From IMG/VR virus record IMGVR_UViG_2825807022_000004: 64,000 nt of DNA, one strand, 5' to 3'. Under the pieces are notes generated by a model that did no database searches, was not told where the DNA came from, and saw only the letters and a program-made list of their open reading frames with translations. Source of the stretch: a virus. A program made the position numbers and the translations under genes. How positions within the stretch are numbered: the stretch's first letter is position 1; each line of letters starts with the position of its first letter. This document shows positions 1 through 64,000 of the stretch, piece after piece.

Positions 1-791
1 AACTGGCGATCCAGCTCGGTGAGTTGTGCATTGGTCTGAGGGTCAACCGTTAAACCGAATTTATCCGCCTTTGCCAATAGCTCTTTGTATTGAGAGCCTT
101 CGCGCATTAACGAAAGAAGGTTTTCGTCTAGACCTAATGCATCAGCCAATGTTTTCTGCGTCTGCGGGGCAAGTTTAGGGAATATCTTTGCCACGTTTTC
201 CAGTGTCTTATAGACATCCGCTGTGCCATCTTTGAGACGCTCGATGACAATCCCGTTCTGAGCCAGCAATGCCTGTGTCGTGTCATTACGCGTCCACAAG
301 GGGTCATTAAACGTCTTATATAATCCCTCTACAGATTGCCGGGCTGAATCACTATCGATCCCTAATATCTGCATCGCGCCACTGACACGGCTAAAATTAT
401 CAACCGACATACCGGCATTTTTTGCCGCCGTATCCAGTCGATAGGCGTTACCCGCCGCCTCACCCAACCCTCTGGCTAGCCCGTTGATGACATACCCGCC
501 AGCGGCTAAGCCGCCCAGTTTGAATGCTTTGCTGCCTAATTCCCCGACCATTTTCAGCGGTGGCACCAGGTCACCGATGTACTGGACACCTTCACGGGCA
601 GAACGCCCCATTCCCTGAAATTTACCCTGCAGGTTATCCAGCCCTTCGACAGACTCATTCCCGCCAAGCTGTAAACCATCACGGGTTTTATCCAACTGGG
701 GAACCAGTTTCTTTACCGCCTCGTCAATACGGTGAATAGTCGCCGTTACCTGATCGTTGGCCACCAGTTCAAAATCAAAAGCATTAGCCAT
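1..791 (-). CDS. Tail tape measure protein, N-terminal part (runs off window), allele A
   Basis: ATG at 791 gives MANAFDFELVANDQ..., homologous to 41916..43739; 160-698 nearly identical to 43108-43646. Confidence 0.9.
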   Translation of the reverse strand, partial: MANAFDFELVANDQVTATIHRIDEAVKKLVPQLDKTRDGLQLGGNESVEGLDNLQGKFQGMGRSAREGVQYIGDLVPPLKMVGELGSKAFKLGGLAAGGYVINGLARGLGEAAGNAYRLDTAAKNAGMSVDNFSRVSGAMQILGIDSDSARQSVEGLYKTFNDPLWTRNDTTQALLAQNGIVIERLKDGTADVYKTLENVAKIFPKLAPQTQKTLADALGLDENLLSLMREGSQYKELLAKADKFGLTVDPQTNAQLTELDRQ

Positions 792-954
792 AACTACTCA
801 CCTTAATTTGATTGATCCGATTGGCCTGCTGATACCACCACTGCAATCGGCTATAGGTCAGGAGCCAGGCATCCATTGGCCCCCACCCATAGTAATAGGT
901 CACATCTGCTAGCTCGTTACCCCACTCTCCGGCTGAGGGGAGTAAGCTAAAAAA
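784..954 (-). other. -1 frameshift extension of tail assembly chaperone (gpE'/gpGT-like), slippery T TTT TTA at 948-954
   Basis: -1 frame reads ...ELADVTYYYGWGPMDAWLLTYSRLQWWYQQ... to a stop at 784-786 overlapping the TMP start. Confidence 0.8.
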
Positions 955-1211
955 CTCATCATGTAGACCTCGCAGGCCTTGTAGTCGGTGAAAGCCATCT
1001 TTTTAATGGCTTCACGCGGTACATTAGACACCAGAGAAATTAATAATCCCATTGCACTGAGTGCACCTGATTTGGCCTGTTCATCATAAAACTGCTGAAC
1101 CTGAAGCAGTACCGGTTCGCTCAGTTCAATCGCTTCATAGGTGGTTTTCATGGCTTCGTGGCCGATCGGTTTAACGAGGGTAATTGTTTTCGTGCGTTCT
1201 AATTCAGACAT
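909..1211 (-). CDS. Tail assembly chaperone, allele A
   Basis: 100 aa ORF between tube and TMP carrying the slippery site. Confidence 0.85.
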   Translation of the reverse strand: MSELERTKTITLVKPIGHEAMKTTYEAIELSEPVLLQVQQFYDEQAKSGALSAMGLLISLVSNVPREAIKKMAFTDYKACEVYMMSFLAYSPQPESGVTS

Positions 1212-1212
1212 A

Positions 1213-1581
1213 TTAATTCTCCGTGACCGAGCCGCCTTCCCAGCGAATATCCGCCGTCGCTTCCGTACTGTCCACTTCCTGCGTATTCACCGACCACATG
1301 CCGCTGCCGATAATGGTTTTACCGTTCGCCAGTTCACAGATGATGCTGACGTTGGTCTGTTCGTTAAAATCACTGATTGAGGTTCCGCCACTATCGCGGA
1401 TCTGGCAGGAAATAAATGGGGCGCTGAAGGTTTCTTTATAACCGTGTACCCCATCCATGCCGGTTAACGTCTCACGCTTGACCCGTGACGGGCTGTATTT
1501 AAACTGCCCCGCCACCATGATGGTCAGTCCGTCTACCGTGACAAAGGCGGTACCGGCCAGACGGTTTCTTGTATCACCCAT
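1213..1581 (-). CDS. Tail tube protein (Mu gpM-like)
   Basis: 122 aa directly after sheath; sequence type and position. Confidence 0.85.
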   Translation of the reverse strand: MGDTRNRLAGTAFVTVDGLTIMVAGQFKYSPSRVKRETLTGMDGVHGYKETFSAPFISCQIRDSGGTSISDFNEQTNVSIICELANGKTIIGSGMWSVNTQEVDSTEATADIRWEGGSVTEN

Positions 1582-1593
1582 AAAATCGATCCC

Positions 1594-3084
1594 TTATGCT
1601 GACGCCTGCAGGCGGAATTGGTTAAGAACAGCAAAAATACGTAACTGATTAATCAGAACGCCCGTCCACAGCACATCGACCCGATTGGGGTTGCTGGCGC
1701 TCTTTTCGACAATCAACCCTTTGGCAAAACCTTTCGCATCCTGCACATAACCGCTAAATTCCAGCGCCTGATACTGGGCAATCAACTCTGCGCGGATCAC
1801 GTTGGGCGTGATAATGGCTGATCCGGGGGCGAAACGGGTACCGTCAGCAGCGAGTTTCATACGGGCAAATTTCGAGGTCACTTGAGTTCGCATATAGCGA
1901 GTAATAAACATCAGCAAAAACAGCGTTTCAATCTGCAAATAGCTGTCATCCTCTGCGCCAAATCCGTTTTTCTGGTAGGTGGTAATGATATTCTCCACTT
2001 GCACCGTACCGTCATCGGCCACCGTGACCGTGGATATGCCGCTGTGCAGCAGGTTATTACGCTCGGTCAGAGTAAAGCGGCTGGCCAGCGGCGGAGCCAG
2101 CACACCGGCGATACTCAGCGTTTGCAACGGACGCCCCGGATCGTTACGCAAACTTTGTGCAATCGCGCCGACATAAGCCGCTGACCAGATGTAACTTGGT
2201 GTTGGCGAGCCATTCACCCCCAATAGGGAAGCATGCTGATCGTTACGTAATTCCCCAGCCGCCGTCAGTTGGCCGTAAGTGCCCGATTGGGCGGCAAAGC
2301 TGTGACCATACAACTGTTCGGCGTAACTCCAACGACCGGTACTGTCCGATAAAAAGTCTTTGAGTTTATTCAGAGACGCTGTATCAGTGTACGGATTGAT
2401 GATGAAATCAAAGGTGCGATCCTGCAAATTAGCCAGGGCATCATCCAGTTCCGGCGCACCGGCGCCGCCCGACATCGGGGTGATCGTCAGTGCCAGACTG
2501 TCCGGCGTGTTTTCCCCACCGGCACTGCCCAGATAGTTCAGGCGCACATCAATCGCGTTGCCGTGAGCACCTTTATTTTTGGCGGTTAAGGTAATCACCC
2601 CCGCCGCCGCCGTCGCTATCACGGGTAAAGCCGTGGCCGCATTAATTGCTGTGGTCAACGCCGTGGCAATGGTGGCAACGTCATCAGTGGCCACCACCGC
2701 AATCTGCACCCGAATACCGGCGATATACAGTGAAATCGCGCCCGTAGCCGATGCCGGAGTGGTCACCGTGATTTTACCGGTTGCCGCCACCATCGCTTCT
2801 GCATCGCTCAAGGGTAAGATATAAATCTCACCGGCAATATCATTCGCCAGATACGCGGCCATTTGCCCCTGCAACATCGAACCCGCACCGCATAACCCGG
2901 CCACGGTGGCCACAGAAGAAACCAGTACCGGTACATTAGGTGGAAGTGTGGCCGCTGCCAGCATTTGCCCGATAATTAAGGTGCGCTGCGTAGTGGTTGC
3001 CGAGTTTGCCTGCGAATTATCGAACTCGGCGAAGAAAAGCGGCGTCCGCAGGTTGTTCGGAATATGGCTAAAAGGAAGGGTCAT
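1594..3084 (-). CDS. Tail sheath protein (Mu gpL-like)
   Basis: 496 aa; IPNNLRTPLFFAEFDNSQA N-terminus and NPNRVDVL C-terminus typical of Mu-type sheaths. Confidence 0.92.
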   Translation of the reverse strand: MTLPFSHIPNNLRTPLFFAEFDNSQANSATTTQRTLIIGQMLAAATLPPNVPVLVSSVATVAGLCGAGSMLQGQMAAYLANDIAGEIYILPLSDAEAMVAATGKITVTTPASATGAISLYIAGIRVQIAVVATDDVATIATALTTAINAATALPVIATAAAGVITLTAKNKGAHGNAIDVRLNYLGSAGGENTPDSLALTITPMSGGAGAPELDDALANLQDRTFDFIINPYTDTASLNKLKDFLSDSTGRWSYAEQLYGHSFAAQSGTYGQLTAAGELRNDQHASLLGVNGSPTPSYIWSAAYVGAIAQSLRNDPGRPLQTLSIAGVLAPPLASRFTLTERNNLLHSGISTVTVADDGTVQVENIITTYQKNGFGAEDDSYLQIETLFLLMFITRYMRTQVTSKFARMKLAADGTRFAPGSAIITPNVIRAELIAQYQALEFSGYVQDAKGFAKGLIVEKSASNPNRVDVLWTGVLINQLRIFAVLNQFRLQASA

Positions 3085-3275
3085 TATGGTTTTTTCTCCA
3101 CTTGAGTGGCTTCAGGTGCGGGTTTCACTTTCGGCTCTGGAACGCACACCACGTCACCGTCATTTAATCGGCGACGCCAAAAAGAATTGTCGGGAACCTC
3201 TGCGCCAGTTTCAGGCAAAAAGGTGCCCTTCACCGGATCGCGTACTGAGCGACCGGTTACGGGTTGTACAATCAT
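3084..3275 (-). CDS. DUF2635 / Mu gp38-like small tail protein
   Basis: 63 aa with VRDP and FWRRRLNDGDV immediately upstream of sheath. Confidence 0.75.
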   Translation of the reverse strand: MIVQPVTGRSVRDPVKGTFLPETGAEVPDNSFWRRRLNDGDVVCVPEPKVKPAPEATQVEKKP

Positions 3276-3625
3276 GGAATTGACTCCTAAAGGTTGATAG
3301 CTACCAGCGGTTCTGGTGCGCCATCGGGCATGGCAATAGTGACGTCAATACCCGCCAGCGGCTCGGCATCGATAGGATAGAAATCTTCCGGGCCTTGGTA
3401 ATATTCAATATCCAATTCCATCAGCAGTTGAGCCATATGCCCTTCGCCCGAGGAATCAATATCAATCGTGGAGCGTACTCGCGCGAATTGCTGAATTTTC
3501 CGCGTCAGTTCATAGCTATTAATCACCGCCCGCTCGACCTGATCGCGCAACCGCTCTAAGTGAATAGACCCGGGTTTCGTAGACACTTTTTTGCCTCATA
3601 ATGGAGGCCTAATGAAGGAGTGTTT

Positions 3626-3904
3626 ATGTCAGTCAAAACGTTCACTGAAGAATTCAAAATTGAAGCTGTAAAACAGATTAACGAGCAGGGATACCCTGTT
3701 TCTGAGGTTGCGGCACGACTTGGTGTTTCCACCAATAGCCTTTACGCATGGATCAAGCGTTACCAAAAACCCGAACCACAGCGCAAGCAGGACGATGCCC
3801 TCCAGCACGAAGTAAAGCGCCTCAGGCAAGAACTTAAGCGGGTGACTGAAGAGCGAGATATTTTAAAAAAGGCCGCCGCGTACTTTGCAAGAACGTCAGG
3901 CTGA
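3626..3904 (+). CDS. IS3 transposase OrfA (HTH)
   Basis: FTEEFKIEAVK...VAARLGVSTNSLYAW; A6G frameshift motif at 3865-3871. Confidence 0.9.
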   Translation: MSVKTFTEEFKIEAVKQINEQGYPVSEVAARLGVSTNSLYAWIKRYQKPEPQRKQDDALQHEVKRLRQELKRVTEERDILKKAAAYFARTSG

Positions 3905-3924
3905 AGTACGCCTTCATTAAAAAA

Positions 3925-4776
3925 ATGTCGACCTTTTATGCGGTACGCCGGTTGTGTCTGGTTCTTGGCCTCCATTACAGCGGTTATTACCAGTGGCTAA
4001 AACGGCCTCAATCTCTGCGCGCCAGGCAAGATGAGCGCCAAACAGGCCTCATTAAACAACTGTGGCTTGAAAGTGGTACGGTTTATGGTTATCGAAAAAT
4101 CTGGCTCGACATGAAAGACTTGGGTGAGCGAGCTGGGCGTAACAGGATCGCGCGCCTAATGAGGCTTGCAGAGTTGGCTTCTCAAACCGGATATCGGAAA
4201 CGCCGCTATTACGGCGGCGGAAAAACATCAGTTGCCAACCCTAATTACCTTGAACGCCAGTTCATTGTTCCTACCCCCAATACGCATTGGGTGAGTGACA
4301 TGACCTATATCAGAACGCATGAGGGATGGTTGTATCTGGCCGTTGTTCTCGATCTTTTCTCGCGTCGGGTTATCGGCTGGAGTATGGGGGGGCGAATGAC
4401 AGCAGAGCTGGTGATGGACGCCTTGTTGATGGCAGTGTGGCGACGTAAACCAACGGCAAAAGTACTAATCCATTCGGATCAGGGCTCGCAATATACGAGC
4501 GAAAGATGTCAGCATTTTATGACCGCTCACAATTTAAAAAGCAGCATGAGTCGCCGAGGTAATTGCCATGATAACGCGGTGGCTGAAAGCTTTTTTCAGT
4601 TGCTAAAACGAGAACGCATAAAGAAACGGATCTATAAAAATAGAGAAGAAGCGAAGGCGGATATCTTCGATTATGTAGAGATGTTTTATAATGCTAAACG
4701 GCGTCACAGTGCCTGTGAAGATCAACCACCTGCAGTTTATGAAAGTGCCTGGTTCATGAGGCACGCAACCGTCTAG
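3925..4776 (+). CDS. IS3 transposase OrfB (DDE), probably translated as OrfAB by -1 frameshift
   Basis: WVSDMTY, HSDQGSQY and DNAVAESFF motifs. Confidence 0.93.
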   Translation: MSTFYAVRRLCLVLGLHYSGYYQWLKRPQSLRARQDERQTGLIKQLWLESGTVYGYRKIWLDMKDLGERAGRNRIARLMRLAELASQTGYRKRRYYGGGKTSVANPNYLERQFIVPTPNTHWVSDMTYIRTHEGWLYLAVVLDLFSRRVIGWSMGGRMTAELVMDALLMAVWRRKPTAKVLIHSDQGSQYTSERCQHFMTAHNLKSSMSRRGNCHDNAVAESFFQLLKRERIKKRIYKNREEAKADIFDYVEMFYNAKRRHSACEDQPPAVYESAWFMRHATV

Positions 4777-5059
4777 GAAACTGGGGTCTATTCAAAGGCC
4801 AGCTCCGCTTTTACCGCGCCATCATCGGCGAGTTCACTGTCAAACTCTTGCAGGCGACCAGTGATACGAACGGTAGTGATGGTATTGAACTGCGGGGCGT
4901 TACGACCCAGTGACTGTTTTTCCTCAATCAAGGTTTGGATCAGCAGTACCGGATACATCTCTTCGGTGGTTGGCCAGTCACGCGGAGAATAAACACGGTG
5001 ATCTGCGTCGGTATTCCCCTGTAGAGCCGCCACCACCCGTTCTCTTACCTGAGCTGTAT

Positions 5060-5407
5060 TCATGTTTTTTTGACCTGATTAAGAATCAGTTTACTGCCAC
5101 CGTGACTATCGGGCTGAACGTCCGACACGGTGAACAGCGTATTGATGGTCACGCCACCGGCCACAGCAATAAATACCCGGTCACCCTGTTTAGGCAGCGA
5201 ACGAAATTCACTGTCTCTTACGCCTAAAACCGGCTTAGTGGTATTGATGGTGCTGCCATCGTCGAGCGGTTCAATATCCTGCGTATACGCCCGGTCAAAG
5301 ATACCGCTGACGGTGTAAGCGGCGCCACCCGCAGGCCGGTATTCAACCGGATCGCCAAATACCGAATGCAATGGCGCAAGAAGATGCTGATCCCAGTGGA
5401 TGCCCAT
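5060..5407 (-). CDS. Head-tail joining protein (lambda FII-like)
   Basis: 115 aa; position after capsid genes. Confidence 0.6.
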   Translation of the reverse strand: MGIHWDQHLLAPLHSVFGDPVEYRPAGGAAYTVSGIFDRAYTQDIEPLDDGSTINTTKPVLGVRDSEFRSLPKQGDRVFIAVAGGVTINTLFTVSDVQPDSHGGSKLILNQVKKT

Positions 5408-5410
5408 ACG

Positions 5411-5782
5411 CTAGCCTTCCTGAGTGACGATAACGCCATTGTTAACCTGAATCATCGGCGCACCGGCTGCTTCGCGGGCAGCGGCTTGCTTTCTCAAAGC
5501 ATCCAACGTAATGACAAAACCTGCATCAATCAGAGTGACCACATCGTCAAGATCATCGAGAACCAAGGTATTGCTTTCGAGATAGAGCTTGTCGTTATGC
5601 TTCACTGAACGCCCCTTAAGCACCACAACCGTGGTGCTGAGAGAGTCCGTGTCACCGGGGAATGCCTGATCTTCTCCATCAGGTGTTTCTAACTGAGTGT
5701 CAGTCCCTTCTAACTGTTCCGCAGGGATAGTTTTCTCTATCTCTACCCCTGACTCATCCGGGATCTCTTTTTGCTTCGCCAT
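5411..5782 (-). CDS. Hypothetical virion-region protein (likely start MAKQKE)
   Basis: ORF directly after major capsid gene; present in both copies. Confidence 0.6.
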   Translation of the reverse strand: MAKQKEIPDESGVEIEKTIPAEQLEGTDTQLETPDGEDQAFPGDTDSLSTTVVVLKGRSVKHNDKLYLESNTLVLDDLDDVVTLIDAGFVITLDALRKQAAAREAAGAPMIQVNNGVIVTQEG

Positions 5783-5783
5783 C

Positions 5784-6830
5784 TCACACCACCTTTGCGC
5801 ACAGAGTGGCATTGACCCGGCTTGGAATCACCAGCGGGGAAGATTGCATCAGCAGGAAACGTTGAGCCGGATCTTCCTGAAGCCAGCTTTTCGGCGCATA
5901 GGCCATGGGACCATAGTTGAAGGCCGGATCGAGAATAGCGGCAAAGCTGCGCGTTCCCATCAAATCGGCACCGGACATAATGACCAAGCCATCAGCCAGC
6001 ATCGGTTTTTCAACCCCATCAACCGGGTCAATGTACCAATCGTTATAGAGCCACAAATCAAACTGACCCCAACGGCCTTTATACACCGCGCCTTTGCCCA
6101 CGCGCGCACCGGCATCAATCTGATTGCCAAACGGGCTTAATGCCGGGAAGACGATGGCGTTGTCTTTGATGGTGGTATCCAGTCGGAACGCGCGCCATGA
6201 CGAGGTGGTAAACACCAGGTCGGTCACGACTGCACCAGAGTCTTTCAGTACCTGAGTCTGCCACAACTCAATATCTTGCGAAGGCTTGTCGTTGGTTGCC
6301 CCTGCCGCAACCACCATCGGCCATTTGTCACTACCACTGAGGGCGACGGTTAACGCGGCAGAACGACCAAAATCAATCACGGTGGTGTCAAAACCTTCAC
6401 CGGTGACGGTGATGGTACCGGACGCCAGCGCATTGGCGGCCATCCACTCCAGTCGGCGGTTGACCATATCGATCTGATCGGCCATTTCGAATTGCAGATT
6501 TAGCATTTCACGCTCGGCGGCGGTGTACTCGCCACCAATCCGCTCACCAATCTGGCGACGGATTGGCTTACGCAGATCAGGTGCGCGCTTATCTTTGATG
6601 TACGGCGGTTTAAAGGTATTGGTTTGCAGACGGCGACTTTCTACCAGCTTGCCCTGCACCAGCGGCGAAACGAACGGAGCCATACGACGCTGCCCTACAT
6701 CCACATCGATGGACACAAACTCGGTATCAGAGGTCACCACGTTGGGAAAGAATCGGTCGAGTAAGAAATTTTGTGAGGTTTTCAGGTTGGGGACGGTCTG
6801 CACCAACACATTGGTATCAAAAATATTCAT
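5784..6830 (-). CDS. Major capsid protein, lambda gpE family
   Basis: 348 aa; FLLDRFF, RRMAPFVSP and FLLMQSSPL motifs; follows decoration gene. Confidence 0.9.
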   Translation of the reverse strand: MNIFDTNVLVQTVPNLKTSQNFLLDRFFPNVVTSDTEFVSIDVDVGQRRMAPFVSPLVQGKLVESRRLQTNTFKPPYIKDKRAPDLRKPIRRQIGERIGGEYTAAEREMLNLQFEMADQIDMVNRRLEWMAANALASGTITVTGEGFDTTVIDFGRSAALTVALSGSDKWPMVVAAGATNDKPSQDIELWQTQVLKDSGAVVTDLVFTTSSWRAFRLDTTIKDNAIVFPALSPFGNQIDAGARVGKGAVYKGRWGQFDLWLYNDWYIDPVDGVEKPMLADGLVIMSGADLMGTRSFAAILDPAFNYGPMAYAPKSWLQEDPAQRFLLMQSSPLVIPSRVNATLCAKVV

Positions 6831-6934
6831 GAAATCTCTCTATAAAATAGCCCGACAACCTGCGCTGCCGGACGGAATGAAGGCGTGCAACGCCCTACCA
6901 AAGAAATGGCATCAGTCAATACAGACAAACAGAG

Positions 6935-7333
6935 TTAGGTATTAGACGCGGTCAGGCTGCTACGGAGGAAAATAGAATACGGACGAAGAGCCACAGCAAG
7001 ATCGGCCAGCGTCCAGCTGTCATCAAAAATAACCCGATGTTGATTAAACTCGCCCATCAGATAAACCCCAGCCTGAACTGCACCAGTCGTGGCATCGGCG
7101 TCATCAACCAAAATAGCGCAAGGTACTTGACTGCCATCCGTCGCCGTTTTAACCGATTGGATATAGGCTTTAGTCGTCGTGATTTGCCCCAAAACCGTAC
7201 CCCGTCGCAGAACACCCGCAGAAAGGCTGACGGTATCGGTGACCAGTTGCAGCGGCCCACTGACCAGTTGATCCGGAACAAAAACCGCCTGAGTGACGCC
7301 GGGAGTAAAACTATTCTGTCCTATCTCATTCAT
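6935..7333 (-). CDS. Head decoration protein (gpD-like)
   Basis: 132 aa; LRRGTVLG, DGSQVPCAIL, GEFN. Confidence 0.8.
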   Translation of the reverse strand: MNEIGQNSFTPGVTQAVFVPDQLVSGPLQLVTDTVSLSAGVLRRGTVLGQITTTKAYIQSVKTATDGSQVPCAILVDDADATTGAVQAGVYLMGEFNQHRVIFDDSWTLADLAVALRPYSIFLRSSLTASNT

Positions 7334-7956
7334 GATTTTTTACCTACCGTTTGGTTATACAAACCCGTCATTTTACTGACCAGCGCCTGAGCCGAGCCGC
7401 TTGGGGCATCGGCCGCATCCTGACCCACTTGCACATTACCCAACGCCTGCATCCGCTCATCCAGAGAACGCTTGCGAGGGGTTGATGCTGCGGGGGTCGC
7501 CGCTGAAGTTGAGGCCAGCACGCGAATAACTGCGGCAGAACTCATGCCGGAGTTCAACGCCAGTGAAGCGGCTAAATCCACGCGACCCGCTGCATGTTTG
7601 CTGCCAAAAATCCTTGCACAGCGCTTACGCTCAGCCCGACGACCCTTTTTAACATTGCGGTCTTCGTCTTCATCATCGCCGTCATCGTCTTCCCCCTCAT
7701 CCGCATCGGCGTCATCGCTGTCGTCTTCTGCATCAGGGTCTTTTTCATCCTGATCGTCATCATCGCTTTCAGCGCGACGCCCCTTGGCTTTTTTGCCGTT
7801 TTTTTCCTCGTCTTCGTTATCGTCCTGATCCTCATCATCTTCAGCATGACGGCCTTTAGCCTTCTTCGACTTTTCCTTATCCTTATCCTCTTCATTTTCT
7901 TCAGATGCCTTGGCACCACGGCCAAACAGGTGAGAAAAACCTTTAATTTTCGCCAT
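7330..7956 (-). CDS. Probable capsid scaffolding protein, highly charged low-complexity N-half
   Basis: Between protease and decoration genes; D/E- and K-rich with repeated KKAKGRxAE. Confidence 0.6.
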   Translation of the reverse strand: MAKIKGFSHLFGRGAKASEENEEDKDKEKSKKAKGRHAEDDEDQDDNEDEEKNGKKAKGRRAESDDDDQDEKDPDAEDDSDDADADEGEDDDGDDEDEDRNVKKGRRAERKRCARIFGSKHAAGRVDLAASLALNSGMSSAAVIRVLASTSAATPAASTPRKRSLDERMQALGNVQVGQDAADAPSGSAQALVSKMTGLYNQTVGKKS

Positions 7957-8813
7957 TACTCTTCTCCAACTTGGTTTAATAAAGCCCGGAATGCGGTATC
8001 CGGTGCGGCCACTTCATCAGCCAGCCCCAGTTGCACGCCGTCAGCGGCCAACAAGCAGGCCGCCTGAGTATCCCGAATGATTTTTTCTGCTATCCCGCGA
8101 TTGCGGGCAACGGTACTGACAAATAAGCGCCCCATTTCATCAACATCAGACTGGATGGACTGCTGTGCCTCTTCACTTAACGGGGTGTAAGGGTTAGATT
8201 CAGCCTTGCGATCGCCGTAGGTAATGATGGTCACCTGTAGGCCATCGGCTTTGATACGCTGCGACCAATCCACATGCATCACAATCACCCCCACCGACCC
8301 CACGCCACCGGTTCGCGGTACCACAATCCGGTCGGCGGCACTCGCCAGCGCGTAAGCCGCCGAATAGGCATTCTCTGACAAGATGGCCCAGATCGGCTTT
8401 TGCCCACGAGAAGCATAAATTTCATCAACCAGATCAAAACATCCGGCCACCTCACCGCCGGGCGAATCAATATCCAGGCAAATACCCTTGACGGTTTTGT
8501 CATACAGCGCCCGGAGAAAACAGGCGCGGATGCCGTCATAGCCCGTCATGCCACTGTAGGGGCGCAAACTCCCCAGTTTCTGCACCAAGGTGCCCTGAAT
8601 AGGAATGATGGCAATCCCCTCAACGACGTCATAGCCGGTATCCCGGCCTTTGCGGGTAAAAACTTCATCATCGTCGTCACCCCAGTCAGTACTGGACTGA
8701 ATGCGGGTCAGGCCGAATCTGTCGGTCAGCGCGGCCATCACCACTTCCGCTTTGCGCGGATGTAGCGCCAGCGGGGTATTGAACAGCCGCTGAGCCAAGT
8801 GCGGTAAATTCAC
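7956..8813 (-). CDS. Prohead protease, S49 family (lambda gpC-like)
   Basis: LDIDSPGG, AYSAAY, GSVGV motifs. Confidence 0.9.
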   Translation of the reverse strand: MNLPHLAQRLFNTPLALHPRKAEVVMAALTDRFGLTRIQSSTDWGDDDDEVFTRKGRDTGYDVVEGIAIIPIQGTLVQKLGSLRPYSGMTGYDGIRACFLRALYDKTVKGICLDIDSPGGEVAGCFDLVDEIYASRGQKPIWAILSENAYSAAYALASAADRIVVPRTGGVGSVGVIVMHVDWSQRIKADGLQVTIITYGDRKAESNPYTPLSEEAQQSIQSDVDEMGRLFVSTVARNRGIAEKIIRDTQAACLLAADGVQLGLADEVAAPDTAFRALLNQVGEE

Positions 8814-10444
8814 GGTGCCTCCGGTTTTTGTTGTTGGTCAGGCGCAAAGGTTTCGGCTTGCAGCCAGGTGGGGATAGGTAAATCTCGTTCGATATAGGCC
8901 TGACGTTCCCGCTGGCGCTGATCCAGCAATTCTTCCCAGTCTTCGCCCACGTTTTCGGCCGCCTCCATTTCGAGGGTGGATAGCCCGGCTTCCATGCCTA
9001 GAATGGCGCCTTTCTTCTCGGCAACTGGATCGACCCAGCCGCGACCTGGCCCCATCCATTGAGCACGGCAATATGCCGCTTTAGCAGCAAGGAAATCCGG
9101 CGCACCCGCAGGTAAAGGAACCTCACCTAAATCATGCAGTTCTTCGATAAAGCACGACAAAATGGGCTGAGCCATTCCTGCGGCAAAATCATCCCGCCGA
9201 CGAGTCAGGGTTTTCCACGCCTCCAGCATGGCTGAACGGGCTGAACTGTAATTCACATCAGACCAGTCCTGCGTTAACTGTTGGGTGGAAATGCCCAGCG
9301 CCGCCGCCACGTTGCGCAAAGCGGCACTTTCAAACGCCGTAAAGTTGCTGGTCGGTCTGGCCGCGTTAAGCGTGGTCATCGACTCCCCTGGTGCCAGAAT
9401 GGGAATACGCGCGCCAGATTGCAGAGAAATTCGCTTCTCATCGTGAAACTCTCGACGCAGATCCTGATACTTGCTGACATCATCATTATCCAGCGCATCG
9501 CCGACTAACTGAGGGTCATAAGGTGAGGTGATATAGGCGGCAAACACGGAATTCAGAATGGAAGCTTCCAGCTCCACCTGATCGTACTTAATCAACATTT
9601 TCAGGCGCTGTACTATCGGGGTAAAAATACTGATGCCCCGATGTTGGGAAGCCCGCTCTGCGTCAAAATCATGAATAACAATCGGACGTCCCCACGGCGT
9701 TTCACGGGGAATACGCTCCCAGGTCATGGTTGCCGCACCACTCCACCAGTCACCCATATGAGCCTTACGGATGTGGTAGGCCACCGGCACGCCATCTGCA
9801 TCGATTTCCACGCCACCGCGAATAGTCGGCATATCAAAATTCTGCTGCGGATTACACAACCGGTCTGGGTCAACCACCTGCATCGCGGTGGCATATTGCG
9901 CCCGTCCGTAACCGAGACGATCGGGCCGATATTGCATCACGCACAGCGCATCGCCATCCGTCAGTTTGTGGCGAAAAGCCAGCCGTAACAATTGGGACAC
10001 GGTTTTCTTGCGCTCGACATCGCTGTAACGCCCCGGATCGTTTGCCCAAGTACGCCACCCCGACTCTACCGCGCGACCATATTCATCTGCCCATTTGGCA
10101 TCAAAGGCTTTATTGCCGGTCATCAACGCCAGAGTGCGATAGTCCACTTTAGCCAGTGGCCGGAAATCCGCGCCAACAGCGTTATCCAGAATGCGGGTAA
10201 CGCTGCCAGATGCCCAGCCATCGTTACGCACCATGTCGCGGACGCGGGAAACCACCCGGTCACGGTAAATATTGATTTCATTATCCGGCGACCACAGCGC
10301 CGGTTGCCAGTTAGCCATTGAATCGCTGAATGAATCAGCAGCGTCGTAAGGCACACCACCCGATCCGTTTAGCATGGATGCACGGGAGCGTGAGGGTGCC
10401 AGTGGGCGGCCATCCGGCCCCAATATCCTCACTTCATTTTTCAT
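8810..10444 (-). CDS. Portal protein, lambda family
   Basis: 544 aa; DWSDVNYSSARSAMLE, WVDPVAE. Confidence 0.92.
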   Translation of the reverse strand: MKNEVRILGPDGRPLAPSRSRASMLNGSGGVPYDAADSFSDSMANWQPALWSPDNEINIYRDRVVSRVRDMVRNDGWASGSVTRILDNAVGADFRPLAKVDYRTLALMTGNKAFDAKWADEYGRAVESGWRTWANDPGRYSDVERKKTVSQLLRLAFRHKLTDGDALCVMQYRPDRLGYGRAQYATAMQVVDPDRLCNPQQNFDMPTIRGGVEIDADGVPVAYHIRKAHMGDWWSGAATMTWERIPRETPWGRPIVIHDFDAERASQHRGISIFTPIVQRLKMLIKYDQVELEASILNSVFAAYITSPYDPQLVGDALDNDDVSKYQDLRREFHDEKRISLQSGARIPILAPGESMTTLNAARPTSNFTAFESAALRNVAAALGISTQQLTQDWSDVNYSSARSAMLEAWKTLTRRRDDFAAGMAQPILSCFIEELHDLGEVPLPAGAPDFLAAKAAYCRAQWMGPGRGWVDPVAEKKGAILGMEAGLSTLEMEAAENVGEDWEELLDQRQRERQAYIERDLPIPTWLQAETFAPDQQQKPEAP

Positions 10445-10707
10445 CAGTAACGAAACCTCAGCGCCCTGCGTGAACGCTTAACAATGCCTAACTGAGCCTG
10501 CAAAATCTGAATAAGCCCCACAAGGCCACTGATATCGGTCTGTTGATAGGTCACTGACCGAGTACCATCACCCTGTGCATAAGAAAACGACACCCCTTTC
10601 GCGCCAGAAGACAGCTCGATATAAGCCTGCTGCGCGCGGGTTAATGCTTCCTGTAATTGGGCGCGAGTCATCGCACCGGCCAACAGGCTGGTGTTTGCAT
10701 CGAACAT
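10444..10707 (-). CDS. Head-tail joining protein gpW-like
   Basis: 87 aa between terL and portal; RSVTYQQTDISGL. Confidence 0.75.
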   Translation of the reverse strand: MFDANTSLLAGAMTRAQLQEALTRAQQAYIELSSGAKGVSFSYAQGDGTRSVTYQQTDISGLVGLIQILQAQLGIVKRSRRALRFRY

Positions 10708-10715
10708 AGAAATCC

Positions 10716-12688
10716 TTATGCCAGCCGTCTGGCAATGCGTTTAGGTGAAGGAGGATCTGATTCTTTGATAATGGCTCCGGGCAGGCGCAGACTGTTTTTT
10801 TCTTCGACCTCAACTGGCGGCGGTAACAACCGCTCGGGGTGAGTCAGAATTTTGTCTGCGGTTTGATTGAGTTTGAAACCCAAATGCAGCAAACCACATA
10901 AAGCCGCGTAGCTATAGACCCGGCAATCCAGCGCCTCATTAGCCCGACCCGGTAGTTGCTCCCAGACCCGATAACGTTGCCCACCTGAAATTTTGACTAC
11001 CGAACGCTCCGCCAGTAATTGGCTGAAATAATGCAGATCCCGATCGGCTGGAAAGTGCATGCAGCCCGCCGATTCGCTACCCGGTGCCGGGAGATCAATA
11101 TGCAGACGAGAGCGAATGGCATCTTTAGCCGCATTAACGCCTAAAATAATCGGCCTGAACTGGGATTTTGAACGGGACGAAGGCTTTTTAGTCGGCCAGA
11201 CCGGAGAGCGTTTCCCCCCACGCGCGGATTCCCCTTTTATCGCCCAAATACGCCGACCAAGCCGCTCTTTGGCAAACTCGTACACCTTCTGGGTATGGTG
11301 ACCACCGGAATCCATGCAAGCGGCCATAATGGTAAAACCTCTGCCATCAGCTCGCCGCCAGATTTGTTTCAGATAGGCATCCAGCCGCAACCAAGGCTCG
11401 TCAGTTTGCAAATCCCCTCAATGACATCAAAAGCAACTGACCAGCTTTCTTCATTTTTGCCCCACCCCGTCACCTCAATTTCAAAGCGGTCATCTTGCGT
11501 ATCAATACCGGCGGTTAATACCGCCACACATCCGGCACTTCTGCGGCGAAGAGTTCACAGCGTTCAATCAGTTTCTTTTCGCTCAGGGCTTTCTCGCCGC
11601 GATCTTCATAAGGTTCACCCAAGACCAGGTTGATAAAGGTCTGGCGCATTAAAGCGTCATCTTTTACCCGCAACCATTCAGCCACCAGATATTTCCAAGC
11701 AGCATTAGGGAACAGGCTGTATCCCGCCCAGATATGAAAACCGGCATGACCTTTAAATGTTTTTGTTGCCTGCCACTTCCCGCGTTTTACCATCCCAGCC
11801 TTTTCGTTGTGATGAATGACACAACCATTGTGACGGCAGACATAGTAAGCCGTGTCTGGCAAGCCCACCCGTCCGCATCTTTATCCCACTTGATGCCGTA
11901 AGGCGTATCTGGCCCACCCCATTCCAGCGTTTGATATTCCGCACTGCGGACAAGGAACGTAATACTTCCGCTGGTCGCTCTCATCGTAGGCTTTTTCAAT
12001 TCGGCTGATCCTTTAACCGTGGGCGTCGAACCCAGCACTATTTTGCGGTTCCAGAAGGTTTCAGAACGTTTGGTACCAGCGCTATTTGGTCGCCATCCAC
12101 CCCAGCACCGGAAACAGGGTAGCCATCCACCTCATCGAACAAAATGATGCGACAGGTAATACGCCGGAAACCGCCAGGGCTATTAGCGCCTACCAGGGTC
12201 AGATTCGAACCGTTGAGAAATTGTTTTTTCAGGATAGTTTGATTGCTGTTTTTGGCTTTCAGATCGCCCGAGATCGCCTTTAAGGCCGGAGTATCGCGCA
12301 GCATCGGGGTAATTTCGGTTTTACTGTAATCCTCGGCATCTTCGACCCGAGGCTGAACCACCAGAATTGGCGAGGGGTCATGTGCCAGATAATAGCCAAT
12401 CACATGGTCGAGAATTTTGGTGTAGCCGACGCGGGCTGATTTCATCACCGAAACCTGTGTAACACGGGGATCGGTAATCGCATCCATCATGCCATCCTGA
12501 TAGGCAAATGAACGGAAGCGACCGGTTTGCGCACTGGTTTCCTTCGACAAAACCGCATACTTATTGGCCCACTCGCTCAATGACAACGGCTCGGGCGGTT
12601 TGATATTGCTTCTTCGTTGATACAGCTCTTTGGTGAAATTATCCCAGGCCGATAAATTAGCTGTCCCCTCGGGTGTTATCGGTATCAA
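10716..12688 (-). pseudogene. Terminase large subunit (gpA family), frameshifted in this copy
   Basis: Six small deletions (near 11414, 11529, 11868, 11940, 12011, 12076) relative to intact 52430..54409. Confidence 0.85.
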
Positions 12689-13255
12689 GGCTTAATTCCT
12701 CCATTGCCTCATAAACCACTTCTTGCAGTGCTGTCACAAACTCCGCGTCGTCGGTGGTTGAGGCCAGAACCCGCAAGCGGGGACCCTGTTCTGGAGCGAT
12801 AGCAATCAACCGGGTTCGCATACGGGAATACTCTTGCCCTACCGCCTCGGTCATTTCTTTATAGGGAGTACCTGCCCGGATTTGATCTCGTACTCAAGCC
12901 TGGTAAGCAGCGCCAGAAGTTTTCTTTCATTTCGCGGGCTTCATCGATGGTCATATCGACGCCGTTCTCGGCAATCATCTTCTCGACAATTTTGGCTGGT
13001 GACTCCGCCGGATCGCCGTCGGATTTGTTACCCAGTCTGTTACCCTTGCGGTTGTTACCCGGTTTGTTACCTTGCATGTTACCTGCGGCTTTTTTCTCTG
13101 GTCGGGTAACAGTTTTGCGAAAGCGCTCAATGTTAGCGTTTTGAAGCCTCAACATCGATGTCATCACCGGCCAGAACCAGCCACCCGCGCGCCTTCCACG
13201 TCGTTACCGTTTTGCGGCTGACATCGTGAAGTTTGGCAAAATCTGACTGATTCAT
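12657..13255 (-). pseudogene. Terminase small subunit, frameshifted in this copy
   Basis: Indels near 12866, 12918 and 13139 relative to intact 54378..54977. Confidence 0.85.
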
Positions 13256-13317
13256 CTGTTACCTCGTTGTTACCTGTTACCCAAATTTCAAAAGTTCATA
13301 GCTAGACGCAGAACGCG

Positions 13318-13359
13318 GCGCGCAATGCCCGTGCAGTAAATAAGTCGTGGGAAGGACCC
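13318..13359 (-). promoter_or_regulatory. Putative cos site (cosQ-like GGGTCCT, predicted cosN GGCATTGCGCGC)
   Basis: GGGTCCT, 23 nt, then CACG-flanked 12-mer followed by CGCG, just upstream of terS; matches lambda cos layout. Confidence 0.65.
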
Positions 13360-13379
13360 AAAAAATTCTGAGGAGAACA

Positions 13380-14025
13380 CTATCGCTTGGCGGTGGCCAG
13401 CGCATTCTGAATGGCCTTGGTCAACTCTCCCGGCATCAGTGCCGCTGCCATGATGCTAGCGCGATCCCTATATCCCAGCGTTGGTTTGACGTCAGCGCAT
13501 CCCCAAAGCGGATCAGCAGCTTAGGCGCACGTTGTTTCACTCTCGGCCTGTGGGTGCCATTGGCCGATCGCTTCTGGCGCTTCTTATTCTTTTTACCCTT
13601 GCTGACTTTCTTCCGCTGCCATACGCCATTAACGCCATCCACATCACCTACAAAGACATTATCTTTAGCCTTGAGCTGGCTCATCTTGTTGCGAGTGAGG
13701 TTGCCGTATTTATTCAGCTTAAGGTTCTTAGGGTTCAGCAACGCCTTGCCATTCAGTTTATGTACCCCGCCGAACTCGAATGGCTCCAGATAGCCAGCAG
13801 CGATATCACGCACAAATACTTTGGCCTGCAAGCGATCTTTACGGGCACCGAAGAAGCCAACAGAATTAACGGTGAAAGGGGTCGGATTATCCAAATTGCG
13901 CTGCATACCCACTTTCTGAGCATCGGCAATCTGGCGAGCAACACTGGTTAGGGCTTGGGCAGCGGCGAATGGGAGCTGCTTTTTAATCTGCTGGAGCTGA
14001 TTAGACAATCCTTTAACGTTGCCAT
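13380..14025 (-). pseudogene. gpZ-like basic protein, frameshifted in this copy
   Basis: Two 1-bp deletions (near 13490 and 14007) vs intact 55103..55750. Confidence 0.7.
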
Positions 14026-14040
14026 GACTCACCCTTAAAT

Positions 14041-14073
14041 AGAAAAGCCACCAGCTTATGAGGCCAGTGGCTT
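14041..14073 (-). terminator. Intrinsic terminator after 72-aa gene
   Basis: AAGCCACTGGC-loop-GCTGGTGGCTT followed by a U-rich tail. Confidence 0.6.
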
Positions 14074-14116
14074 AGAAATATAAGATCCGTCGTAAAAGGC
14101 TTAAATTTTTTTTGAC

Positions 14117-14335
14117 TTAAATTTCCATAGCTCTCTGAATTGCATCAGCTAATGAGCCAATATTCTCTGCCGTATCAGTCAAATCCACACCAACTCGAGC
14201 ACCATTTGCAGCATCTGATGAACCTGCACTGGCCTTCGCAATCTCAAGAGCTGCTTGCATAGCCAATAGGCGCTTACGGTTAGTCGCAACGGATTTCCCT
14301 GTCTCCCCGTCTAAATCATAGTAACCATCTAACAT
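14117..14335 (-). CDS. Hypothetical 72-aa protein
   Basis: Strong RBS AAGGAG, own terminator; identical at 55842..56060. Confidence 0.75.
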   Translation of the reverse strand: MLDGYYDLDGETGKSVATNRKRLLAMQAALEIAKASAGSSDAANGARVGVDLTDTAENIGSLADAIQRAMEI

Positions 14336-14468
14336 AATATTTCTCCTTGATTAATAAAGCTAATACGTTAGCAGGAATAATCATTAGAAGCAGTGTATAC
14401 GATCAACATCTTCAATAATGCCAAAGGAAAACTATAGACTTTGCAGTTATGCTGTGAGATTCAGATAC

Positions 14469-14494
14469 AAAAAAGCCGCCATTCTTATGGCGGC
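14469..14494 (-). terminator. Intrinsic terminator closing the two-gene moron
   Basis: GCCGCCAT-AAGA-ATGGCGGC followed by T6 on minus strand. Confidence 0.8.
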
Positions 14495-14514
14495 CTTAAG
14501 ATGTCAATGCGAGC

Positions 14515-15072
14515 TTAGACGTAAACAACTTCCCTAACCTGCTGGTCAGGAAGCAACATAATTGCTTCTTCTAAAGCGGGACTTCTGAGTTGACCAAAAA
14601 TCCCTGTCGCCGTTTTAACTACCTTTACAAGGAATAGCACAGATAGTGCGACAGGTAGAGTATAGATAAGAAACATCAAATTATTGAAAATCATAGTCTT
14701 TTCAAGAATAAAACCAGACTCCATCATGATATCAATAACATTTTTATTCTTACAGTCCTTTAACTGTTGAACTTCTCTTTTTATCCGAGCTTGTATAGCT
14801 GGATTGCTTTGCATCCTTCGCTGAGCACGAACCTTGTTAGGCAGTGTCATCAGATGTAAACGGTTTATCGCATTGTTTAAACCATCATGAACCAACTGCG
14901 CTGGAGCTAAATCAGCACCAAGATCACCTTTAATGATCACTTTTCTAATTTTGTCGCGTAATGCGAACAATTGATTTCTGTAACTTAATCTGATTGACGG
15001 AAGAATTATTTTTTCATAAATGAAATGTACTACGGCCAGAATACACAGCACATAAAACAGTGTTGTGAGCAT
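14515..15072 (-). CDS. Moron membrane protein, 185 aa, hydrophobic segments near both ends
   Basis: AT-rich ORF with RBS GGAGG; MLTTLFYVLCILAVVHFIY and LIYTLPVALSVLFLV. Confidence 0.8.
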   Translation of the reverse strand: MLTTLFYVLCILAVVHFIYEKIILPSIRLSYRNQLFALRDKIRKVIIKGDLGADLAPAQLVHDGLNNAINRLHLMTLPNKVRAQRRMQSNPAIQARIKREVQQLKDCKNKNVIDIMMESGFILEKTMIFNNLMFLIYTLPVALSVLFLVKVVKTATGIFGQLRSPALEEAIMLLPDQQVREVVYV

Positions 15073-15115
15073 AAAGCCTCCTTATCCTTCTTCTAAATCA
15101 AACATCATCTACTTG

Positions 15116-15493
15116 TTACTTATCGCTTGTTCCAAGTTCTTGCGATGTTTGATTTTGTTGGATCTCTGTTTTCTCTCTGCCGATACGCTGGGCTTCTTGG
15201 CTAAAGCATTTACGCATAACACCAGCATGCCATGACCAAGCACCGAGGATAATAGCAGCACATACCCATCCGATGAGTGCGTGCAAGATGAAACCATCTA
15301 TAACATCATGAGCAATTTTTGACAACTCATCTTCAGGAAGCCGAAATGCTGCAATCATGAGTATAATACTAATAGTTATTGGTACTAATTGACCTGATGC
15401 CATAGCCTTTAACATCACGTCTCGCCAAGCATGTGCCCAGGTAACCCCTTGCTTGCCCTTGTTACCCTTCCCTGCCGGCGACTGCTTCCCCAT
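15116..15493 (-). CDS. Moron membrane protein, 125 aa, two predicted TM helices
   Basis: LVPITISIILMIAAF and FILHALIGWVCAAIILGAWSW. Confidence 0.75.
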   Translation of the reverse strand: MGKQSPAGKGNKGKQGVTWAHAWRDVMLKAMASGQLVPITISIILMIAAFRLPEDELSKIAHDVIDGFILHALIGWVCAAIILGAWSWHAGVMRKCFSQEAQRIGREKTEIQQNQTSQELGTSDK

Positions 15494-15528
15494 GTACCAA
15501 TACCATCATATGCTGTGAATGGGCAAGC

Positions 15529-15557
15529 ATGTTACTCTTAGTTACTCTTTTCGTCAA
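15529..15557 (-). promoter_or_regulatory. Sigma70 promoter of the two-gene moron
   Basis: TTGACG-17 nt-TAACAT upstream of 15493. Confidence 0.65.
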
Positions 15558-15652
15558 AAATATAAGTATCGTTTAATAGTTATATATCTGAAGACACTTC
15601 TTACTAAACTCAGTTTGATAACTATAGTCTCTTTTTTAAACATTTATCCACT

Positions 15653-15958
15653 TTATAATCTCCTCTCAGCGTCCCGCCGCCACTTAATCACCTCATCCAG
15701 CCGCCCCTTACAGATCCGCAGCTCACGCTTAAGGGCTAGCGCATAAAGCCCGCTATCACCCCAAGTAGTACCGACGAACTCCGGTACCTCACATTCAGTT
15801 AATGCCGATTCTGGCGGGAGCAGTATCTGGCACTCTGTAATGGGTACTGGTGGCCTATTCCCGCAGGAGACTAACAACATCGTCAGGCAACTGGCTGTCA
15901 GCACATAAATCGCCTGCCGCCGCAGCCTGAAACCGCTTAAGCCGTGCGTCACTCTCAT
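15653..15958 (-). CDS. o-spanin (Rz1-like lipoprotein)
   Basis: Lipobox LVSC, Pro-rich stretch, overlaps i-spanin 3' end. Confidence 0.75.
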   Translation of the reverse strand: MRVTHGLSGFRLRRQAIYVLTASCLTMLLVSCGNRPPVPITECQILLPPESALTECEVPEFVGTTWGDSGLYALALKRELRICKGRLDEVIKWRRDAERRL

Positions 15959-16199
15959 TACGTAATTTCCTCTCGTTATCTAACTGGCGGGCGGTGGCGG
16001 CTCGGTTGGCGGCATCGTTGGCACTGTATCCATCGATGATGTTACCGAGTGCTGTGTTAGTGGCCAGCTCCGCTTTCAAGGTGACTTCCTGTTTTTCAAC
16101 CTGATTTGAGAGGCGGTAACTGTTGAATGCCAGTGCTAATACCAATCCTGACAGTGCAACTACTCCAACAAAGCGCCAGTGACTGAATATCCAGGTCAT
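15855..16199 (-). CDS. i-spanin (Rz-like)
   Basis: N-terminal TM plus coiled coil, after endolysin. Confidence 0.8.
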   Translation of the reverse strand: MTWIFSHWRFVGVVALSGLVLALAFNSYRLSNQVEKQEVTLKAELATNTALGNIIDGYSANDAANRAATARQLDNERKLRNESDARLKRFQAAAAGDLCADSQLPDDVVSLLRE

Positions 16200-16819
16200 A
16201 GCAATGCTCGTCGGGCAGTTTCAAACCGCGCCTTGCGGTCATCAATACCGTTATAGCCACCGTTGATCAGCAACGTCACGCGCTGAATATCGTCAGCATA
16301 TTGACCACAATTGCGGGACTGCCAGAACCAGGCAGCAGAACGCGCAGCATGCATATCAAGCTGCAGCTGATCGGGATTACCGACCAAATCCAGCTTGAGT
16401 GCGGTACCGCACAGGCGATAATTATCTAACCCGGTAACCTGAATCAGCCCGCGACCGCGATATTTCCAACCATCTGCCGAGCCTTTATTCCCCATCCGGC
16501 CGGAATACACCAGATTGGCAATAGCCTGCTGACGATTAAGCGGTACTGACGTTTCACCACGCTGACGACCTAGCGCCGAAGCCTGACCAGCTGATAACCG
16601 CTTGCCGAACGTAGCAATCAAACCGTTAACGCTGTAGTTGAACGACTCCACCAGCAGCGTGAAACTGGCTGACTCATGCCCCACCTGCGCAATAAACATG
16701 GCTTGCTGTTCTGGGGCGGTTATGCCGAATTCTGTCATTGCCTCGGTAACAGGCTGAATCCAACGCGCAGCAAATTCGGCGCTGATATTAGCCGCCATTC
16801 TGAATTGATAAGGGGTCAT
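16196..16819 (-). CDS. Endolysin, glycoside hydrolase family 19
   Basis: FIAQVGHES and YRGRGLIQVTGLDNY. Confidence 0.92.
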   Translation of the reverse strand: MTPYQFRMAANISAEFAARWIQPVTEAMTEFGITAPEQQAMFIAQVGHESASFTLLVESFNYSVNGLIATFGKRLSAGQASALGRQRGETSVPLNRQQAIANLVYSGRMGNKGSADGWKYRGRGLIQVTGLDNYRLCGTALKLDLVGNPDQLQLDMHAARSAAWFWQSRNCGQYADDIQRVTLLINGGYNGIDDRKARFETARRALL

Positions 16820-16822
16820 GGT

Positions 16823-17173
16823 TTATACCTGAGGTTTAGTATCGTTACCGCCGCCAATGCGGTTGCCAACAAAACGGAGCGCCAAAGCGCGAATTTGCTC
16901 AACACCGATAAAGCCAATTAGCCCACCAACGGCCAGTGTGAGTTGCTGCGGTAAATCGAAGTATTCCAACGCACTGACAGCAGTAAGCGTTAATGCCCCG
17001 CAAGTCAGCCCCTCCAGAAAGGTTTTCTTCCATCCACCGCCGGTATAGGCCACGCGTAATGCCGCCATCACTACCGACAACAGGACACCACCGAGCGGAA
17101 CATCACCTCGCCACCAGGCATTAAACAGTTCTATCCAGTCTGCCCATGTATGCAATTCGTTATGCATCTTCAT
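16823..17173 (-). CDS. Lambda S-like holin with Met-Lys-Met dual start
   Basis: RBS GGAGG before MKMHNEL; three hydrophobic segments; upstream of endolysin. Confidence 0.88.
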   Translation of the reverse strand: MKMHNELHTWADWIELFNAWWRGDVPLGGVLLSVVMAALRVAYTGGGWKKTFLEGLTCGALTLTAVSALEYFDLPQQLTLAVGGLIGFIGVEQIRALALRFVGNRIGGGNDTKPQV

Positions 17174-17383
17174 AACCACCTCCCCAATGGGGAATATTAT
17201 TCCCGGCATTGTCGGGTGTTGTTTTGAGGAATTTAGCCCACCAGCGCAGCCACTCATGCGGAGTAATGTGTGTGGAGTTGATTGGGTGGCTGGTGGGCTA
17301 AAACGAAAAAGGTCACGCAATAGCGCAGCCTCATAATTATTTACCTGCTGTTTTATCCACCGCAGACGATGGTGGTATCTTGA

Positions 17384-17620
17384 TTAGCGACGCCGGTTAG
17401 ATGATGCCAGCAATACTGCGCCGTTTTTGATGGCTGCTGCCAGAGCTTCCGCAAGAATTTCATGCGGAATACCTGGCAAACGTGCAGACCAAAAGGCCCG
17501 AGTTCTCACCCAATCCATATCTCCGGCCAGTTGAGAAGTGATGGCTTGGCGAAGCTCTTTTATTAAAGCGGCTTTTTCCTCTTCTTTTTTGTATAAGGAT
17601 GCGTCCATATTTATGTCCAA
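17384..17620 (-). CDS. Hypothetical 78-aa ORF (uncertain)
   Basis: In late-operon orientation but its start overlaps the start of the + strand gene. Confidence 0.35.
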
Positions 17621-18056
17621 TATTGATAAGTTTAATGAGTTCGCAGGTCGGGTATTCGGAATACTCTATGAGGAGTTTCCCATTCCGACCAACATCAATG
17701 TAGGTGATATCCTTGGTGATCCGGATTTATACAACACCACAGGTATTCCGCCCGAAATGGCGGATGACGCTGATATAGCCGGGTACACCGTTGTCTGGTT
17801 ACGCCAATCTGGTTACCTTGATATGCTTAATCAAGATATAAGCCTAAATGAATTTTATAACGTGGTTCTAACAGCAAAGGGGTTGGAGGTACTCAAAGCA
17901 ATACCTGATAGCTTAACCCCTCGCTCATCCCCGCTTGGAACACAAATCGCAGATGCGGTTAAATCAGGTGCAAAAGAAACGGTAAGTTCCTTGGTTAACC
18001 AAGCACTATCAACTGGCATAAAGTTAGCTGCAAGCTCAGTTGGCATTGATATCTAA
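17613..18056 (+). CDS. Hypothetical protein, possible winged helix, opposite to late transcription
   Basis: Likely start MSNIDKF; [10 protein letters not shown]...[11 protein letters not shown] resembles a wHTH wing. Confidence 0.7.
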
Positions 18057-18214
18057 CGCACAAAAAAAACAAATAATTAAGCCCCGACACCAGTCAGGAC
18101 TTTTCGTTTTTGACGCCGGTTACGGTTCCGGCGTCAACACCTACCAATGTGCTGACCGCATACCTTAAAAATGCAAAAGGCCCACCGAAGTGAGCCTTAA
18201 GCTTGATTACTGAA

Positions 18215-18334
18215 TTATTTAGCAAATTTCTCAGCTTCTTCGCGAGTAGTGATGAAGCTTTCGCCAAGGCCAATCGCAATCAATATTCCTACGATATAGC
18301 CCGCCAGCTTACTGTTTAAAATCTTCTTGAACAT
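18215..18334 (-). CDS. 39-aa single-TM peptide MFKKILNSKLAGYIVGILIAIGLGESFITTREEAEKFAK
   Basis: Translated by hand; GGAGG RBS, TTTACA-16-TAGAAT upstream (18361-18388), terminator at ~18173-18198. Confidence 0.65.
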   Translation of the reverse strand: MFKKILNSKLAGYIVGILIAIGLGESFITTREEAEKFAK

Positions 18335-18474
18335 AAAACCTCCAATTTAGAGGAGTAATCATTCTATGCCCTTTTAATCATTTGTAAAATGTCGTGTATT
18401 CACCACATTCGTCTGGATACTGTTTCACAACGATTGGGTTAGCCAATCCAGTACCCATGCGAATATAGAAATGC

Positions 18475-18498
18475 AAAAAGCCCACTCGACGGTGGGCT
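18475..18498 (-). terminator. tR'-like terminator
   Basis: AGCCCAC-loop-GTGGGCT plus T-run downstream of pR'. Confidence 0.75.
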
Positions 18499-18535
18499 AT
18501 GGTAAGTGCTGAATGCAAAAACAGCAGCATATGTG

Positions 18536-18567
18536 ATAATAGTGGCTCATTGGCTCAATAATGTCAA
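18536..18567 (-). promoter_or_regulatory. Late promoter pR' with tandem TGAGC Q-binding repeats
   Basis: TTGACA TTATTGAGCCAATGAGC immediately after the Q stop. Confidence 0.75.
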
Positions 18568-18573
18568 CACGTT

Positions 18574-19062
18574 CTATGCAACTTTCTTTATTTTACCGAC
18601 ACGTTTGCGGCTAATGAAAGCATGTTGCATTGGTTGATATAACATCCATACCGCCGCAGCCAATATTTCATCCACTTCACGACGACACGTTGTCAGTGAC
18701 GGTTTTTTCATCCGATCCCCACCTCGTGTTGACATCTTGCGGGGTTTTGCAGTCGCGAAGTAGTACGATGCAATTGATCGTTTGGAAGCACCATGAGAGT
18801 AATAACTAATCAGCATCCCCAAGGCTTTTGTATCAATGTGCATAACGGAATCTACGACCTGAGAAATCAACATTCCGTCATCGTCATTGCACATCGGCCT
18901 TGATGGGCTTCCCTGCGGTTCTACTGTCGCCATGTACTGCGCTATAACGCTGCTCATGCGCTTCTCTAATCTTCCTGAGTAAACCCATGCGCCCCACAGT
19001 TCAAGCCAGCCATTAATCCAGTCATGCTGCTCTTTGGTTAGTTTTAACTGAGTTACATTCAC
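18574..19062 (-). CDS. Q: Late antiterminator Q (phage 21-type)
   Basis: 162 aa; LTKEQHDWINGWLELWGAWVYSGRLEKRMSSVIA, RPMCNDDDGMLISQVVDSVM. Confidence 0.93.
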   Translation of the reverse strand: MNVTQLKLTKEQHDWINGWLELWGAWVYSGRLEKRMSSVIAQYMATVEPQGSPSRPMCNDDDGMLISQVVDSVMHIDTKALGMLISYYSHGASKRSIASYYFATAKPRKMSTRGGDRMKKPSLTTCRREVDEILAAAVWMLYQPMQHAFISRKRVGKIKKVA

Positions 19063-19667
19063 GCTGCCTCCTGAGTTTCTTTAAGCCGCTTCAATTCCAG
19101 CCGGTAGTAATCACGAATGCCCTTTAACTCTTCAATGCTGTAACTGCTGCGTTCGTGGTTGTTTTCGATAGCCTCCACTGTCTCAATTCCAATGCGCTTA
19201 ATCAGCTCGACGCGGTACGGAACGATATTCCCGCTCTTGTGCTGATTGCATACTGAACATTGTTTATGGATTTGCCGGGGGTCGAATCTGAATTGAGGTG
19301 CTGCTGCGGTTGTTCTGTAGTGTCCAGCATCCCACTGTGCCGCTGAATGGGTACCACATGATACGCAGGGTAGGATTGAATCACGTGCTCTTACAAAGGC
19401 GTTGACGGCTTGCTGTGCCTGCTTAATCCAATACGTTTTGGGCTGGGCATTAATTCTTCTGACTTTTAGCTGCTTCCGATCCTCCTTTTCTTTCTCCCGC
19501 CTTCGCTGCTCTGCTTTCTTCAGTGCATCTTGGTGGGCATTTTGCGCTAGCTGCTTTATGTATTCCTCTTTGTGTTCCTCGTTGCACCACCACTCATAAA
19601 TCCTTTCCGGCTTGAATCTCGTTTTGCATACTTTGCAGTTACGATGGCTCGGTAGCTTGTTTATCAT
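19059..19667 (-). CDS. ninG: NinG/Rap endonuclease
   Basis: CVSCG, WDAGHYRT, IHKQCSVCNQHKSGN. Confidence 0.9.
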   Translation of the reverse strand: MINKLPSHRNCKVCKTRFKPERIYEWWCNEEHKEEYIKQLAQNAHQDALKKAEQRRREKEKEDRKQLKVRRINAQPKTYWIKQAQQAVNAFVRARDSILPCVSCGTHSAAQWDAGHYRTTAAAPQFRFDPRQIHKQCSVCNQHKSGNIVPYRVELIKRIGIETVEAIENNHERSSYSIEELKGIRDYYRLELKRLKETQEAA

Positions 19668-19776
19668 CGGCTTCCTCCTTCGCTGCTTTATCAATGCATT
19701 TCTGATGAGCGTAGGTTTCACCCTTGTTAAGCATCAGGAAGCAGAAGGTACATATTGATTGGGGGAGTTCAGGCAT
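19639..19776 (-). CDS. Small Cys-containing nin-region protein (NinF-like)
   Basis: MPELPQSICTFC...HQKC; homolog at 61364..61501. Confidence 0.55.
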   Translation of the reverse strand: MPELPQSICTFCFLMLNKGETYAHQKCIDKAAKEEADDKQATEPS

Positions 19777-20284
19777 GAATAACCTCCGGCTTTGGCAGTC
19801 CGTCATAAACTTCAGATAGGTGACCTCTGATTTGCATTCTTCGCAGTGCGCTATACATGAAATCGCATTCAGCCTGTTTGTTGGCTTTGAACGGCTTCGA
19901 TGCTGTAGAGCACCATAGAGCGTTACCGGGCCAGCCATGCACCTTGTAAACTCGTCCGTTCTTTACGTGCAATAACCCCCACCCTTGTGGTAGGTCAGCG
20001 GCGTTAATAATTCCCGGCTCACAGATAAAGAACCGCCAGTCGCCCATACCTAGCTCTGGATCAATACGAAAACGCTTTTTCTTGTCTGCCAAAAAATCAG
20101 AGCGGGAGCATTTCGCCTCAATCAAGCATGACGCCAGATTTCTAAACCCTATTGCATCGGGCTGCTCTCCAGTCGATACAGCGGCAACGAAGCGGTCATG
20201 AAATGCCACTTTGAAGCCGTTATTCCTGAGAAACTTTTCAGCTATCAGGCATAGCTCATCGTGAGTTAATGACTGTTCACTCAT
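19769..20284 (-). CDS. Putative PD-(D/E)XK nuclease (MmcB-like), only in prophage A
   Basis: QPDAIGF...LIEAKCSRSDF motif; absent at the equivalent site in B. Confidence 0.65.
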   Translation of the reverse strand: MSEQSLTHDELCLIAEKFLRNNGFKVAFHDRFVAAVSTGEQPDAIGFRNLASCLIEAKCSRSDFLADKKKRFRIDPELGMGDWRFFICEPGIINAADLPQGWGLLHVKNGRVYKVHGWPGNALWCSTASKPFKANKQAECDFMYSALRRMQIRGHLSEVYDGLPKPEVIHA

Positions 20285-20448
20285 CGCGCTCTCCTTACTC
20301 TGTCGAATTTGGCGCGCAGCAAAACGCATATGTGATCATATGTGGGTATTTCGCTGGCGGGGATTGGGGGTTTAGGCTTGGTTCGAGATGTCTTGCGGAA
20401 GATAAGATTGTCTAGGGCGAAAACTATGCTGCTTTGCCTTTGTCGCAT
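20281..20448 (-). CDS. ninE: NinE-like protein
   Basis: MRQRQSS...RTKPKPPIPASEIPTY. Confidence 0.65.
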   Translation of the reverse strand: MRQRQSSIVFALDNLIFRKTSRTKPKPPIPASEIPTYDHICVLLRAKFDRVRRAR

Positions 20449-20884
20449 GGTGTATTTCCCCACCGGTTAGCCCACTCGATTTCCAGCTTGGATGCATCGC
20501 TGAATATCACGCCCTGCTCAGTGCCGAAGCCTCGATAACCTCCACCATCTCACTCACTCGCATCTTGCTAGTACGCTGGCCGAACATCACCACCCCGCCG
20601 CCGATTCCTGGGGCTGTACGCTGATCCTGATTTTTGGCCTTAGCCACCATTGCGGTAATCAGATCTTTCCAGTCAGCTTCATCGTACTTTTCACCGAACC
20701 AGAGAACCTGTTTTGATAGGTCGTGCAAAAGTGGCCACATTTTCCGATTCTGGTCATTGCTGCGTTTCTTCTCCTGAATGAGAACCTCAATCGGCTTTTT
20801 CTCATCAAGCGGCATATTGCGGATCGCTGCTATAGCGTTGTCACGTACCTGGGTATTTCGGAGTAGATAGGTATGCTTTGTCAT
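20424..20884 (-). pseudogene. ninB: NinB, frameshifted by a 10-bp deletion near 20528
   Basis: Lacks CCAGTAGATA (plus strand) present in intact 61641..62111. Confidence 0.8.
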
Positions 20885-21306
20885 AGTGGACTCTCCGGAG
20901 CGGCGTCTAGCATATTTGCATAACGCTCTAGCATGCTTTCAAAACTTCTAGTCAATCCGAGCAGTGTGAGCATTGCTAAAGTTGGCTCAATCGGCACCAA
21001 TTTCCAACCTTCCGGTATCTCCTGAGATTTAAACTGTGGGGTGGTGTAGACGATGCGGCGTCTGGTGTGGTCGTATTGGTTATAAAATCCCTTATCGCAG
21101 TCATCCCAAACCCACTCAATGCCGTCGAACTGGTCGTTACATATCCCTGACTGATACTGATAAATCGGTTCAGCCCTCTTTGCAGCTAACGCGATTCGGG
21201 CTAGCGCCTTTAGCTCTCTAGATGGAAGCTTTACGAATGACCATGTTTCAGCATCACCAATCAAACCTTCCAGTCTCTCTACTGTGAATTGCTCTAGTTC
21301 TTTCAT
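20881..21306 (-). CDS. Ea/Eaa-type accessory protein
   Basis: FTVERLE...LARIALAAKRAEP shared with 62108..62578. Confidence 0.6.
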   Translation of the reverse strand: MKELEQFTVERLEGLIGDAETWSFVKLPSRELKALARIALAAKRAEPIYQYQSGICNDQFDGIEWVWDDCDKGFYNQYDHTRRRIVYTTPQFKSQEIPEGWKLVPIEPTLAMLTLLGLTRSFESMLERYANMLDAAPESPL

Positions 21307-21665
21307 GGCTTATCACCCTCTCTGCTGGCTTCTAGTTGCTCAATAAACCACGCGCTTTCCTTGCGATTTTTTTCCTTAAGTTCAGATATTTCCTGCCTAA
21401 GCTCATGTTGCGATTCAGATTTTGCGCTGATTAATTGCTTGCTATCCCATAAATCTATTTCAAGTCGCTTTACTTTATCTCGCAGCAGCCCCGCGATTTC
21501 ATGCTGATACCGACCAAACTCCAGATCACCTATCAGCAACAGCACATTCTCAGGTGATGCCTCGTCTTGCCATTTGTCTGATGTGTCGCTTGACTCACGA
21601 AGCATGATTTCTTCGTGTGCTGCGGCTTTAAGGTCGGTGATTAGTGCTTCGATTGATTTGCTCAT
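21303..21665 (-). CDS. Ead/Ea22-like protein
   Basis: LKAAA...ASPENVLLLI followed by coiled coil. Confidence 0.55.
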   Translation of the reverse strand: MSKSIEALITDLKAAAHEEIMLRESSDTSDKWQDEASPENVLLLIGDLEFGRYQHEIAGLLRDKVKRLEIDLWDSKQLISAKSESQHELRQEISELKEKNRKESAWFIEQLEASREGDKP

Positions 21666-21937
21666 TCACTCTCTCCCTTGATTCGAATGCCGGCAGCGCG
21701 GATTTCCATGTATACACCTTCAGCATATTTGGTGATGTATTCGTAGTCGCGCGGATCAGGTAAGTCCAAAACGATGCTTTCACGGCTGGCTTTCCAGCCC
21801 TTCCAAAAATCAAGATATGAGTTAGCCGTCCAAGCACCGTAGCTGGTTACTGCATATCCCGATCCACATCTGATCACGTGCTTTGGCATCTTGAATTTTT
21901 CTTCAAACTCTTCCCGCGATTTAGTTATGTCCATCAT
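21662..21937 (-). CDS. Hypothetical phage protein
   Basis: Coupled to P; ends IRAAGIRIKGESE like 62781..63089. Confidence 0.65.
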   Translation of the reverse strand: MMDITKSREEFEEKFKMPKHVIRCGSGYAVTSYGAWTANSYLDFWKGWKASRESIVLDLPDPRDYEYITKYAEGVYMEIRAAGIRIKGESE

Positions 21938-22644
21938 CGGTCACCACCCTTAAGCCCATGCTTGGCGCGGATTTCAGCTATTTTTGACAGCGCGCGGTCA
22001 CCACCCAGCGGATCACGAACTTGCAGCACCGGCAGCCTTGCTTGTGGCTTTGGAATGCTTTCGCCAGATTCGATACGCTTAGCCATTGCCTGAAGCTCTT
22101 TCCGGCCAGCCTTACCCAGATCCGGCTCGCTCCAGTTTCCGTTACGCATACCGTCGTAGAGCGACGTCACCATCCAGTAAGCTGCGTTACTTACCCAGGG
22201 ATAATCTTCGGCAGTGACATAACCGCCGCGGCGTTTCCCGTAGGTAACCACCATCAGGTAAAGCTCATCCTCGTCAGGAAGCCCAGCAATACGCAACGCC
22301 CCCTCCTTGCACCAAGCGATGAATTGCCCAGGTGACGGCAGGAACGGGGACGCGCTAGCTCTGGCGCGTTGCATACCAGCGGAAACCTGTTCGCGTGACC
22401 GTATCCCCCCTTCGGCAAAAGCAGCGATCCACTGTTTTTTTGCTGCTGACTCGTCTGATTCGCTTTTCAGGTTGGTCTGGCCTGCAGCGGGGAATACCTG
22501 CTTGAGCTGCCGGAAAAGAGCATCAACAAGCTTTTCAGCTTCAGGATTTACAATGCTCTGCACGTTCGTTGGCGGGTTGCCACTCATCGCCACCAGTGTC
22601 GAGCTGTCACGGTTAGCGATGGCGGTCATCAATCTGGTGCTCAT
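21934..22644 (-). CDS. P: Replication protein P (lambda P family helicase loader)
   Basis: LFRQLKQVFPA, WIAAFAEGGI, PFLPSPGQFIAWCK. Confidence 0.88.
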   Translation of the reverse strand: MSTRLMTAIANRDSSTLVAMSGNPPTNVQSIVNPEAEKLVDALFRQLKQVFPAAGQTNLKSESDESAAKKQWIAAFAEGGIRSREQVSAGMQRARASASPFLPSPGQFIAWCKEGALRIAGLPDEDELYLMVVTYGKRRGGYVTAEDYPWVSNAAYWMVTSLYDGMRNGNWSEPDLGKAGRKELQAMAKRIESGESIPKPQARLPVLQVRDPLGGDRALSKIAEIRAKHGLKGGDR

Positions 22645-23486
22645 ATGAACTCCTCCCATGACTCAGGGCTATTCCAGTGCGGCCGATCGCTGATCACTGG
22701 GGTTGGCTTGCTGATCGGATACTTCGGCTTGAACAGGCCTTGGTAGCTGTTGGCTATGCTGGCGTCGATGACTGATGATGGATCATGCCCCTCGTCAAAA
22801 CATTCTTTCAGGAGGTTGAACGCTTTGGTAACGGTGAGCATCGACTTGATTGGTTTCTTCGATTGTGACCGGTAGCCAACCCACTCACTCCAGGATTGTT
22901 TGCTTAGCCACTCAGGGATTTCAACCTCAAGAGGATCGAACCCTTTAACTTTCCCCTTTGGGGGATTAAGGGGGTTAGTATTTATATTGTCTTTGGTAAG
23001 ACTGTTTAGGGTGTCGGGTGGTTTCGCCCAATCTGAAACCTTTTTTTGCCCGTTATTATGGGTGGTTTCGCCCAACTTTTTGGGTGGTATTTTTGCGGTG
23101 TTTTTTGGTTGCTTATTGAGCGCCCACTGTTCCAAGTTGACGTTGACGCTAACTAACTTGAAACCACCAACTTTCCTGAGATTGATGATTCTTCTTTCTG
23201 CTAAAACCTTAAGTGCATCAGCCACATCTGAATCGTCCAAATCTGTCATGTCGGCGATATATGTGTTGGTGATCTTGTCCTCAGACTTGTTCCATCCGAA
23301 TGTGCAATAAATAACAGCGTCAAATACCTGATGCTCTCTCCCTGCTAATTTTAGCTTTGGCTTAAGCTTTCCGATGCTAGTAGCCACTCTGAAATAGCCC
23401 TCATCCAAGGTGGCCACATGACCTCCCGATTGATCTGTTTGGATTTGATTGCGTTGGAAGTCAACGCGCCTAACGACATTGCTCAT
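22641..23486 (-). CDS. O: Replication initiator O
   Basis: VATLDEGYFRVA N-terminal domain; internal iterons; between cII and P. Confidence 0.88.
   Translation of the reverse strand: MSNVVRRVDFQRNQIQTDQSGGHVATLDEGYFRVATSIGKLKPKLKLAGREHQVFDAVIYCTFGWNKSEDKITNTYIADMTDLDDSDVADALKVLAERRIINLRKVGGFKLVSVNVNLEQWALNKQPKNTAKIPPKKLGETTHNNGQKKVSDWAKPPDTLNSLTKDNINTNPLNPPKGKVKGFDPLEVEIPEWLSKQSWSEWVGYRSQSKKPIKSMLTVTKAFNLLKECFDEGHDPSSVIDASIANSYQGLFKPKYPISKPTPVISDRPHWNSPESWEEFI
23016..23100. repeat. Replication origin iterons within O
   Basis: GGGTGGTTTCGCCCAA at 23016 and 23060, partial copy at 23082. Confidence 0.7.
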
Positions 23487-23540
23487 TTGGCCTCCATGCA
23501 ATCTGAATAATCACTGTTTACTGATCCAGTAGTTTGCATA

Positions 23541-23610
23541 TATAATTACCTCAGAAGTTAAGTGTTATTTGCTCTGCTGAATCCCTGGTTGCCGCCGGGG
23601 GTTTTTGTTT
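23541..23610 (+). ncRNA. OOP-like antisense RNA to the cII 3' end
   Basis: TATAAT at 23541-23546 then terminator CCCTGG-loop-CCGGGG + T-run at 23583-23610, antisense to cII. Confidence 0.65.
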
Positions 23611-23847
23611 TGCAAGCAACAAAGCCACCGACTTGGCCAGCCTTGCCATCTCGTCATCGACTACTCCCCATTCCAAAACAGCCAGAAGCATCGATATCTT
23701 CGGAATGAAGCTTTCTTTCCAGCGTGATATCTGTGACTTATCCACGCCTACAGCGTCAGCAATGTCAGTGACGCCTCGTAATGCAATCTTGTTCAGTAGT
23801 TGGCTCTCAATGATTCGAGCCTTGTTGCGTGTGCTTGCACGTTCCAT
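23551..23847 (-). CDS. cII: CII transcriptional activator
   Basis: IESQLLNKIALRG..IADAVGVDKSQISRWK..IPKISMLLAVLEWGV. Confidence 0.92.
   Translation of the reverse strand: MERASTRNKARIIESQLLNKIALRGVTDIADAVGVDKSQISRWKESFIPKISMLLAVLEWGVVDDEMARLAKSVALLLAKQKPPAATRDSAEQITLNF
23825..23838 (+). promoter_or_regulatory. CII box of pRE
   Basis: TTGC-GTGTGC-TTGC at the cII 5' end facing cI. Confidence 0.75.
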
Positions 23848-23915
23848 GCGTAATACTTCCCTTGTGGTTTAGATGTTGTTACGTGACAAAGCTGTGAGCC
23901 TGTCACTTTGGTGTT

Positions 23916-23958
23916 CACCCGCATTGCGGCGGGGTGAGGTCAGTGGTGTTAAAGAGCG
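23916..23958 (-). promoter_or_regulatory. nutR (boxA + boxB)
   Basis: CGCTCTTTAACA followed by a hairpin between cro and cII. Confidence 0.85.
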
Positions 23959-23964
23959 GTGGTT

Positions 23965-24192
23965 CTATGCGGCGTCGTTCACAGATTTCATATATCGCTG
24001 CGGGTAGAGAATTTGCATTTCTGTAACCTTACCCTCGTAAAACCGAGAGAGCTTTTCTGCCATTTCAAGAGAGGTAATTTGAGTGCCCCTTTCAATACGG
24101 CTGAGGTTTCCAACGTCACACTGAACAGCCAAGGCAACTTCAGTAATGGTTAAGTTTTTCTCTACACGCATTCTTCTTAGTGGTGTTTGCAT
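23965..24192 (-). CDS. cro: Cro-like repressor
   Basis: 75 aa HTH divergent from cI. Confidence 0.85.
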   Translation of the reverse strand: MQTPLRRMRVEKNLTITEVALAVQCDVGNLSRIERGTQITSLEMAEKLSRFYEGKVTEMQILYPQRYMKSVNDAA

Positions 24193-24208
24193 ATTTTACC
24201 CCATTTAA

Positions 24209-24271
24209 ATGCGCTATACGCATATTATGCCATAAGCAAAGTATGCGCAAGACGCTTTGCGAGAAACGCAA
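24209..24271. promoter_or_regulatory. oR operators and pR
   Basis: TGCG-N5-CGC(A) palindromes at 24209, 24243, 24257; pR TTGCGC-17-TAATAT on minus strand. Confidence 0.75.
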
Positions 24272-24291
24272 AAAAGAGATTCAATACAGTT

Positions 24292-24969
24292 ATGAAAATA
24301 GGACCGCGCATACGAAATCTTCGCAAAGCTGCGAAAATGACAATTCTTGAGTTGGCCACTGCCATCGGAAGCGATGTGGGAAATATTTCTCGTCTTGAAA
24401 CCGGGAAGCAGGGATATACAGAGGCAACAATCACTAAGATCGCTGAAGCGTTAGGGGTTGAAGTGGCTGATTTATTTACTGATAAAGATATTGAGGGAAA
24501 AGGGAAAATCCGCCATTCAAGATGGAATGACTCATATGTTATTGAGTGCTTGGATGTTTCTGTAAGTGCTGGTCCAGGCGCGATAAATAATCAGGAGTTT
24601 GTAGAAGTAATAAGATCGATTGAATATTCGCCAGAGGAAGCAAGAAGGCTTTTTGGTAATAGACCTGCCGCTAACGTGAAAATGATTAATGTTCGCGGGG
24701 ATAGCATGTCTGGAACAATCGAGCCAGGGGACCTTATCTTTGTTGATGTTAGCGTTCAGTATTTTGATGGCGATGGCATCTATGCATTCCTTTATGACGA
24801 CACGGCCCACGTAAAAAGGCTTCAGAAAATGAAATCGCAGCTATTGGTGTTATCGGACAGCGATAGATACCGAACGTGGGATCCTATAGAAAATGAAGAA
24901 ATGAATCGCATGCTTATTTACGGGAAAGTGATTGGTAGCGTCCCGCAATCATATCGACGTCACGGATAA
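24292..24969 (+). CDS. cI: CI repressor (HTH + S24 peptidase)
   Basis: HTH N-terminus; SAGPG cleavage site, GDSM and VKRL catalytic motifs. Confidence 0.93.
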   Translation: MKIGPRIRNLRKAAKMTILELATAIGSDVGNISRLETGKQGYTEATITKIAEALGVEVADLFTDKDIEGKGKIRHSRWNDSYVIECLDVSVSAGPGAINNQEFVEVIRSIEYSPEEARRLFGNRPAANVKMINVRGDSMSGTIEPGDLIFVDVSVQYFDGDGIYAFLYDDTAHVKRLQKMKSQLLVLSDSDRYRTWDPIENEEMNRMLIYGKVIGSVPQSYRRHG

Positions 24970-25117
24970 CTAAAACTAATACCCTAACCCACTGCTAACC
25001 CTACCAATTCCGGGCGCGCCAGCACATAAACAAGACGACCGTTAGGTTAGTAATCGAAGCAACTAATGCGACAGTGGAAAGAATATCAGAACCAGAGAAA
25101 GACATAGGGATATCTCC

Positions 25118-25558
25118 ATGACATACAGTGATGTCGTTGCAACTATTGCAATGATTGTATCAGTAGTTGCATTACCTGCAACGTACTATTTTGGCTATAA
25201 AGCTGCCGCGAGGAACGATAAGCGCAAGGAATGGAATGCAGTTGCGGAGCCAATCATTGAATATCTTGAAGGCCACCTGTCCTCTCTGAATCGTAAGAGG
25301 TGCCCTCCTGATAATAATCTCAATAAATTGCCTCGGAAGAGTTGGGACTCAGTATTAAGGCGAAGCACAAAGACTAAGGCCGCGAACCTTGATCGCTCGC
25401 TTGCAGACTACGTAAGTATTTTGGCTGAAATAGATAAGTCCCCGGCCCCTGCACTGTACTTTGGGCAATCAACAGATGAAATCGAAGAATGGGTGGATAA
25501 GTACCCTGAAGCGATTGTGAATGTTGAAAAATTGATAGTTTTGTTATCACTAAGATAA
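25118..25558 (+). CDS. Hypothetical N-terminally membrane-anchored protein at the rex/imm locus
   Basis: VVATIAMIVSVVALPATYYFGY; downstream of cI; flanked by an 18-bp imperfect direct repeat. Confidence 0.75.
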   Translation: MTYSDVVATIAMIVSVVALPATYYFGYKAAARNDKRKEWNAVAEPIIEYLEGHLSSLNRKRCPPDNNLNKLPRKSWDSVLRRSTKTKAANLDRSLADYVSILAEIDKSPAPALYFGQSTDEIEEWVDKYPEAIVNVEKLIVLLSLR

Positions 25559-25881
25559 CCTAGCCCACTGCTAGCCTGTAGAGGGGTGGGTGGATAGTAA
25601 AAATTATACTTTTCGATTACTAACCACCCCAAAATATGGAAATATCACTGATAGCACCTATACAACGTGTTAATGTGTACTAAGATTAATCAACGAAATA
25701 AATTTTAAGTAAAGGTTATAGGACTCTTGCCGATATGGTGTTTATTGGATATACATATAGACCTAATTAAGCAAGGGACGCTTTATGAATCATTTTGGTT
25801 GCTAAACGTACCTTCCTGTATAAATAAAGCTCAGATCTATTGAAATCTGGGTTGAATGACACAATAAAAGGAGTATGATTA

Positions 25882-26229
25882 GTGACCCATGATTTTAGTG
25901 ATTGCGCGAAGGTTTCAGGTGCTGAAGCATCTTTGCAGGAAAGACAAATCTATACGGTGCAATTAGGCGTTAAATCGCTAATTGACTTTGTTGTTACAAG
26001 CTTTGAATTGCTTGGAATCGATAAGTTTCATGAGTTAGTAGACCCATCTTTGGGTGACATCGAAGCTATAATTATTAAGTTAGATGCAAAGGCTAAGCAG
26101 ATTGGTGATATTGATCTGCAGCAGATACTGCTCAGTGCACAAATCATGATAAAAAATATTAAAGAAAAGAATCCTGAACTTTGTGAGCAAGGGTCTAAAT
26201 TCCTTAAAAATGCCATGGTGTTCAAGTAG
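25882..26229 (+). CDS. Hypothetical protein in immunity region
   Basis: 115 aa AT-rich ORF with AAGGAG RBS. Confidence 0.65.
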   Translation: MTHDFSDCAKVSGAEASLQERQIYTVQLGVKSLIDFVVTSFELLGIDKFHELVDPSLGDIEAIIIKLDAKAKQIGDIDLQQILLSAQIMIKNIKEKNPELCEQGSKFLKNAMVFK

Positions 26230-26255
26230 TTATTGCCGCCCACGAGGAGATTACT

Positions 26256-26381
26256 ATGACTAACAAACAGAAATGCATTAGTGAAATGCTGCAACTCACC
26301 AAGCAACTTAATGCTATCGTTGCATCGCTGCATGCAAAAAGAGATCAGATGCTGGAAGAAATGACGCAAAAAGCTGCGTAA
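26256..26381 (+). CDS. Hypothetical 41-aa helical peptide
   Basis: Translated by hand: MTNKQKCISEMLQLTKQL...; GAGGAG RBS; terminator follows. Confidence 0.55.
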   Translation: MTNKQKCISEMLQLTKQLNAIVASLHAKRDQMLEEMTQKAA

Positions 26382-26398
26382 ATTCTGGTAAAGTTCTC

Positions 26399-26428
26399 AA
26401 AACCCGGCCCCGCTGCCGGGTTTTTTGT
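26399..26428 (+). terminator. tIMM-like terminator
   Basis: AAAACCCGGC-loop-GCCGGGTTTTTT. Confidence 0.8.
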
Positions 26429-26590
26429 GCCTGTAATCTGACAATCTCACCACCCTACCCGCATTAAACACTACTCACCTCACACTTTTCACACCTGATA
26501 GCCGGTGAGAAGGGTCACGTCTGAATTTTTTTAAAATAAATATGCTTAACGTTCAAATAGATAGCGGATATGCAAAGAATACTCGTTAAT

Positions 26591-26625
26591 ATGCGTTTGA
26601 CGCATTTGCGCAATGCGCATATATT
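26591..26625 (+). promoter_or_regulatory. oL operators and pL
   Basis: ATGCGTTTGACGCAT and TTGCGCAATGCGCAT overlapping TTGACG-17-TATATT. Confidence 0.8.
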
Positions 26626-26670
26626 AATTCCATCAACACGGCAGGACGCCGAATCAGTACGACAGGAAGT

Positions 26671-26716
26671 GCTCTTTAACATTGATGGGGTTTGTTCCCG
26701 CCGAGATGCGGGGAAC
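26671..26716 (+). promoter_or_regulatory. nutL (boxA + boxB)
   Basis: GCTCTTTAACA then GTTCCCGC-CGAGAT-GCGGGGAAC. Confidence 0.85.
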
Positions 26717-26854
26717 CAAAGATTAGTTGGCTTTGGGATGGTGAATAGCTGGAGCTAACGACAGGTAATGCTGCGGGACTGAGAAGGCTATCGAGAGCGC
26801 TGTGATTGAAATAGGCACAGACACCATCACCAAAGCCAATCACCGGAGGTAATC

Positions 26855-27097
26855 ATGACAGTCGTATACACCTATGCAGCTTCCGATAATTCACGGAATC
26901 GCCGGAAAGCTCGCAGAGCAGCACAGAGAGAGGCAAATCCAGCGTTAGCCACCCAACCAGCAAGCCGAGTAACAAAGGCTTGTATCAGCGTTCCAGCACG
27001 CAGCAAGGAGCGGCCAAGCGCGGACAATATTTGTCTGGCTCAGGTAGCGATATTTGCAGCCGGTCACCGTAAATCAGAAACAGTTACAGCGAGGTAG
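26855..27097 (+). CDS. N: Antiterminator N
   Basis: Arg-rich motif NSRNRRKARRAAQRE; first gene after nutL. Confidence 0.8.
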   Translation: MTVVYTYAASDNSRNRRKARRAAQREANPALATQPASRVTKACISVPARSKERPSADNICLAQVAIFAAGHRKSETVTAR

Positions 27098-27099
27098 TC

Positions 27100-27282
27100 A
27101 TGGGACTGAGTTACACAGTATTAGCAGGAAAGCCAGAGAGTGACGACGGTCATTATTACGAGAACATTAAGTTCTGCGACAGCGCTGACAGCATGGAAGC
27201 TGCGCAGAAGATTGTTCAGGACAACAAACTTTATACCTATCCGATATGTCGGATTGAGGTTACAGGATTCAAGGCTGCCTAG
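27100..27282 (+). CDS. Hypothetical protein
   Basis: 60 aa, RBS GAGGT, terminator follows. Confidence 0.6.
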   Translation: MGLSYTVLAGKPESDDGHYYENIKFCDSADSMEAAQKIVQDNKLYTYPICRIEVTGFKAA

Positions 27283-27318
27283 TGTGGCCTTTTTTATTGG
27301 CAGGTAAATGAGGAATGA

Positions 27319-27438
27319 ATGATGGCTCAACATCAATATTGCAGCATTGAATGGCTACAGAAGATGTATGCGAATGGTTACGCAGCTCAGTGTGATGGTG
27401 ACTTGCAGGAAGTATTAAATTGCGTCTGGGAAATATAA
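27319..27438 (+). CDS. Hypothetical 39-aa protein
   Basis: Translated by hand; GAGGA RBS. Confidence 0.4.
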   Translation: MMAQHQYCSIEWLQKMYANGYAAQCDGDLQEVLNCVWEI

Positions 27439-27497
27439 TGACCTTACCCCTGCCACTTAACCGGTGGCAGCAATAAGACCACTAGATGAGGTGATGT

Positions 27498-27833
27498 ATG
27501 AGTGATACTTACCAAGCAGTTTACGATGCAGTAAGAAGTAGAATTGGCGGCGGTAATCTTTCAGATGCGCTGGAGTCGGCCATTAGAAGTGAAAATATCG
27601 GTGGATATGCACAAAATGCATTTGATGGAATCGCTCAAACATTTGCTGATTACAACATGCCATCAGTAATGTTTAAGCCTGTATTAATTCAAGACGGTGA
27701 TTCGTGGTTAGCTATTTACGGTGACCTACCGACTGGTGTAGTTGGTAGTGGTAAATCACCAGCCGAAGCAATGGCAGATTTTGATGTGCAATGGTTTAAA
27801 GTCGCAGTAACCACACCAACAAAAACTGACTAA
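27498..27833 (+). CDS. Hypothetical protein
   Basis: 111 aa, GAGGT RBS. Confidence 0.65.
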   Translation: MSDTYQAVYDAVRSRIGGGNLSDALESAIRSENIGGYAQNAFDGIAQTFADYNMPSVMFKPVLIQDGDSWLAIYGDLPTGVVGSGKSPAEAMADFDVQWFKVAVTTPTKTD

Positions 27834-27915
27834 CCCTCCCCCCCCCACTAATCCCCATAGTAAATAACTGACAACTGTCGGTGTTTTGCTGTGGGCTAAA
27901 CACAAGGAAATGAGC

Positions 27916-28887
27916 ATGGCAGACGAAAACACCGGCTTGGTGGTGATCGACATTAAGCCAGAATCCTACCCGACACTGTACGTCACGAACGGACTTGATA
28001 AATACCTCAACCAGATTCGTCAGGCGGTTAATGAAGTTCCTGATGTATCGACTGCAAAGGGCCGAGCGCGGATAGCATCACTTGCCGCCGGTGCGTCACG
28101 AAGCAAAACAGCAATCGAAAAGCCGGGCCGTGAGTACCTTCGCCATCTAAAAGAGCAGCCTAAAATCATTGAAGCTGAACTTCGTCGATTTGTCATTGAA
28201 TGCGATGAAATACGCGACGAAACGCGCCGCCCGCTGACTGAGTGGGAAGCCGAACAGGACCGGTTAAAGCAGGAAGCTGAAGCCAAGAAGAAAGCTGAGC
28301 AGTTGGCGGCAGAAATTGAAGTGGCCCATGAGATGGCCCTGCTAATGAATGATGCTTTCGATCGAGACGCTAAAGAAAAGGCTGAAGAGGTTGAACGCCT
28401 GCGCAAGGCTCATGAAGAATTCATTGCTCAACAGGCAGTAGAAAAGGCGAAGCGGGAAACTGAAGAAAAAGCCAAGCGCGACATTGAAGCCGCAGAACAA
28501 CGTGAACGTGATGCAAAACTGGCTCAGGAACGAGCAGAACAGGCCGTCAAGGATAACGCCGCCAAAGCTGAACGTGATGCCAAGGAATTAGCTGAGCGTG
28601 TCGAACGCGAAAAGCAGGAAGCTATCGCAGCCGAACAACGTAAAGCGCAGGAAGCAGCAGATCGCATTAAGCGTGAAACTCAGCAGAAAGAAGATGCCCG
28701 TCTAGCTGAAGAGAAGCGGGTTGCTGATGAAGCAGCGGCGCGAGCAGCCAACGTCGAACACAAGCGCGCTATCAATCAACAGTCCGTGGCTGATTTAGTC
28801 GCTGCCGGTATCCCTGGAGAATGTGCCGTGCAATGCGTTAAAGCCATTGCTAAAGGCCAAGTCTCAGCAATCGCAATCACCTACTAA
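27916..28887 (+). CDS. Long coiled-coil early protein
   Basis: E/A/K/R-rich helical central region; PDVSTAKGRARIASLA N-domain. Confidence 0.75.
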   Translation: MADENTGLVVIDIKPESYPTLYVTNGLDKYLNQIRQAVNEVPDVSTAKGRARIASLAAGASRSKTAIEKPGREYLRHLKEQPKIIEAELRRFVIECDEIRDETRRPLTEWEAEQDRLKQEAEAKKKAEQLAAEIEVAHEMALLMNDAFDRDAKEKAEEVERLRKAHEEFIAQQAVEKAKRETEEKAKRDIEAAEQRERDAKLAQERAEQAVKDNAAKAERDAKELAERVEREKQEAIAAEQRKAQEAADRIKRETQQKEDARLAEEKRVADEAAARAANVEHKRAINQQSVADLVAAGIPGECAVQCVKAIAKGQVSAIAITY

Positions 28888-28904
28888 TTAAACCGGAGTA
28901 TCCC

Positions 28905-29024
28905 ATGCAACATGCATTTGCTGGGCAGACCGCATCGGGCTGCTCTGATGAACCACCACGCAATCCTCTCATTGAGCTTCTGCTCTGGATTGCAAAAACA
29001 TTAAACCAGCGAGGTGAGCCTTAA
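28905..29024 (+). CDS. cIII: CIII-like protein
   Basis: Translated by hand: MQHAFAGQTASGC...LNQRGEP, resembling lambda CIII termini. Confidence 0.7.
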   Translation: MQHAFAGQTASGCSDEPPRNPLIELLLWIAKTLNQRGEP

Positions 29025-29131
29025 TGGATATCGTAAAAGCACTTCAATTGCTCGCGGTTGATGCTAGCCGCGTTGGTAACAATGACCTGTTTCAGGTCGC
29101 ATATAGCCTATTTTATCGGGGGTTGAAATGA
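29024..29131 (+). CDS. Small protein at the kil position (35 aa)
   Basis: Translated by hand; coupled to cIII. Confidence 0.45.
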   Translation: MDIVKALQLLAVDASRVGNNDLFQVAYSLFYRGLK

Positions 29132-29298
29132 GCCTCGCAACCACAGAGCAGGAAAGTGTCGCAAAAAGAAAAGAGCACGTTCTGGATGCCCTGCATTACC
29201 GAAGAAAAAAACAGCGAAAGGTAATGCAGTCCTGCTTGAAACTAGCACGGTTGGAATGGATTAATCAGCGCTATTTCTTAGGTGAGCAACCATTTTAA
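29128..29298 (+). CDS. Small basic protein (56 aa)
   Basis: Translated by hand; ATGA overlap with upstream gene. Confidence 0.5.
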   Translation: MSLATTEQESVAKRKEHVLDALHYRRKKQRKVMQSCLKLARLEWINQRYFLGEQPF

Positions 29299-29306
29299 GG
29301 TAAATC

Positions 29307-29936
29307 ATGGAAACTAAATTGGTTTATAAGGCGATTGCGGCAGTGGCAAAGGATTTGTCAGAACTTGGGATAGCTAAGGATAGCCGTAACGCCCAGCAAG
29401 GCTTTCAGTTTCGAGGGATTGACGCCGTGTATAACGCGCTGTCCCCTTCTCTAGTTCGTAACGGACTGGTTATTTTACCTCGCATAACTGATAGGACTGT
29501 TTCAGAACGAGTCACCCAAAAAGGCGGTGTTCTTTTTTATGTTGTAGTTAAAGCTGAATTTGATTTTGTCAGTGTTGAAGATGGTAGCACTCACACGGTT
29601 ATTACTTTTGGCGAAGCAATGGATAGCGGCGACAAGGCAACAAATAAGGCCATGTCGATAGCCTACAAATATGCAGCGTTTCAGGCGTTCTGTATTCCAA
29701 CGGAAGAAACTGCAACCGATCCGGATGCGGAAATTCATCACCCAGCACCTCGAAATCCTGACCAGATACTTGCTGATTTTACCTCACAGGCAAGCAACTG
29801 CCAGTCGTTGGATGAGCTAAAGGGAATTTATACGCCAGCATGGAATGCGCTGGCTGGCTCTGCTGCGCATCAGGAGAAGTGCGTCGAAGTGTATAAACAT
29901 CGCGGTTCAGAACTCAAACCTAAGAAGGCGGCGTAA
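29307..29936 (+). CDS. erf: ERF-family ssDNA annealing protein
   Basis: FQFRGIDAVYNAL, GEAMDSGDKATNKAMSIAYKYA, DPDAE. Confidence 0.88.
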   Translation: METKLVYKAIAAVAKDLSELGIAKDSRNAQQGFQFRGIDAVYNALSPSLVRNGLVILPRITDRTVSERVTQKGGVLFYVVVKAEFDFVSVEDGSTHTVITFGEAMDSGDKATNKAMSIAYKYAAFQAFCIPTEETATDPDAEIHHPAPRNPDQILADFTSQASNCQSLDELKGIYTPAWNALAGSAAHQEKCVEVYKHRGSELKPKKAA

Positions 29937-30388
29937 TGGGACACACAATAACTATCAAGCTACAGAAACCGGCAAGGGAGTTTGCCACTGGTGATTCCAT
30001 AGGATTTGGAATACGCGGCGGGGTTCGCTACTACGACAGGAAGTCGCAGAAAAACGAATTCACCAACTACCAGGCTGTGATTTTTGCCAAGGAAGGCAAG
30101 CAAGCGGAGTTTTACAGGGAGGCGCTAACGGAGGGCGCTATCGTTGAAGTGTTTGGGGAAAGCATCAAAGTCGATATTTACGATGGGCAAAACGGACAGT
30201 CCATTACCCTTGAGCTGAACAATGCTAGATTAGGATTTATCGAAGCTGGCAATAAGCAGGGAAAGCCGCAGCAGCAAGAATCAGGGAAGAGTTCAACGCC
30301 GCAAAATCAGCAGCAATGGGGCCAGCAACAGGCGGCGCACCAAAGCAGCGAACCACCAATGGATTTCGATGATGATATCCCGTTCTGA
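29936..30388 (+). CDS. ssb: Single-stranded DNA-binding protein
   Basis: OB-fold-like body, Q-rich linker, DFDDDIPF tail. Confidence 0.85.
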   Translation: MGHTITIKLQKPAREFATGDSIGFGIRGGVRYYDRKSQKNEFTNYQAVIFAKEGKQAEFYREALTEGAIVEVFGESIKVDIYDGQNGQSITLELNNARLGFIEAGNKQGKPQQQESGKSSTPQNQQQWGQQQAAHQSSEPPMDFDDDIPF

Positions 30389-30412
30389 AGATGAACCCAG
30401 CAGGTAACCACC

Positions 30413-30802
30413 ATGCGGCCAGAGCAAATACTAGCACTCCTCCGTGCGTACCCAGATGCAAATATAACCTCTTTCCATCGCTCAATGAGAAGCACAGGTG
30501 GCGGGATTTATTTGTCTGGCGGCGCAACGGGTGGGTGCACATTGAATTACACCGACCCAGCCTATGCAGGTTTCGGTGGAGTAATGGAAAACCAGTCAAT
30601 ATTCATTGAGCTGACTTATGTGGTGAATATGAGACACCTTCTCACGGAAGAGAAGTGGGCAATAAAAGAAATATCGGCAGAGGGAACGATTTACCGGCTT
30701 AAGCCTGAGTTCATGCCAGATGATCCATCACCGTATTGCACCTGCAATGAAGAATTGGCGCTGCGCAAACAGGAGCGCCTGAGACTACTTTCGGCGTCCT
30801 AA
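30413..30802 (+). CDS. Hypothetical protein
   Basis: 129 aa in early operon. Confidence 0.6.
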   Translation: MRPEQILALLRAYPDANITSFHRSMRSTGGGIYLSGGATGGCTLNYTDPAYAGFGGVMENQSIFIELTYVVNMRHLLTEEKWAIKEISAEGTIYRLKPEFMPDDPSPYCTCNEELALRKQERLRLLSAS

Positions 30803-30850
30803 CTCACTCCCCCACCCCATTACCGGCAGTCAGTCTGCTGAGGAATAGTT

Positions 30851-31294
30851 ATGTCTGAAAACACTGATTATGACAAAGCATGTCGAGAGATAGCTCGCAT
30901 TGCAGCAGCACTTGGAATTATCGATTACAGCGGTGACACCAGTGAGATATTCGACTCAATTATTATCAAGGATGAGAATCATCAAGTATTGGCTGGCGAT
31001 AACGTTGTGCTGAAGAGTGCAATCGAATTCGCCACCGCGCCTGATATGTGGGAAGAGCACGGAGACTTACTGGAATACAAATATCTGGATTGGTACGTCG
31101 ATGTGCTGAATAAGGCGCTGGATGGAACCACCGCCACCACTCAGGCGCTTAACGAGATAAAGGCGCAGGGTGTGGAGATGTTCTCCGAGTTCTGCAAACA
31201 GAAGGCAGAAATTAGGGCTTATAACTTCTTCACTGATGCAGGCAATGTCGCCGAGGAATTCGCCGCCAGCCTGAGGAGTGAACATCATGGCTGA
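30851..31294 (+). CDS. Hypothetical accessory protein
   Basis: 147 aa; QALNEIKAQGVEMF; GAGGA RBS. Confidence 0.65.
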   Translation: MSENTDYDKACREIARIAAALGIIDYSGDTSEIFDSIIIKDENHQVLAGDNVVLKSAIEFATAPDMWEEHGDLLEYKYLDWYVDVLNKALDGTTATTQALNEIKAQGVEMFSEFCKQKAEIRAYNFFTDAGNVAEEFAASLRSEHHG

Positions 31295-31760
31295 CAAGAA
31301 ATACTGCTATCGCTATACAGACGGTAATGATTCGCATGGCCGGCCAATCGTAATACTGTGGCAAATGGTTATTTTACGGGAGACAGAAAAGACATTTTGG
31401 TATTGCCATGACTACCCGCTAATGAGTCTTGAACAAATTATCCAATATCTCAGCAAGCCAGTCGACAAGGCAATTAAGCGTAGCCGTAAAAATGCTGCCC
31501 GTTCCCGCTATCACTACACAAAAGAAGAAGCATTAAAGGCTTTTATTTACCGCAAGCAATATCAGTTAGAACGAATCCGGCTAACAAGCGAAACCGTGTC
31601 GCTTTGCCTTAAAGGGATAAGTGAGGCTGGTTTTGTTGAAATCAGTAAAGACGGTGAATTCAACAGTTTTAGCAATATTCTATCTGTTCCCGACAAAGAC
31701 TTTCGCGCGGCAGAAGAAGCCGGAGAAGTAGCCTCGACGTATCGCTGGGGAGAATATTGA
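31287..31760 (+). CDS. Hypothetical protein
   Basis: Coupled ORF in early operon. Confidence 0.65.
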   Translation: MADKKYCYRYTDGNDSHGRPIVILWQMVILRETEKTFWYCHDYPLMSLEQIIQYLSKPVDKAIKRSRKNAARSRYHYTKEEALKAFIYRKQYQLERIRLTSETVSLCLKGISEAGFVEISKDGEFNSFSNILSVPDKDFRAAEEAGEVASTYRWGEY

Positions 31761-32065
31761 TGAATAACCTCGAAGAGCTAAGGGAACACTGTGAAGAAAT
31801 GATGGCTATCTCACCCCTGCGATATGCCTACATCCCAGCATCATCAATTATCACTCTGATAGAGAGAATTGAGAAAGCAGAAGCAGCGTTATCAGCGGCA
31901 AACGATAAGTTGAATAAGCCTGTTGTGCTGCCGCCTCGTAGAAGCGCTAGTTCTTTCGTTGACGAAGAGTTCAGTAATAAAGACCTAGCCGCGATTTACA
32001 ACGCCGCCCGTGTTGAATTCAGCGTAAAAATAACAAACGCCGGTTTTACGGTCGAGGATGAGTGA
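31757..32065 (+). CDS. Hypothetical protein
   Basis: 102 aa, ATGA overlap. Confidence 0.6.
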   Translation: MMNNLEELREHCEEMMAISPLRYAYIPASSIITLIERIEKAEAALSAANDKLNKPVVLPPRRSASSFVDEEFSNKDLAAIYNAARVEFSVKITNAGFTVEDE

Positions 32066-32217
32066 TGCAGAAATTCAAATGCCGTCGCTGCCGGAAAACT
32101 CACGCTAAAGATCAACTAGTAGGGAAGCGAAATAAAAGCGGTTGGACTGATAATTGCTGCCCCAACTGTGGCTGCAAAACATTCACTTTGGTAGAGGGGA
32201 ATGCAGATGCTAAGTGA
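32065..32217 (+). CDS. 50-aa zinc-ribbon protein
   Basis: Translated by hand: CRRC...CPNCGC. Confidence 0.55.
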   Translation: MQKFKCRRCRKTHAKDQLVGKRNKSGWTDNCCPNCGCKTFTLVEGNADAK

Positions 32218-32253
32218 ACAGCCGGTACGAATTCGTCGCGATTGGAATGCGGC

Positions 32254-32799
32254 ATGAGTGATTACGGTGGCAGCCACACCCCGGATAACTTGAAAGATTT
32301 ATGGCAGACGCCGAACGATATATTTGCGGCTCTGGATTTGGAGTTCGGATTTTACCTTGATGCTGCTGCCAGTCACCAAAGTGCATTATGCGCTCGCTAT
32401 CTAACCGAGCGGGATGATGCACTCAATTGTGAATGGATCAGCTACGGCGCTATCTGGTGTAATCCTCCGTACTCAAACATAACTCCGTGGGTACAAAAGG
32501 CCGCCGAGCAGTGCAGAGAGCAGAATCAGATCGTCGTCATGCTTATACCCGCTGATACGTCAACCGGTTGGTTTTCTCTGGCGCTCGAGTCTGTTGATGA
32601 AGTCCGTCTAATCACGGGTGGCCGATTGTCATTCATCAACGCCGGCACCGGGAAGCCAGGTAAAAACGGAAACAGCAAAGGCAGCCTGTTATTTATCTGG
32701 CGCCCATTCATCAAGCCTCGCTGCACGTTCACCATAGTTAAGCGCGATGAGCTAAAAGCGATTGGACAAGAAATATTAACCGGGAGCAAAACAGCATGA
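32254..32799 (+). CDS. dam: Phage N6-adenine DNA methyltransferase (phage Dam family)
   Basis: DLWQTP, FYLDAAA and WCNPPYS motifs. Confidence 0.9.
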   Translation: MSDYGGSHTPDNLKDLWQTPNDIFAALDLEFGFYLDAAASHQSALCARYLTERDDALNCEWISYGAIWCNPPYSNITPWVQKAAEQCREQNQIVVMLIPADTSTGWFSLALESVDEVRLITGGRLSFINAGTGKPGKNGNSKGSLLFIWRPFIKPRCTFTIVKRDELKAIGQEILTGSKTA

Positions 32800-32885
32800 A
32801 TTTAATAATCACATATCTGGACTGGATCTTGCTTATCTGCGGCGGCGGAGTGGTGTTCTGGCTGCTGTGGGTAAAGGAATGGTGA
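32796..32885 (+). CDS. 29-aa hydrophobic peptide
   Basis: Translated by hand: MNLIITYLDWILLICGGGVVFWLLWVKEW; ATGA overlap with dam. Confidence 0.45.
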   Translation: MNLIITYLDWILLICGGGVVFWLLWVKEW

Positions 32886-32888
32886 TGC

Positions 32889-33131
32889 GTGGAGACAACC
32901 ATTGAAAATGCTATCAGGTCAGTAGCAAAAGATGCGCTTGCTGAAATAATAGAAGTTAAAGAAAAATACCCAATTCAAGAGCACGATAAGCACTTCACCG
33001 AAATTCTTAATCGCCACGCAAAAAAAATCATCGCCCTACCCATTGAACTACAACCAAAAACTTTCCCGGCGAAGCGCTGGTTGAGTTATTACGTTCGTCA
33101 GATTGATAAAGAGATAAGAGGCCAGCTATGA
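32889..33131 (+). CDS. Hypothetical protein upstream of xis
   Basis: 80 aa, coupled to xis. Confidence 0.6.
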   Translation: METTIENAIRSVAKDALAEIIEVKEKYPIQEHDKHFTEILNRHAKKIIALPIELQPKTFPAKRWLSYYVRQIDKEIRGQL

Positions 33132-33373
33132 AGATTAGCCTGAAAGAATGGAATGCACGACGAGACATACCGCGCTCTATGAAGCAGATATACAGGTGGG
33201 TTGAGGCTGGAAAGATATATCCCCCACCTGAAAAAATTGGTAGAGATTATGAAGTTGAATCAACCGCAACATATATAGACCCCGCCTCAACTATCAATAC
33301 CGCACCAACAAATAACAATCTGATATCAAGGATTAGAAATGGCAGCAAGAAGGCGATCCGCCGCACTGCGTGA
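33128..33373 (+). CDS. xis: Excisionase
   Basis: ISLKEWNAR...IYRWVEAGKIYPPPEKIGRDYEV; overlaps int. Confidence 0.88.
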   Translation: MKISLKEWNARRDIPRSMKQIYRWVEAGKIYPPPEKIGRDYEVESTATYIDPASTINTAPTNNNLISRIRNGSKKAIRRTA

Positions 33374-34415
33374 TTTACCAGCCAATTTGTATGTTCGAAA
33401 TGGTGGTTATTACAGCTATAAGGACCCAAGGACGGGTAAGGAGTTCGGACTTGGTCGTGACAAGCGCTTAGCAATAAATCAGGCAGTGGAAGCAAACATG
33501 CAACTTATGGATGCTGGTTCGGCAGTGAGGCTAGTTGACCGGATTAATAGTGTCGCAGTTGTCACTGTATCAGATTGGGTTAAAACTTATACAGAAGTGC
33601 TAAGTAAGCGCGGATTAAAAAGCAAGACGATCACTGGCTACTATAGCCGATTGGATGTGGTCGATGAAGTTTTCGCATCAAGGCCTATGGACAGCATTAG
33701 CACCAAAGACATTGCAACACTTCTTAACGATTATACCAATAATGGAAAGGCGGCATCTGCTAAGTTGATGCGATCATTTTTGACTGATTTTTTCAGAGAG
33801 GCAGTATCCGAGGGAATTATTCACAATAACCCCGTCGATGCAACAAAAAACCCAAAGATAGAGGTTAAGCGCGCAAGGCTGTCGCTTGACAACTTCCTAT
33901 CTATTAGGGCAGCAGCGGCTGACATGCCGGGCTGGGTTGTTGATAGTATGGATCTGGCCATAGTGACGGGGCAACGCGTGGGGGATGTTCGTAAAATGAA
34001 GTGGTCTGATATTAAGGATGATAAACTTTTCGTTGAGCAGGAAAAGACAGGAATGAGGATCATAATCCCCTTTGATGTTAAGCTAGATACCCTTTCGCTC
34101 TCGTTGCGTGATATCATCGCGCGCTGCGAAAATCGCGCAATCAAAGGCGAAACGATAATTTCGTCTGACAAAGGTGAGTCATTTGCAGATAAGACACTGA
34201 CAAAGCGATTCGCCAAAGCGAGAGATTTAGCAAACATAACATGGGAAGGAATTAACCCACCGCCATTTCATGAGATACGGAGTTTAGCTTCACGACTCTA
34301 TGAAAAGGAAATGGGTAAAGAGTTTTCTCAAAAAATCCTCGGACATAAATCCGCACAAACGACCGATAAGTATCGCGACGTTCGCGGAAGTGAATGGATC
34401 GAGATAGAGGTGTAG
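33339..34415 (+). CDS. int: Lambda-type tyrosine integrase with arm-binding domain
   Basis: N-terminal LPANLYVRNGGYYSYKDP; TGQRVGDV, FHEIRSLA, LGHKS...Y. Confidence 0.95.
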   Translation: MAARRRSAALRDLPANLYVRNGGYYSYKDPRTGKEFGLGRDKRLAINQAVEANMQLMDAGSAVRLVDRINSVAVVTVSDWVKTYTEVLSKRGLKSKTITGYYSRLDVVDEVFASRPMDSISTKDIATLLNDYTNNGKAASAKLMRSFLTDFFREAVSEGIIHNNPVDATKNPKIEVKRARLSLDNFLSIRAAAADMPGWVVDSMDLAIVTGQRVGDVRKMKWSDIKDDKLFVEQEKTGMRIIIPFDVKLDTLSLSLRDIIARCENRAIKGETIISSDKGESFADKTLTKRFAKARDLANITWEGINPPPFHEIRSLASRLYEKEMGKEFSQKILGHKSAQTTDKYRDVRGSEWIEIEV

Positions 34416-34420
34416 TGAAC

Positions 34421-34620
34421 GAATTTCGAATAATTTCGACCTGCACAGTGTAACCAGCTGATTTAATTAGAAAAAATTAAGGGGAACCTTTGCAAGGTAA
34501 AGCACCCCTTAAATCAATAAAAACATTAATAATCAATAAGTAACGTGATTTATTGCTTAATATTTATGCGACATTTCAGGACAATATGAGACATTGCTAG
34601 ACATATTAATCAATAACTTA
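34421..34620. other. attP-like junction between the two prophages
   Basis: AATTTCGA x2, IHF consensus 34451-34463, central inverted repeat ~34478-34511, GACA(T/A) x4 at 10-bp period 34570-34604, IHF consensus 34608-34620. Confidence 0.7.
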
Positions 34621-34674
34621 CCACTCCATTTTGACCTCTAAAACCACCTCGGCATCCCTGCCAAATATCACAAA

Positions 34675-35097
34675 TCACTCAGGCTTTAGTGGCCACTCAA
34701 TATCTGGCGCAGTTGAGGTATCAACGCGCATCAGCAAAATCCGATATTTCTTCCATTCAGCCAACGAGGCCGCTTCTTCTTTCGTCGCAATGCCAGTATC
34801 AACAGCATCCTGCCGCCACGCAATTTCTCCATCCGCTTCGCTTCGCAACTGCGTACGCTGAGTCTCTGCGTTTTCCTTCTGCTGCTCCGATGTTAGGGGT
34901 GGCAGGTCGATCCACACTGGACGCCCTTTAGCTGCCCCGAGCCTTTTTCCATCCGGTGGCGACACTCGCCAATATTTTTCTGTTTCTTCCTTTGTTGGCT
35001 CGAACAGATCCTTAGGAAGTGAATTCCCATAACTGCCGTCATCAACCATGTTTGCAGCGTAGAACAGAACCTGAGTGGGGCTAAAATAAGCATTCAT
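34675..35097 (-). CDS. Tail fibre assembly protein
   Basis: WRQDAVDTGIATKEE..LAEWKKYRILLMRVD...IEWP. Confidence 0.88.
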   Translation of the reverse strand: MNAYFSPTQVLFYAANMVDDGSYGNSLPKDLFEPTKEETEKYWRVSPPDGKRLGAAKGRPVWIDLPPLTSEQQKENAETQRTQLRSEADGEIAWRQDAVDTGIATKEEAASLAEWKKYRILLMRVDTSTAPDIEWPLKPE

Positions 35098-35098
35098 A

Positions 35099-35968
35099 TT
35101 AATATCCTATGGCAATCCAACGGCATGGCACTGATGAGGCTGCCGCATTGCGTAAAAAACCCTGTGCATTAAACGATAATGTCTGATGATAGATTAAACC
35201 GTGCGCCCCGGTGTCTGCCGATTGAGGGATCTGCAGCACCGTGAGACAGTCGACAGAAAATGGCGTAGGGAAGTTGACTCCCTGACCTGATGAGAAGTAG
35301 CCCCACTGAATCATCAACCCGCGAGGAACATCAGGGATACGGATGTAATCATTCGCGCTGTATGATCTCTTGGGAATAAGTGACGCGAGGCAGTCCATTG
35401 TTGCAAGAAGACTCGTACTGCCTGCTGGAATATCGTCTCGAGTCCCGACCCCCAGCAAGGCCGCTGCACCTAGCTGAAGTGCGAGTCTGAAAGCTGCCTT
35501 GTCAGGAATATCCGCACCATTTGACGCTTTAGACATTTTACTCTGGGCTTGACCAAAAGTGTATGTAACTGAATTTATAGTGGCCGCAAGTGTTGTATCT
35601 GTACTACCTACATTGTCACTCAGCCTTACTAATCCAGCATTTTTCAATGATGCTTCCTGAATACCAAGGTTTGCGAGAGTTTGTGCGACGGCGGCTTGTC
35701 CCGCATTTTTAATTTCAGACAGGTTATTGGTTGTTTTTAAAAAACCACCATCAGTGATTAATTTTGAAATGGCTGTGGTGAGTTGATTAAATTTTGTCGT
35801 GTCGGGTGTCACCCCACCAGCGACCAATACGTTGATCAATTCCCGCTGAATCGTGTTAAACCACTCCGCCGGAAAGATGGTGGGCGGTGTACCGCCAGCA
35901 ACGTTACCATCGGTAAACTCGCCGTTACTGTCCGCTCGAGTATTGGGAATATCGCCAATTTTTTGCAT
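35099..35968 (-). CDS. Tail fibre protein (short)
   Basis: FTDGNVAGG...AEWFNTIQRELINV N-terminus; NNLSEI; C-terminal GLMIQWG domain. Confidence 0.85.
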   Translation of the reverse strand: MQKIGDIPNTRADSNGEFTDGNVAGGTPPTIFPAEWFNTIQRELINVLVAGGVTPDTTKFNQLTTAISKLITDGGFLKTTNNLSEIKNAGQAAVAQTLANLGIQEASLKNAGLVRLSDNVGSTDTTLAATINSVTYTFGQAQSKMSKASNGADIPDKAAFRLALQLGAAALLGVGTRDDIPAGSTSLLATMDCLASLIPKRSYSANDYIRIPDVPRGLMIQWGYFSSGQGVNFPTPFSVDCLTVLQIPQSADTGAHGLIYHQTLSFNAQGFLRNAAASSVPCRWIAIGY

Positions 35969-36018
35969 AGAAAATTCCTCGCCAATCAAGGCGCTTTAAA
36001 ATTAAAGAAAGTCATGAG

Positions 36019-36615
36019 TTAACTAATGTAGCCGAACCGGAGAATGGCATGTGAGGGATTTAGCGCTGCAAGGCGACACTCGAGTTGTTTATTACCCCAG
36101 GTTCGCAGCGGATCGCCGCTGTAAGTCAGGCCGCATTGGGCTGTATTAACCGTGGTTTCCGGGGCGGTAATCAGCCAGGTAAACGGCCAGTCCTCGCCGT
36201 TAATAGCATCGCCGCACACTGACATGCCCGCACAGGCCTGCCGGTACTGGGTGATTTCAATGGTATAACCCAGCGCCTGAGCTACCCGGATAAAATAAGC
36301 CGCCGATTGGCCACCTGAACCGAACAATTTAGACACCACGGCGCGCTGGCGTTGGATAAGGCTGTCAATCTCACCAATAGCACATAAATCGGGCAGACCC
36401 AGCGTGGATTCCCATTCTGGCAGTAACGCTGTAGCAGTGGCAGGGAATGCTGCGATTAACAGATCCTGCGCCTCTTCATCACTGCGCTGATAGGCGGCAG
36501 CCAACGCTCTGAGCACCGCCGTTTGTGCTCCATCCGGTCGCCGTGGCCACGCCAGCCCCGTGGGCATGAGAGCCTGCAAAGCCTGCGTATATTCATTAAC
36601 GGAGAATCGGCTCAT
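36019..36615 (-). CDS. Baseplate protein YmfQ/DUF2313 (Mu gp48-like)
   Basis: LQALMPTGLAW, LLPEWESTLGLPD. Confidence 0.85.
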   Translation of the reverse strand: MSRFSVNEYTQALQALMPTGLAWPRRPDGAQTAVLRALAAAYQRSDEEAQDLLIAAFPATATALLPEWESTLGLPDLCAIGEIDSLIQRQRAVVSKLFGSGGQSAAYFIRVAQALGYTIEITQYRQACAGMSVCGDAINGEDWPFTWLITAPETTVNTAQCGLTYSGDPLRTWGNKQLECRLAALNPSHAILRFGYIS

Positions 36616-37748
36616 GTGTAGGTTACCCTCCCCCTCACCGGCAGTTCGCCGATCGCCAGTTGGGTATTGGTCGAGGGAGACGTAAGGACAAACCCACTGG
36701 TACCCGGCACATCGCCAATGGCCAGCAGCAAGGATGACCAGTAAATTTTCCCGCCAGGCTCCCCTTCCTCGAAAAAGACCTCATCGATGGCCGCGTTGAT
36801 AGCCTCAACCGTGGCACTGCCCGCCCCCGCTATCCCCGCAATAACAAAATCAATCGGCTTTTTTGTCGGTGCGCAGGCGTAAACCAGTGCAATAATCGGT
36901 TGCAGGGGATAGATAGCATCAGCCACGCGCAGCTGGTCGCCGGTCGCTTTTATGGCTCCCCATTGCTCCCGTTGCGATATGCCATCGGAGCCTTGCGGGA
37001 AACCCCCGTTATCATTCCTGTCGCACATAAAATAAATGCCCACGCTCCCCGCGCCCATTAAGCGCCGCGCCACCCAGCATCGGGTGACGCCTGGCACCGC
37101 CAGCGCCCATAATCGGTAGTCGTTATCATTACCGCCCTGAGGGGTATTCTGGTAGGCCAGCAACATGCGGGAACGAAAAGCATCTTCACTCTCAATGTCT
37201 GCCCCACCCGCTATTTTCACCGTCGCTATCGCCGCAGAAGGGATGCCCTCTACGGCAACGTCGAGTGTCAGCAGCGTCCCTGCATCCGCATTGCCTGCCA
37301 CCCCGCCACCGGTAACATTATCCAATGGGCTGGACAAAATAGCCGTTACACTGCCGGTACCCGTTCCTGCCGGGGCTATCGTTACATCACTATCGAGGGT
37401 GTATTGATAACCGTCAGCCCGATTCAGCACCGCGCCAGCCGCAACAATACGGCCTGCCGTTCCGGTGAATGATACAACAGGGCAAGTTGCCGGATTGGCT
37501 GGTTTTTGAAAAACGTCTTTCAGCGCGGCCCAGCCTGCCAGGTATTCGTCAGTGGCATGAAATGGCGTGGCCTGCAGGGCGATATAATCAAGGTAACCGT
37601 AATGCAAATGAGCTAGACCGGCATCAGCATCACTGATCACGCCCAAGTTAGAGAAGCGCAGTAAACTGCCGGTGGTTTTTAACTCAGACTGGATATAGGA
37701 CTTATTGCGCTGGCGTAATTCGGTTAATGTCGGTCGATTGAATGGCAT
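36612..37748 (-). CDS. Baseplate J-like protein (Mu gp47-like)
   Basis: RPTLTEL, GGADIESEDAFRSR, PQGG...Y..WAL. Confidence 0.9.
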   Translation of the reverse strand: MPFNRPTLTELRQRNKSYIQSELKTTGSLLRFSNLGVISDADAGLAHLHYGYLDYIALQATPFHATDEYLAGWAALKDVFQKPANPATCPVVSFTGTAGRIVAAGAVLNRADGYQYTLDSDVTIAPAGTGTGSVTAILSSPLDNVTGGGVAGNADAGTLLTLDVAVEGIPSAAIATVKIAGGADIESEDAFRSRMLLAYQNTPQGGNDNDYRLWALAVPGVTRCWVARRLMGAGSVGIYFMCDRNDNGGFPQGSDGISQREQWGAIKATGDQLRVADAIYPLQPIIALVYACAPTKKPIDFVIAGIAGAGSATVEAINAAIDEVFFEEGEPGGKIYWSSLLLAIGDVPGTSGFVLTSPSTNTQLAIGELPVRGRVTYT

Positions 37749-37751
37749 AAA

Positions 37752-38189
37752 TTATTGCTCCCATACCCATGAGAATTTAACCGTAGTCTGGGTTTTACCC
37801 GGCTGCTGGTAACGGATGATCAGATTTAAGCGGTTGGGATAGATGATTTGGGCGGCGACGTTGATGCTGCTGACAACCTGATCCGAAATCAGCCACGCCA
37901 GCGCTTCACGGGCGTAATCCTCTGCCTTGATGGCAACCTGGGTGGTCAGTTTCTGGCGGCGTAACAACCACAGGCGGGAGCCGATGGCCTGCTCGGTATC
38001 GGTATCTCCCCACCAACCGCGCCGATCGGCATCGTCCAGCACATCATCAGCGCGGGCCTGCCGGTCAGTAAACAGGCTGATAAGAATGGCGGTTTTCAGG
38101 TCATCGCCGTCAGCCAGCCCAAGCCCCGCGGATTGCGACCAGTCGCCGATGGATTCGTTAACATTCCAGAGGGTGGTAATATCTGTCAT
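37752..38189 (-). CDS. Baseplate protein (Mu gp46-like)
   Basis: LISLFTDR, RGWWGD, IGSRLWLLRRQK. Confidence 0.88.
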   Translation of the reverse strand: MTDITTLWNVNESIGDWSQSAGLGLADGDDLKTAILISLFTDRQARADDVLDDADRRGWWGDTDTEQAIGSRLWLLRRQKLTTQVAIKAEDYAREALAWLISDQVVSSINVAAQIIYPNRLNLIIRYQQPGKTQTTVKFSWVWEQ

Positions 38190-38779
38190 TTCACCCCCGA
38201 TCCGGGCGGCTCACTGGTGATGGTGGCACTGCCCCCTTGCACATTTTTAACCGGATGCTTATGGCTGTTATAGGCCTCACGCAGCGTTTTCAGGGTGGCC
38301 GAATTGCTTTCGCAGTGATCAATAATATCGCCGGTGACTTTCAATATTGGCGTTTTCATCAGCACGCTGTCGGTCGCATTAATGGTGACTTCGGTAGCGT
38401 TATTGACCGTTACCGGCTGGTTGTTAGCCTCAATAATAATCCCCGCCTCTGTCAGCTTGATAAACTGCCCCCACTGGGAGTAAATCACCGTTTCCCCCGC
38501 AGATAAGCCGGTATGGCGATAGGCTTGATGGTTAGAGGCAATGATCACAGCGCTCGAACGGTCACCGCCAAGAAAACCAATGACCACATCAGAACCAACG
38601 GGAAGTGCAGAAGAAAAACCGAACTCCGCCATGCGAGGCGTGTTGCCACGGACTTCCAGCGGGGTCTGGTATTGCACCGTTTGGGCGCTGCCGGCATCGC
38701 TGGAAGCCGTCACCCGCCCCACCCCAAGCATCATTTTGACTTGCCGGTATAATCGGGAAAGTTGCCCTGAATCATTCAT
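38186..38779 (-). CDS. Baseplate spike (Mu gp45-like)
   Basis: EFGFSSALP, C-terminal HKH metal motif. Confidence 0.85.
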   Translation of the reverse strand: MNDSGQLSRLYRQVKMMLGVGRVTASSDAGSAQTVQYQTPLEVRGNTPRMAEFGFSSALPVGSDVVIGFLGGDRSSAVIIASNHQAYRHTGLSAGETVIYSQWGQFIKLTEAGIIIEANNQPVTVNNATEVTINATDSVLMKTPILKVTGDIIDHCESNSATLKTLREAYNSHKHPVKNVQGGSATITSEPPGSGVK

Positions 38780-39849
38780 CAGTGAGCTATCTCCATCAGG
38801 TTGCTATAGAACTGGTAAGGCTGAACGGTGAACGCGGCTGGCGGCATCAAGACCATCTGCGCCGTGGTACCGTAATCGTCTTTTAGATAGGTCACTTCGG
38901 CCAATAACCACAGTTCATCCTTTAAACCAAAAACTGGTACATCAATCGGGATCAGGGTGTTGGGTTCCCACAGTTTGCCGTCCTTGTCCCGCCAGCTATC
39001 CACGGTGACCAACAGTTCTTTTGAACGTCCGTAACGGCGGTTCATTTCCCAATCAATGCACCGCTGTGCCAGTTGAGCCGCCTTCATGGTACTTTCGACA
39101 ATAATAATGCGATTGCGATAACGCATCCGGGCTGCCTCTGGATCGCGACTCCTTGCCAGAGTCACCGAACCATATCCCGCATCCTGAACCTGTTCCTGTA
39201 ACTGGCTGACTGACATGGAAACACCAATATAGTCAGAGAAGCGCTCATCTATACCGGAGTTAAAGGCGGCTTTTTCGATATTGGTCCCCTGCGCCACGCC
39301 GCTGGCGGCTTTACGGGTACCGACGCGGGTCAGGTATAAACTGCCGTCTGGCAGGTCGTAGTACAGCAACGCCGCCCAGCGGGTAATGCGGTCGATGACT
39401 TCCTGAGACGATTCACCCCAGTTCAGGGTAAATTGCGGCACAATATCCAAATCGGTGACATCGGTCGCTACCGATACCCCATAGGGCGCGGCCAGTTTCT
39501 GGGCTATCTGTAACGCCGTGGACTGGCTGATCACATTGTTAGGCCATTCAGCGGAGCAATCGACCAAATCCTGGCATTTGCTGCGACCGGTGGCCCGGAC
39601 TTCATGGCGCGTTTTGCTGATCATCGGTGCCCAGCGGTCGATATAGCCGGTCACCACCACATCCTGACCCAGCATCACCACACAGGGATCGCCCGGATTA
39701 ACCCATTGCTGGTTATCACTTCCGGGATAAAGATCCATCAACGACAAATCGAAATCACTGGGCAGCCGCTCGATGCTGCGGGTCACCCGCACCTGATCCC
39801 AGCCTGAAATTAACTTGCCGCCGATTTTCAATGTCAGTTCGTCATTCAT
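38779..39849 (-). CDS. Baseplate hub (Mu gp44/gpP-like)
   Basis: GRSKCQDLVDCSA, WEPNTLI. Confidence 0.85.
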   Translation of the reverse strand: MNDELTLKIGGKLISGWDQVRVTRSIERLPSDFDLSLMDLYPGSDNQQWVNPGDPCVVMLGQDVVVTGYIDRWAPMISKTRHEVRATGRSKCQDLVDCSAEWPNNVISQSTALQIAQKLAAPYGVSVATDVTDLDIVPQFTLNWGESSQEVIDRITRWAALLYYDLPDGSLYLTRVGTRKAASGVAQGTNIEKAAFNSGIDERFSDYIGVSMSVSQLQEQVQDAGYGSVTLARSRDPEAARMRYRNRIIIVESTMKAAQLAQRCIDWEMNRRYGRSKELLVTVDSWRDKDGKLWEPNTLIPIDVPVFGLKDELWLLAEVTYLKDDYGTTAQMVLMPPAAFTVQPYQFYSNLMEIAH

Positions 39850-41255
39850 GAGCTTAACGCCTTAAATCGGGTGGGCATAAAGGCCGGATGGACGGGATTA
39901 GCCATACTGACTAGACCGTCGCTACGGGACGCATCCTGATACAGTCGGTTGGCAATATTCAATGCAGGCAGGGAGCGATTAAAACGCTGTATTTCCAGAC
40001 GGGATAAGTTGGCCCCGGCCTGTTGTAGCAAGGTCACGATGGACTGGCGCATATCGTTCAGTGAGCGGTATTCATCATCATGACCCCTATCGGCAGCGGC
40101 CAGCGCGGCATGATCAACCACATCACACACGCGAGCCAGTAGCGCACTGGCCTCATCATAACTTTCAGGCTGAAACTGCGACGCGGCATAAACCATTGAC
40201 CCGGCACAGAGTACGACCATCATGTGATTGGCTGCCTGGGCTATACGGGTATCACTGCTGTTGGCATAAAAAACATCGTCATTATTCTCTGATGACAGAG
40301 TTTCCATTATCCGGATCAAATCCAGGGCACTCACGGCATCCGTCATAATGGCGCTGACCAGTCGCTCAGCGGCAATGGCATAATCCTCAACCGAGGCCGC
40401 GTTGATGAATGCAGCGCTGGCTTGTGTGATAGTGGCTCGGCCCGTTACCGTCAGCGCCAGACGCTGGGAGACCAGCCCGGAGAAATCGGCAGCATCCGGT
40501 TGCTGAACACGATTACCGGTTGCACCATTGGCACTACCCCCAACGCTACCGAAATTAAAGCGGCCATAACGGGTACTGCCAAAGGTTGAACGCAGCGTGT
40601 TCCCCAGATTGGTCGCTTCATTGACCGTGCTATTGACCATCTTCACCCAAAATTGGGCCGTGTTTTTCAGGGTTTTTATCGTTTGATTAACCGCACGAAT
40701 TTCCCCTTTTACCGTGGCAATAAATCCAGTAGCGGTTTTGCTGGCCAGCCCGAACCATGATGTGCTGACAGAGGAAACCGCATCAGCCGAACTGGTGATG
40801 GCAAAAACGCGCAACCCCGTTTCAATGATGGTTAACGTGAATTCGAAAACCCGCCCACATTCAGCCCCTTCGTTAATCCTGAGACCGCTTTCCGTTATGC
40901 TGACGGTCATTTCGCCCAAAGTAGGATGCACCAGCGTGGCGGGTCCCGCTTCTTCACAGGCGGCAATCAGGGAGTCACGCTGGGTCATCACATCCGGCGC
41001 GTTATAAAGCTGGCTGCTTTGCACCAGAAACCCCCGGATGGTCATACGGCGGGTAGCCCGCCCCATATCTTCCGACCAGGCGGTGTCCCGATAGGGATAT
41101 TCGTGCATCGCCTGCCGACGCCCAAAAACACCCTCGCCGGTAACAACGGCAAAGGGAACACCACGGAAAGAGGCGGGATGCAAATGTTCCTGCCATTTCC
41201 AGCTATCGCCACTGGTACCTAATAAGTCAGAAAGGGCGCTGCCGATCAGTGACAT
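39846..41255 (-). CDS. DNA circularisation-family tail protein (Mu gp43-like)
   Basis: LHPASFRGVPF, HEYPYRD, LVHPTLG. Confidence 0.88.
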   Translation of the reverse strand: MSLIGSALSDLLGTSGDSWKWQEHLHPASFRGVPFAVVTGEGVFGRRQAMHEYPYRDTAWSEDMGRATRRMTIRGFLVQSSQLYNAPDVMTQRDSLIAACEEAGPATLVHPTLGEMTVSITESGLRINEGAECGRVFEFTLTIIETGLRVFAITSSADAVSSVSTSWFGLASKTATGFIATVKGEIRAVNQTIKTLKNTAQFWVKMVNSTVNEATNLGNTLRSTFGSTRYGRFNFGSVGGSANGATGNRVQQPDAADFSGLVSQRLALTVTGRATITQASAAFINAASVEDYAIAAERLVSAIMTDAVSALDLIRIMETLSSENNDDVFYANSSDTRIAQAANHMMVVLCAGSMVYAASQFQPESYDEASALLARVCDVVDHAALAAADRGHDDEYRSLNDMRQSIVTLLQQAGANLSRLEIQRFNRSLPALNIANRLYQDASRSDGLVSMANPVHPAFMPTRFKALSS

Positions 41256-41272
41256 TTATGCCTCCAGAAAAC

Positions 41273-41296
41273 AAAAAACCCGCACAAAGGCGGGCT
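41273..41296 (-). terminator. Terminator of the tail-operon moron
   Basis: CCCGC-CTTTGT-GCGGG followed by T-run. Confidence 0.75.
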
Positions 41297-41403
41297 TACA
41301 ATAAAGTGGCTACATTTTTTGGATTGCTGATCCGGGATTCAATTCTTTAGTCGCCAATTCACCATTAGGTTGGGTTGACTATCTTGATAAGGCGATTTTT
41401 GAT

Positions 41404-41841
41404 TTATTGGTATTTGTAATAATCCCAATTAGCAAGTTCGCTTTTAGCTTCAACATCACCCAACAATGATCTAAGAATTTTTATCTCCACTACCCTCGAT
41501 GATGCTTCACAATTAATTGGGGCGTCGTGAACTTTAGATTTAAATCCATCGATAGAGTACTTGCTAGATAGTCCCAAAATAAATGCCTTTTCATCTTTAT
41601 CTATAGAGCTTCCTTTTTCATAAAATGAGATGGTGCTTTTTATTTTCTCATCCAGATGATGTAGTTCTAAAGCCATTGCTTCAGCCCTATCCTCTCCATT
41701 GAGAAGTCTTTTTAAATAAGAATTTCCATAGTTACAACCAAGCCCCCAGATACCTGCGGCGCTTCTAGCCGCCCCTATATCAACAGGCCCTGCTAACAAG
41801 GGAAAAGATATGAAGATAATCAACAATAAAATATGCTTCAA
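41404..41841 (-). CDS. Moron: predicted exported protein (TTG start, signal peptide MKHILLLIIFISFPLLA)
   Basis: GGAG RBS 6 nt before TTG; AT-rich; own promoter and terminator. Confidence 0.75.
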   Translation of the reverse strand: MKHILLLIIFISFPLLAGPVDIGAARSAAGIWGLGCNYGNSYLKRLLNGEDRAEAMALELHHLDEKIKSTISFYEKGSSIDKDEKAFILGLSSKYSIDGFKSKVHDAPINCEASSRVVEIKILRSLLGDVEAKSELANWDYYKYQ

Positions 41842-41876
41842 ACGAATCTCCAGCCAGTTATTAACCAAACCATTGA

Positions 41877-41905
41877 AGTATATTTAGAACACGTCAGACA
41901 TACAA
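41877..41905 (-). promoter_or_regulatory. Sigma70 promoter of the tail moron
   Basis: TTGTAT-17-TATACT between TMP stop and moron start. Confidence 0.7.
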
Positions 41906-41915
41906 TTAAGTTGAA

Positions 41916-43739
41916 TTAACCCGGGTAATTCATTGAGGTTGCTACACGCCCTCCCGACTTGCTGGTAATAATCTTACGCTCTCCACTACTGGCATCAATG
42001 AACGTCAGTTCTATCTCCGTTTTATTGCCTGCCATCGCCTGCATAATAGCGTTGGCTATATCCTGGCTACTTCCGGCGTTATCGTTACCTGAGGCTAGAA
42101 TAGAAGCTCGCTGGTCACCATTAATATTGGGTGTAGTGCTTGAATTGAAAGTCTCTTCACTTGATTGAGGATGAATCGGCGGTAAACCCGGCATGATTTT
42201 TTGTAGATAATGACGAGTTTCGGCAGGTGCTTTTTCTAAGCCATGCTTTTTGACGTTATTCTGTCCCCAGTTATAAGACGCAACAGCCTTATTGACATCA
42301 CCATCGAACATTTTAAGCAAATCAGAAAGATACTTGGCTGCGGCTTCACTTGATTTATTGAAGTCCATACGATCTTCTGTGGTATTTAATCCATAATCTC
42401 TGCCCGTTGGAGGCATAAACTGGAACGGTCCTTGTGCCCCTTTTGGCGACAGCAAATTTTTTCCCCGCCCCGACTCAGCTTGATAGACCCGATCCAGAAT
42501 GGTGGGTGGCAAATTATACTTCGATTCAAGTTGCGTCAGTCTAGCCTGCTGTTGATTTTCGCCGGGAAGCATATAGGGCGTATTGACCGGTGCTGCCGCC
42601 TTTTTCTTTTCTGCCTCCAGCCGTTTTTTTTCCTGCTCTTCCCATGCACGACCGTAATGCTCATTTAACTTTTGAGTAAAATCCTTATCGGGATAACCCA
42701 ACGTTAAATACGTTTTCTCTTTAAATGACAGCGAGTCTTTAAATTTGTCATCCACCCGCGCCCGGTGAAGAATATCTTTCTGTTTATCACCATGAGCAAA
42801 AGCGTCCGCAGTATCACCCGCGCGTTTTTTATACTCGTCAACGGAAGCCATAACCGGTGTCATGGCTTCGTTTGGCCTTAACAGTTTTTGCGCCGCCCAT
42901 GTTTTTCCTTTAACCATCAGCCCATCCATCGCCGCGCTGGCTTCATTTAACTGAGCATTCAACTCGACCAGTTGCACATTGGTTTGTGGATCAACCGTTA
43001 AGCCTAATGTATCCGATTTCGCCAGCAGTTCTTTGTACCTGACACCTTCCCGCATTAATGCTAAAAAATTAGCATCAAACCCCAAAGCATCGGCTAATGT
43101 TTTCTGGGTCTGCGGGGCAAGTTTAGGGAAGACCTTTGCCACGTTTTCCAGTGTCTTATAGACATCCGCTGTGCCATCTTTGAGACGCTCGATGACAATC
43201 CCGTTCTGAGCCAGCAATGCCTGTGTCGTGTCATTACGCGTCCACAAGGGGTCATTAAACGTCTTATATAATCCCTCTACAGATTGCCGGGCTGAATCAC
43301 TATCGATCCCTAATATCTGCATCGCGCCACTGACACGGCTAAAATTATCAACCGACATACCGGCATTTTTTGCCGCCGTATCCAGTCGATAGGCGTTACC
43401 CGCCGCCTCACCCAACCCTCTGGCTAGCCCGTTGATGACATACCCGCCAGCGGCTAAGCCGCCCAGTTTGAATGCTTTGCTGCCTAATTCCCCGACCATT
43501 TTCAGCGGTGGCACCAGGTCACCGATGTACTGGACACCTTCACGGGCAGAACGCCCCATTCCCTGAAATTTACCCTGCAGGTTATCCAGCCCTTCGACAG
43601 ACTCATTCCCGCCAAGCTGTAAACCATCACGGGTTTTATCCAACTGAGGTAGCAGGTTTTTTACTGCCTCATCGATACGCTGAATGGAGGCCGATGCCTG
43701 GTCAGTCGCGGTCAACTCAAAGTCAAAAGCGTTACCCAT
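41916..43739 (-). CDS. Tape measure protein with C-terminal lytic transglycosylase (SLT) domain, allele B
   Basis: 607 aa; AES, GAQGPFQFMP, AVASYNWG motifs; follows chaperone. Confidence 0.88.
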   Translation of the reverse strand: MGNAFDFELTATDQASASIQRIDEAVKNLLPQLDKTRDGLQLGGNESVEGLDNLQGKFQGMGRSAREGVQYIGDLVPPLKMVGELGSKAFKLGGLAAGGYVINGLARGLGEAAGNAYRLDTAAKNAGMSVDNFSRVSGAMQILGIDSDSARQSVEGLYKTFNDPLWTRNDTTQALLAQNGIVIERLKDGTADVYKTLENVAKVFPKLAPQTQKTLADALGFDANFLALMREGVRYKELLAKSDTLGLTVDPQTNVQLVELNAQLNEASAAMDGLMVKGKTWAAQKLLRPNEAMTPVMASVDEYKKRAGDTADAFAHGDKQKDILHRARVDDKFKDSLSFKEKTYLTLGYPDKDFTQKLNEHYGRAWEEQEKKRLEAEKKKAAAPVNTPYMLPGENQQQARLTQLESKYNLPPTILDRVYQAESGRGKNLLSPKGAQGPFQFMPPTGRDYGLNTTEDRMDFNKSSEAAAKYLSDLLKMFDGDVNKAVASYNWGQNNVKKHGLEKAPAETRHYLQKIMPGLPPIHPQSSEETFNSSTTPNINGDQRASILASGNDNAGSSQDIANAIMQAMAGNKTEIELTFIDASSGERKIITSKSGGRVATSMNYPG

Positions 43740-43905
43740 TTTGTTTATCTGCCCTTATTTTGTTGATCCGCTGAGCCTGCTCACACCACCATAGCAACTG
43801 GCTGTAGGTCAGGGACCACGCATCAGCTGGTCCCCATCCGTAGTAATAGGTCACATCGGCTAGTGTGTCCCGCCATCCCCCTTCGCTGGGGAGTAGGATA
43901 AAAAA
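43732..43905 (-). other. -1 frameshift extension of chaperone, allele B; slippery site 43899-43905
   Basis: -1 frame reads ...LADVTYYYGWGPADAWSLTYSQLLWW... to a stop at 43732-43734. Confidence 0.8.
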
Positions 43906-44162
43906 CTCATCATGTAGACCTCGCAGGCCTTGTAGTCGGTGAAAGCCATTTTTTTGATGGCTTCCCGTGGCACATTCGACACTAGAGAAATAAGCAACCC
44001 CATGCCGCTAAGCGAACCGTTTTTGCTTTGCTCATCGTAGAATTGCTGCACTTGTAACAGCGTCGGTTCGCTCAGTTCAATCGCTTCATAGGTGGTTTTC
44101 ATGGCTTCGTGGCCGATCGGTTTAACGAGGGTAATTGTTTTCGTGCGTTCTAATTCAGACAT
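43860..44162 (-). CDS. Tail assembly chaperone, allele B
   Basis: N-terminus identical to allele A, remainder diverged. Confidence 0.85.
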   Translation of the reverse strand: MSELERTKTITLVKPIGHEAMKTTYEAIELSEPTLLQVQQFYDEQSKNGSLSGMGLLISLVSNVPREAIKKMAFTDYKACEVYMMSFLSYSPAKGDGGTH

Positions 44163-44163
44163 A

Positions 44164-44532
44164 TTAATTCTCCGTGACCGAGCCGCCTTCCCAGCGAATA
44201 TCCGCCGTCGCTTCCGTACTGTCCACTTCCTGCGTATTCACCGACCACATGCCGCTGCCGATAATGGTTTTACCGTTCGCCAGTTCACAGATGATGCTGA
44301 CGTTGGTCTGTTCGTTAAAATCACTGATTGAGGTTCCGCCACTATCGCGGATCTGGCAGGAAATAAATGGGGCGCTGAAGGTTTCTTTATAACCGTGTAC
44401 CCCATCCATGCCGGTTAACGTCTCACGCTTGACCCGTGACGGGCTGTATTTAAACTGCCCCGCCACCATGATGGTCAGTCCGTCTACCGTGACAAAGGCG
44501 GTACCGGCCAGACGGTTTCTTGTATCACCCAT
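44164..44532 (-). CDS. Tail tube protein
   Basis: Identical to 1213..1581. Confidence 0.85.
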   Translation of the reverse strand: MGDTRNRLAGTAFVTVDGLTIMVAGQFKYSPSRVKRETLTGMDGVHGYKETFSAPFISCQIRDSGGTSISDFNEQTNVSIICELANGKTIIGSGMWSVNTQEVDSTEATADIRWEGGSVTEN

Positions 44533-44544
44533 AAAATCGATCCC

Positions 44545-46035
44545 TTATGCTGACGCCTGCAGGCGGAATTGGTTAAGAACAGCAAAAATACGTAACTGAT
44601 TAATCAGAACGCCCGTCCACAGCACATCGACCCGATTGGGGTTGCTGGCGCTCTTTTCGACAATCAGCCCTTTGGCAAAACCTTTCGCATCCTGCACATA
44701 ACCGCTAAATTCCAGCGACTGATACTGGGCAATCAACTCTGCGCGGATCACGTTGGGCGTGATAATGGCTGATCCGGGGGCGAAACGGGTACCGTCAGCA
44801 GCCAGCTTCATACGGGCAAATTTCGAGGTCACTTGAGTTCGCATATAGCGAGTAACAAACATCAGCAAAAACAGCGTTTCAATCTGCAAATAGCTGTCAT
44901 CCTCTGCGCCAAATCCGTTTTTCTGGTAGGTGGTAATGATATTCTCCACTTGCACCGTACCGTCATCGGCCACCGTGACCGTGGATATGCCGCTGTGCAG
45001 CAGGTTATTACGCTCGGTCAGAGTAAAGCGGCTGGCCAGCGGCGGAGCCAGCACACCGGCGATACTCAGCGTTTGCAACGGACGCCCCGGATCGTTACGC
45101 AAACTTTGTGCAATCGCGCCGACATAAGCCGCTGACCAGATGTAACTTGGTGTTGGCGAGCCATTCACCCCCAATAGGGAAGCATGCTGATCGTTACGTA
45201 ATTCCCCAGCCGCCGTCAGTTGGCCGTAAGTGCCCGATTGGGCGGCAAAGCTGTGACCATACAACTGTTCGGCGTAACTCCAACGACCGGTACTGTCCGA
45301 TAAAAAGTCTTTGAGTTTATTCAGAGACGCCGTATCGGTGTACGGATTGATGATGAAATCAAAGGTGCGATCCTGCAAATTAGCCAGGGCATCATCCAGT
45401 TCCGGCGCACCGGCACCGCCCGACATCGGGGTGATCGTCAGTGCCAGACTGTCCGGCGTGTTTTCCCCACCGGCACTGCCCAGATAGTTCAGGCGCACAT
45501 CAATCGCGTTGCCGTGAGCACCTTTATTTTTGGCGGTTAAGGTAATCACCCCCGCCGCCGCCGTCGCTATCACGGGTAAAGCCGTGGCCGCATTAATTGC
45601 TGCGGTCAACGCCGTGGCAATGGTGGCAACGTCATCAGTGGCCACCACCGCAATCTGCACCCGAATACCGGCGATATACAGTGAAATCGCGCCCGTAGCC
45701 GATGCCGGAGTGGTCACCGTGATTTTACCGGTTGCCGCCACCATCGCTTCTGCATCGCTCAAGGGTAAGATATAAATCTCACCGGCAATATCATTCGCCA
45801 GATACGCGGCCATTTGCCCCTGCAACATCGAACCCGCACCGCATAACCCGGCCACGGTGGCCACAGAAGAAACCAGTACCGGTAGATTGGGTGGAAGTGT
45901 GGCCGCTGCCAGCATTTGCCCGATGATTAAGGTGCGCTGCGTGGTGGTTGCCGAGTTTGCCTGCGAATTATCGAACTCGGCGAAGAAAAGCGGCGTCCGC
46001 AGGTTGTTCGGAATATGGCTAAAAGGAAGGGTCAT
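44545..46035 (-). CDS. Tail sheath protein
   Basis: Differs from copy A by four visible residues. Confidence 0.92.
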   Translation of the reverse strand: MTLPFSHIPNNLRTPLFFAEFDNSQANSATTTQRTLIIGQMLAAATLPPNLPVLVSSVATVAGLCGAGSMLQGQMAAYLANDIAGEIYILPLSDAEAMVAATGKITVTTPASATGAISLYIAGIRVQIAVVATDDVATIATALTAAINAATALPVIATAAAGVITLTAKNKGAHGNAIDVRLNYLGSAGGENTPDSLALTITPMSGGAGAPELDDALANLQDRTFDFIINPYTDTASLNKLKDFLSDSTGRWSYAEQLYGHSFAAQSGTYGQLTAAGELRNDQHASLLGVNGSPTPSYIWSAAYVGAIAQSLRNDPGRPLQTLSIAGVLAPPLASRFTLTERNNLLHSGISTVTVADDGTVQVENIITTYQKNGFGAEDDSYLQIETLFLLMFVTRYMRTQVTSKFARMKLAADGTRFAPGSAIITPNVIRAELIAQYQSLEFSGYVQDAKGFAKGLIVEKSASNPNRVDVLWTGVLINQLRIFAVLNQFRLQASA

Positions 46036-46226
46036 TATGGTTTTTTCTCCACTTGAGTGGCTTCAGGTGCGGGTTTCACTTTCGGCTCTGGAACGCACAC
46101 CACGTCACCGTCATTTAATCGGCGACGCCAAAAAGAATTGTCGGGAACCTCTGCGCCAGTTTCAGGCAAAAAGGTGCCCTTCACCGGATCGCGTACTGAG
46201 CGACCGGTTACGGGTTGTACAATCAT
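46035..46226 (-). CDS. DUF2635 / Mu gp38-like protein
   Basis: Identical to 3084..3275. Confidence 0.75.
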   Translation of the reverse strand: MIVQPVTGRSVRDPVKGTFLPETGAEVPDNSFWRRRLNDGDVVCVPEPKVKPAPEATQVEKKP

Positions 46227-46237
46227 GGAATTGACTC

Positions 46238-46777
46238 CTAAAGGTTGATAGCTACCAGCGGTTCTGGTGCGCCATCGGGCATGGCAATAGTGACGTCAAT
46301 ACCCGCCAGCGGCTCGGCATCGATAGGATAGAAATCTTCCGGGCCTTGGTAATATTCAATATCCAATTCCATCAGCAGTTGAGCCATATGCCCTTCGCCC
46401 GAGGAATCAATATCAATCGTGGAGCGTACTCGCGCGAATTGCTGAATTTTCCGCGTCAGTTCATAGCTATTAATCACCGCCCGCTCGACCTGATCGCGCA
46501 ACCGCTCTAAGGCCAGCTCCGCTTTTACCGCGCCATCATCGGCGAGTTCACTGTCAAACTCTTGCAGGCGACCAGTGATACGAACGGTAGTGATGGTATT
46601 GAACTGCGGGGCGTTACGACCCAGTGACTGTTTTTCCTCAATCAAGGTTTGGATCAGCAGTACCGGATACATCTCTTCGGTGGTTGGCCAGTCACGCGGA
46701 GAATAAACACGGTGATCTGCGTCGGTATTCCCCTGTAGAGCCGCCACCACCCGTTCTCTTACCTGAGCTGTATTCAT
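46238..46777 (-). CDS. Tail completion/terminator-like protein (intact)
   Basis: 179 aa; VYSPRDWP...YPVLLI; position before sheath. Confidence 0.7.
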   Translation of the reverse strand: MNTAQVRERVVAALQGNTDADHRVYSPRDWPTTEEMYPVLLIQTLIEEKQSLGRNAPQFNTITTVRITGRLQEFDSELADDGAVKAELALERLRDQVERAVINSYELTRKIQQFARVRSTIDIDSSGEGHMAQLLMELDIEYYQGPEDFYPIDAEPLAGIDVTIAMPDGAPEPLVAINL

Positions 46778-47121
46778 GTTTTTTTGACCTGATTAAGAAT
46801 CAGTTTACTGCCACCGTGACTATCGGGCTGAACGTCCGACACGGTGAACAGCGTATTGATGGTCACGCCACCGGCCACAGCAATAAATACCCGGTCACCC
46901 TGTTTAGGCAGCGAACGAAATTCACTGTCTCTTACGCCTAAAACCGGCTTAGTGGTATTGATGGTGCTGCCATCGTCGAGCGGTTCAATATCCTGCGTAT
47001 ACGCCCGGTCAAAGATACCGCTGACGGTGTAAGCGGCGCCACCCGCAGGCCGGTATTCAACCGGATCGCCAAATACCGAATGCAATGGCGCAAGAAGATG
47101 CTGATCCCAGTGGATGCCCAT
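46774..47121 (-). CDS. Head-tail joining protein (FII-like)
   Basis: Identical to 5060..5407. Confidence 0.6.
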   Translation of the reverse strand: MGIHWDQHLLAPLHSVFGDPVEYRPAGGAAYTVSGIFDRAYTQDIEPLDDGSTINTTKPVLGVRDSEFRSLPKQGDRVFIAVAGGVTINTLFTVSDVQPDSHGGSKLILNQVKKT

Positions 47122-47124
47122 ACG

Positions 47125-47496
47125 CTAGCCTTCCTGAGTGACGATAACGCCATTGTTAACCTGAATCATCGGCGCACCGGCTGCTTCGCGGGCAGCGGCT
47201 TGCTTTCTCAAAGCATCCAACGTAATGACAAAACCTGCATCAATCAGAGTGACCACATCGTCAAGATCATCGAGAACCAAGGTATTGCTTTCGAGATAGA
47301 GCTTGTCGTTATGCTTCACTGAACGCCCCTTAAGCACCACAACCGTGGTGCTGAGAGAGTCCGTGTCACCGGGGAATGCCTGATCTTCTCCATCAGGTGT
47401 TTCTAACTGAGTGTCAGTCCCTTCAAACTGTTCCGCAGGGATAGTTTTCTCTATCTCTACCCCTGACTCATCCGGGATCTCTTTTTGCTTCGCCAT
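47125..47496 (-). CDS. Hypothetical virion-region protein
   Basis: One residue differs from copy A (F vs L). Confidence 0.6.
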   Translation of the reverse strand: MAKQKEIPDESGVEIEKTIPAEQFEGTDTQLETPDGEDQAFPGDTDSLSTTVVVLKGRSVKHNDKLYLESNTLVLDDLDDVVTLIDAGFVITLDALRKQAAAREAAGAPMIQVNNGVIVTQEG

Positions 47497-47497
47497 C

Positions 47498-48544
47498 TCA
47501 CACCACCTTTGCGCACAGAGTGGCATTGACCCGGCTTGGAATCACCAGCGGGGAAGATTGCATCAGCAGGAAACGTTGAGCCGGATCTTCCTGAAGCCAG
47601 CTTTTCGGCGCATAGGCCATGGGACCATAGTTGAAGGCCGGATCGAGAATAGCGGCAAAGCTGCGCGTTCCCATCAAATCGGCACCGGACATAATGACCA
47701 AGCCATCAGCCAGCATCGGTTTTTCAACCCCATCAACCGGGTCAATGTACCAATCGTTATAGAGCCACAAATCAAACTGACCCCAACGGCCTTTATACAC
47801 CGCGCCTTTGCCCACGCGCGCACCGGCATCAATCTGATTGCCAAACGGGCTTAATGCCGGGAAGACGATGGCGTTGTCTTTGATGGTGGTATCCAGTCGG
47901 AACGCGCGCCATGACGAGGTGGTAAACACCAGGTCGGTCACGACTGCACCAGAGTCTTTCAGTACCTGAGTCTGCCACAACTCAATATCTTGCGAAGGCT
48001 TGTCGTTGGTTGCCCCTGCCGCAACCACCATCGGCCATTTGTCACTACCACTGAGGGCGACGGTTAACGCGGCAGAACGACCAAAATCAATCACGGTGGT
48101 GTCAAAACCTTCACCGGTGACGGTGATGGTACCGGACGCCAGCGCATTGGCGGCCATCCACTCCAGTCGGCGGTTGACCATATCGATCTGATCGGCCATT
48201 TCGAATTGCAGATTTAGCATTTCACGCTCGGCGGCGGTGTACTCGCCACCAATCCGCTCACCAATCTGGCGACGGATTGGCTTACGCAGATCAGGTGCGC
48301 GCTTATCTTTGATGTACGGCGGTTTAAAGGTATTGGTTTGCAGACGGCGACTTTCTACCAGCTTGCCCTGCACCAGCGGCGAAACGAACGGAGCCATACG
48401 ACGCTGCCCTACATCCACATCGATGGACACAAACTCGGTATCAGAGGTCACCACGTTGGGAAAGAATCGGTCGAGTAAGAAATTTTGTGAGGTTTTCAGG
48501 TTGGGGACGGTCTGCACCAACACATTGGTATCAAAAATATTCAT
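47498..48544 (-). CDS. Major capsid protein (gpE family)
   Basis: Identical to 5784..6830. Confidence 0.9.
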   Translation of the reverse strand: MNIFDTNVLVQTVPNLKTSQNFLLDRFFPNVVTSDTEFVSIDVDVGQRRMAPFVSPLVQGKLVESRRLQTNTFKPPYIKDKRAPDLRKPIRRQIGERIGGEYTAAEREMLNLQFEMADQIDMVNRRLEWMAANALASGTITVTGEGFDTTVIDFGRSAALTVALSGSDKWPMVVAAGATNDKPSQDIELWQTQVLKDSGAVVTDLVFTTSSWRAFRLDTTIKDNAIVFPALSPFGNQIDAGARVGKGAVYKGRWGQFDLWLYNDWYIDPVDGVEKPMLADGLVIMSGADLMGTRSFAAILDPAFNYGPMAYAPKSWLQEDPAQRFLLMQSSPLVIPSRVNATLCAKVV

Positions 48545-48648
48545 GAAATCTCTCTATAAAATAGCCCGACAACCTGCGCTGCCGGACGGAATGAAGGCGT
48601 GCAACGCCCTACCAAAGAAATGGCATCAGTCAATACAGACAAACAGAG

Positions 48649-49047
48649 TTAGGTATTAGACGCGGTCAGGCTGCTACGGAGGAAAATAGAATACGGACGA
48701 AGAGCCACAGCAAGATCGGCCAGCGTCCAGCTGTCATCAAAAATAACCCGATGTTGATTAAACTCGCCCATCAGATAAACCCCAGCCTGAACTGCACCAG
48801 TCGTGGCATCGGCGTCATCAACCAAAATAGCGCAAGGTACTTGACTGCCATCCGTCGCCGTTTTAACCGATTGGATATAGGCTTTAGTCGTCGTGATTTG
48901 CCCCAAAACCGTACCCCGTCGCAGAACACCCGCAGAAAGGCTGACGGTATCGGTGACCAGTTGCAGCGGCCCACTGACCAGTTGATCCGGAACAAAAACC
49001 GCCTGAGTGACGCCGGGAGTAAAACTATTCTGTCCTATCTCATTCAT
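48649..49047 (-). CDS. Head decoration protein
   Basis: Identical to 6935..7333. Confidence 0.8.
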   Translation of the reverse strand: MNEIGQNSFTPGVTQAVFVPDQLVSGPLQLVTDTVSLSAGVLRRGTVLGQITTTKAYIQSVKTATDGSQVPCAILVDDADATTGAVQAGVYLMGEFNQHRVIFDDSWTLADLAVALRPYSIFLRSSLTASNT

Positions 49048-49670
49048 GATTTTTTACCTACCGTTTGGTTATACAAACCCGTCATTTTACTGACCAGCGC
49101 CTGAGCCGAGCCGCTTGGGGCATCGGCCGCATCCTGACCCACTTGCACATTACCCAACGCCTGCATCCGCTCATCCAGAGAACGCTTGCGAGGGGTTGAT
49201 GCTGCGGGGGTCGCCGCTGAAGTTGAGGCCAGCACGCGAATAACTGCGGCAGAACTCATGCCGGAGTTCAACGCCAGTGAAGCGGCTAAATCCACGCGAC
49301 CCGCTGCATGTTTGCTGCCAAAAATCCTTGCACAGCGCTTACGCTCAGCCCGACGACCCTTTTTAACATTGCGGTCTTCGTCTTCATCATCGCCGTCATC
49401 GTCTTCCCCCTCATCCGCATCGGCGTCATCGCTGTCGTCTTCTGCATCAGGGTCTTTTTCATCCTGATCGTCATCATCGCTTTCAGCGCGACGCCCCTTG
49501 GCTTTTTTGCCGTTTTTTTCCTCGTCTTCGTTATCGTCCTGATCCTCATCATCTTCAGCATGACGGCCTTTAGCCTTCTTCGACTTTTCCTTATCCTTAT
49601 CCTCTTCATTTTCTTCAGATGCCTTGGCACCACGGCCAAACAGGTGAGAAAAACCTTTAATTTTCGCCAT
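49044..49670 (-). CDS. Probable scaffolding protein
   Basis: Identical to 7330..7956. Confidence 0.6.
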   Translation of the reverse strand: MAKIKGFSHLFGRGAKASEENEEDKDKEKSKKAKGRHAEDDEDQDDNEDEEKNGKKAKGRRAESDDDDQDEKDPDAEDDSDDADADEGEDDDGDDEDEDRNVKKGRRAERKRCARIFGSKHAAGRVDLAASLALNSGMSSAAVIRVLASTSAATPAASTPRKRSLDERMQALGNVQVGQDAADAPSGSAQALVSKMTGLYNQTVGKKS

Positions 49671-50527
49671 TACTCTTCTCCAACTTGGTTTAATAAAGCC
49701 CGGAATGCGGTATCCGGTGCGGCCACTTCATCAGCCAGCCCCAGTTGCACGCCGTCAGCGGCCAACAAGCAGGCCGCCTGAGTATCCCGAATGATTTTTT
49801 CTGCTATCCCGCGATTGCGGGCAACGGTACTGACAAATAAGCGCCCCATTTCATCAACATCAGACTGGATGGACTGCTGTGCCTCTTCACTTAACGGGGT
49901 GTAAGGGTTAGATTCAGCCTTGCGATCGCCGTAGGTAATGATGGTCACCTGTAGGCCATCGGCTTTGATACGCTGCGACCAATCCACATGCATCACAATC
50001 ACCCCCACCGACCCCACGCCACCGGTTCGCGGTACCACAATCCGGTCGGCGGCACTCGCCAGCGCGTAAGCCGCCGAATAGGCATTCTCTGACAAGATGG
50101 CCCAGATCGGCTTTTGCCCACGAGAAGCATAAATTTCATCAACCAGATCAAAACATCCGGCCACCTCACCGCCGGGCGAATCAATATCCAGGCAAATACC
50201 CTTGACGGTTTTGTCATACAGCGCCCGGAGAAAACAGGCGCGGATGCCGTCATAGCCCGTCATGCCACTGTAGGGGCGCAAACTCCCCAGTTTCTGCACC
50301 AAGGTGCCCTGAATAGGAATGATGGCAATCCCCTCAACGACGTCATAGCCGGTATCCCGGCCTTTGCGGGTAAAAACTTCATCATCGTCGTCACCCCAGT
50401 CAGTACTGGACTGAATGCGGGTCAGGCCGAATCTGTCGGTCAGCGCGGCCATCACCACTTCCGCTTTGCGCGGATGTAGCGCCAGCGGGGTATTGAACAG
50501 CCGCTGAGCCAAGTGCGGTAAATTCAC
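49670..50527 (-). CDS. S49 prohead protease
   Basis: Identical to 7956..8813. Confidence 0.9.
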   Translation of the reverse strand: MNLPHLAQRLFNTPLALHPRKAEVVMAALTDRFGLTRIQSSTDWGDDDDEVFTRKGRDTGYDVVEGIAIIPIQGTLVQKLGSLRPYSGMTGYDGIRACFLRALYDKTVKGICLDIDSPGGEVAGCFDLVDEIYASRGQKPIWAILSENAYSAAYALASAADRIVVPRTGGVGSVGVIVMHVDWSQRIKADGLQVTIITYGDRKAESNPYTPLSEEAQQSIQSDVDEMGRLFVSTVARNRGIAEKIIRDTQAACLLAADGVQLGLADEVAAPDTAFRALLNQVGEE

Positions 50528-52158
50528 GGTGCCTCCGGTTTTTGTTGTTGGTCAGGCGCAAAGGTTTCGGCTTGCAGCCAGGTGGGGATAGGTAAATCTC
50601 GTTCGATATAGGCCTGACGTTCCCGCTGGCGCTGATCCAGCAATTCTTCCCAGTCTTCGCCCACGTTTTCGGCCGCCTCCATTTCGAGGGTGGATAGCCC
50701 GGCTTCCATGCCTAGAATGGCGCCTTTCTTCTCGGCAACTGGATCGACCCAGCCGCGACCTGGCCCCATCCATTGAGCACGGCAATATGCCGCTTTAGCA
50801 GCAAGGAAATCCGGCGCACCCGCAGGTAAAGGAACCTCACCTAAATCATGCAGTTCTTCGATAAAGCACGACAAAATGGGCTGAGCCATTCCTGCGGCAA
50901 AATCATCCCGCCGACGAGTCAGGGTTTTCCACGCCTCCAGCATGGCTGAACGGGCTGAACTGTAATTCACATCAGACCAGTCCTGCGTTAACTGTTGGGT
51001 GGAAATGCCCAGCGCCGCCGCCACGTTGCGCAAAGCGGCACTTTCAAACGCCGTAAAGTTGCTGGTCGGTCTGGCCGCGTTAAGCGTGGTCATCGACTCC
51101 CCTGGTGCCAGAATGGGAATACGCGCGCCAGATTGCAGAGAAATTCGCTTCTCATCGTGAAACTCTCGACGCAGATCCTGATACTTGCTGACATCATCAT
51201 TATCCAGCGCATCGCCGACTAACTGAGGGTCATAAGGTGAGGTGATATAGGCGGCAAACACGGAATTCAGAATGGAAGCTTCCAGCTCCACCTGATCGTA
51301 CTTAATCAACATTTTCAGGCGCTGTACTATCGGGGTAAAAATACTGATGCCCCGATGTTGGGAAGCCCGCTCTGCGTCAAAATCATGAATAACAATCGGA
51401 CGTCCCCACGGCGTTTCACGGGGAATACGCTCCCAGGTCATGGTTGCCGCACCACTCCACCAGTCACCCATATGAGCCTTACGGATGTGGTAGGCCACCG
51501 GCACGCCATCTGCATCGATTTCCACGCCACCGCGAATAGTCGGCATATCAAAATTCTGCTGCGGATTACACAACCGGTCTGGGTCAACCACCTGCATCGC
51601 GGTGGCATATTGCGCCCGTCCGTAACCGAGACGATCGGGCCGATATTGCATCACGCACAGCGCATCGCCATCCGTCAGTTTGTGGCGAAAAGCCAGCCGT
51701 AACAATTGGGACACGGTTTTCTTGCGCTCGACATCGCTGTAACGCCCCGGATCGTTTGCCCAAGTACGCCACCCCGACTCTACCGCGCGACCATATTCAT
51801 CTGCCCATTTGGCATCAAAGGCTTTATTGCCGGTCATCAACGCCAGAGTGCGATAGTCCACTTTAGCCAGTGGCCGGAAATCCGCGCCAACAGCGTTATC
51901 CAGAATGCGGGTAACGCTGCCAGATGCCCAGCCATCGTTACGCACCATGTCGCGGACGCGGGAAACCACCCGGTCACGGTAAATATTGATTTCATTATCC
52001 GGCGACCACAGCGCCGGTTGCCAGTTAGCCATTGAATCGCTGAATGAATCAGCAGCGTCGTAAGGCACACCACCCGATCCGTTTAGCATGGATGCACGGG
52101 AGCGTGAGGGTGCCAGTGGGCGGCCATCCGGCCCCAATATCCTCACTTCATTTTTCAT
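50524..52158 (-). CDS. Portal protein, lambda family
   Basis: Identical to 8810..10444. Confidence 0.92.
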   Translation of the reverse strand: MKNEVRILGPDGRPLAPSRSRASMLNGSGGVPYDAADSFSDSMANWQPALWSPDNEINIYRDRVVSRVRDMVRNDGWASGSVTRILDNAVGADFRPLAKVDYRTLALMTGNKAFDAKWADEYGRAVESGWRTWANDPGRYSDVERKKTVSQLLRLAFRHKLTDGDALCVMQYRPDRLGYGRAQYATAMQVVDPDRLCNPQQNFDMPTIRGGVEIDADGVPVAYHIRKAHMGDWWSGAATMTWERIPRETPWGRPIVIHDFDAERASQHRGISIFTPIVQRLKMLIKYDQVELEASILNSVFAAYITSPYDPQLVGDALDNDDVSKYQDLRREFHDEKRISLQSGARIPILAPGESMTTLNAARPTSNFTAFESAALRNVAAALGISTQQLTQDWSDVNYSSARSAMLEAWKTLTRRRDDFAAGMAQPILSCFIEELHDLGEVPLPAGAPDFLAAKAAYCRAQWMGPGRGWVDPVAEKKGAILGMEAGLSTLEMEAAENVGEDWEELLDQRQRERQAYIERDLPIPTWLQAETFAPDQQQKPEAP

Positions 52159-52421
52159 CAGTAACGAAACCTCAGCGCCCTGCGTGAACGCTTAACAATG
52201 CCTAACTGAGCCTGCAAAATCTGAATAAGCCCCACAAGGCCACTGATATCGGTCTGTTGATAGGTCACTGACCGAGTACCATCACCCTGTGCATAAGAAA
52301 ACGACACCCCTTTCGCGCCAGAAGACAGCTCGATATAAGCCTGCTGCGCGCGGGTTAATGCTTCCTGTAATTGGGCGCGAGTCATCGCACCGGCCAACAG
52401 GCTGGTGTTTGCATCGAACAT
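52158..52421 (-). CDS. gpW-like head-tail joining protein
   Basis: Identical to 10444..10707. Confidence 0.75.
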   Translation of the reverse strand: MFDANTSLLAGAMTRAQLQEALTRAQQAYIELSSGAKGVSFSYAQGDGTRSVTYQQTDISGLVGLIQILQAQLGIVKRSRRALRFRY

Positions 52422-52429
52422 AGAAATCC

Positions 52430-54409
52430 TTATGCCAGCCGTCTGGCAATGCGTTTAGGTGAAGGAGGATCTGATTCTTTGATAATGGCTCCGGGCAGGC
52501 GCAGACTGTTTTTTTCTTCGACCTCAACTGGCGGCGGTAACAACCGCTCGGGGTGAGTCAGAATTTTGTCTGCGGTTTGATTGAGTTTGAAACCCAAATG
52601 CAGCAAACCACATAAAGCCGCGTAGCTATAGACCCGGCAATCCAGCGCCTCATTAGCCCGACCCGGTAGTTGCTCCCAGACCCGATAACGTTGCCCACCT
52701 GAAATTTTGACTACCGAACGCTCCGCCAGTAATTGGCTGAAATAATGCAGATCCCGATCGGCTGGAAAGTGCATGCAGCCCGCCGATTCGCTACCCGGTG
52801 CCGGGAGATCAATATGCAGACGAGAGCGAATGGCATCTTTAGCCGCATTAACGCCTAAAATAATCGGCCTGAACTGGGATTTTGAACGGGACGAAGGCTT
52901 TTTAGTCGGCCAGACCGGAGAGCGTTTCCCCCCACGCGCGGATTCCCCTTTTATCGCCCAAATACGCCGACCAAGCCGCTCTTTGGCAAACTCGTACACC
53001 TTCTGGGTATGGTGACCACCGGAATCCATGCAAGCGGCCATAATGGTAAAACCTCTGCCATCAGCTCGCCGCCAGATTTGTTTCAGATAGGCATCCAGCC
53101 GCAACCAAGGCTCGTCAGTTTGCAAATCCCCCTCAATGACATCAAAAGCAACTGACCAGCTTTCTTCATTTTTGCCCCACCCCGTCACCTCAATTTCAAA
53201 GCGGTCATCTTGCGTATCAATACCGGCGGTTAATACCGCCACACCATCCGGCACTTCTGCGGCGAAGAGTTCACAGCGTTCAATCAGTTTCTTTTCGCTC
53301 AGGGCTTTCTCGCCGCGATCTTCATAAGGTTCACCCAAGACCAGGTTGATAAAGGTCTGGCGCATTAAAGCGTCATCTTTTACCCGCAACCATTCAGCCA
53401 CCAGATATTTCCAAGCAGCATTAGGGAACAGGCTGTATCCCGCCCAGATATGAAAACCGGCATGACCTTTAAATGTTTTTGTTGCCTGCCACTTCCCGCG
53501 TTTTACCATCCCAGCCTTTTCGTTGTGATGAATGACACAACCATTGTGACGGCAGACATAGTAAGCCGTGTCTGGCAAGCCCACCCCGTCCGCATCTTTA
53601 TCCCACTTGATGCCGTAAGGCGTATCTGGCCCACCCCATTCCAGCGTTTGATATTCGCCGCACTGCGGACAAGGAACGTAATACTTCCGCTGGTCGCTCT
53701 CATCGTAGGCTTTTTCAATTCGGCTGATCCCTTTAACCGTGGGCGTCGAACCCAGCACTATTTTGCGGTTCCAGAAGGTTTCAGAACGTTTGGTACCCAG
53801 CGCTATTTGGTCGCCATCCACCCCAGCACCGGAAACAGGGTAGCCATCCACCTCATCGAACAAAATGATGCGACAGGTAATACGCCGGAAACCGCCAGGG
53901 CTATTAGCGCCTACCAGGGTCAGATTCGAACCGTTGAGAAATTGTTTTTTCAGGATAGTTTGATTGCTGTTTTTGGCTTTCAGATCGCCCGAGATCGCCT
54001 TTAAGGCCGGAGTATCGCGCAGCATCGGGGTAATTTCGGTTTTACTGTAATCCTCGGCATCTTCGACCCGAGGCTGAACCACCAGAATTGGCGAGGGGTC
54101 ATGTGCCAGATAATAGCCAATCACATGGTCGAGAATTTTGGTGTAGCCGACGCGGGCTGATTTCATCACCGAAACCTGTGTAACACGGGGATCGGTAATC
54201 GCATCCATCATGCCATCCTGATAGGCAAATGAACGGAAGCGACCGGTTTGCGCACTGGTTTCCTTCGACAAAACCGCATACTTATTGGCCCACTCGCTCA
54301 ATGACAACGGCTCGGGCGGTTTGATATTGCTTCTTCGTTGATACAGCTCTTTGGTGAAATTATCCCAGGCCGATAAATTAGCTGTCCCCTCGGGTGTTAT
54401 CGGTATCAA
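52430..54409 (-). CDS. Terminase large subunit, lambda gpA family (intact)
   Basis: 659 aa; MKSARVGYT, FDEVD, GSTP, CPQCGEYQ, GIDTQ, NEALDC. Confidence 0.95.
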   Translation of the reverse strand: MIPITPEGTANLSAWDNFTKELYQRRSNIKPPEPLSLSEWANKYAVLSKETSAQTGRFRSFAYQDGMMDAITDPRVTQVSVMKSARVGYTKILDHVIGYYLAHDPSPILVVQPRVEDAEDYSKTEITPMLRDTPALKAISGDLKAKNSNQTILKKQFLNGSNLTLVGANSPGGFRRITCRIILFDEVDGYPVSGAGVDGDQIALGTKRSETFWNRKIVLGSTPTVKGISRIEKAYDESDQRKYYVPCPQCGEYQTLEWGGPDTPYGIKWDKDADGVGLPDTAYYVCRHNGCVIHHNEKAGMVKRGKWQATKTFKGHAGFHIWAGYSLFPNAAWKYLVAEWLRVKDDALMRQTFINLVLGEPYEDRGEKALSEKKLIERCELFAAEVPDGVAVLTAGIDTQDDRFEIEVTGWGKNEESWSVAFDVIEGDLQTDEPWLRLDAYLKQIWRRADGRGFTIMAACMDSGGHHTQKVYEFAKERLGRRIWAIKGESARGGKRSPVWPTKKPSSRSKSQFRPIILGVNAAKDAIRSRLHIDLPAPGSESAGCMHFPADRDLHYFSQLLAERSVVKISGGQRYRVWEQLPGRANEALDCRVYSYAALCGLLHLGFKLNQTADKILTHPERLLPPPVEVEEKNSLRLPGAIIKESDPPSPKRIARRLA

Positions 54410-54977
54410 GGCTTAATTCCTCCATTGCCTCATAAACCACTTCTTGCAGTGCTGTCACAAACTCCGCGTCGTCGGTGGTTGAGGCCAGAACCCGCAAGCG
54501 GGGACCCTGTTCTGGAGCGATAGCAATCAACCGGGTTCGCATACGGGAATACTCTTGCCCTACCGCCTCGGTCATTTCTTTATAGGGGAGTACCTGCCCG
54601 GATTTGATCTCGTACTCAAGCCTGGTAAGCAGCGCCAGAAAGTTTTCTTTCATTTCGCGGGCTTCATCGATGGTCATATCGACGCCGTTCTCGGCAATCA
54701 TCTTCTCGACAATTTTGGCTGGTGACTCCGCCGGATCGCCGTCGGATTTGTTACCCAGTCTGTTACCCTTGCGGTTGTTACCCGGTTTGTTACCTTGCAT
54801 GTTACCTGCGGCTTTTTTCTCTGGTCGGGTAACAGTTTTGCGAAAGCGCTCAATGTTAGCGTTTGAAGCCTCAACATCGATGTCATCACCGGCCAGAACC
54901 AGCCACCCGCGCGCCTTCCACGTCGTTACCGTTTTGCGGCTGACATCGTGAAGTTTGGCAAAATCTGACTGATTCAT
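54378..54977 (-). CDS. Terminase small subunit (intact) with GN repeats
   Basis: N-terminal wHTH (FAKLHDVSRKTVTTWK); overlaps terL start. Confidence 0.88.
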   Translation of the reverse strand: MNQSDFAKLHDVSRKTVTTWKARGWLVLAGDDIDVEASNANIERFRKTVTRPEKKAAGNMQGNKPGNNRKGNRLGNKSDGDPAESPAKIVEKMIAENGVDMTIDEAREMKENFLALLTRLEYEIKSGQVLPYKEMTEAVGQEYSRMRTRLIAIAPEQGPRLRVLASTTDDAEFVTALQEVVYEAMEELSLDTDNTRGDS

Positions 54978-55039
54978 CTGTTACCTCGTTGTTACCTGTT
55001 ACCCAAATTTCAAAAGTTCATAGCTAGACGCAGAACGCG

Positions 55040-55081
55040 GCGCGCAATGCCCGTGCAGTAAATAAGTCGTGGGAAGGACCC
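55040..55081 (-). promoter_or_regulatory. Putative cos site, copy B
   Basis: Same sequence as 13318-13359. Confidence 0.65.
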
Positions 55082-55102
55082 AAAAAATTCTGAGGAGGAA
55101 CA

Positions 55103-55750
55103 CTATCGCTTGGCGGTGGCCAGCGCATTCTGAATGGCCTTGGTCAACTCTCCCGGCATCAGTGCCGCTGCCATGATGCTAGCGCGATCCCTATATCCCA
55201 GCGTTGGTTTGACCGTCAGCGCATCCCCAAAGCGGATCAGCAGCTTAGGCGCACGTTGTTTCACTCTCGGCCTGTGGGTGCCATTGGCCGATCGCTTCTG
55301 GCGCTTCTTATTCTTTTTACCCTTGCTGACTTTCTTCCGCTGCCATACGCCATTAACGCCATCCACATCACCTACAAAGACATTATCTTTAGCCTTGAGC
55401 TGGCTCATCTTGTTGCGAGTGAGGTTGCCGTATTTATTCAGCTTAAGGTTCTTAGGGTTCAGCAACGCCTTGCCATTCAGTTTATGTACCCCGCCGAACT
55501 CGAATGGCTCCAGATAGCCAGCAGCGATATCACGCACAAATACTTTGGCCTGCAAGCGATCTTTACGGGCACCGAAGAAGCCAACAGAATTAACGGTGAA
55601 AGGGGTCGGATTATCCAAATTGCGCTGCATACCCACTTTCTGAGCATCGGCAATCTGGCGAGCAACACTGGTTAGGGCTTGGGCAGCGGCGAATGGGAGC
55701 TGCTTTTTAATCTGCTGGAGCTGATTAGACAAATCCTTTAACGTTGCCAT
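55103..55750 (-). CDS. Basic gpZ-like protein (intact)
   Basis: QLPFAAAQALTSVARQI resembles the lambda gpZ N-terminal helix; K/R-rich. Confidence 0.65.
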   Translation of the reverse strand: MATLKDLSNQLQQIKKQLPFAAAQALTSVARQIADAQKVGMQRNLDNPTPFTVNSVGFFGARKDRLQAKVFVRDIAAGYLEPFEFGGVHKLNGKALLNPKNLKLNKYGNLTRNKMSQLKAKDNVFVGDVDGVNGVWQRKKVSKGKKNKKRQKRSANGTHRPRVKQRAPKLLIRFGDALTVKPTLGYRDRASIMAAALMPGELTKAIQNALATAKR

Positions 55751-55841
55751 GACTCACCCTTAAATAGAAAAGCCACCAGCTTATGAGGCCAGTGGCTTAG
55801 AAATATAAGATCCGTCGTAAAAGGCTTAAATTTTTTTTGAC

Positions 55842-56060
55842 TTAAATTTCCATAGCTCTCTGAATTGCATCAGCTAATGAGCCAATATTCTCTGCCGTAT
55901 CAGTCAAATCCACACCAACTCGAGCACCATTTGCAGCATCTGATGAACCTGCACTGGCCTTCGCAATCTCAAGAGCTGCTTGCATAGCCAATAGGCGCTT
56001 ACGGTTAGTCGCAACGGATTTCCCTGTCTCCCCGTCTAAATCATAGTAACCATCTAACAT
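55842..56060 (-). CDS. Hypothetical 72-aa protein
   Basis: Identical to 14117..14335. Confidence 0.75.
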   Translation of the reverse strand: MLDGYYDLDGETGKSVATNRKRLLAMQAALEIAKASAGSSDAANGARVGVDLTDTAENIGSLADAIQRAMEI

Positions 56061-56239
56061 AATATTTCTCCTTGATTAATAAAGCTAATACGTTAGCAGG
56101 AATAATCATTAGAAGCAGTGTATACGATCAACATCTTCAATAATGCCAAAGGAAAACTATAGACTTTGCAGTTATGCTGTGAGATTCAGATACAAAAAAG
56201 CCGCCATTCTTATGGCGGCCTTAAGATGTCAATGCGAGC

Positions 56240-56797
56240 TTAGACGTAAACAACTTCCCTAACCTGCTGGTCAGGAAGCAACATAATTGCTTCTTCTAAA
56301 GCGGGACTTCTGAGTTGACCAAAAATCCCTGTCGCCGTTTTAACTACCTTTACAAGGAATAGCACAGATAGTGCGACAGGTAGAGTATAGATAAGAAACA
56401 TCAAATTATTGAAAATCATAGTCTTTTCAAGAATAAAACCAGACTCCATCATGATATCAATAACATTTTTATTCTTACAGTCCTTTAACTGTTGAACTTC
56501 TCTTTTTATCCGAGCTTGTATAGCTGGATTGCTTTGCATCCTTCGCTGAGCACGAACCTTGTTAGGCAGTGTCATCAGATGTAAACGGTTTATCGCATTG
56601 TTTAAACCATCATGAACCAACTGCGCTGGAGCTAAATCAGCACCAAGATCACCTTTAATGATCACTTTTCTAATTTTGTCGCGTAATGCGAACAATTGAT
56701 TTCTGTAACTTAATCTGATTGACGGAAGAATTATTTTTTCATAAATGAAATGTACTACGGCCAGAATACACAGCACATAAAACAGTGTTGTGAGCAT
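56240..56797 (-). CDS. Moron membrane protein, 185 aa
   Basis: Identical to 14515..15072. Confidence 0.8.
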   Translation of the reverse strand: MLTTLFYVLCILAVVHFIYEKIILPSIRLSYRNQLFALRDKIRKVIIKGDLGADLAPAQLVHDGLNNAINRLHLMTLPNKVRAQRRMQSNPAIQARIKREVQQLKDCKNKNVIDIMMESGFILEKTMIFNNLMFLIYTLPVALSVLFLVKVVKTATGIFGQLRSPALEEAIMLLPDQQVREVVYV

Positions 56798-56840
56798 AAA
56801 GCCTCCTTATCCTTCTTCTAAATCAAACATCATCTACTTG

Positions 56841-57218
56841 TTACTTATCGCTTGTTCCAAGTTCTTGCGATGTTTGATTTTGTTGGATCTCTGTTTTCTC
56901 TCTGCCGATACGCTGGGCTTCTTGGCTAAAGCATTTACGCATAACACCAGCATGCCATGACCAAGCACCGAGGATAATAGCAGCACATACCCATCCGATG
57001 AGTGCGTGCAAGATGAAACCATCTATAACATCATGAGCAATTTTTGACAACTCATCTTCAGGAAGCCGAAATGCTGCAATCATGAGTATAATACTAATAG
57101 TTATTGGTACTAATTGACCTGATGCCATAGCCTTTAACATCACGTCTCGCCAAGCATGTGCCCAGGTAACCCCTTGCTTGCCCTTGTTACCCTTCCCTGC
57201 CGGCGACTGCTTCCCCAT
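56841..57218 (-). CDS. Moron membrane protein, 125 aa
   Basis: Identical to 15116..15493. Confidence 0.75.
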   Translation of the reverse strand: MGKQSPAGKGNKGKQGVTWAHAWRDVMLKAMASGQLVPITISIILMIAAFRLPEDELSKIAHDVIDGFILHALIGWVCAAIILGAWSWHAGVMRKCFSQEAQRIGREKTEIQQNQTSQELGTSDK

Positions 57219-57377
57219 GTACCAATACCATCATATGCTGTGAATGGGCAAGCATGTTACTCTTAGTTACTCTTTTCGTCAAAAATATAAGTATCGTTTA
57301 ATAGTTATATATCTGAAGACACTTCTTACTAAACTCAGTTTGATAACTATAGTCTCTTTTTTAAACATTTATCCACT

Positions 57378-57683
57378 TTATAATCTCCTCTCAGCGTCCC
57401 GCCGCCACTTAATCACCTCATCCAGCCGCCCCTTACAGATCCGCAGCTCACGCTTAAGGGCTAGCGCATAAAGCCCGCTATCACCCCAAGTAGTACCGAC
57501 GAACTCCGGTACCTCACATTCAGTTAATGCCGATTCTGGCGGGAGCAGTATCTGGCACTCTGTAATGGGTACTGGTGGCCTATTCCCGCAGGAGACTAAC
57601 AACATCGTCAGGCAACTGGCTGTCAGCACATAAATCGCCTGCCGCCGCAGCCTGAAACCGCTTAAGCCGTGCGTCACTCTCAT
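57378..57683 (-). CDS. o-spanin
   Basis: Identical to copy A. Confidence 0.75.
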   Translation of the reverse strand: MRVTHGLSGFRLRRQAIYVLTASCLTMLLVSCGNRPPVPITECQILLPPESALTECEVPEFVGTTWGDSGLYALALKRELRICKGRLDEVIKWRRDAERRL

Positions 57684-57924
57684 TACGTAATTTCCTCTCG
57701 TTATCTAACTGGCGGGCGGTGGCGGCTCGGTTGGCGGCATCGTTGGCACTGTATCCATCGATGATGTTACCGAGTGCTGTGTTAGTGGCCAGCTCCGCTT
57801 TCAAGGTGACTTCCTGTTTTTCAACCTGATTTGAGAGGCGGTAACTGTTGAATGCCAGTGCTAATACCAATCCTGACAGTGCAACTACTCCAACAAAGCG
57901 CCAGTGACTGAATATCCAGGTCAT
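57580..57924 (-). CDS. i-spanin
   Basis: Identical to copy A. Confidence 0.8.
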   Translation of the reverse strand: MTWIFSHWRFVGVVALSGLVLALAFNSYRLSNQVEKQEVTLKAELATNTALGNIIDGYSANDAANRAATARQLDNERKLRNESDARLKRFQAAAAGDLCADSQLPDDVVSLLRE

Positions 57925-58544
57925 AGCAATGCTCGTCGGGCAGTTTCAAACCGCGCCTTGCGGTCATCAATACCGTTATAGCCACCGTTGATCAGCAACG
58001 TCACGCGCTGAATATCGTCAGCATATTGACCACAATTGCGGGACTGCCAGAACCAGGCAGCAGAACGCGCAGCATGCATATCAAGCTGCAGCTGATCGGG
58101 ATTACCGACCAAATCCAGCTTGAGTGCGGTACCGCACAGGCGATAATTATCTAACCCGGTAACCTGAATCAGCCCGCGACCGCGATATTTCCAACCATCT
58201 GCCGAGCCTTTATTCCCCATCCGGCCGGAATACACCAGATTGGCAATAGCCTGCTGACGATTAAGCGGTACTGACGTTTCACCACGCTGACGACCTAGCG
58301 CCGAAGCCTGACCAGCTGATAACCGCTTGCCGAACGTAGCAATCAAACCGTTAACGCTGTAGTTGAACGACTCCACCAGCAGCGTGAAACTGGCTGACTC
58401 ATGCCCCACCTGCGCAATAAACATGGCTTGCTGTTCTGGGGCGGTTATGCCGAATTCTGTCATTGCCTCGGTAACAGGCTGAATCCAACGCGCAGCAAAT
58501 TCGGCGCTGATATTAGCCGCCATTCTGAATTGATAAGGGGTCAT
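57921..58544 (-). CDS. GH19 endolysin
   Basis: Identical to copy A. Confidence 0.92.
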   Translation of the reverse strand: MTPYQFRMAANISAEFAARWIQPVTEAMTEFGITAPEQQAMFIAQVGHESASFTLLVESFNYSVNGLIATFGKRLSAGQASALGRQRGETSVPLNRQQAIANLVYSGRMGNKGSADGWKYRGRGLIQVTGLDNYRLCGTALKLDLVGNPDQLQLDMHAARSAAWFWQSRNCGQYADDIQRVTLLINGGYNGIDDRKARFETARRALL

Positions 58545-58547
58545 GGT

Positions 58548-58898
58548 TTATACCTGAGGTTTAGTATCGTTACCGCCGCCAATGCGGTTGCCAACAAAAC
58601 GGAGCGCCAAAGCGCGAATTTGCTCAACACCGATAAAGCCAATTAGCCCACCAACGGCCAGTGTGAGTTGCTGCGGTAAATCGAAGTATTCCAACGCACT
58701 GACAGCAGTAAGCGTTAATGCCCCGCAAGTCAGCCCCTCCAGAAAGGTTTTCTTCCATCCACCGCCGGTATAGGCCACGCGTAATGCCGCCATCACTACC
58801 GACAACAGGACACCACCGAGCGGAACATCACCTCGCCACCAGGCATTAAACAGTTCTATCCAGTCTGCCCATGTATGCAATTCGTTATGCATCTTCAT
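58548..58898 (-). CDS. Holin with dual start
   Basis: Identical to copy A. Confidence 0.88.
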   Translation of the reverse strand: MKMHNELHTWADWIELFNAWWRGDVPLGGVLLSVVMAALRVAYTGGGWKKTFLEGLTCGALTLTAVSALEYFDLPQQLTLAVGGLIGFIGVEQIRALALRFVGNRIGGGNDTKPQV

Positions 58899-59337
58899 AA
58901 CCACCTCCCCAATGGGGAATATTATTCCCGGCATTGTCGGGTGTTGTTTTGAGGAATTTAGCCCACCAGCGCAGCCACTCATGCGGAGTAATGTGTGTGG
59001 AGTTGATTGGGTGGCTGGTGGGCTAAAACGAAAAAGGTCACGCAATAGCGCAGCCTCATAATTATTTACCTGCTGTTTTATCCACCGCAGACGATGGTGG
59101 TATCTTGATTAGCGACGCCGGTTAGATGATGCCAGCAATACTGCGCCGTTTTTGATGGCTGCTGCCAGAGCTTCCGCAAGAATTTCATGCGGAATACCTG
59201 GCAAACGTGCAGACCAAAAGGCCCGAGTTCTCACCCAATCCATATCTCCGGCCAGTTGAGAAGTGATGGCTTGGCGAAGCTCTTTTATTAAAGCGGCTTT
59301 TTCCTCTTCTTTTTTGTATAAGGATGCGTCCATATTT

Positions 59338-59781
59338 ATGTCCAATATTGATAAGTTTAATGAGTTCGCAGGTCGGGTATTCGGAATACTCTATGAGGAG
59401 TTTCCCATTCCGACCAACATCAATGTAGGTGATATCCTTGGTGATCCGGATTTATACAACACCACAGGTATTCCGCCCGAAATGGCGGATGACGCTGATA
59501 TAGCCGGGTACACCGTTGTCTGGTTACGCCAATCTGGTTACCTTGATATGCTTAATCAAGATATAAGCCTAAATGAATTTTATAACGTGGTTCTAACAGC
59601 AAAGGGGTTGGAGGTACTCAAAGCAATACCTGATAGCTTAACCCCTCGCTCATCCCCGCTTGGAACACAAATCGCAGATGCGGTTAAATCAGGTGCAAAA
59701 GAAACGGTAAGTTCCTTGGTTAACCAAGCACTATCAACTGGCATAAAGTTAGCTGCAAGCTCAGTTGGCATTGATATCTAA
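59338..59781 (+). CDS. Hypothetical wHTH-like protein
   Basis: Identical to 17613..18056. Confidence 0.7.
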
Positions 59782-59939
59782 CGCACAAAAAAAACAAATA
59801 ATTAAGCCCCGACACCAGTCAGGACTTTTCGTTTTTGACGCCGGTTACGGTTCCGGCGTCAACACCTACCAATGTGCTGACCGCATACCTTAAAAATGCA
59901 AAAGGCCCACCGAAGTGAGCCTTAAGCTTGATTACTGAA

Positions 59940-60059
59940 TTATTTAGCAAATTTCTCAGCTTCTTCGCGAGTAGTGATGAAGCTTTCGCCAAGGCCAATC
60001 GCAATCAATATTCCTACGATATAGCCCGCCAGCTTACTGTTTAAAATCTTCTTGAACAT
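59940..60059 (-). CDS. 39-aa single-TM peptide
   Basis: Identical to 18215..18334. Confidence 0.65.
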   Translation of the reverse strand: MFKKILNSKLAGYIVGILIAIGLGESFITTREEAEKFAK

Positions 60060-60260
60060 AAAACCTCCAATTTAGAGGAGTAATCATTCTATGCCCTTTT
60101 AATCATTTGTAAAATGTCGTGTATTCACCACATTCGTCTGGATACTGTTTCACAACGATTGGGTTAGCCAATCCAGTACCCATGCGAATATAGAAATGCA
60201 AAAAGCCCACTCGACGGTGGGCTATGGTAAGTGCTGAATGCAAAAACAGCAGCATATGTG

Positions 60261-60292
60261 ATAATAGTGGCTCATTGGCTCAATAATGTCAA
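60261..60292 (-). promoter_or_regulatory. Late promoter pR'
   Basis: Identical to copy A. Confidence 0.75.
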
Positions 60293-60298
60293 CACGTT

Positions 60299-60787
60299 CT
60301 ATGCAACTTTCTTTATTTTACCGACACGTTTGCGGCTAATGAAAGCATGTTGCATTGGTTGATATAACATCCATACCGCCGCAGCCAATATTTCATCCAC
60401 TTCACGACGACACGTTGTCAGTGACGGTTTTTTCATCCGATCCCCACCTCGTGTTGACATCTTGCGGGGTTTTGCAGTCGCGAAGTAGTACGATGCAATT
60501 GATCGTTTGGAAGCACCATGAGAGTAATAACTAATCAGCATCCCCAAGGCTTTTGTATCAATGTGCATAACGGAATCTACGACCTGAGAAATCAACATTC
60601 CGTCATCGTCATTGCACATCGGCCTTGATGGGCTTCCCTGCGGTTCTACTGTCGCCATGTACTGCGCTATAACGCTGCTCATGCGCTTCTCTAATCTTCC
60701 TGAGTAAACCCATGCGCCCCACAGTTCAAGCCAGCCATTAATCCAGTCATGCTGCTCTTTGGTTAGTTTTAACTGAGTTACATTCAC
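60299..60787 (-). CDS. Q: Antiterminator Q (phage 21-type)
   Basis: Identical to copy A. Confidence 0.93.
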   Translation of the reverse strand: MNVTQLKLTKEQHDWINGWLELWGAWVYSGRLEKRMSSVIAQYMATVEPQGSPSRPMCNDDDGMLISQVVDSVMHIDTKALGMLISYYSHGASKRSIASYYFATAKPRKMSTRGGDRMKKPSLTTCRREVDEILAAAVWMLYQPMQHAFISRKRVGKIKKVA

Positions 60788-61392
60788 GCTGCCTCCTGAG
60801 TTTCTTTAAGCCGCTTCAATTCCAGCCGGTAGTAATCACGAATGCCCTTTAACTCTTCAATGCTGTAACTGCTGCGTTCGTGGTTGTTTTCGATAGCCTC
60901 CACTGTCTCAATTCCAATGCGCTTAATCAGCTCGACGCGGTACGGAACGATATTCCCGCTCTTGTGCTGATTGCATACTGAACATTGTTTATGGATTTGC
61001 CGGGGGTCGAATCTGAATTGAGGTGCTGCTGCGGTTGTTCTGTAGTGTCCAGCATCCCACTGTGCCGCTGAATGGGTACCACATGATACGCAGGGTAGGA
61101 TTGAATCACGTGCTCTTACAAAGGCGTTGACGGCTTGCTGTGCCTGCTTAATCCAATACGTTTTGGGCTGGGCATTAATTCTTCTGACTTTTAGCTGCTT
61201 CCGATCCTCCTTTTCTTTCTCCCGCCTTCGCTGCTCTGCTTTCTTCAGTGCATCTTGGTGGGCATTTTGCGCTAGCTGCTTTATGTATTCCTCTTTGTGT
61301 TCCTCGTTGCACCACCACTCATAAATCCTTTCCGGCTTGAATCTCGTTTTGCATACTTTGCAGTTACGATGGCTCGGTAGCTTGTTTATCAT
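60784..61392 (-). CDS. ninG: NinG/Rap endonuclease
   Basis: Identical to copy A. Confidence 0.9.
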   Translation of the reverse strand: MINKLPSHRNCKVCKTRFKPERIYEWWCNEEHKEEYIKQLAQNAHQDALKKAEQRRREKEKEDRKQLKVRRINAQPKTYWIKQAQQAVNAFVRARDSILPCVSCGTHSAAQWDAGHYRTTAAAPQFRFDPRQIHKQCSVCNQHKSGNIVPYRVELIKRIGIETVEAIENNHERSSYSIEELKGIRDYYRLELKRLKETQEAA

Positions 61393-61501
61393 CGGCTTCC
61401 TCCTTCGCTGCTTTATCAATGCATTTCTGATGAGCGTAGGTTTCACCCTTGTTAAGCATCAAGAAGCAATACACGCATACGGATTGCGGTAACTGAGTCA
61501 T
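61364..61501 (-). CDS. NinF-like small protein
   Basis: MTQLPQSVCVYC...; C-half identical to copy A. Confidence 0.55.
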   Translation of the reverse strand: MTQLPQSVCVYCFLMLNKGETYAHQKCIDKAAKEEADDKQATEPS

Positions 61502-61665
61502 CGCGTTCTCCTTACTCGGTCGAATTTGGCGCGCAGCAATACGCATATGTGGTCATATGTGGGTATTTCGCTGGCGGGGATTGGGGGTTTAGGTTTGGTT
61601 CGGGATGTCTTGCGGAAGATAAGATTGTCTAGGGCGAAAACTATGCTGCTTTGCCTTTGTCGCAT
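61498..61665 (-). CDS. ninE: NinE-like protein
   Basis: Near-identical to 20281..20448. Confidence 0.65.
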   Translation of the reverse strand: MRQRQSSIVFALDNLIFRKTSRTKPKPPIPASEIPTYDHICVLLRAKFDRVRRTR

Positions 61666-62111
61666 GGTGTATTTCCCCACCGGTTAGCCCACTCGATTTC
61701 CAGCTTGGATGCATCGCTGAATATCACGCCCTGCTCAGTGCCGAACCAGTAGATAGCCTCGATAACCTCCACCATCTCACTCACTCGCATCTTGCTAGTA
61801 CGCTGGCCGAACATCACCACCCCGCCGCCAATTCCAGGAGCCGTACGCTGATCCTGATTTTTGGCCTTAGCCACCATTGCAGTAATCAGGTCTTTCCAGT
61901 CAGCTTCATCGTACTTCTCACCGAACCAGAGAACCTGTTTTGATAGGTCGTGCAAAAGTGGCCACATTTTCCGATTCTGATCATTGCTGCGTTTTTTCTC
62001 CTGAATGAGAACCTCAAGCGGCTTTTTCTCATCAAGTGGCATGTTACGAATGGCGAATATAGCGTTGTCGCGAATCTGGGCATTGCGGAGTAGATAGGTT
62101 TGCTTATTCAT
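61641..62111 (-). CDS. ninB: NinB (intact)
   Basis: KKRSNDQNRKMWPLLHDLSKQVLW, GQRTSKMRVSEM..IEAIYWFG. Confidence 0.88.
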   Translation of the reverse strand: MNKQTYLLRNAQIRDNAIFAIRNMPLDEKKPLEVLIQEKKRSNDQNRKMWPLLHDLSKQVLWFGEKYDEADWKDLITAMVAKAKNQDQRTAPGIGGGVVMFGQRTSKMRVSEMVEVIEAIYWFGTEQGVIFSDASKLEIEWANRWGNTPCDKGKAA

Positions 62112-62578
62112 AGTGGCTTCTTCGGCGCGCCAGGTAATTGCATCCAGTGAGTGACGAATGACTTATCATAATATTTACCGTTGATTGCCCAATCATCACC
62201 ATCAAAATAACCAGTACGACGAATGCTATCTTTGCAATGAACGAAACACTGAATATTGGAGTTTTCCGGCATCCGGTCACTGCACTTAATCCAGCCATCA
62301 GGAATTACCGGAAAGTTCAACTGTGGGGTGGTGTAGAAGTCGTGATATCCATCAGCCAGCTTTTGACCGGCATCAACGACACCGACAGATTTAGGTACTG
62401 GCCAGCCATCTTTGAACTTGATATTGATAACAGGCTCAGCCCTCTTTGCAGCTAACGCGATGCGGGCCAGCGCTCTAACTTCATCGTTTTTTGCCGTTCT
62501 CATTGCTGAATACCCTTCCTCAGCGATAATCTTTTCCAGTCTCTCTACAGTGAAACTATCTAATTCGTTATTCATCAC
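62108..62578 (-). CDS. Eaa-like protein with C-terminal DUF551
   Basis: WIKCSDRMPE...VTHWMQLPGAP. Confidence 0.75.
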   Translation of the reverse strand: MMNNELDSFTVERLEKIIAEEGYSAMRTAKNDEVRALARIALAAKRAEPVINIKFKDGWPVPKSVGVVDAGQKLADGYHDFYTTPQLNFPVIPDGWIKCSDRMPENSNIQCFVHCKDSIRRTGYFDGDDWAINGKYYDKSFVTHWMQLPGAPKKPL

Positions 62579-62784
62579 GCAATTCCCCCAATCATTTTTG
62601 CAAGCTCAGATGCCTTTGACCCTGTGGCGATGAATTTCCCAACTTCTACCATGCTGTCGCAAATCATATCTACGCCATGAGCGGATAGGGCTGGTTTTAT
62701 TGCCTTGAATTTTTCGAAGTCACCAGGGTTAATTATGAAGGCATCCACTACGTCTTTTGGCATATACATCATTTCTTCTTTCAT
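62575..62784 (-). CDS. Hypothetical protein
   Basis: 69 aa, overlapping starts and stops. Confidence 0.5.
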   Translation of the reverse strand: MKEEMMYMPKDVVDAFIINPGDFEKFKAIKPALSAHGVDMICDSMVEVGKFIATGSKASELAKMIGGIA

Positions 62785-63089
62785 TCACTCTCTCCCTTGA
62801 TTCGAATACCGGCAGCGCGGATCGCATCGGTAACGGCATGACGATCATCCTCGAACAACTCAGGCAACTTAATATCCACCTCGAAACTAGAATGTCGAGC
62901 TTGCCAGCCGCGCCAAGCCCAGAATAAAGCCTCTCCGCACGAGCTACCATCACAAAGAAATTCACCTCCAATGTAATGACCTGTTTTGTCATCACCTTGG
63001 AAATGTGCTTTATCTAGTGTGCCTGCGCCCCAGTCATATTCACTAGTTAGCCAAGCTTCGAACGCTTCCCGCAATTTAGTTATGTCCAT
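62781..63089 (-). CDS. Hypothetical protein
   Basis: Termini shared with 21662..21937. Confidence 0.65.
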   Translation of the reverse strand: MDITKLREAFEAWLTSEYDWGAGTLDKAHFQGDDKTGHYIGGEFLCDGSSCGEALFWAWRGWQARHSSFEVDIKLPELFEDDRHAVTDAIRAAGIRIKGESE

Positions 63090-64000
63090 TAGAAACCACC
63101 TTGTTTTTTAGTTGCCCGGCGCTCAGATTCAGCCGCCTTTGCTTTAGCCTGATCCTGGTTGCAGTCATAGATTGCGCCATGACGTTGCTCGACGAATACC
63201 ACCCCGCCGCTGCCGTGCCGGTTAAGCCGGAGTAGTAATTCGGTGTCCTGCTGATTGGCGTTTTCGTCGTAAGCACCTTCGCGGTATATTCCCAGCCAGT
63301 AATCACAGTCTTGCTCAATCTGTCCTGTGTCGCGGGAGTCGCTTGGTTGAGGCCGCTTATTGACGCGCTTTTCTAAATCACGGTTTAGCTGAGTCAGCAG
63401 AACGACAACGCAATCCAGCTCTTTGGCGAGGTTCTTTAGCCCCTTGGTGATCATCCCGTAAGCCAGATCATTACGGTCTGCTTTTTCGGCGGTCATTAGT
63501 GTGAGGTAATCGACCAGCACCATGCCAACAACGCCACGTTCGCGCTTGATGCGGCGGCACTCAGAAACGATGTGAGACAGTGAAAGCCCCGGCGTATCGT
63601 CGATGTACAGATTGCCACTTCTCGCTAGCTCTAGACCTTTCGCAGACGCCAACGCAAAACGGTTATCGTCGTACCCATCAAGATAAAAATTACTGCTGGA
63701 TACTCCTGAGGCTTGGGAAATCATGCCTTCGCCAAGCTGCACATCAGGCATTTCAAGGCTAAACGCCAGCGCCGGGAGATTCTCATTCAGTGCGCAGTTG
63801 ATAGCCATGTTTGAATAGAGCGTTGTCTTACCCATTTTGGGGCGGGCACCAACCACGAACAGTGAACCTTTCACAATTCGCTTAGGTTCCAGCATGGCGT
63901 CCAGTGACGCGATCCCGCTGGTTAACCCAACAGCTCGCGGGTCACCGGAAAGTCGTTGTTCGACAACATCAACCCAATCTGAGAACACACTTTCGAATGT
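63089..64000 (-). CDS. DnaB-family replicative helicase (5' end outside window)
   Basis: Walker A GARPKMGKTT, VDYL, QLNR, RDTGQIEQD; frame open to the window edge. Confidence 0.92.
   Translation of the reverse strand, partial: TFESVFSDWVDVVEQRLSGDPRAVGLTSGIASLDAMLEPKRIVKGSLFVVGARPKMGKTTLYSNMAINCALNENLPALAFSLEMPDVQLGEGMISQASGVSSSNFYLDGYDDNRFALASAKGLELARSGNLYIDDTPGLSLSHIVSECRRIKRERGVVGMVLVDYLTLMTAEKADRNDLAYGMITKGLKNLAKELDCVVVLLTQLNRDLEKRVNKRPQPSDSRDTGQIEQDCDYWLGIYREGAYDENANQQDTELLLRLNRHGSGGVVFVEQRHGAIYDCNQDQAKAKAAESERRATKKQGGF

Follow-up and report, generated by a model that had tools for sequence, protein, structure and literature searches.

Tandem integration of phages that share an attB has been termed the traditional view (PMC8112680). 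In lambda dilysogens such as attL-imm21-cos-attP-imm434-cos-attR, which were used in helper-packaging experiments, two phages with shared att/int specificity and different immunity lie head to tail in one attB with a complete attP between the units, and the cos-to-cos middle is a packageable hybrid with the downstream immunity (PMC4669245). When such heteroimmune dilysogens were studied in recA- cells, the middle unit was packaged in situ from cos to cos, yielding 1 to 4 virions per cell (PMC4669245). Natural tandem prophages have been described as well, together with a debate on whether Int or homology had produced them (PMC9934374). In M. abscessus prophiT36-2a/2b (PMC9934374) and in the tandem ompW prophages of E. 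coli O157 (PMC8112680), two different prophages share an att core, the tandem is present in some close strains and absent from others, and both attP x attR/attL recombination and homology have been discussed.

The locus described here lies in the chromosome of the fish pathogen Yersinia ruckeri QMA0440 (CP017236). Its likeness to the lambda dilysogens extends to the shared att/int specificity, the different immunities, the head-to-tail order in one attB, the complete attP between the units and the cos-to-cos middle unit, which would likewise be a packageable hybrid carrying the downstream immunity; its likeness to the natural tandems extends to the pairing of two different prophages with a shared att core, the patchy presence among close strains and the same choice between routes of origin. 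We read the locus as a Campbell-type tandem dilysogen of two heteroimmune phages, head to tail and in the same orientation at one attB, with a probability of about 85%. This figure covers the whole of the best explanation, namely a tandem dilysogen to which prophage B was added later, most likely via Int, and whose middle unit would be packaged from cos to cos. An earlier, sequence-only reading of this DNA had proposed a tandem dilysogen with a complete phage at its middle and had put it forward as an undescribed system. The att junctions, the gene content and the pair of cos sites bear out the former proposal; the latter does not hold, as tandem integration at a shared attB is the traditional view (PMC8112680) and natural cases exist (PMC9934374). 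The locus is a textbook tandem double lysogen of the kind long known from phage lambda and not a new system.

The window, that is, the whole stretch of 64,000 nucleotides that was analysed, derives from the QMA0440 chromosome: bases 1-11581 of locus L014 are identical to window positions 11581-1 and locus L021 is an exact overlap at the right end, both in CP017236.1. The outer prophage ends come from this GenBank record too, which supplied a left flank of 8.8 kb and a right flank of 17.4 kb beyond the window. Across the window and these flanks the order is nadD-attL-prophage A-attP-prophage B-attR-rsfS, with unit lengths of 42.9 kb for A and 43.1 kb for B (Table 1). The distal tail genes of A and attL reach 8.45 kb to the left of the window, while B continues beyond its right end with cII, cro, cI (221 aa), N-like, cIII, RecT, YqaJ, Dam, xis, int and attR, followed by rsfS at about 77.6 kb. 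Both prophages are mosaic lambdoid phages: cos, the terminase and head genes and the early region are of lambda type, the contractile tail of Mu type.

Table 1. Coordinates of the features of the tandem array within the window
Feature	Position	Strand	Remarks
A proximal tail: tape-measure gene start, chaperone, tube, sheath, DUF2635, distal remnant of 179-aa gene	1-3560	-	Same order as B's copy; locus L014 of CP017236
IS3-family insertion sequence	3561-4794	+	1234 bp; HTH_Tnp_1 orfA and rve orfB; TGA...TCA ends; AAG target duplication
A head and packaging: connector genes, capsid E, decoration D, S49 protease, portal, gpW, TerL, TerS	4795-13316	-	B's copies annotated
Cluster of 12 one- or two-base indels, 0 substitutions, copy A	11414-14007		Breaks TerL, TerS and 215-aa gene as deposited
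cosN of A, expected packaging termination site for middle unit	13317-13328	-	12-nt GGCGCGCAATGC on + strand
A 215-aa gene, two-gene moron, spanins, endolysin, holin, Q antiterminator, NinG	13329-19743	-	In 99.9% repeat; B's copies annotated
A-specific early region: NinB, P-like loader, O-like initiator, cII, cro, cI, Erf, SSB	19744-32053		Gene annotation
A Dam methylase, 80-aa ORF, excisionase, lambda-type tyrosine integrase (358 aa)	32054-34480	+	Block recurs at B right end
Middle attachment core	34481-34503	+	23-mer GGGGAACCTTTGCAAGGTAAAGC; with flanks, complete P-core-P' attP without host DNA
B distal tail: fibre assembly protein, tail fibre, Mu Gp48/47/46/45-like baseplate, hub proteins, 154-aa ORF, SLT-domain tape measure	34504-43739	-	Annotation
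B chaperone, tube, sheath, intact 179-aa gene, connector, capsid, decoration, protease, portal, gpW, TerL (659 aa), TerS (199 aa)	43860-54977	-	Annotation
cosN of B, expected packaging start site for middle unit	55039-55050	-	terS immediately downstream on minus strand
B 215-aa gene, morons, lysis cassette, Q, NinG	55051-61468	-	Second copy of 99.9% repeat
B-specific early region start: NinB, DUF551, DnaB-type helicase	61469-64000	-	Annotation

Self-BLAST of the window gave three blocks, all direct and co-linear at offsets of 41.2-42.9 kb: 1-3560 with 42949-46511 (95.4% identity), 4792-19743 with 46506-61468 (99.89%, 3 mismatches, 12 gap openings) and 20281-20902 with 61498-62129 (92.7%). These blocks uphold the long direct repeat noted earlier; the repeat is real, and chance is ruled out. 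It extends past the window, where the distal tail genes of A match those of B over a further 8.1 kb at 99.86%, and the Dam-xis-int block at 32054-34503 is repeated at 75154-77603 with 99.6% identity. The late regions diverge only in some 1.6 kb around the genes for tape measure and chaperone and at 13 SNPs in the sheath gene; across the 14.9-kb block with the head and packaging genes, A and B differ by one SNP (5711), indels aside, and the extra 1.2 kb in copy A is the IS3-family element. The two integrases, both lambda-type proteins of 358 aa (Arm-DNA-bind_1 and Phage_integrase), are 100% identical, as are the Q proteins, while the excisionases differ at one residue (98.8% identity) and the cII proteins are 90% identical. 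In protein comparisons, cI of A (225 aa, HTH and S24) showed no significant similarity to cI of B, although both carry a Peptidase_S24 domain, and Cro of A gave no match to Cro of B. The replication genes differ (O/P in A versus a DnaB-type helicase in B), and so do the recombination genes (Erf and SSB versus RecT and YqaJ).

The 23-mer core is found in direct orientation at -8452 (attL), 34481 (middle) and 77581 (attR), with no other copy in 90 kb. Host arm, core and P' arm make up attL (BOP'), and P, core and rsfS coding sequence make up attR (POB'); when the junctions were compared side by side, the middle site shared its left arm with attR and its right arm with attL, both without a difference. 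The attB lies between nadD and rsfS, and its core overlaps the ribosome-binding site and the TTG start codon of rsfS. In G001, the nearest of the genomes compared, attB is empty, and a single core (226816-226838) joins the nadD-side arm to the rsfS coding sequence. A search of species-representative genomes and IMG/VR gave no exact match to the P-core-P' sequence. The outer att cores and the B integrase, whose comparison with the 34.48-kb junction had been proposed as a check, all match and support Int-mediated tandem insertion. As the phages have the same integrase and unrelated cI and Cro proteins, the resident would not repress the newcomer and both would use the same site.

In this Tasmanian lineage the resident prophage is A. 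Its early region is 100% shared with sister isolates, its int arm is identical to theirs at 10 of 10 sites of A/B difference, and a 29-kb Illumina contig of sister isolates matches window positions 1-3586 without differences. In about 20 draft genomes the A early region is followed directly by rsfS. Because these isolates carry A alone beside rsfS, B is probably a recent arrival at A's attR, and it was most likely inserted by Int-mediated attP x attR recombination. The IS junction of A is also common to the sister isolates, and the same insertion is found in their Illumina contigs; it was found neither in B nor in run X5. The element has ends TGAATAGACCC... and ...GGGTCTATTCA (TG...CA, inverted), and the 3-bp AAG duplicated in A is a single AAG in B. 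In A it interrupts the 179-aa gene, which lies just upstream of that for the sheath. The insertion cripples A and is the sole real lesion of this prophage. A function suggested by a language model for the interrupted gene may serve only as a lead.

Between the repeat copies lie the nin genes, P, O, cII, cI, Erf, SSB, Dam, xis and int of A, then a junction of 260 bp without genes, and then the tail-fibre, baseplate, tape-measure, sheath, head and terminase genes of B. Judged by its gene content, this middle unit is a complete phage genome, in which the immunity, replication and int/xis genes of A are joined through attP to the intact virion genes and cos of B. The B genes from chaperone to TerS show no gaps against Illumina contig L027, and the B products from tail to terminase equal in length those in five other Y. 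ruckeri genomes. Lambda-type packaging and head domains (PF05876, PF20454, PF05136, PF02831, PF01343, PF02924, PF03864) were found in the called genes, with PHROG matches too, and TerL belongs to the lambda gpA family. The cosN, 61 bp upstream of terS, matches all 12 nucleotides of the cosL end annotated in Serratia phage vB_SspM_BZS1, and the alignment around it covers 229 bp at 91%. Its two copies are identical, in the same orientation and 41,722 bp apart, compared with units of 42.9 and 43.1 kb, and the interval between them holds the B virion genes, attP, and the A int and early genes.

Analysis of this arrangement suggests that the QMA0440 locus could produce a hybrid phage. SOS induction would lead to cleavage of both S24-type repressors, and the identical Q proteins would turn on both late operons. 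Terminase would start at the B cos, proceed leftwards through the B virion genes, attP and the A int and early genes, and stop at the A cos. The expected product is a self-sufficient phage of 41.7 kb with A immunity and intact B particle genes, for which neither excision nor recombination would be needed. Excision by Int/Xis, together with RecA crossovers within the repeats of 2.4, 8.1 and 15 kb, would account for the remaining three combinations. The crossover loop-out that had been proposed earlier as the source of the hybrid would be dispensable, because the middle unit is exactly a cos-to-cos interval and lambda terminase packages such intervals in situ in recA- hosts (PMC4669245).

The array is known from one PacBio assembly only, and it is necessary to ask whether the assembly joined what the cell did not. 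One prophage might be integrated in most cells and the other be an excised or replicating circle, or belong to a sub-population, threaded in by HGAP via the 2.4-, 8- and 15-kb repeats. In the genome paper, Illumina cover is given as low or absent for a prophage region of 45 kb, and the PCRs are called "gap closing"; these were long-range tiles of 7-12 kb (PMC5320707). A published primer pair for an 11.1-kb product maps at 32877 and 43966 and spans the junction, but a chromosomal POP' and an excised circle would give the published amplicons alike. The central part of the 15-kb repeat had few uniquely placed reads, as its unpolished indel cluster shows, and no indexed public run holds both the A early region and the B-specific region at full share. 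However, low Illumina cover is expected wherever reads map twice, A and B differ in 13.7 kb of early genes, the tape-measure cassette and the IS, and the decisive links (A early-int-POP' and B early-int-rsfS) need reads spanning only 2.45 kb, a block in which the SNPs are phased consistently with independent Illumina contigs. A is chromosomal in at least 20 sister isolates; with the B early region joined to rsfS and A kept between nadD and rsfS, a tandem is the only possible order. An artefact of assembly or population is thus quite improbable as an account of the array. The same assembly, made from RSII P4 reads with HGAP3 and Quiver (PMC5320707), bears on the 12 frameshifts in A's terminase region. 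Were A truly decaying, the frameshifts in terL, terS and the 215-aa gene would be real and rescue would come only from crossovers to the right of them; the sequence-only reading had accordingly limited useful crossover to 14.0-19.7 kb. The indels do stand in a deposited, PCR-checked reference. Against this, 12 indels without a substitution fall within 2.6 kb of a 14.9-kb tract that has one SNP, most of them shorten base runs, and they are confined to positions more than 5.7 kb from either unique anchor. None of them occurs in L027, an Illumina contig (at least 20 samples) that carries A's IS junction and A's SNP and aligns with 0 mismatches and 12 gaps to A; in run X5, whose contig stops before the twelfth site, the other 11 are corrected in the same way. 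The lesions are almost certainly a PacBio/Quiver consensus artefact, which leaves the IS as the real one, and true decay is very improbable.

If the array is real, B may still have joined the resident by homologous recombination, of RecA type or through a phage recombinase, instead of entering by Int. Long near-identical tracts are common to A and B, recombinases are encoded in both (Erf in A; RecT with YqaJ in B), and beyond a difference at 33133 the two are identical up to the core, so that a crossover in 33134-34480 would give the same product as Int; the same ambiguity has been discussed for the M. abscessus tandem prophages (PMC9934374). A crossover in the 8.1-kb tail or the 15-kb head-to-Q homology, in contrast, would have placed B on the left or joined A's IS-bearing tail to the B early genes, and neither is seen. 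The late-gene route, which had been offered earlier beside Int insertion, is therefore excluded by linkage, whereas the Int route is supported by the att cores and the integrase. What remains for homology is a target of about 1.35-1.37 kb of identical int DNA, set against a functional Int that A and B share without a difference, and a perfect core. Homologous entry is accordingly unlikely, and Int-mediated insertion is preferred. A different proposal is that the array is a selected, dedicated device that shuffles immunity and replication modules against tail alleles, and hence a novel type of system. There is indeed reassortment of modules in this population: in other strains the B-type immunity/replication module is joined to a quite different late module, and a third immunity region accompanies the left operon of B. 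Mosaicism, however, is a general property of lambdoid phages, the locus holds two ordinary phage genomes and one IS and nothing beyond these, and direct repeats of 15, 8 and 2.4 kb should make the array unstable rather than maintained. The tandem was present in none of the sister isolates examined, and the tandem state was not found conserved in another lineage. A dedicated device is extremely improbable.

Systems beyond the tandem lambdoid prophages offer further comparisons. In the CTXphi/RS1 arrays of Vibrio cholerae, hybrid virions reportedly arise from adjacent prophages (Davis and Waldor, 2000). These arrays resemble the Y. ruckeri locus in that virion genomes are built from parts of two neighbouring tandem prophages, but CTXphi is filamentous, and its hybrids form through XerCD sites and rolling-circle replication off the chromosome instead of a terminase cut at two cos sites. 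Work by De Paepe et al. in 2014 and on lambda-Rac hybrids is said to have shown that genes of defective prophages can be rescued by recombination with related phages. The likeness is that a related phage can make the set of particle genes complete again for a crippled resident, here A with its IS. However, such rescue needs recombination, while the Y. ruckeri array strictly needs none, as the genomes are already joined in the right order.

Compared with the lambda dilysogens, which were constructed and whose attB lies between gal and bio, the Y. ruckeri array is natural, has its attB over the rsfS start codon and encodes Mu-type contractile tails. Packaging of the lambda middle unit was shown experimentally (PMC4669245), whereas that of the Y. 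ruckeri middle unit is predicted from the sequence. The mycobacterial pair has integration-dependent immunity and different integrases, in contrast to the Y. ruckeri pair with its identical integrases and mostly near-identical late region. These two features would make cos-to-cos hybrids and RecA loop-outs far more likely in Y. ruckeri.

Exact-protein look-ups placed the window at positions 2638913-2702912 of CP017236.1, the chromosome of a Tasmanian isolate from Atlantic salmon, Yersinia ruckeri QMA0440 (PMC5320707). Two retrieved loci match it base for base: L014 1-11581 equals window 11581-1, and L021 equals window 61125-64000. The map was lengthened with overlapping loci by 8.8 kb leftward and 17.4 kb rightward, and 90 kb were rebuilt in all. 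The large direct repeat that the sequence-only reading had described was recovered by self-BLAST of the window, and it grew longer once the sequence was extended. Base-by-base comparison of the late regions of the two head-to-tail prophages, A and B, located their divergence in a stretch of approximately 1.6 kb that surrounds the genes for the tape measure and the chaperone. There are 13 SNPs in the sheath gene, two in the 8-kb distal tail and one in the 14.9-kb head-to-ninG tract; the differences found only in A are a 1234-bp insertion and a cluster of 12 small indels.

Coordinates of the features of the A-B array (window numbering; negative values lie to the left of the window)
Feature	Position	Counterpart	Identity or length	Source or remark
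Repeat block	1-3560	42949-46511	95.4%	self-BLAST
Repeat block	4792-19743	46506-61468	99.89%	self-BLAST
Repeat block	20281-20902	61498-62129	92.7%	self-BLAST
Distal tail genes, A and B	-8452 to -349	34481-42584	99.86%	extended sequence
Dam-xis-int block	32054-34503	75154-77603	99.6%	extended sequence
Late-region divergence	-500 to 1112		~1.6 kb	base-by-base comparison
SNP in head-to-ninG tract	5711			base-by-base comparison
Core at left junction (attL)	-8452		23 nt
Core at middle junction (attP)	34481		23 nt
Core at right junction (attR)	77581		23 nt
IS3-family element in A	3561-4794		1234 bp	AAG target duplication
12 indels in A	11414-14007			CP017236 ~2650326-2652919
Zero read depth	5337-15341			runs X1, X4, X25
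Spanin, endolysin, holin region	15676-17317		94-99%	17-kb contigs of sister-isolate prophage, X1 and X4
Predicted cos copies	13317	55039		same orientation, each 61 bp upstream of terS
Cos-to-cos interval	55050-13317		41,722 bp	length as deposited

The 23-mer GGGGAACCTTTGCAAGGTAAAGC occurs three times in the 90 kb, in one orientation throughout. At the left junction, host DNA downstream of nadD is followed by the core and the phage tail-side arm; at the middle junction, the int-side arm, the core and the tail-side arm follow each other without host DNA; and at the right junction, the int-side arm and the core lead directly into the rsfS frame (TTG CAA GGT AAA GCG ..., MQGKALQEF...). Read from sequence, this BOP'-POP'-POB' order is the signature of a Campbell-type tandem dilysogen. 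Both the outer cores and the integrase of B, which had been proposed as a check on the mode of insertion, match the middle junction. The 48-mer P-core-P' had no exact match in species-representative genomes or IMG/VR, an exact-match search of limited collections that says nothing on rarity.

The core holds the ribosome-binding site and the TTG start of rsfS. Integration leaves rsfS intact while the int-side phage arm replaces all DNA upstream, and at attL a short reading frame of phage origin is fused to the first five codons of rsfS. The array defines, for Yersinia, a phage attB that overlies the start codon of rsfS. In the nearest comparison genome (G001) this attB is empty, and a single unoccupied site unites both host arms. 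The same genome carries a related prophage at another site, with a late region approximately 95% identical to that of B (G001:C1:733517-748069; L001, L002) and a different integrase (717187-718227; L031) that is only 37-43% identical; thus, the virion module moves with different integration modules.

Both A and B are lambdoid mosaics. Their packaging and head genes are of lambda type (TerS, gpA-family TerL, gpW, portal, S49 protease, D and E), and their tails are contractile and of Mu type, with sheath, tube, SLT-domain tape measure, Gp45-48-like baseplate, fibre and chaperone. Each also carries holin, endolysin, spanins, Q, NinG and NinB, and each ends with Dam, xis and a 358-aa lambda-type integrase. 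The early genes of A encode O- and P-like replication proteins, cII, cro, a 225-aa cI with an S24 domain, Erf and SSB, and those of B a DnaB-type helicase, a 221-aa cI with an S24 domain, an N-like gene, cIII, RecT and YqaJ. Protein comparison found no significant similarity between the two cI proteins and no match between the Cro proteins. Int is the same in both (100% identity), with a one-residue difference in Xis. On these comparisons, A and B are heteroimmune phages with one common integration specificity. Three related loci (L010-L012, at ~18550-20369 in the locus) carry extra tail-fibre and fibre-assembly genes, inverted, past the first set, which suggests an invertible host-range segment that is missing from A and B.

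The order of arrival can be read from sister isolates. In approximately 20 draft genomes from the same study, rsfS comes immediately after the early region of A (L023, with 18 similar places, and L025). Illumina contigs of these isolates carry the A tail allele up to the same insertion junction, the other end of the element continuing into head genes, and the A int arm in the window equals theirs at 10 of the 10 positions at which A and B differ. Therefore, A is the prophage resident in this lineage, and B came later, into the space between A int and rsfS, i.e., at the attR of A. The int arm of B equals that of another rsfS-adjoining prophage (L022). An Int-mediated attP x attR event explains the insertion; homologous recombination anywhere in the final 1.37 kb, a stretch without A/B differences, would yield the same product. 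Integration through the long late-gene homologies is excluded by linkage, because B would then lie on the left, or the IS-bearing tail of A would join the early genes of B.

That the array is an assembly artefact or a mixed population is very improbable. Both early regions were found together in no indexed run listed, although the reads of QMA0440 itself are possibly unindexed, and the collections scanned gave no exact match to the array. However, the A and B copies differ and so are not duplicates, the decisive links are only 2.45 kb long with a phasing that agrees with independent Illumina data, and A is chromosomal in all sister isolates. One 11.1-kb amplicon of the published set runs from position 32877, in the int region, to the B-specific chaperone allele (43966), but a circular B would give the same product. 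Four of the 16 published primers have no map position at two or fewer mismatches, and printed primer 21568F, which disagrees with its partner, probably contains a typo.

Sequences related to B are found in other combinations. Its immunity and replication block (compare window 61469-64000), with the 221-aa cI, cro, cII, DnaB helicase and NinB, adjoins, in other Y. ruckeri genomes (L015, L017, L018), a very different late region, with a 274-aa Antiterm Q, Terminase_6N and a Mu F-like head. The change of module falls between ninB and ninG, which is also the point at which the A/B homology stops. In L022, the left operon of B stands next to a third immunity region. Judged from these junctions, the modules of B circulate separately in the population.

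The insertion in A is an IS3-family element with HTH_Tnp_1 and rve reading frames and TGA...TCA inverted ends. The gene that it splits encodes 179 aa and lies immediately upstream of DUF2635 and the sheath gene. The 179-aa protein had no Pfam match; an Atlas feature search led to Mu Gp37/tail-terminator-like clusters at 0.94, which serves as a lead only, and a single-sequence AlphaFold model had a mean pLDDT of 41, too low for use.

The 12 indels, all without accompanying substitutions, mostly shorten base runs. In the deposited reference they divide TerL among three or four ORFs and break TerS and one 215-aa gene as well. The sequence-only reading took such lesions as real damage, a view contradicted by an Illumina contig (L027, at least 20 samples) that begins inside the IS and has the SNP of A at 5711: it shows no mismatches and 12 gaps against A, and no gaps against B. 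Run X5 agrees with these corrections at 11 sites, and its contig stops short of the twelfth. The QMA0440 assembly was built from PacBio RSII P4 reads with HGAP3 and Quiver, and its authors described poor Illumina support in the region and performed "gap closing" PCRs (PMC5320707), the numbering of which begins at window 11309. The cluster is confined to a stretch more than 5.7 kb from either unique anchor (the IS junction on one side, the start of the early region on the other), a pattern that a shortage of uniquely placeable reads during polishing would explain. The frameshifts are very probably PacBio consensus errors, and we conclude from these alignments that the IS is the sole real defect of A. 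As polishing errors in the reference of an important salmonid pathogen, they would make A less degraded than its annotation implies.

A deletion of ~5.3-15.3 kb in sister strains, as zero read depth would indicate, was rejected, since the Illumina contig has the region beside the IS in at least 20 samples; the depth hole is an effect of a read-layout filter. Short-read contigs of A break at the spanin, endolysin and holin region because another sister-isolate prophage has the same region.

The 12-nt sequence GGCGCGCAATGC, which marks the predicted cos copies, is identical to the cosL end annotated in Serratia phage BZS1. Lambda terminase starts at cos and travels towards terS; by analogy, packaging in Y. 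ruckeri would run from 55050 down to 13317. This interval holds the complete virion genes of B, attP, the int/xis and early region of A, Q, the lysis genes and the A cos. In recA- attL-imm21-cos-attP-imm434-cos-attR dilysogens, Feiss and co-workers observed chromosomal packaging of the "passive prophage" between the cos sites, with a yield of 1-4 virions per cell (PMC4669245). The complete hybrid phage proposed in the sequence-only reading is thus real on paper, but the crossover invoked to release it would be unnecessary, as the middle unit is itself the cos-to-cos interval. With Q and the late region identical in A and B, either prophage should activate both late operons. Int/Xis excision could release A, B or an 86-kb dimer, and RecA could delete one unit via the 2.4-, 8.1- or 15-kb repeats; self-sufficient genomes would be only those with the intact 179-aa gene of B.

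With the behaviour of the array reasoned from lambda, we give a probability of roughly 0.4 to the following reading: a resident prophage crippled by an IS may be re-mobilised without recombination when a heteroimmune relative at attR supplies undamaged virion genes, with a second cos in register, and induction then packages a repaired phage with the old immunity and replication. If common, tandem insertion would be a general route for defective prophages back into the free phage pool. With sister strains that carry A alone, the array offers a clean natural substrate for studying cos-to-cos packaging as a source of new phage genotypes outside E. coli K-12.

The biology is that of textbooks, and the value of the array is mostly practical. 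Tandem insertion of phages with a common attB is the traditional view (PMC8112680), and natural tandem prophages occur in some, although not all, close strains of Mycobacterium abscessus, with the same debate over Int versus homology (PMC9934374). Set beside these precedents, the array is not the undescribed system for which the sequence-only reading had made it a candidate. The A-B array is a new instance of a well-known kind, and what is new is the host, the attB over the rsfS start and the phages with lambda heads and Mu tails.

Follow-up and report, generated by a model that had tools for sequence, protein, structure and literature searches.

A predicted two-armed lambda-type attP between two related prophages in a probable tandem double lysogen

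We analysed a 64,000-nucleotide stretch of viral DNA (referred to here, at its full length, as the window) and found, near its middle, a stretch of ~230 bp (34416-34640) that, judged from its sequence, is a complete, unrecombined and two-armed attP of the lambda type. The site lies between two related prophages, and it is probably the internal attP of a tandem double lysogen in which these prophages sit head to tail at one attB. An intact two-armed attP had been proposed in an earlier sequence-only reading of this DNA, and the proposal is now supported by a core equal to attB in 27 of 27 genomes, by one-arm joins in single lysogens, by collinearity with lambda attP, and by homologues of the lambda Int and Xis proteins. 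We regard the feature as an ordinary internal junction, the expected by-product of double lysogeny, and as neither a new kind of element nor a new principle. What is new, and what gives the site its main value for annotation, is the attB (the rsfS start region), the 23-bp core, and the lambda-registered subsite map for a group of Yersinia phages with integrases of the lambda Int family. This group had no close relative in the phage collection that was searched.

Two prophages and the quality of their join

Neither host genes nor tRNAs were found in the window, which is made up of two related, non-identical prophages pointing the same way, each of them only partly inside it; the window would thus represent a tandem prophage array, not one oversized prophage. 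The prophages, together with the genes and packaging sites used below, are as follows (strand given where one applies).

1-34415: prophage A, from tape-measure and head genes through lysis genes, cI, xis and int
13317..13328, no strand: cos of prophage A, identical to the 12-nt cosL annotated in Serratia phage vB_SspM_BZS1
33128..33373, plus strand: xis (excisionase) of prophage A, Pfam PF07825 Exc (E 4.6e-18)
33339..34415, plus strand: int of prophage A, encoding a tyrosine integrase of the lambda type whose N-domain is arm-binding (Pfam PF09003, PF02899, PF22022 and PF00589)
34648..34665, minus strand: terminator-like hairpin ending the late (tail) operon of prophage B, from a pattern scan only
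34675..35097, minus strand: tail-fibre assembly gene (tfa), the last late gene of prophage B, Pfam PF02413 Caudo_TAP (E 2.3e-30)
34675-64000, continuing beyond the window: prophage B, with tail-fibre assembly, baseplate, head, terminase, cos and lysis genes and the start of the early region
55039..55050, no strand: cos of prophage B, identical to BZS1 cosL and lying upstream of terS, 62 bp from its start

Prophage A ends with Dam, xis and int, and prophage B starts with genes for tail-fibre assembly, tail fibre, a Mu gp48-like protein and baseplate J. The integrase matched the lambda Int structures 5j0n and 1z1g over its full length (E ~1e-109), and all of the residues aligned to lambda R212, K235, H308, R311, H333 and Y342 were conserved. 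The excisionase matched the HK022 and lambda Xis structures 1pm6 and 1lx8. Prophage immunity is of the standard cI/S24 type.

Self-BLAST aligned positions 1-3560 of A with 42949-46511 of B (95.4% identity), 4792-19743 with 46506-61468 (99.9%), and 20281-20902 with 61498-62129 (92.7%); past these segments, the early regions are unrelated. An IS3-family insertion of 1.2 kb (3561-4791, with an HTH_Tnp_1 ORF at 3620-3904 and an rve ORF at 3925-4776) was present in A only, where it splits a 179-aa late gene whose counterpart in B (46238-46777) is intact. Positions 11413-14006 of copy A (vs. 53128-55731 in B) contained 12 mostly homopolymer-length indels in 2.6 kb, compared with only 3 substitutions in the rest of the shared 15-kb block. 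These indels break terminase reading frames and straddle the cos site of A. The cluster looks like unpolished long-read sequence rather than decay, and local assembly quality is doubtful.

A patch of this kind suggests a poorly supported stretch, and it would suit an assembly artefact in which only single prophages are integrated (at the same or at different loci) and the join stems from reads of excised phage DNA (circular or concatemeric), threaded into the chromosome via long repeats that are nearly identical. The 15-kb block shared at 99.9% identity and the lack of a tandem form in any of the 27 genus representatives described below point in the same direction. However, A and B are clearly different genomes (segments at 95% and 93%, unrelated early regions, and the IS3-family element only in A), so that the window is not one phage walked through twice, and an artefact would need the tail end of A itself to be nearly identical to that of B. 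Homopolymer errors, moreover, suggest long reads, which usually resolve such joins. Overall, we consider an artefact improbable, if well short of negligible, and we favour a genuine tandem array.

Window positions 34667-35779, which cover tfa and the 3' part of the tail-fibre gene, had 99% identity to parts of 115.6-kb plasmids of Yersinia ruckeri (e.g., NZ_CP098720), from which the remainder of the prophage was absent; this segment looks like a mobile host-range cassette. Two related tfa 3' ends (87%) were located at other loci of the nearest genome searched, G001 (G001:C1:4264325-4264408, L001; 756752-756835, L002). The rsfS site of this genome is empty, and related prophages in G001 use other attachment sites. 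Besides a chance miRNA hit, Rfam returned only a sub-threshold IS009 hit inside tfa (34712-34913, minus strand; 43 bits vs. a gathering threshold of 117), which is most likely explained by homology of the tfa sequence rather than by an RNA gene.

Predicted subsites in register with lambda attP

The int stop codon (34413-34415) is separated by 259 bp from the tail-fibre assembly gene of prophage B. All of the elements that the sequence-only reading had listed in this interval were present, and it is at the far end that its range (34421-34620) falls short: the site continues to ~34638 and includes a distal arm-type site beyond that range. The predicted subsites, in window coordinates, are listed here.

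34422..34442, plus strand: tandem arm-type sites AATTTCGAAT (34422-31) and AATTTCGACCT (34432-42), in the register of lambda P'2 and P'1
34451..34463, minus strand: predicted IHF site, an exact WATCARNNNNTTR, at the position and in the orientation of lambda H'
34477..34512, no strand: outer inverted repeat TTAAGGGG...CCCCTTAA, in attP only, with both halves conserved in the arms of relatives
34481..34503, plus strand: common core GGGGAACCTTTGCAAGGTAAAGC, equal to attB and comprising the Shine-Dalgarno sequence, TTG start codon and first codons of rsfS
34531..34543, plus strand: near-consensus predicted IHF site AATCAATAAGTAA, column for column with lambda H2 TATCAATATATTA
34568..34607, plus strand: four 10-bp GACAW units, units 1-3 at lambda X2, X1.5 and X1 and unit 4 at P2
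34608..34620, plus strand: predicted IHF site at the H1 position, an exact WATCARNNNNTTR that aligns with lambda H1 AATCAACTACTTA
34627..34638, plus strand: distal arm-type site CATTTTGACCTC at the lambda P1 position, in the tail-proximal arm

Read outward from int, the predicted order is P'2-P'1-H'-core-H2-X2/X1.5/X1-P2-H1-P1. The int-proximal arm would be the counterpart of the lambda P' arm and the tail-proximal arm that of the P arm, an assignment based on the lambda register and on the orientation of ATTTYGACCT, which is as in lambda P'1 and P1.

For the comparison, lambda attP was taken from J02459 and read in int-sense orientation. A gapless alignment starting at the base after the int stop gave 44.7% identity over 235 bp (z 5.5), compared with 29% for shuffles and no more than 36% for any other offset or strand, and MAFFT introduced one 1-nt gap over 260 columns. 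The site has the same length as lambda attP (P1-H1-P2-X1-X1.5-X2/F-H2-C-O-C'-H'-P'1-P'2-P'3), and its predicted subsites follow the same order and spacing in single-base register. The Int and Xis families are also shared, the 3' end of int abuts the short arm in both, and the arm-type sites belong to one sequence family (ATTTYGAC here vs. ATAGTGAC and ATTTTGAC in lambda).

The differences from lambda concern the target, the core, some of the subsites, and the virion genes. The target is the rsfS start region of Yersinia, compared with the gal-bio intergenic attB of E. coli for lambda, and the common core is 23 bp long instead of 15 bp. The outer inverted repeat is an addition beyond lambda, the unit at the P2 position is more like the Xis-type units than an arm site, unlike in lambda, and a third P' site is doubtful here whereas lambda has P'3. 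With regard to virion genes, the prophages have a Mu-like baseplate and contractile-tail module in contrast to the lambda tail. Lambda and HK022 have closely related integrases and similar arm scaffolds with different core and attB specificities. That the site is collinear with lambda attP to the single base, although the cores are unrelated, illustrates cleanly how an arm scaffold can be conserved while target specificity changes.

Several of the elements could be compared with junctions of related prophages in genomes G404 (Y. aleksiciae 159), G413 and G421, which are described in the next section. Arm-type repeats, distinct from the core, flank it on both sides (ATTTCGAA at 34423, ATTTCGACCT at 34433 and ATTTTGACCT at 34628), and ATTTYGAM is enriched (P ~0.0003). 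On the int side, AATTTCGA is found at 34422-34429 and again at 34432-34439, and this double copy with a 10-bp period is unique in the window. The longer ATTTYGACCT has 2 occurrences in the whole 64 kb (34433 and 34628), one on each side of the core and both in the same orientation. The int-side sites (34422-34442) were identical in the int-side junctions of G404 and G413 and variant in G421, and the distal site ATTTTGACCT (34628-34637), aligned with lambda P1 by MAFFT, was conserved in G404 and G413.

The strict IHF pattern has 8 matches in 64 kb, 2 of which fall at the junction; composition-preserving shuffles of the junction gave a mean of 0.05 matches (P ~0.001). At the site starting at 34451, the consensus was kept in G404, G413 and G421 while the NNNN positions differed. 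The H1-position site (34608-34620) was identical in G404 and G413, and the AATCAAT of the H2-position site was conserved in the same two genomes.

The GACAW units start at 34570 (GACAT), 34580 (GACAA), 34590 (GACAT) and 34600 (GACAT), forming a four-unit periodic pattern that occurs nowhere else in the window. The GACAT pentamers are fixed and the spacers changed in the junctions of the related prophages of G404 and G413, and a comparison of three related arms likewise showed conserved pentamers with variable spacers. An earlier view of these repeats as arm sites needs to be revised for units 1-3, which are at the lambda Xis positions, the ACAT of units 1 and 3 coinciding in register with the ACAT of lambda X2 and X1; unit 4 does sit at the P2 position. 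We consider it more likely that the units represent three Xis sites and a counterpart of P2, the last assignment being uncertain given the poor fit of unit 4 to the arm-site consensus. We also considered and rejected a reading of the units as inverted copies of the int-side arm sites, as units 1-3 fall on Xis sites by the lambda register and the real distal arm site is at 34628. The int-side variant AATGTCGA in G421 lends that reading some colour.

Since the GACAT pentamers and the IHF consensus stay constant across relatives while spacers and NNNN positions vary, the junction elements exceed what chance would give. In these alignments, the retained pentamers, both IHF consensus sites, CCCCTTAA and the arm repeats, set against the varying spacers and NNNN positions, read as a phylogenetic footprint.

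The core, its target and natural recombinants

The core was identical, at 23 of 23 bp, to the Shine-Dalgarno/start region of rsfS (ybeB) in 27/27 genomes, which are the species representatives of the genus of G001 (probably Yersinia). G001 itself has a perfect 23-bp match at an empty site, where the gene order is a nadD-like cytidylyltransferase, RsfS and an RlmH-type SPOUT methyltransferase (assigned by Pfam). A search for the core in prophage-free relatives, as the sequence-only reading had proposed, therefore ended in an exact match, and its statement that the junction is free of host DNA agrees with the finding that only the 23-bp core matches the prophage-free relative. We also weighed whether the junction could be plain host DNA from between genes, with repeats present by chance. 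We rejected this explanation as having next to no probability: the flanks of the core have no match in prophage-free relatives, phage genes are located on both sides, the arms are homologous to lambda attP, and nothing was found in its favour.

Natural recombinants of the same attP family were found in related genomes. Y. aleksiciae 159 (G404) encodes an Int that is 89% identical, and its int-side arm and core (98% to 34416-34503) lead directly into rsfS. At a distance of 40.3 kb, the nadD side is followed by the core and the tail-side arm (88% to 34481-34640). A like pair of junctions was found 46.8 kb apart in G413; across the two genomes, the int-side junctions are 98% identical to 34416-34503 and the tail-side arms 88-89% identical to 34481-34640. 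G404 and G413, both among the 27 genus representatives, carry single related prophages of 40.3 and 46.8 kb, and an int-side junction was detected in G421. The attP family recombines with attB to give one-arm junctions, as observed in these relatives (G404, G413 and G421) and not in the present copy; both arms around one core were found in 0/27 genus representatives. Searches of the junction by megablast and blastn against phage and E. coli collections returned nothing, or only lambda-like tfa/xis fragments, and the exact attP pattern was found in none of the viral and metagenome contigs. IMG/VR prophage contigs with an identical Int end at the int stop codon and hence contain no junction.

At the tail-side junction of Y. 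aleksiciae 159 (L007), the ~140 bp of host flank upstream of the core is wholly unlike the nadD-rsfS spacer of G001. Either the nadD-side neighbourhood of attB varies between species, or it holds another insert.

Identity of the relatives' junctions with the host ends at both edges of the 23 bp. Based on the register with the 7-bp overlap of lambda, strand exchange is predicted at ~34492-34498. The last core base differs between the two junctions of G413, which places the exchange to the left of that base. Because the phage core carries the same 23 bp as the target, the rsfS reading frame survives integration. Within this region, ACCTT-TGC-AAGGT (34486-34498) is enclosed by TTAAGGGG (34477-34484) and CCCCTTAA (34505-34512). 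The outer inverted repeat is centred at 34494.5, compared with 34495 for the predicted overlap, and the host-derived ACCTT-TGC-AAGGT is centred 2.5 bp off. The TTAAGGGG/CCCCTTAA repeat, which is without counterpart in lambda, may serve as an extended core-type contact.

Insertion occurs at the rsfS ribosome-binding site, upstream of rlmH and, in Y. aleksiciae 159, of other genes with the same reading direction. On a more speculative view, expression of the rsfS operon in a lysogen might therefore depend on transcription that leaves the prophage at its int end. A scan for sigma-70-like promoters across 34200-34800 found none, and an outward promoter for rsfS is therefore unsupported.

The IS-split tail gene and the apparent terminase frameshifts of prophage A could mean that parts of the array are degenerating, and the poor consensus fit of unit 4 would also agree with an inert relic, in which the arms of a decayed element no longer support Int-dependent recombination. 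Yet int and xis both have undisrupted reading frames, the catalytic residues are conserved, the core equals attB at 23/23 positions, and all of the predicted subsites except the P2-position unit keep their consensus and the lambda register and are conserved in related junctions. A relic is, in our assessment, very unlikely.

Tandem lysogeny, packaging and known systems

Since the Campbell model, it has been known that tandem lysogens can contain an internal attP, and PCR screening for such lysogens is routine. In the window, two same-orientation units, each of them partial, were found head to tail with a host-free attP between them. In window orientation, the full layout is predicted to run from nadD through core and P arm, prophage A, P' arm with core and P arm, prophage B, and P' arm with core, to rsfS. 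Such an array could have formed in two ways. A second phage may have used Int to recombine with the resident prophage at one of its two junctions, each of which keeps the core, or an incoming circle may have recombined with the resident inside the 15-kb block of 99.9% identity. The latter route would be easy given a 15-kb block with only 3 substitutions. The same direct repeats, at 15 kb and 99.9% identity, should be unstable to RecA-mediated recombination, and this counts against a tandem array. Tandem integration at a shared attB has been called the traditional view (PMC8112680), and both formation routes have been discussed for the heterotypic tandem prophages prophiT36-2a/b of Mycobacterium abscessus (PMC9934374).

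Upon induction, the internal attP and an outer junction could be recombined by Int, Xis and IHF, which could alternatively resolve an excised dimer. Recombination of this attP with outer att sites, as the sequence-only reading had suggested, is plausible by analogy with lambda genetics.

Packaging might offer a second way out. Exact 12-nt cohesive ends in each prophage indicate that both are cos phages with a lambda-type gpA terminase; vB_SspM_BZS1 was the closest phage match (~75% over terminase and portal). The distance between the cos copies is 41,722 bp, and the attP lies approximately halfway. Terminase could accordingly cut a chromosome of 41.7 kb, from the cos of B (55039) to the cos of A (13317), without excision. 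The cos-to-cos product would be a hybrid phage with the structural genes of B, this attP, and the int, early/immunity and lysis genes of A. Cos-to-cos packaging from tandem prophages is described for lambda dilysogens (PMC4669245).

A further step would be a hetero-dilysogen that still functions: prophage A, though crippled (IS-split tail gene, possibly broken terminase), would survive by means of the internal attP and the two cos sites. We hold this to be rather unlikely. If it were true, induction would release, without excision, a ready-made hybrid that combines the virion of B with the int, immunity and lysis genes of A, and the attP could act as a landing site through which the rsfS locus accretes further elements.

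Among known systems, the tandem dilysogens of lambda share with the present array the same orientation of both prophages, an intact host-free attP at the join, and a complete cos-to-cos chromosome between. They differ in being copies of one phage, whereas A and B are different mosaics, one of which has an IS, and the outer junctions of the array, like the integrase gene of B, are outside the window. The prophiT36-2a/b pair (PMC9934374) resembles what we propose here in that two different phages share one attB with a hybrid internal junction, and the routes considered are the same: either attP recombined with attL or attR through Int, or homologous recombination preceded integration. The two phages that make up that pair are released separately (PMC9934374). 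The M. abscessus system, in contrast, has a tRNA target, integration-dependent immunity and an attP inside the repressor gene, compared with the start of a protein gene as target and cI/S24 immunity in the prophages described here.
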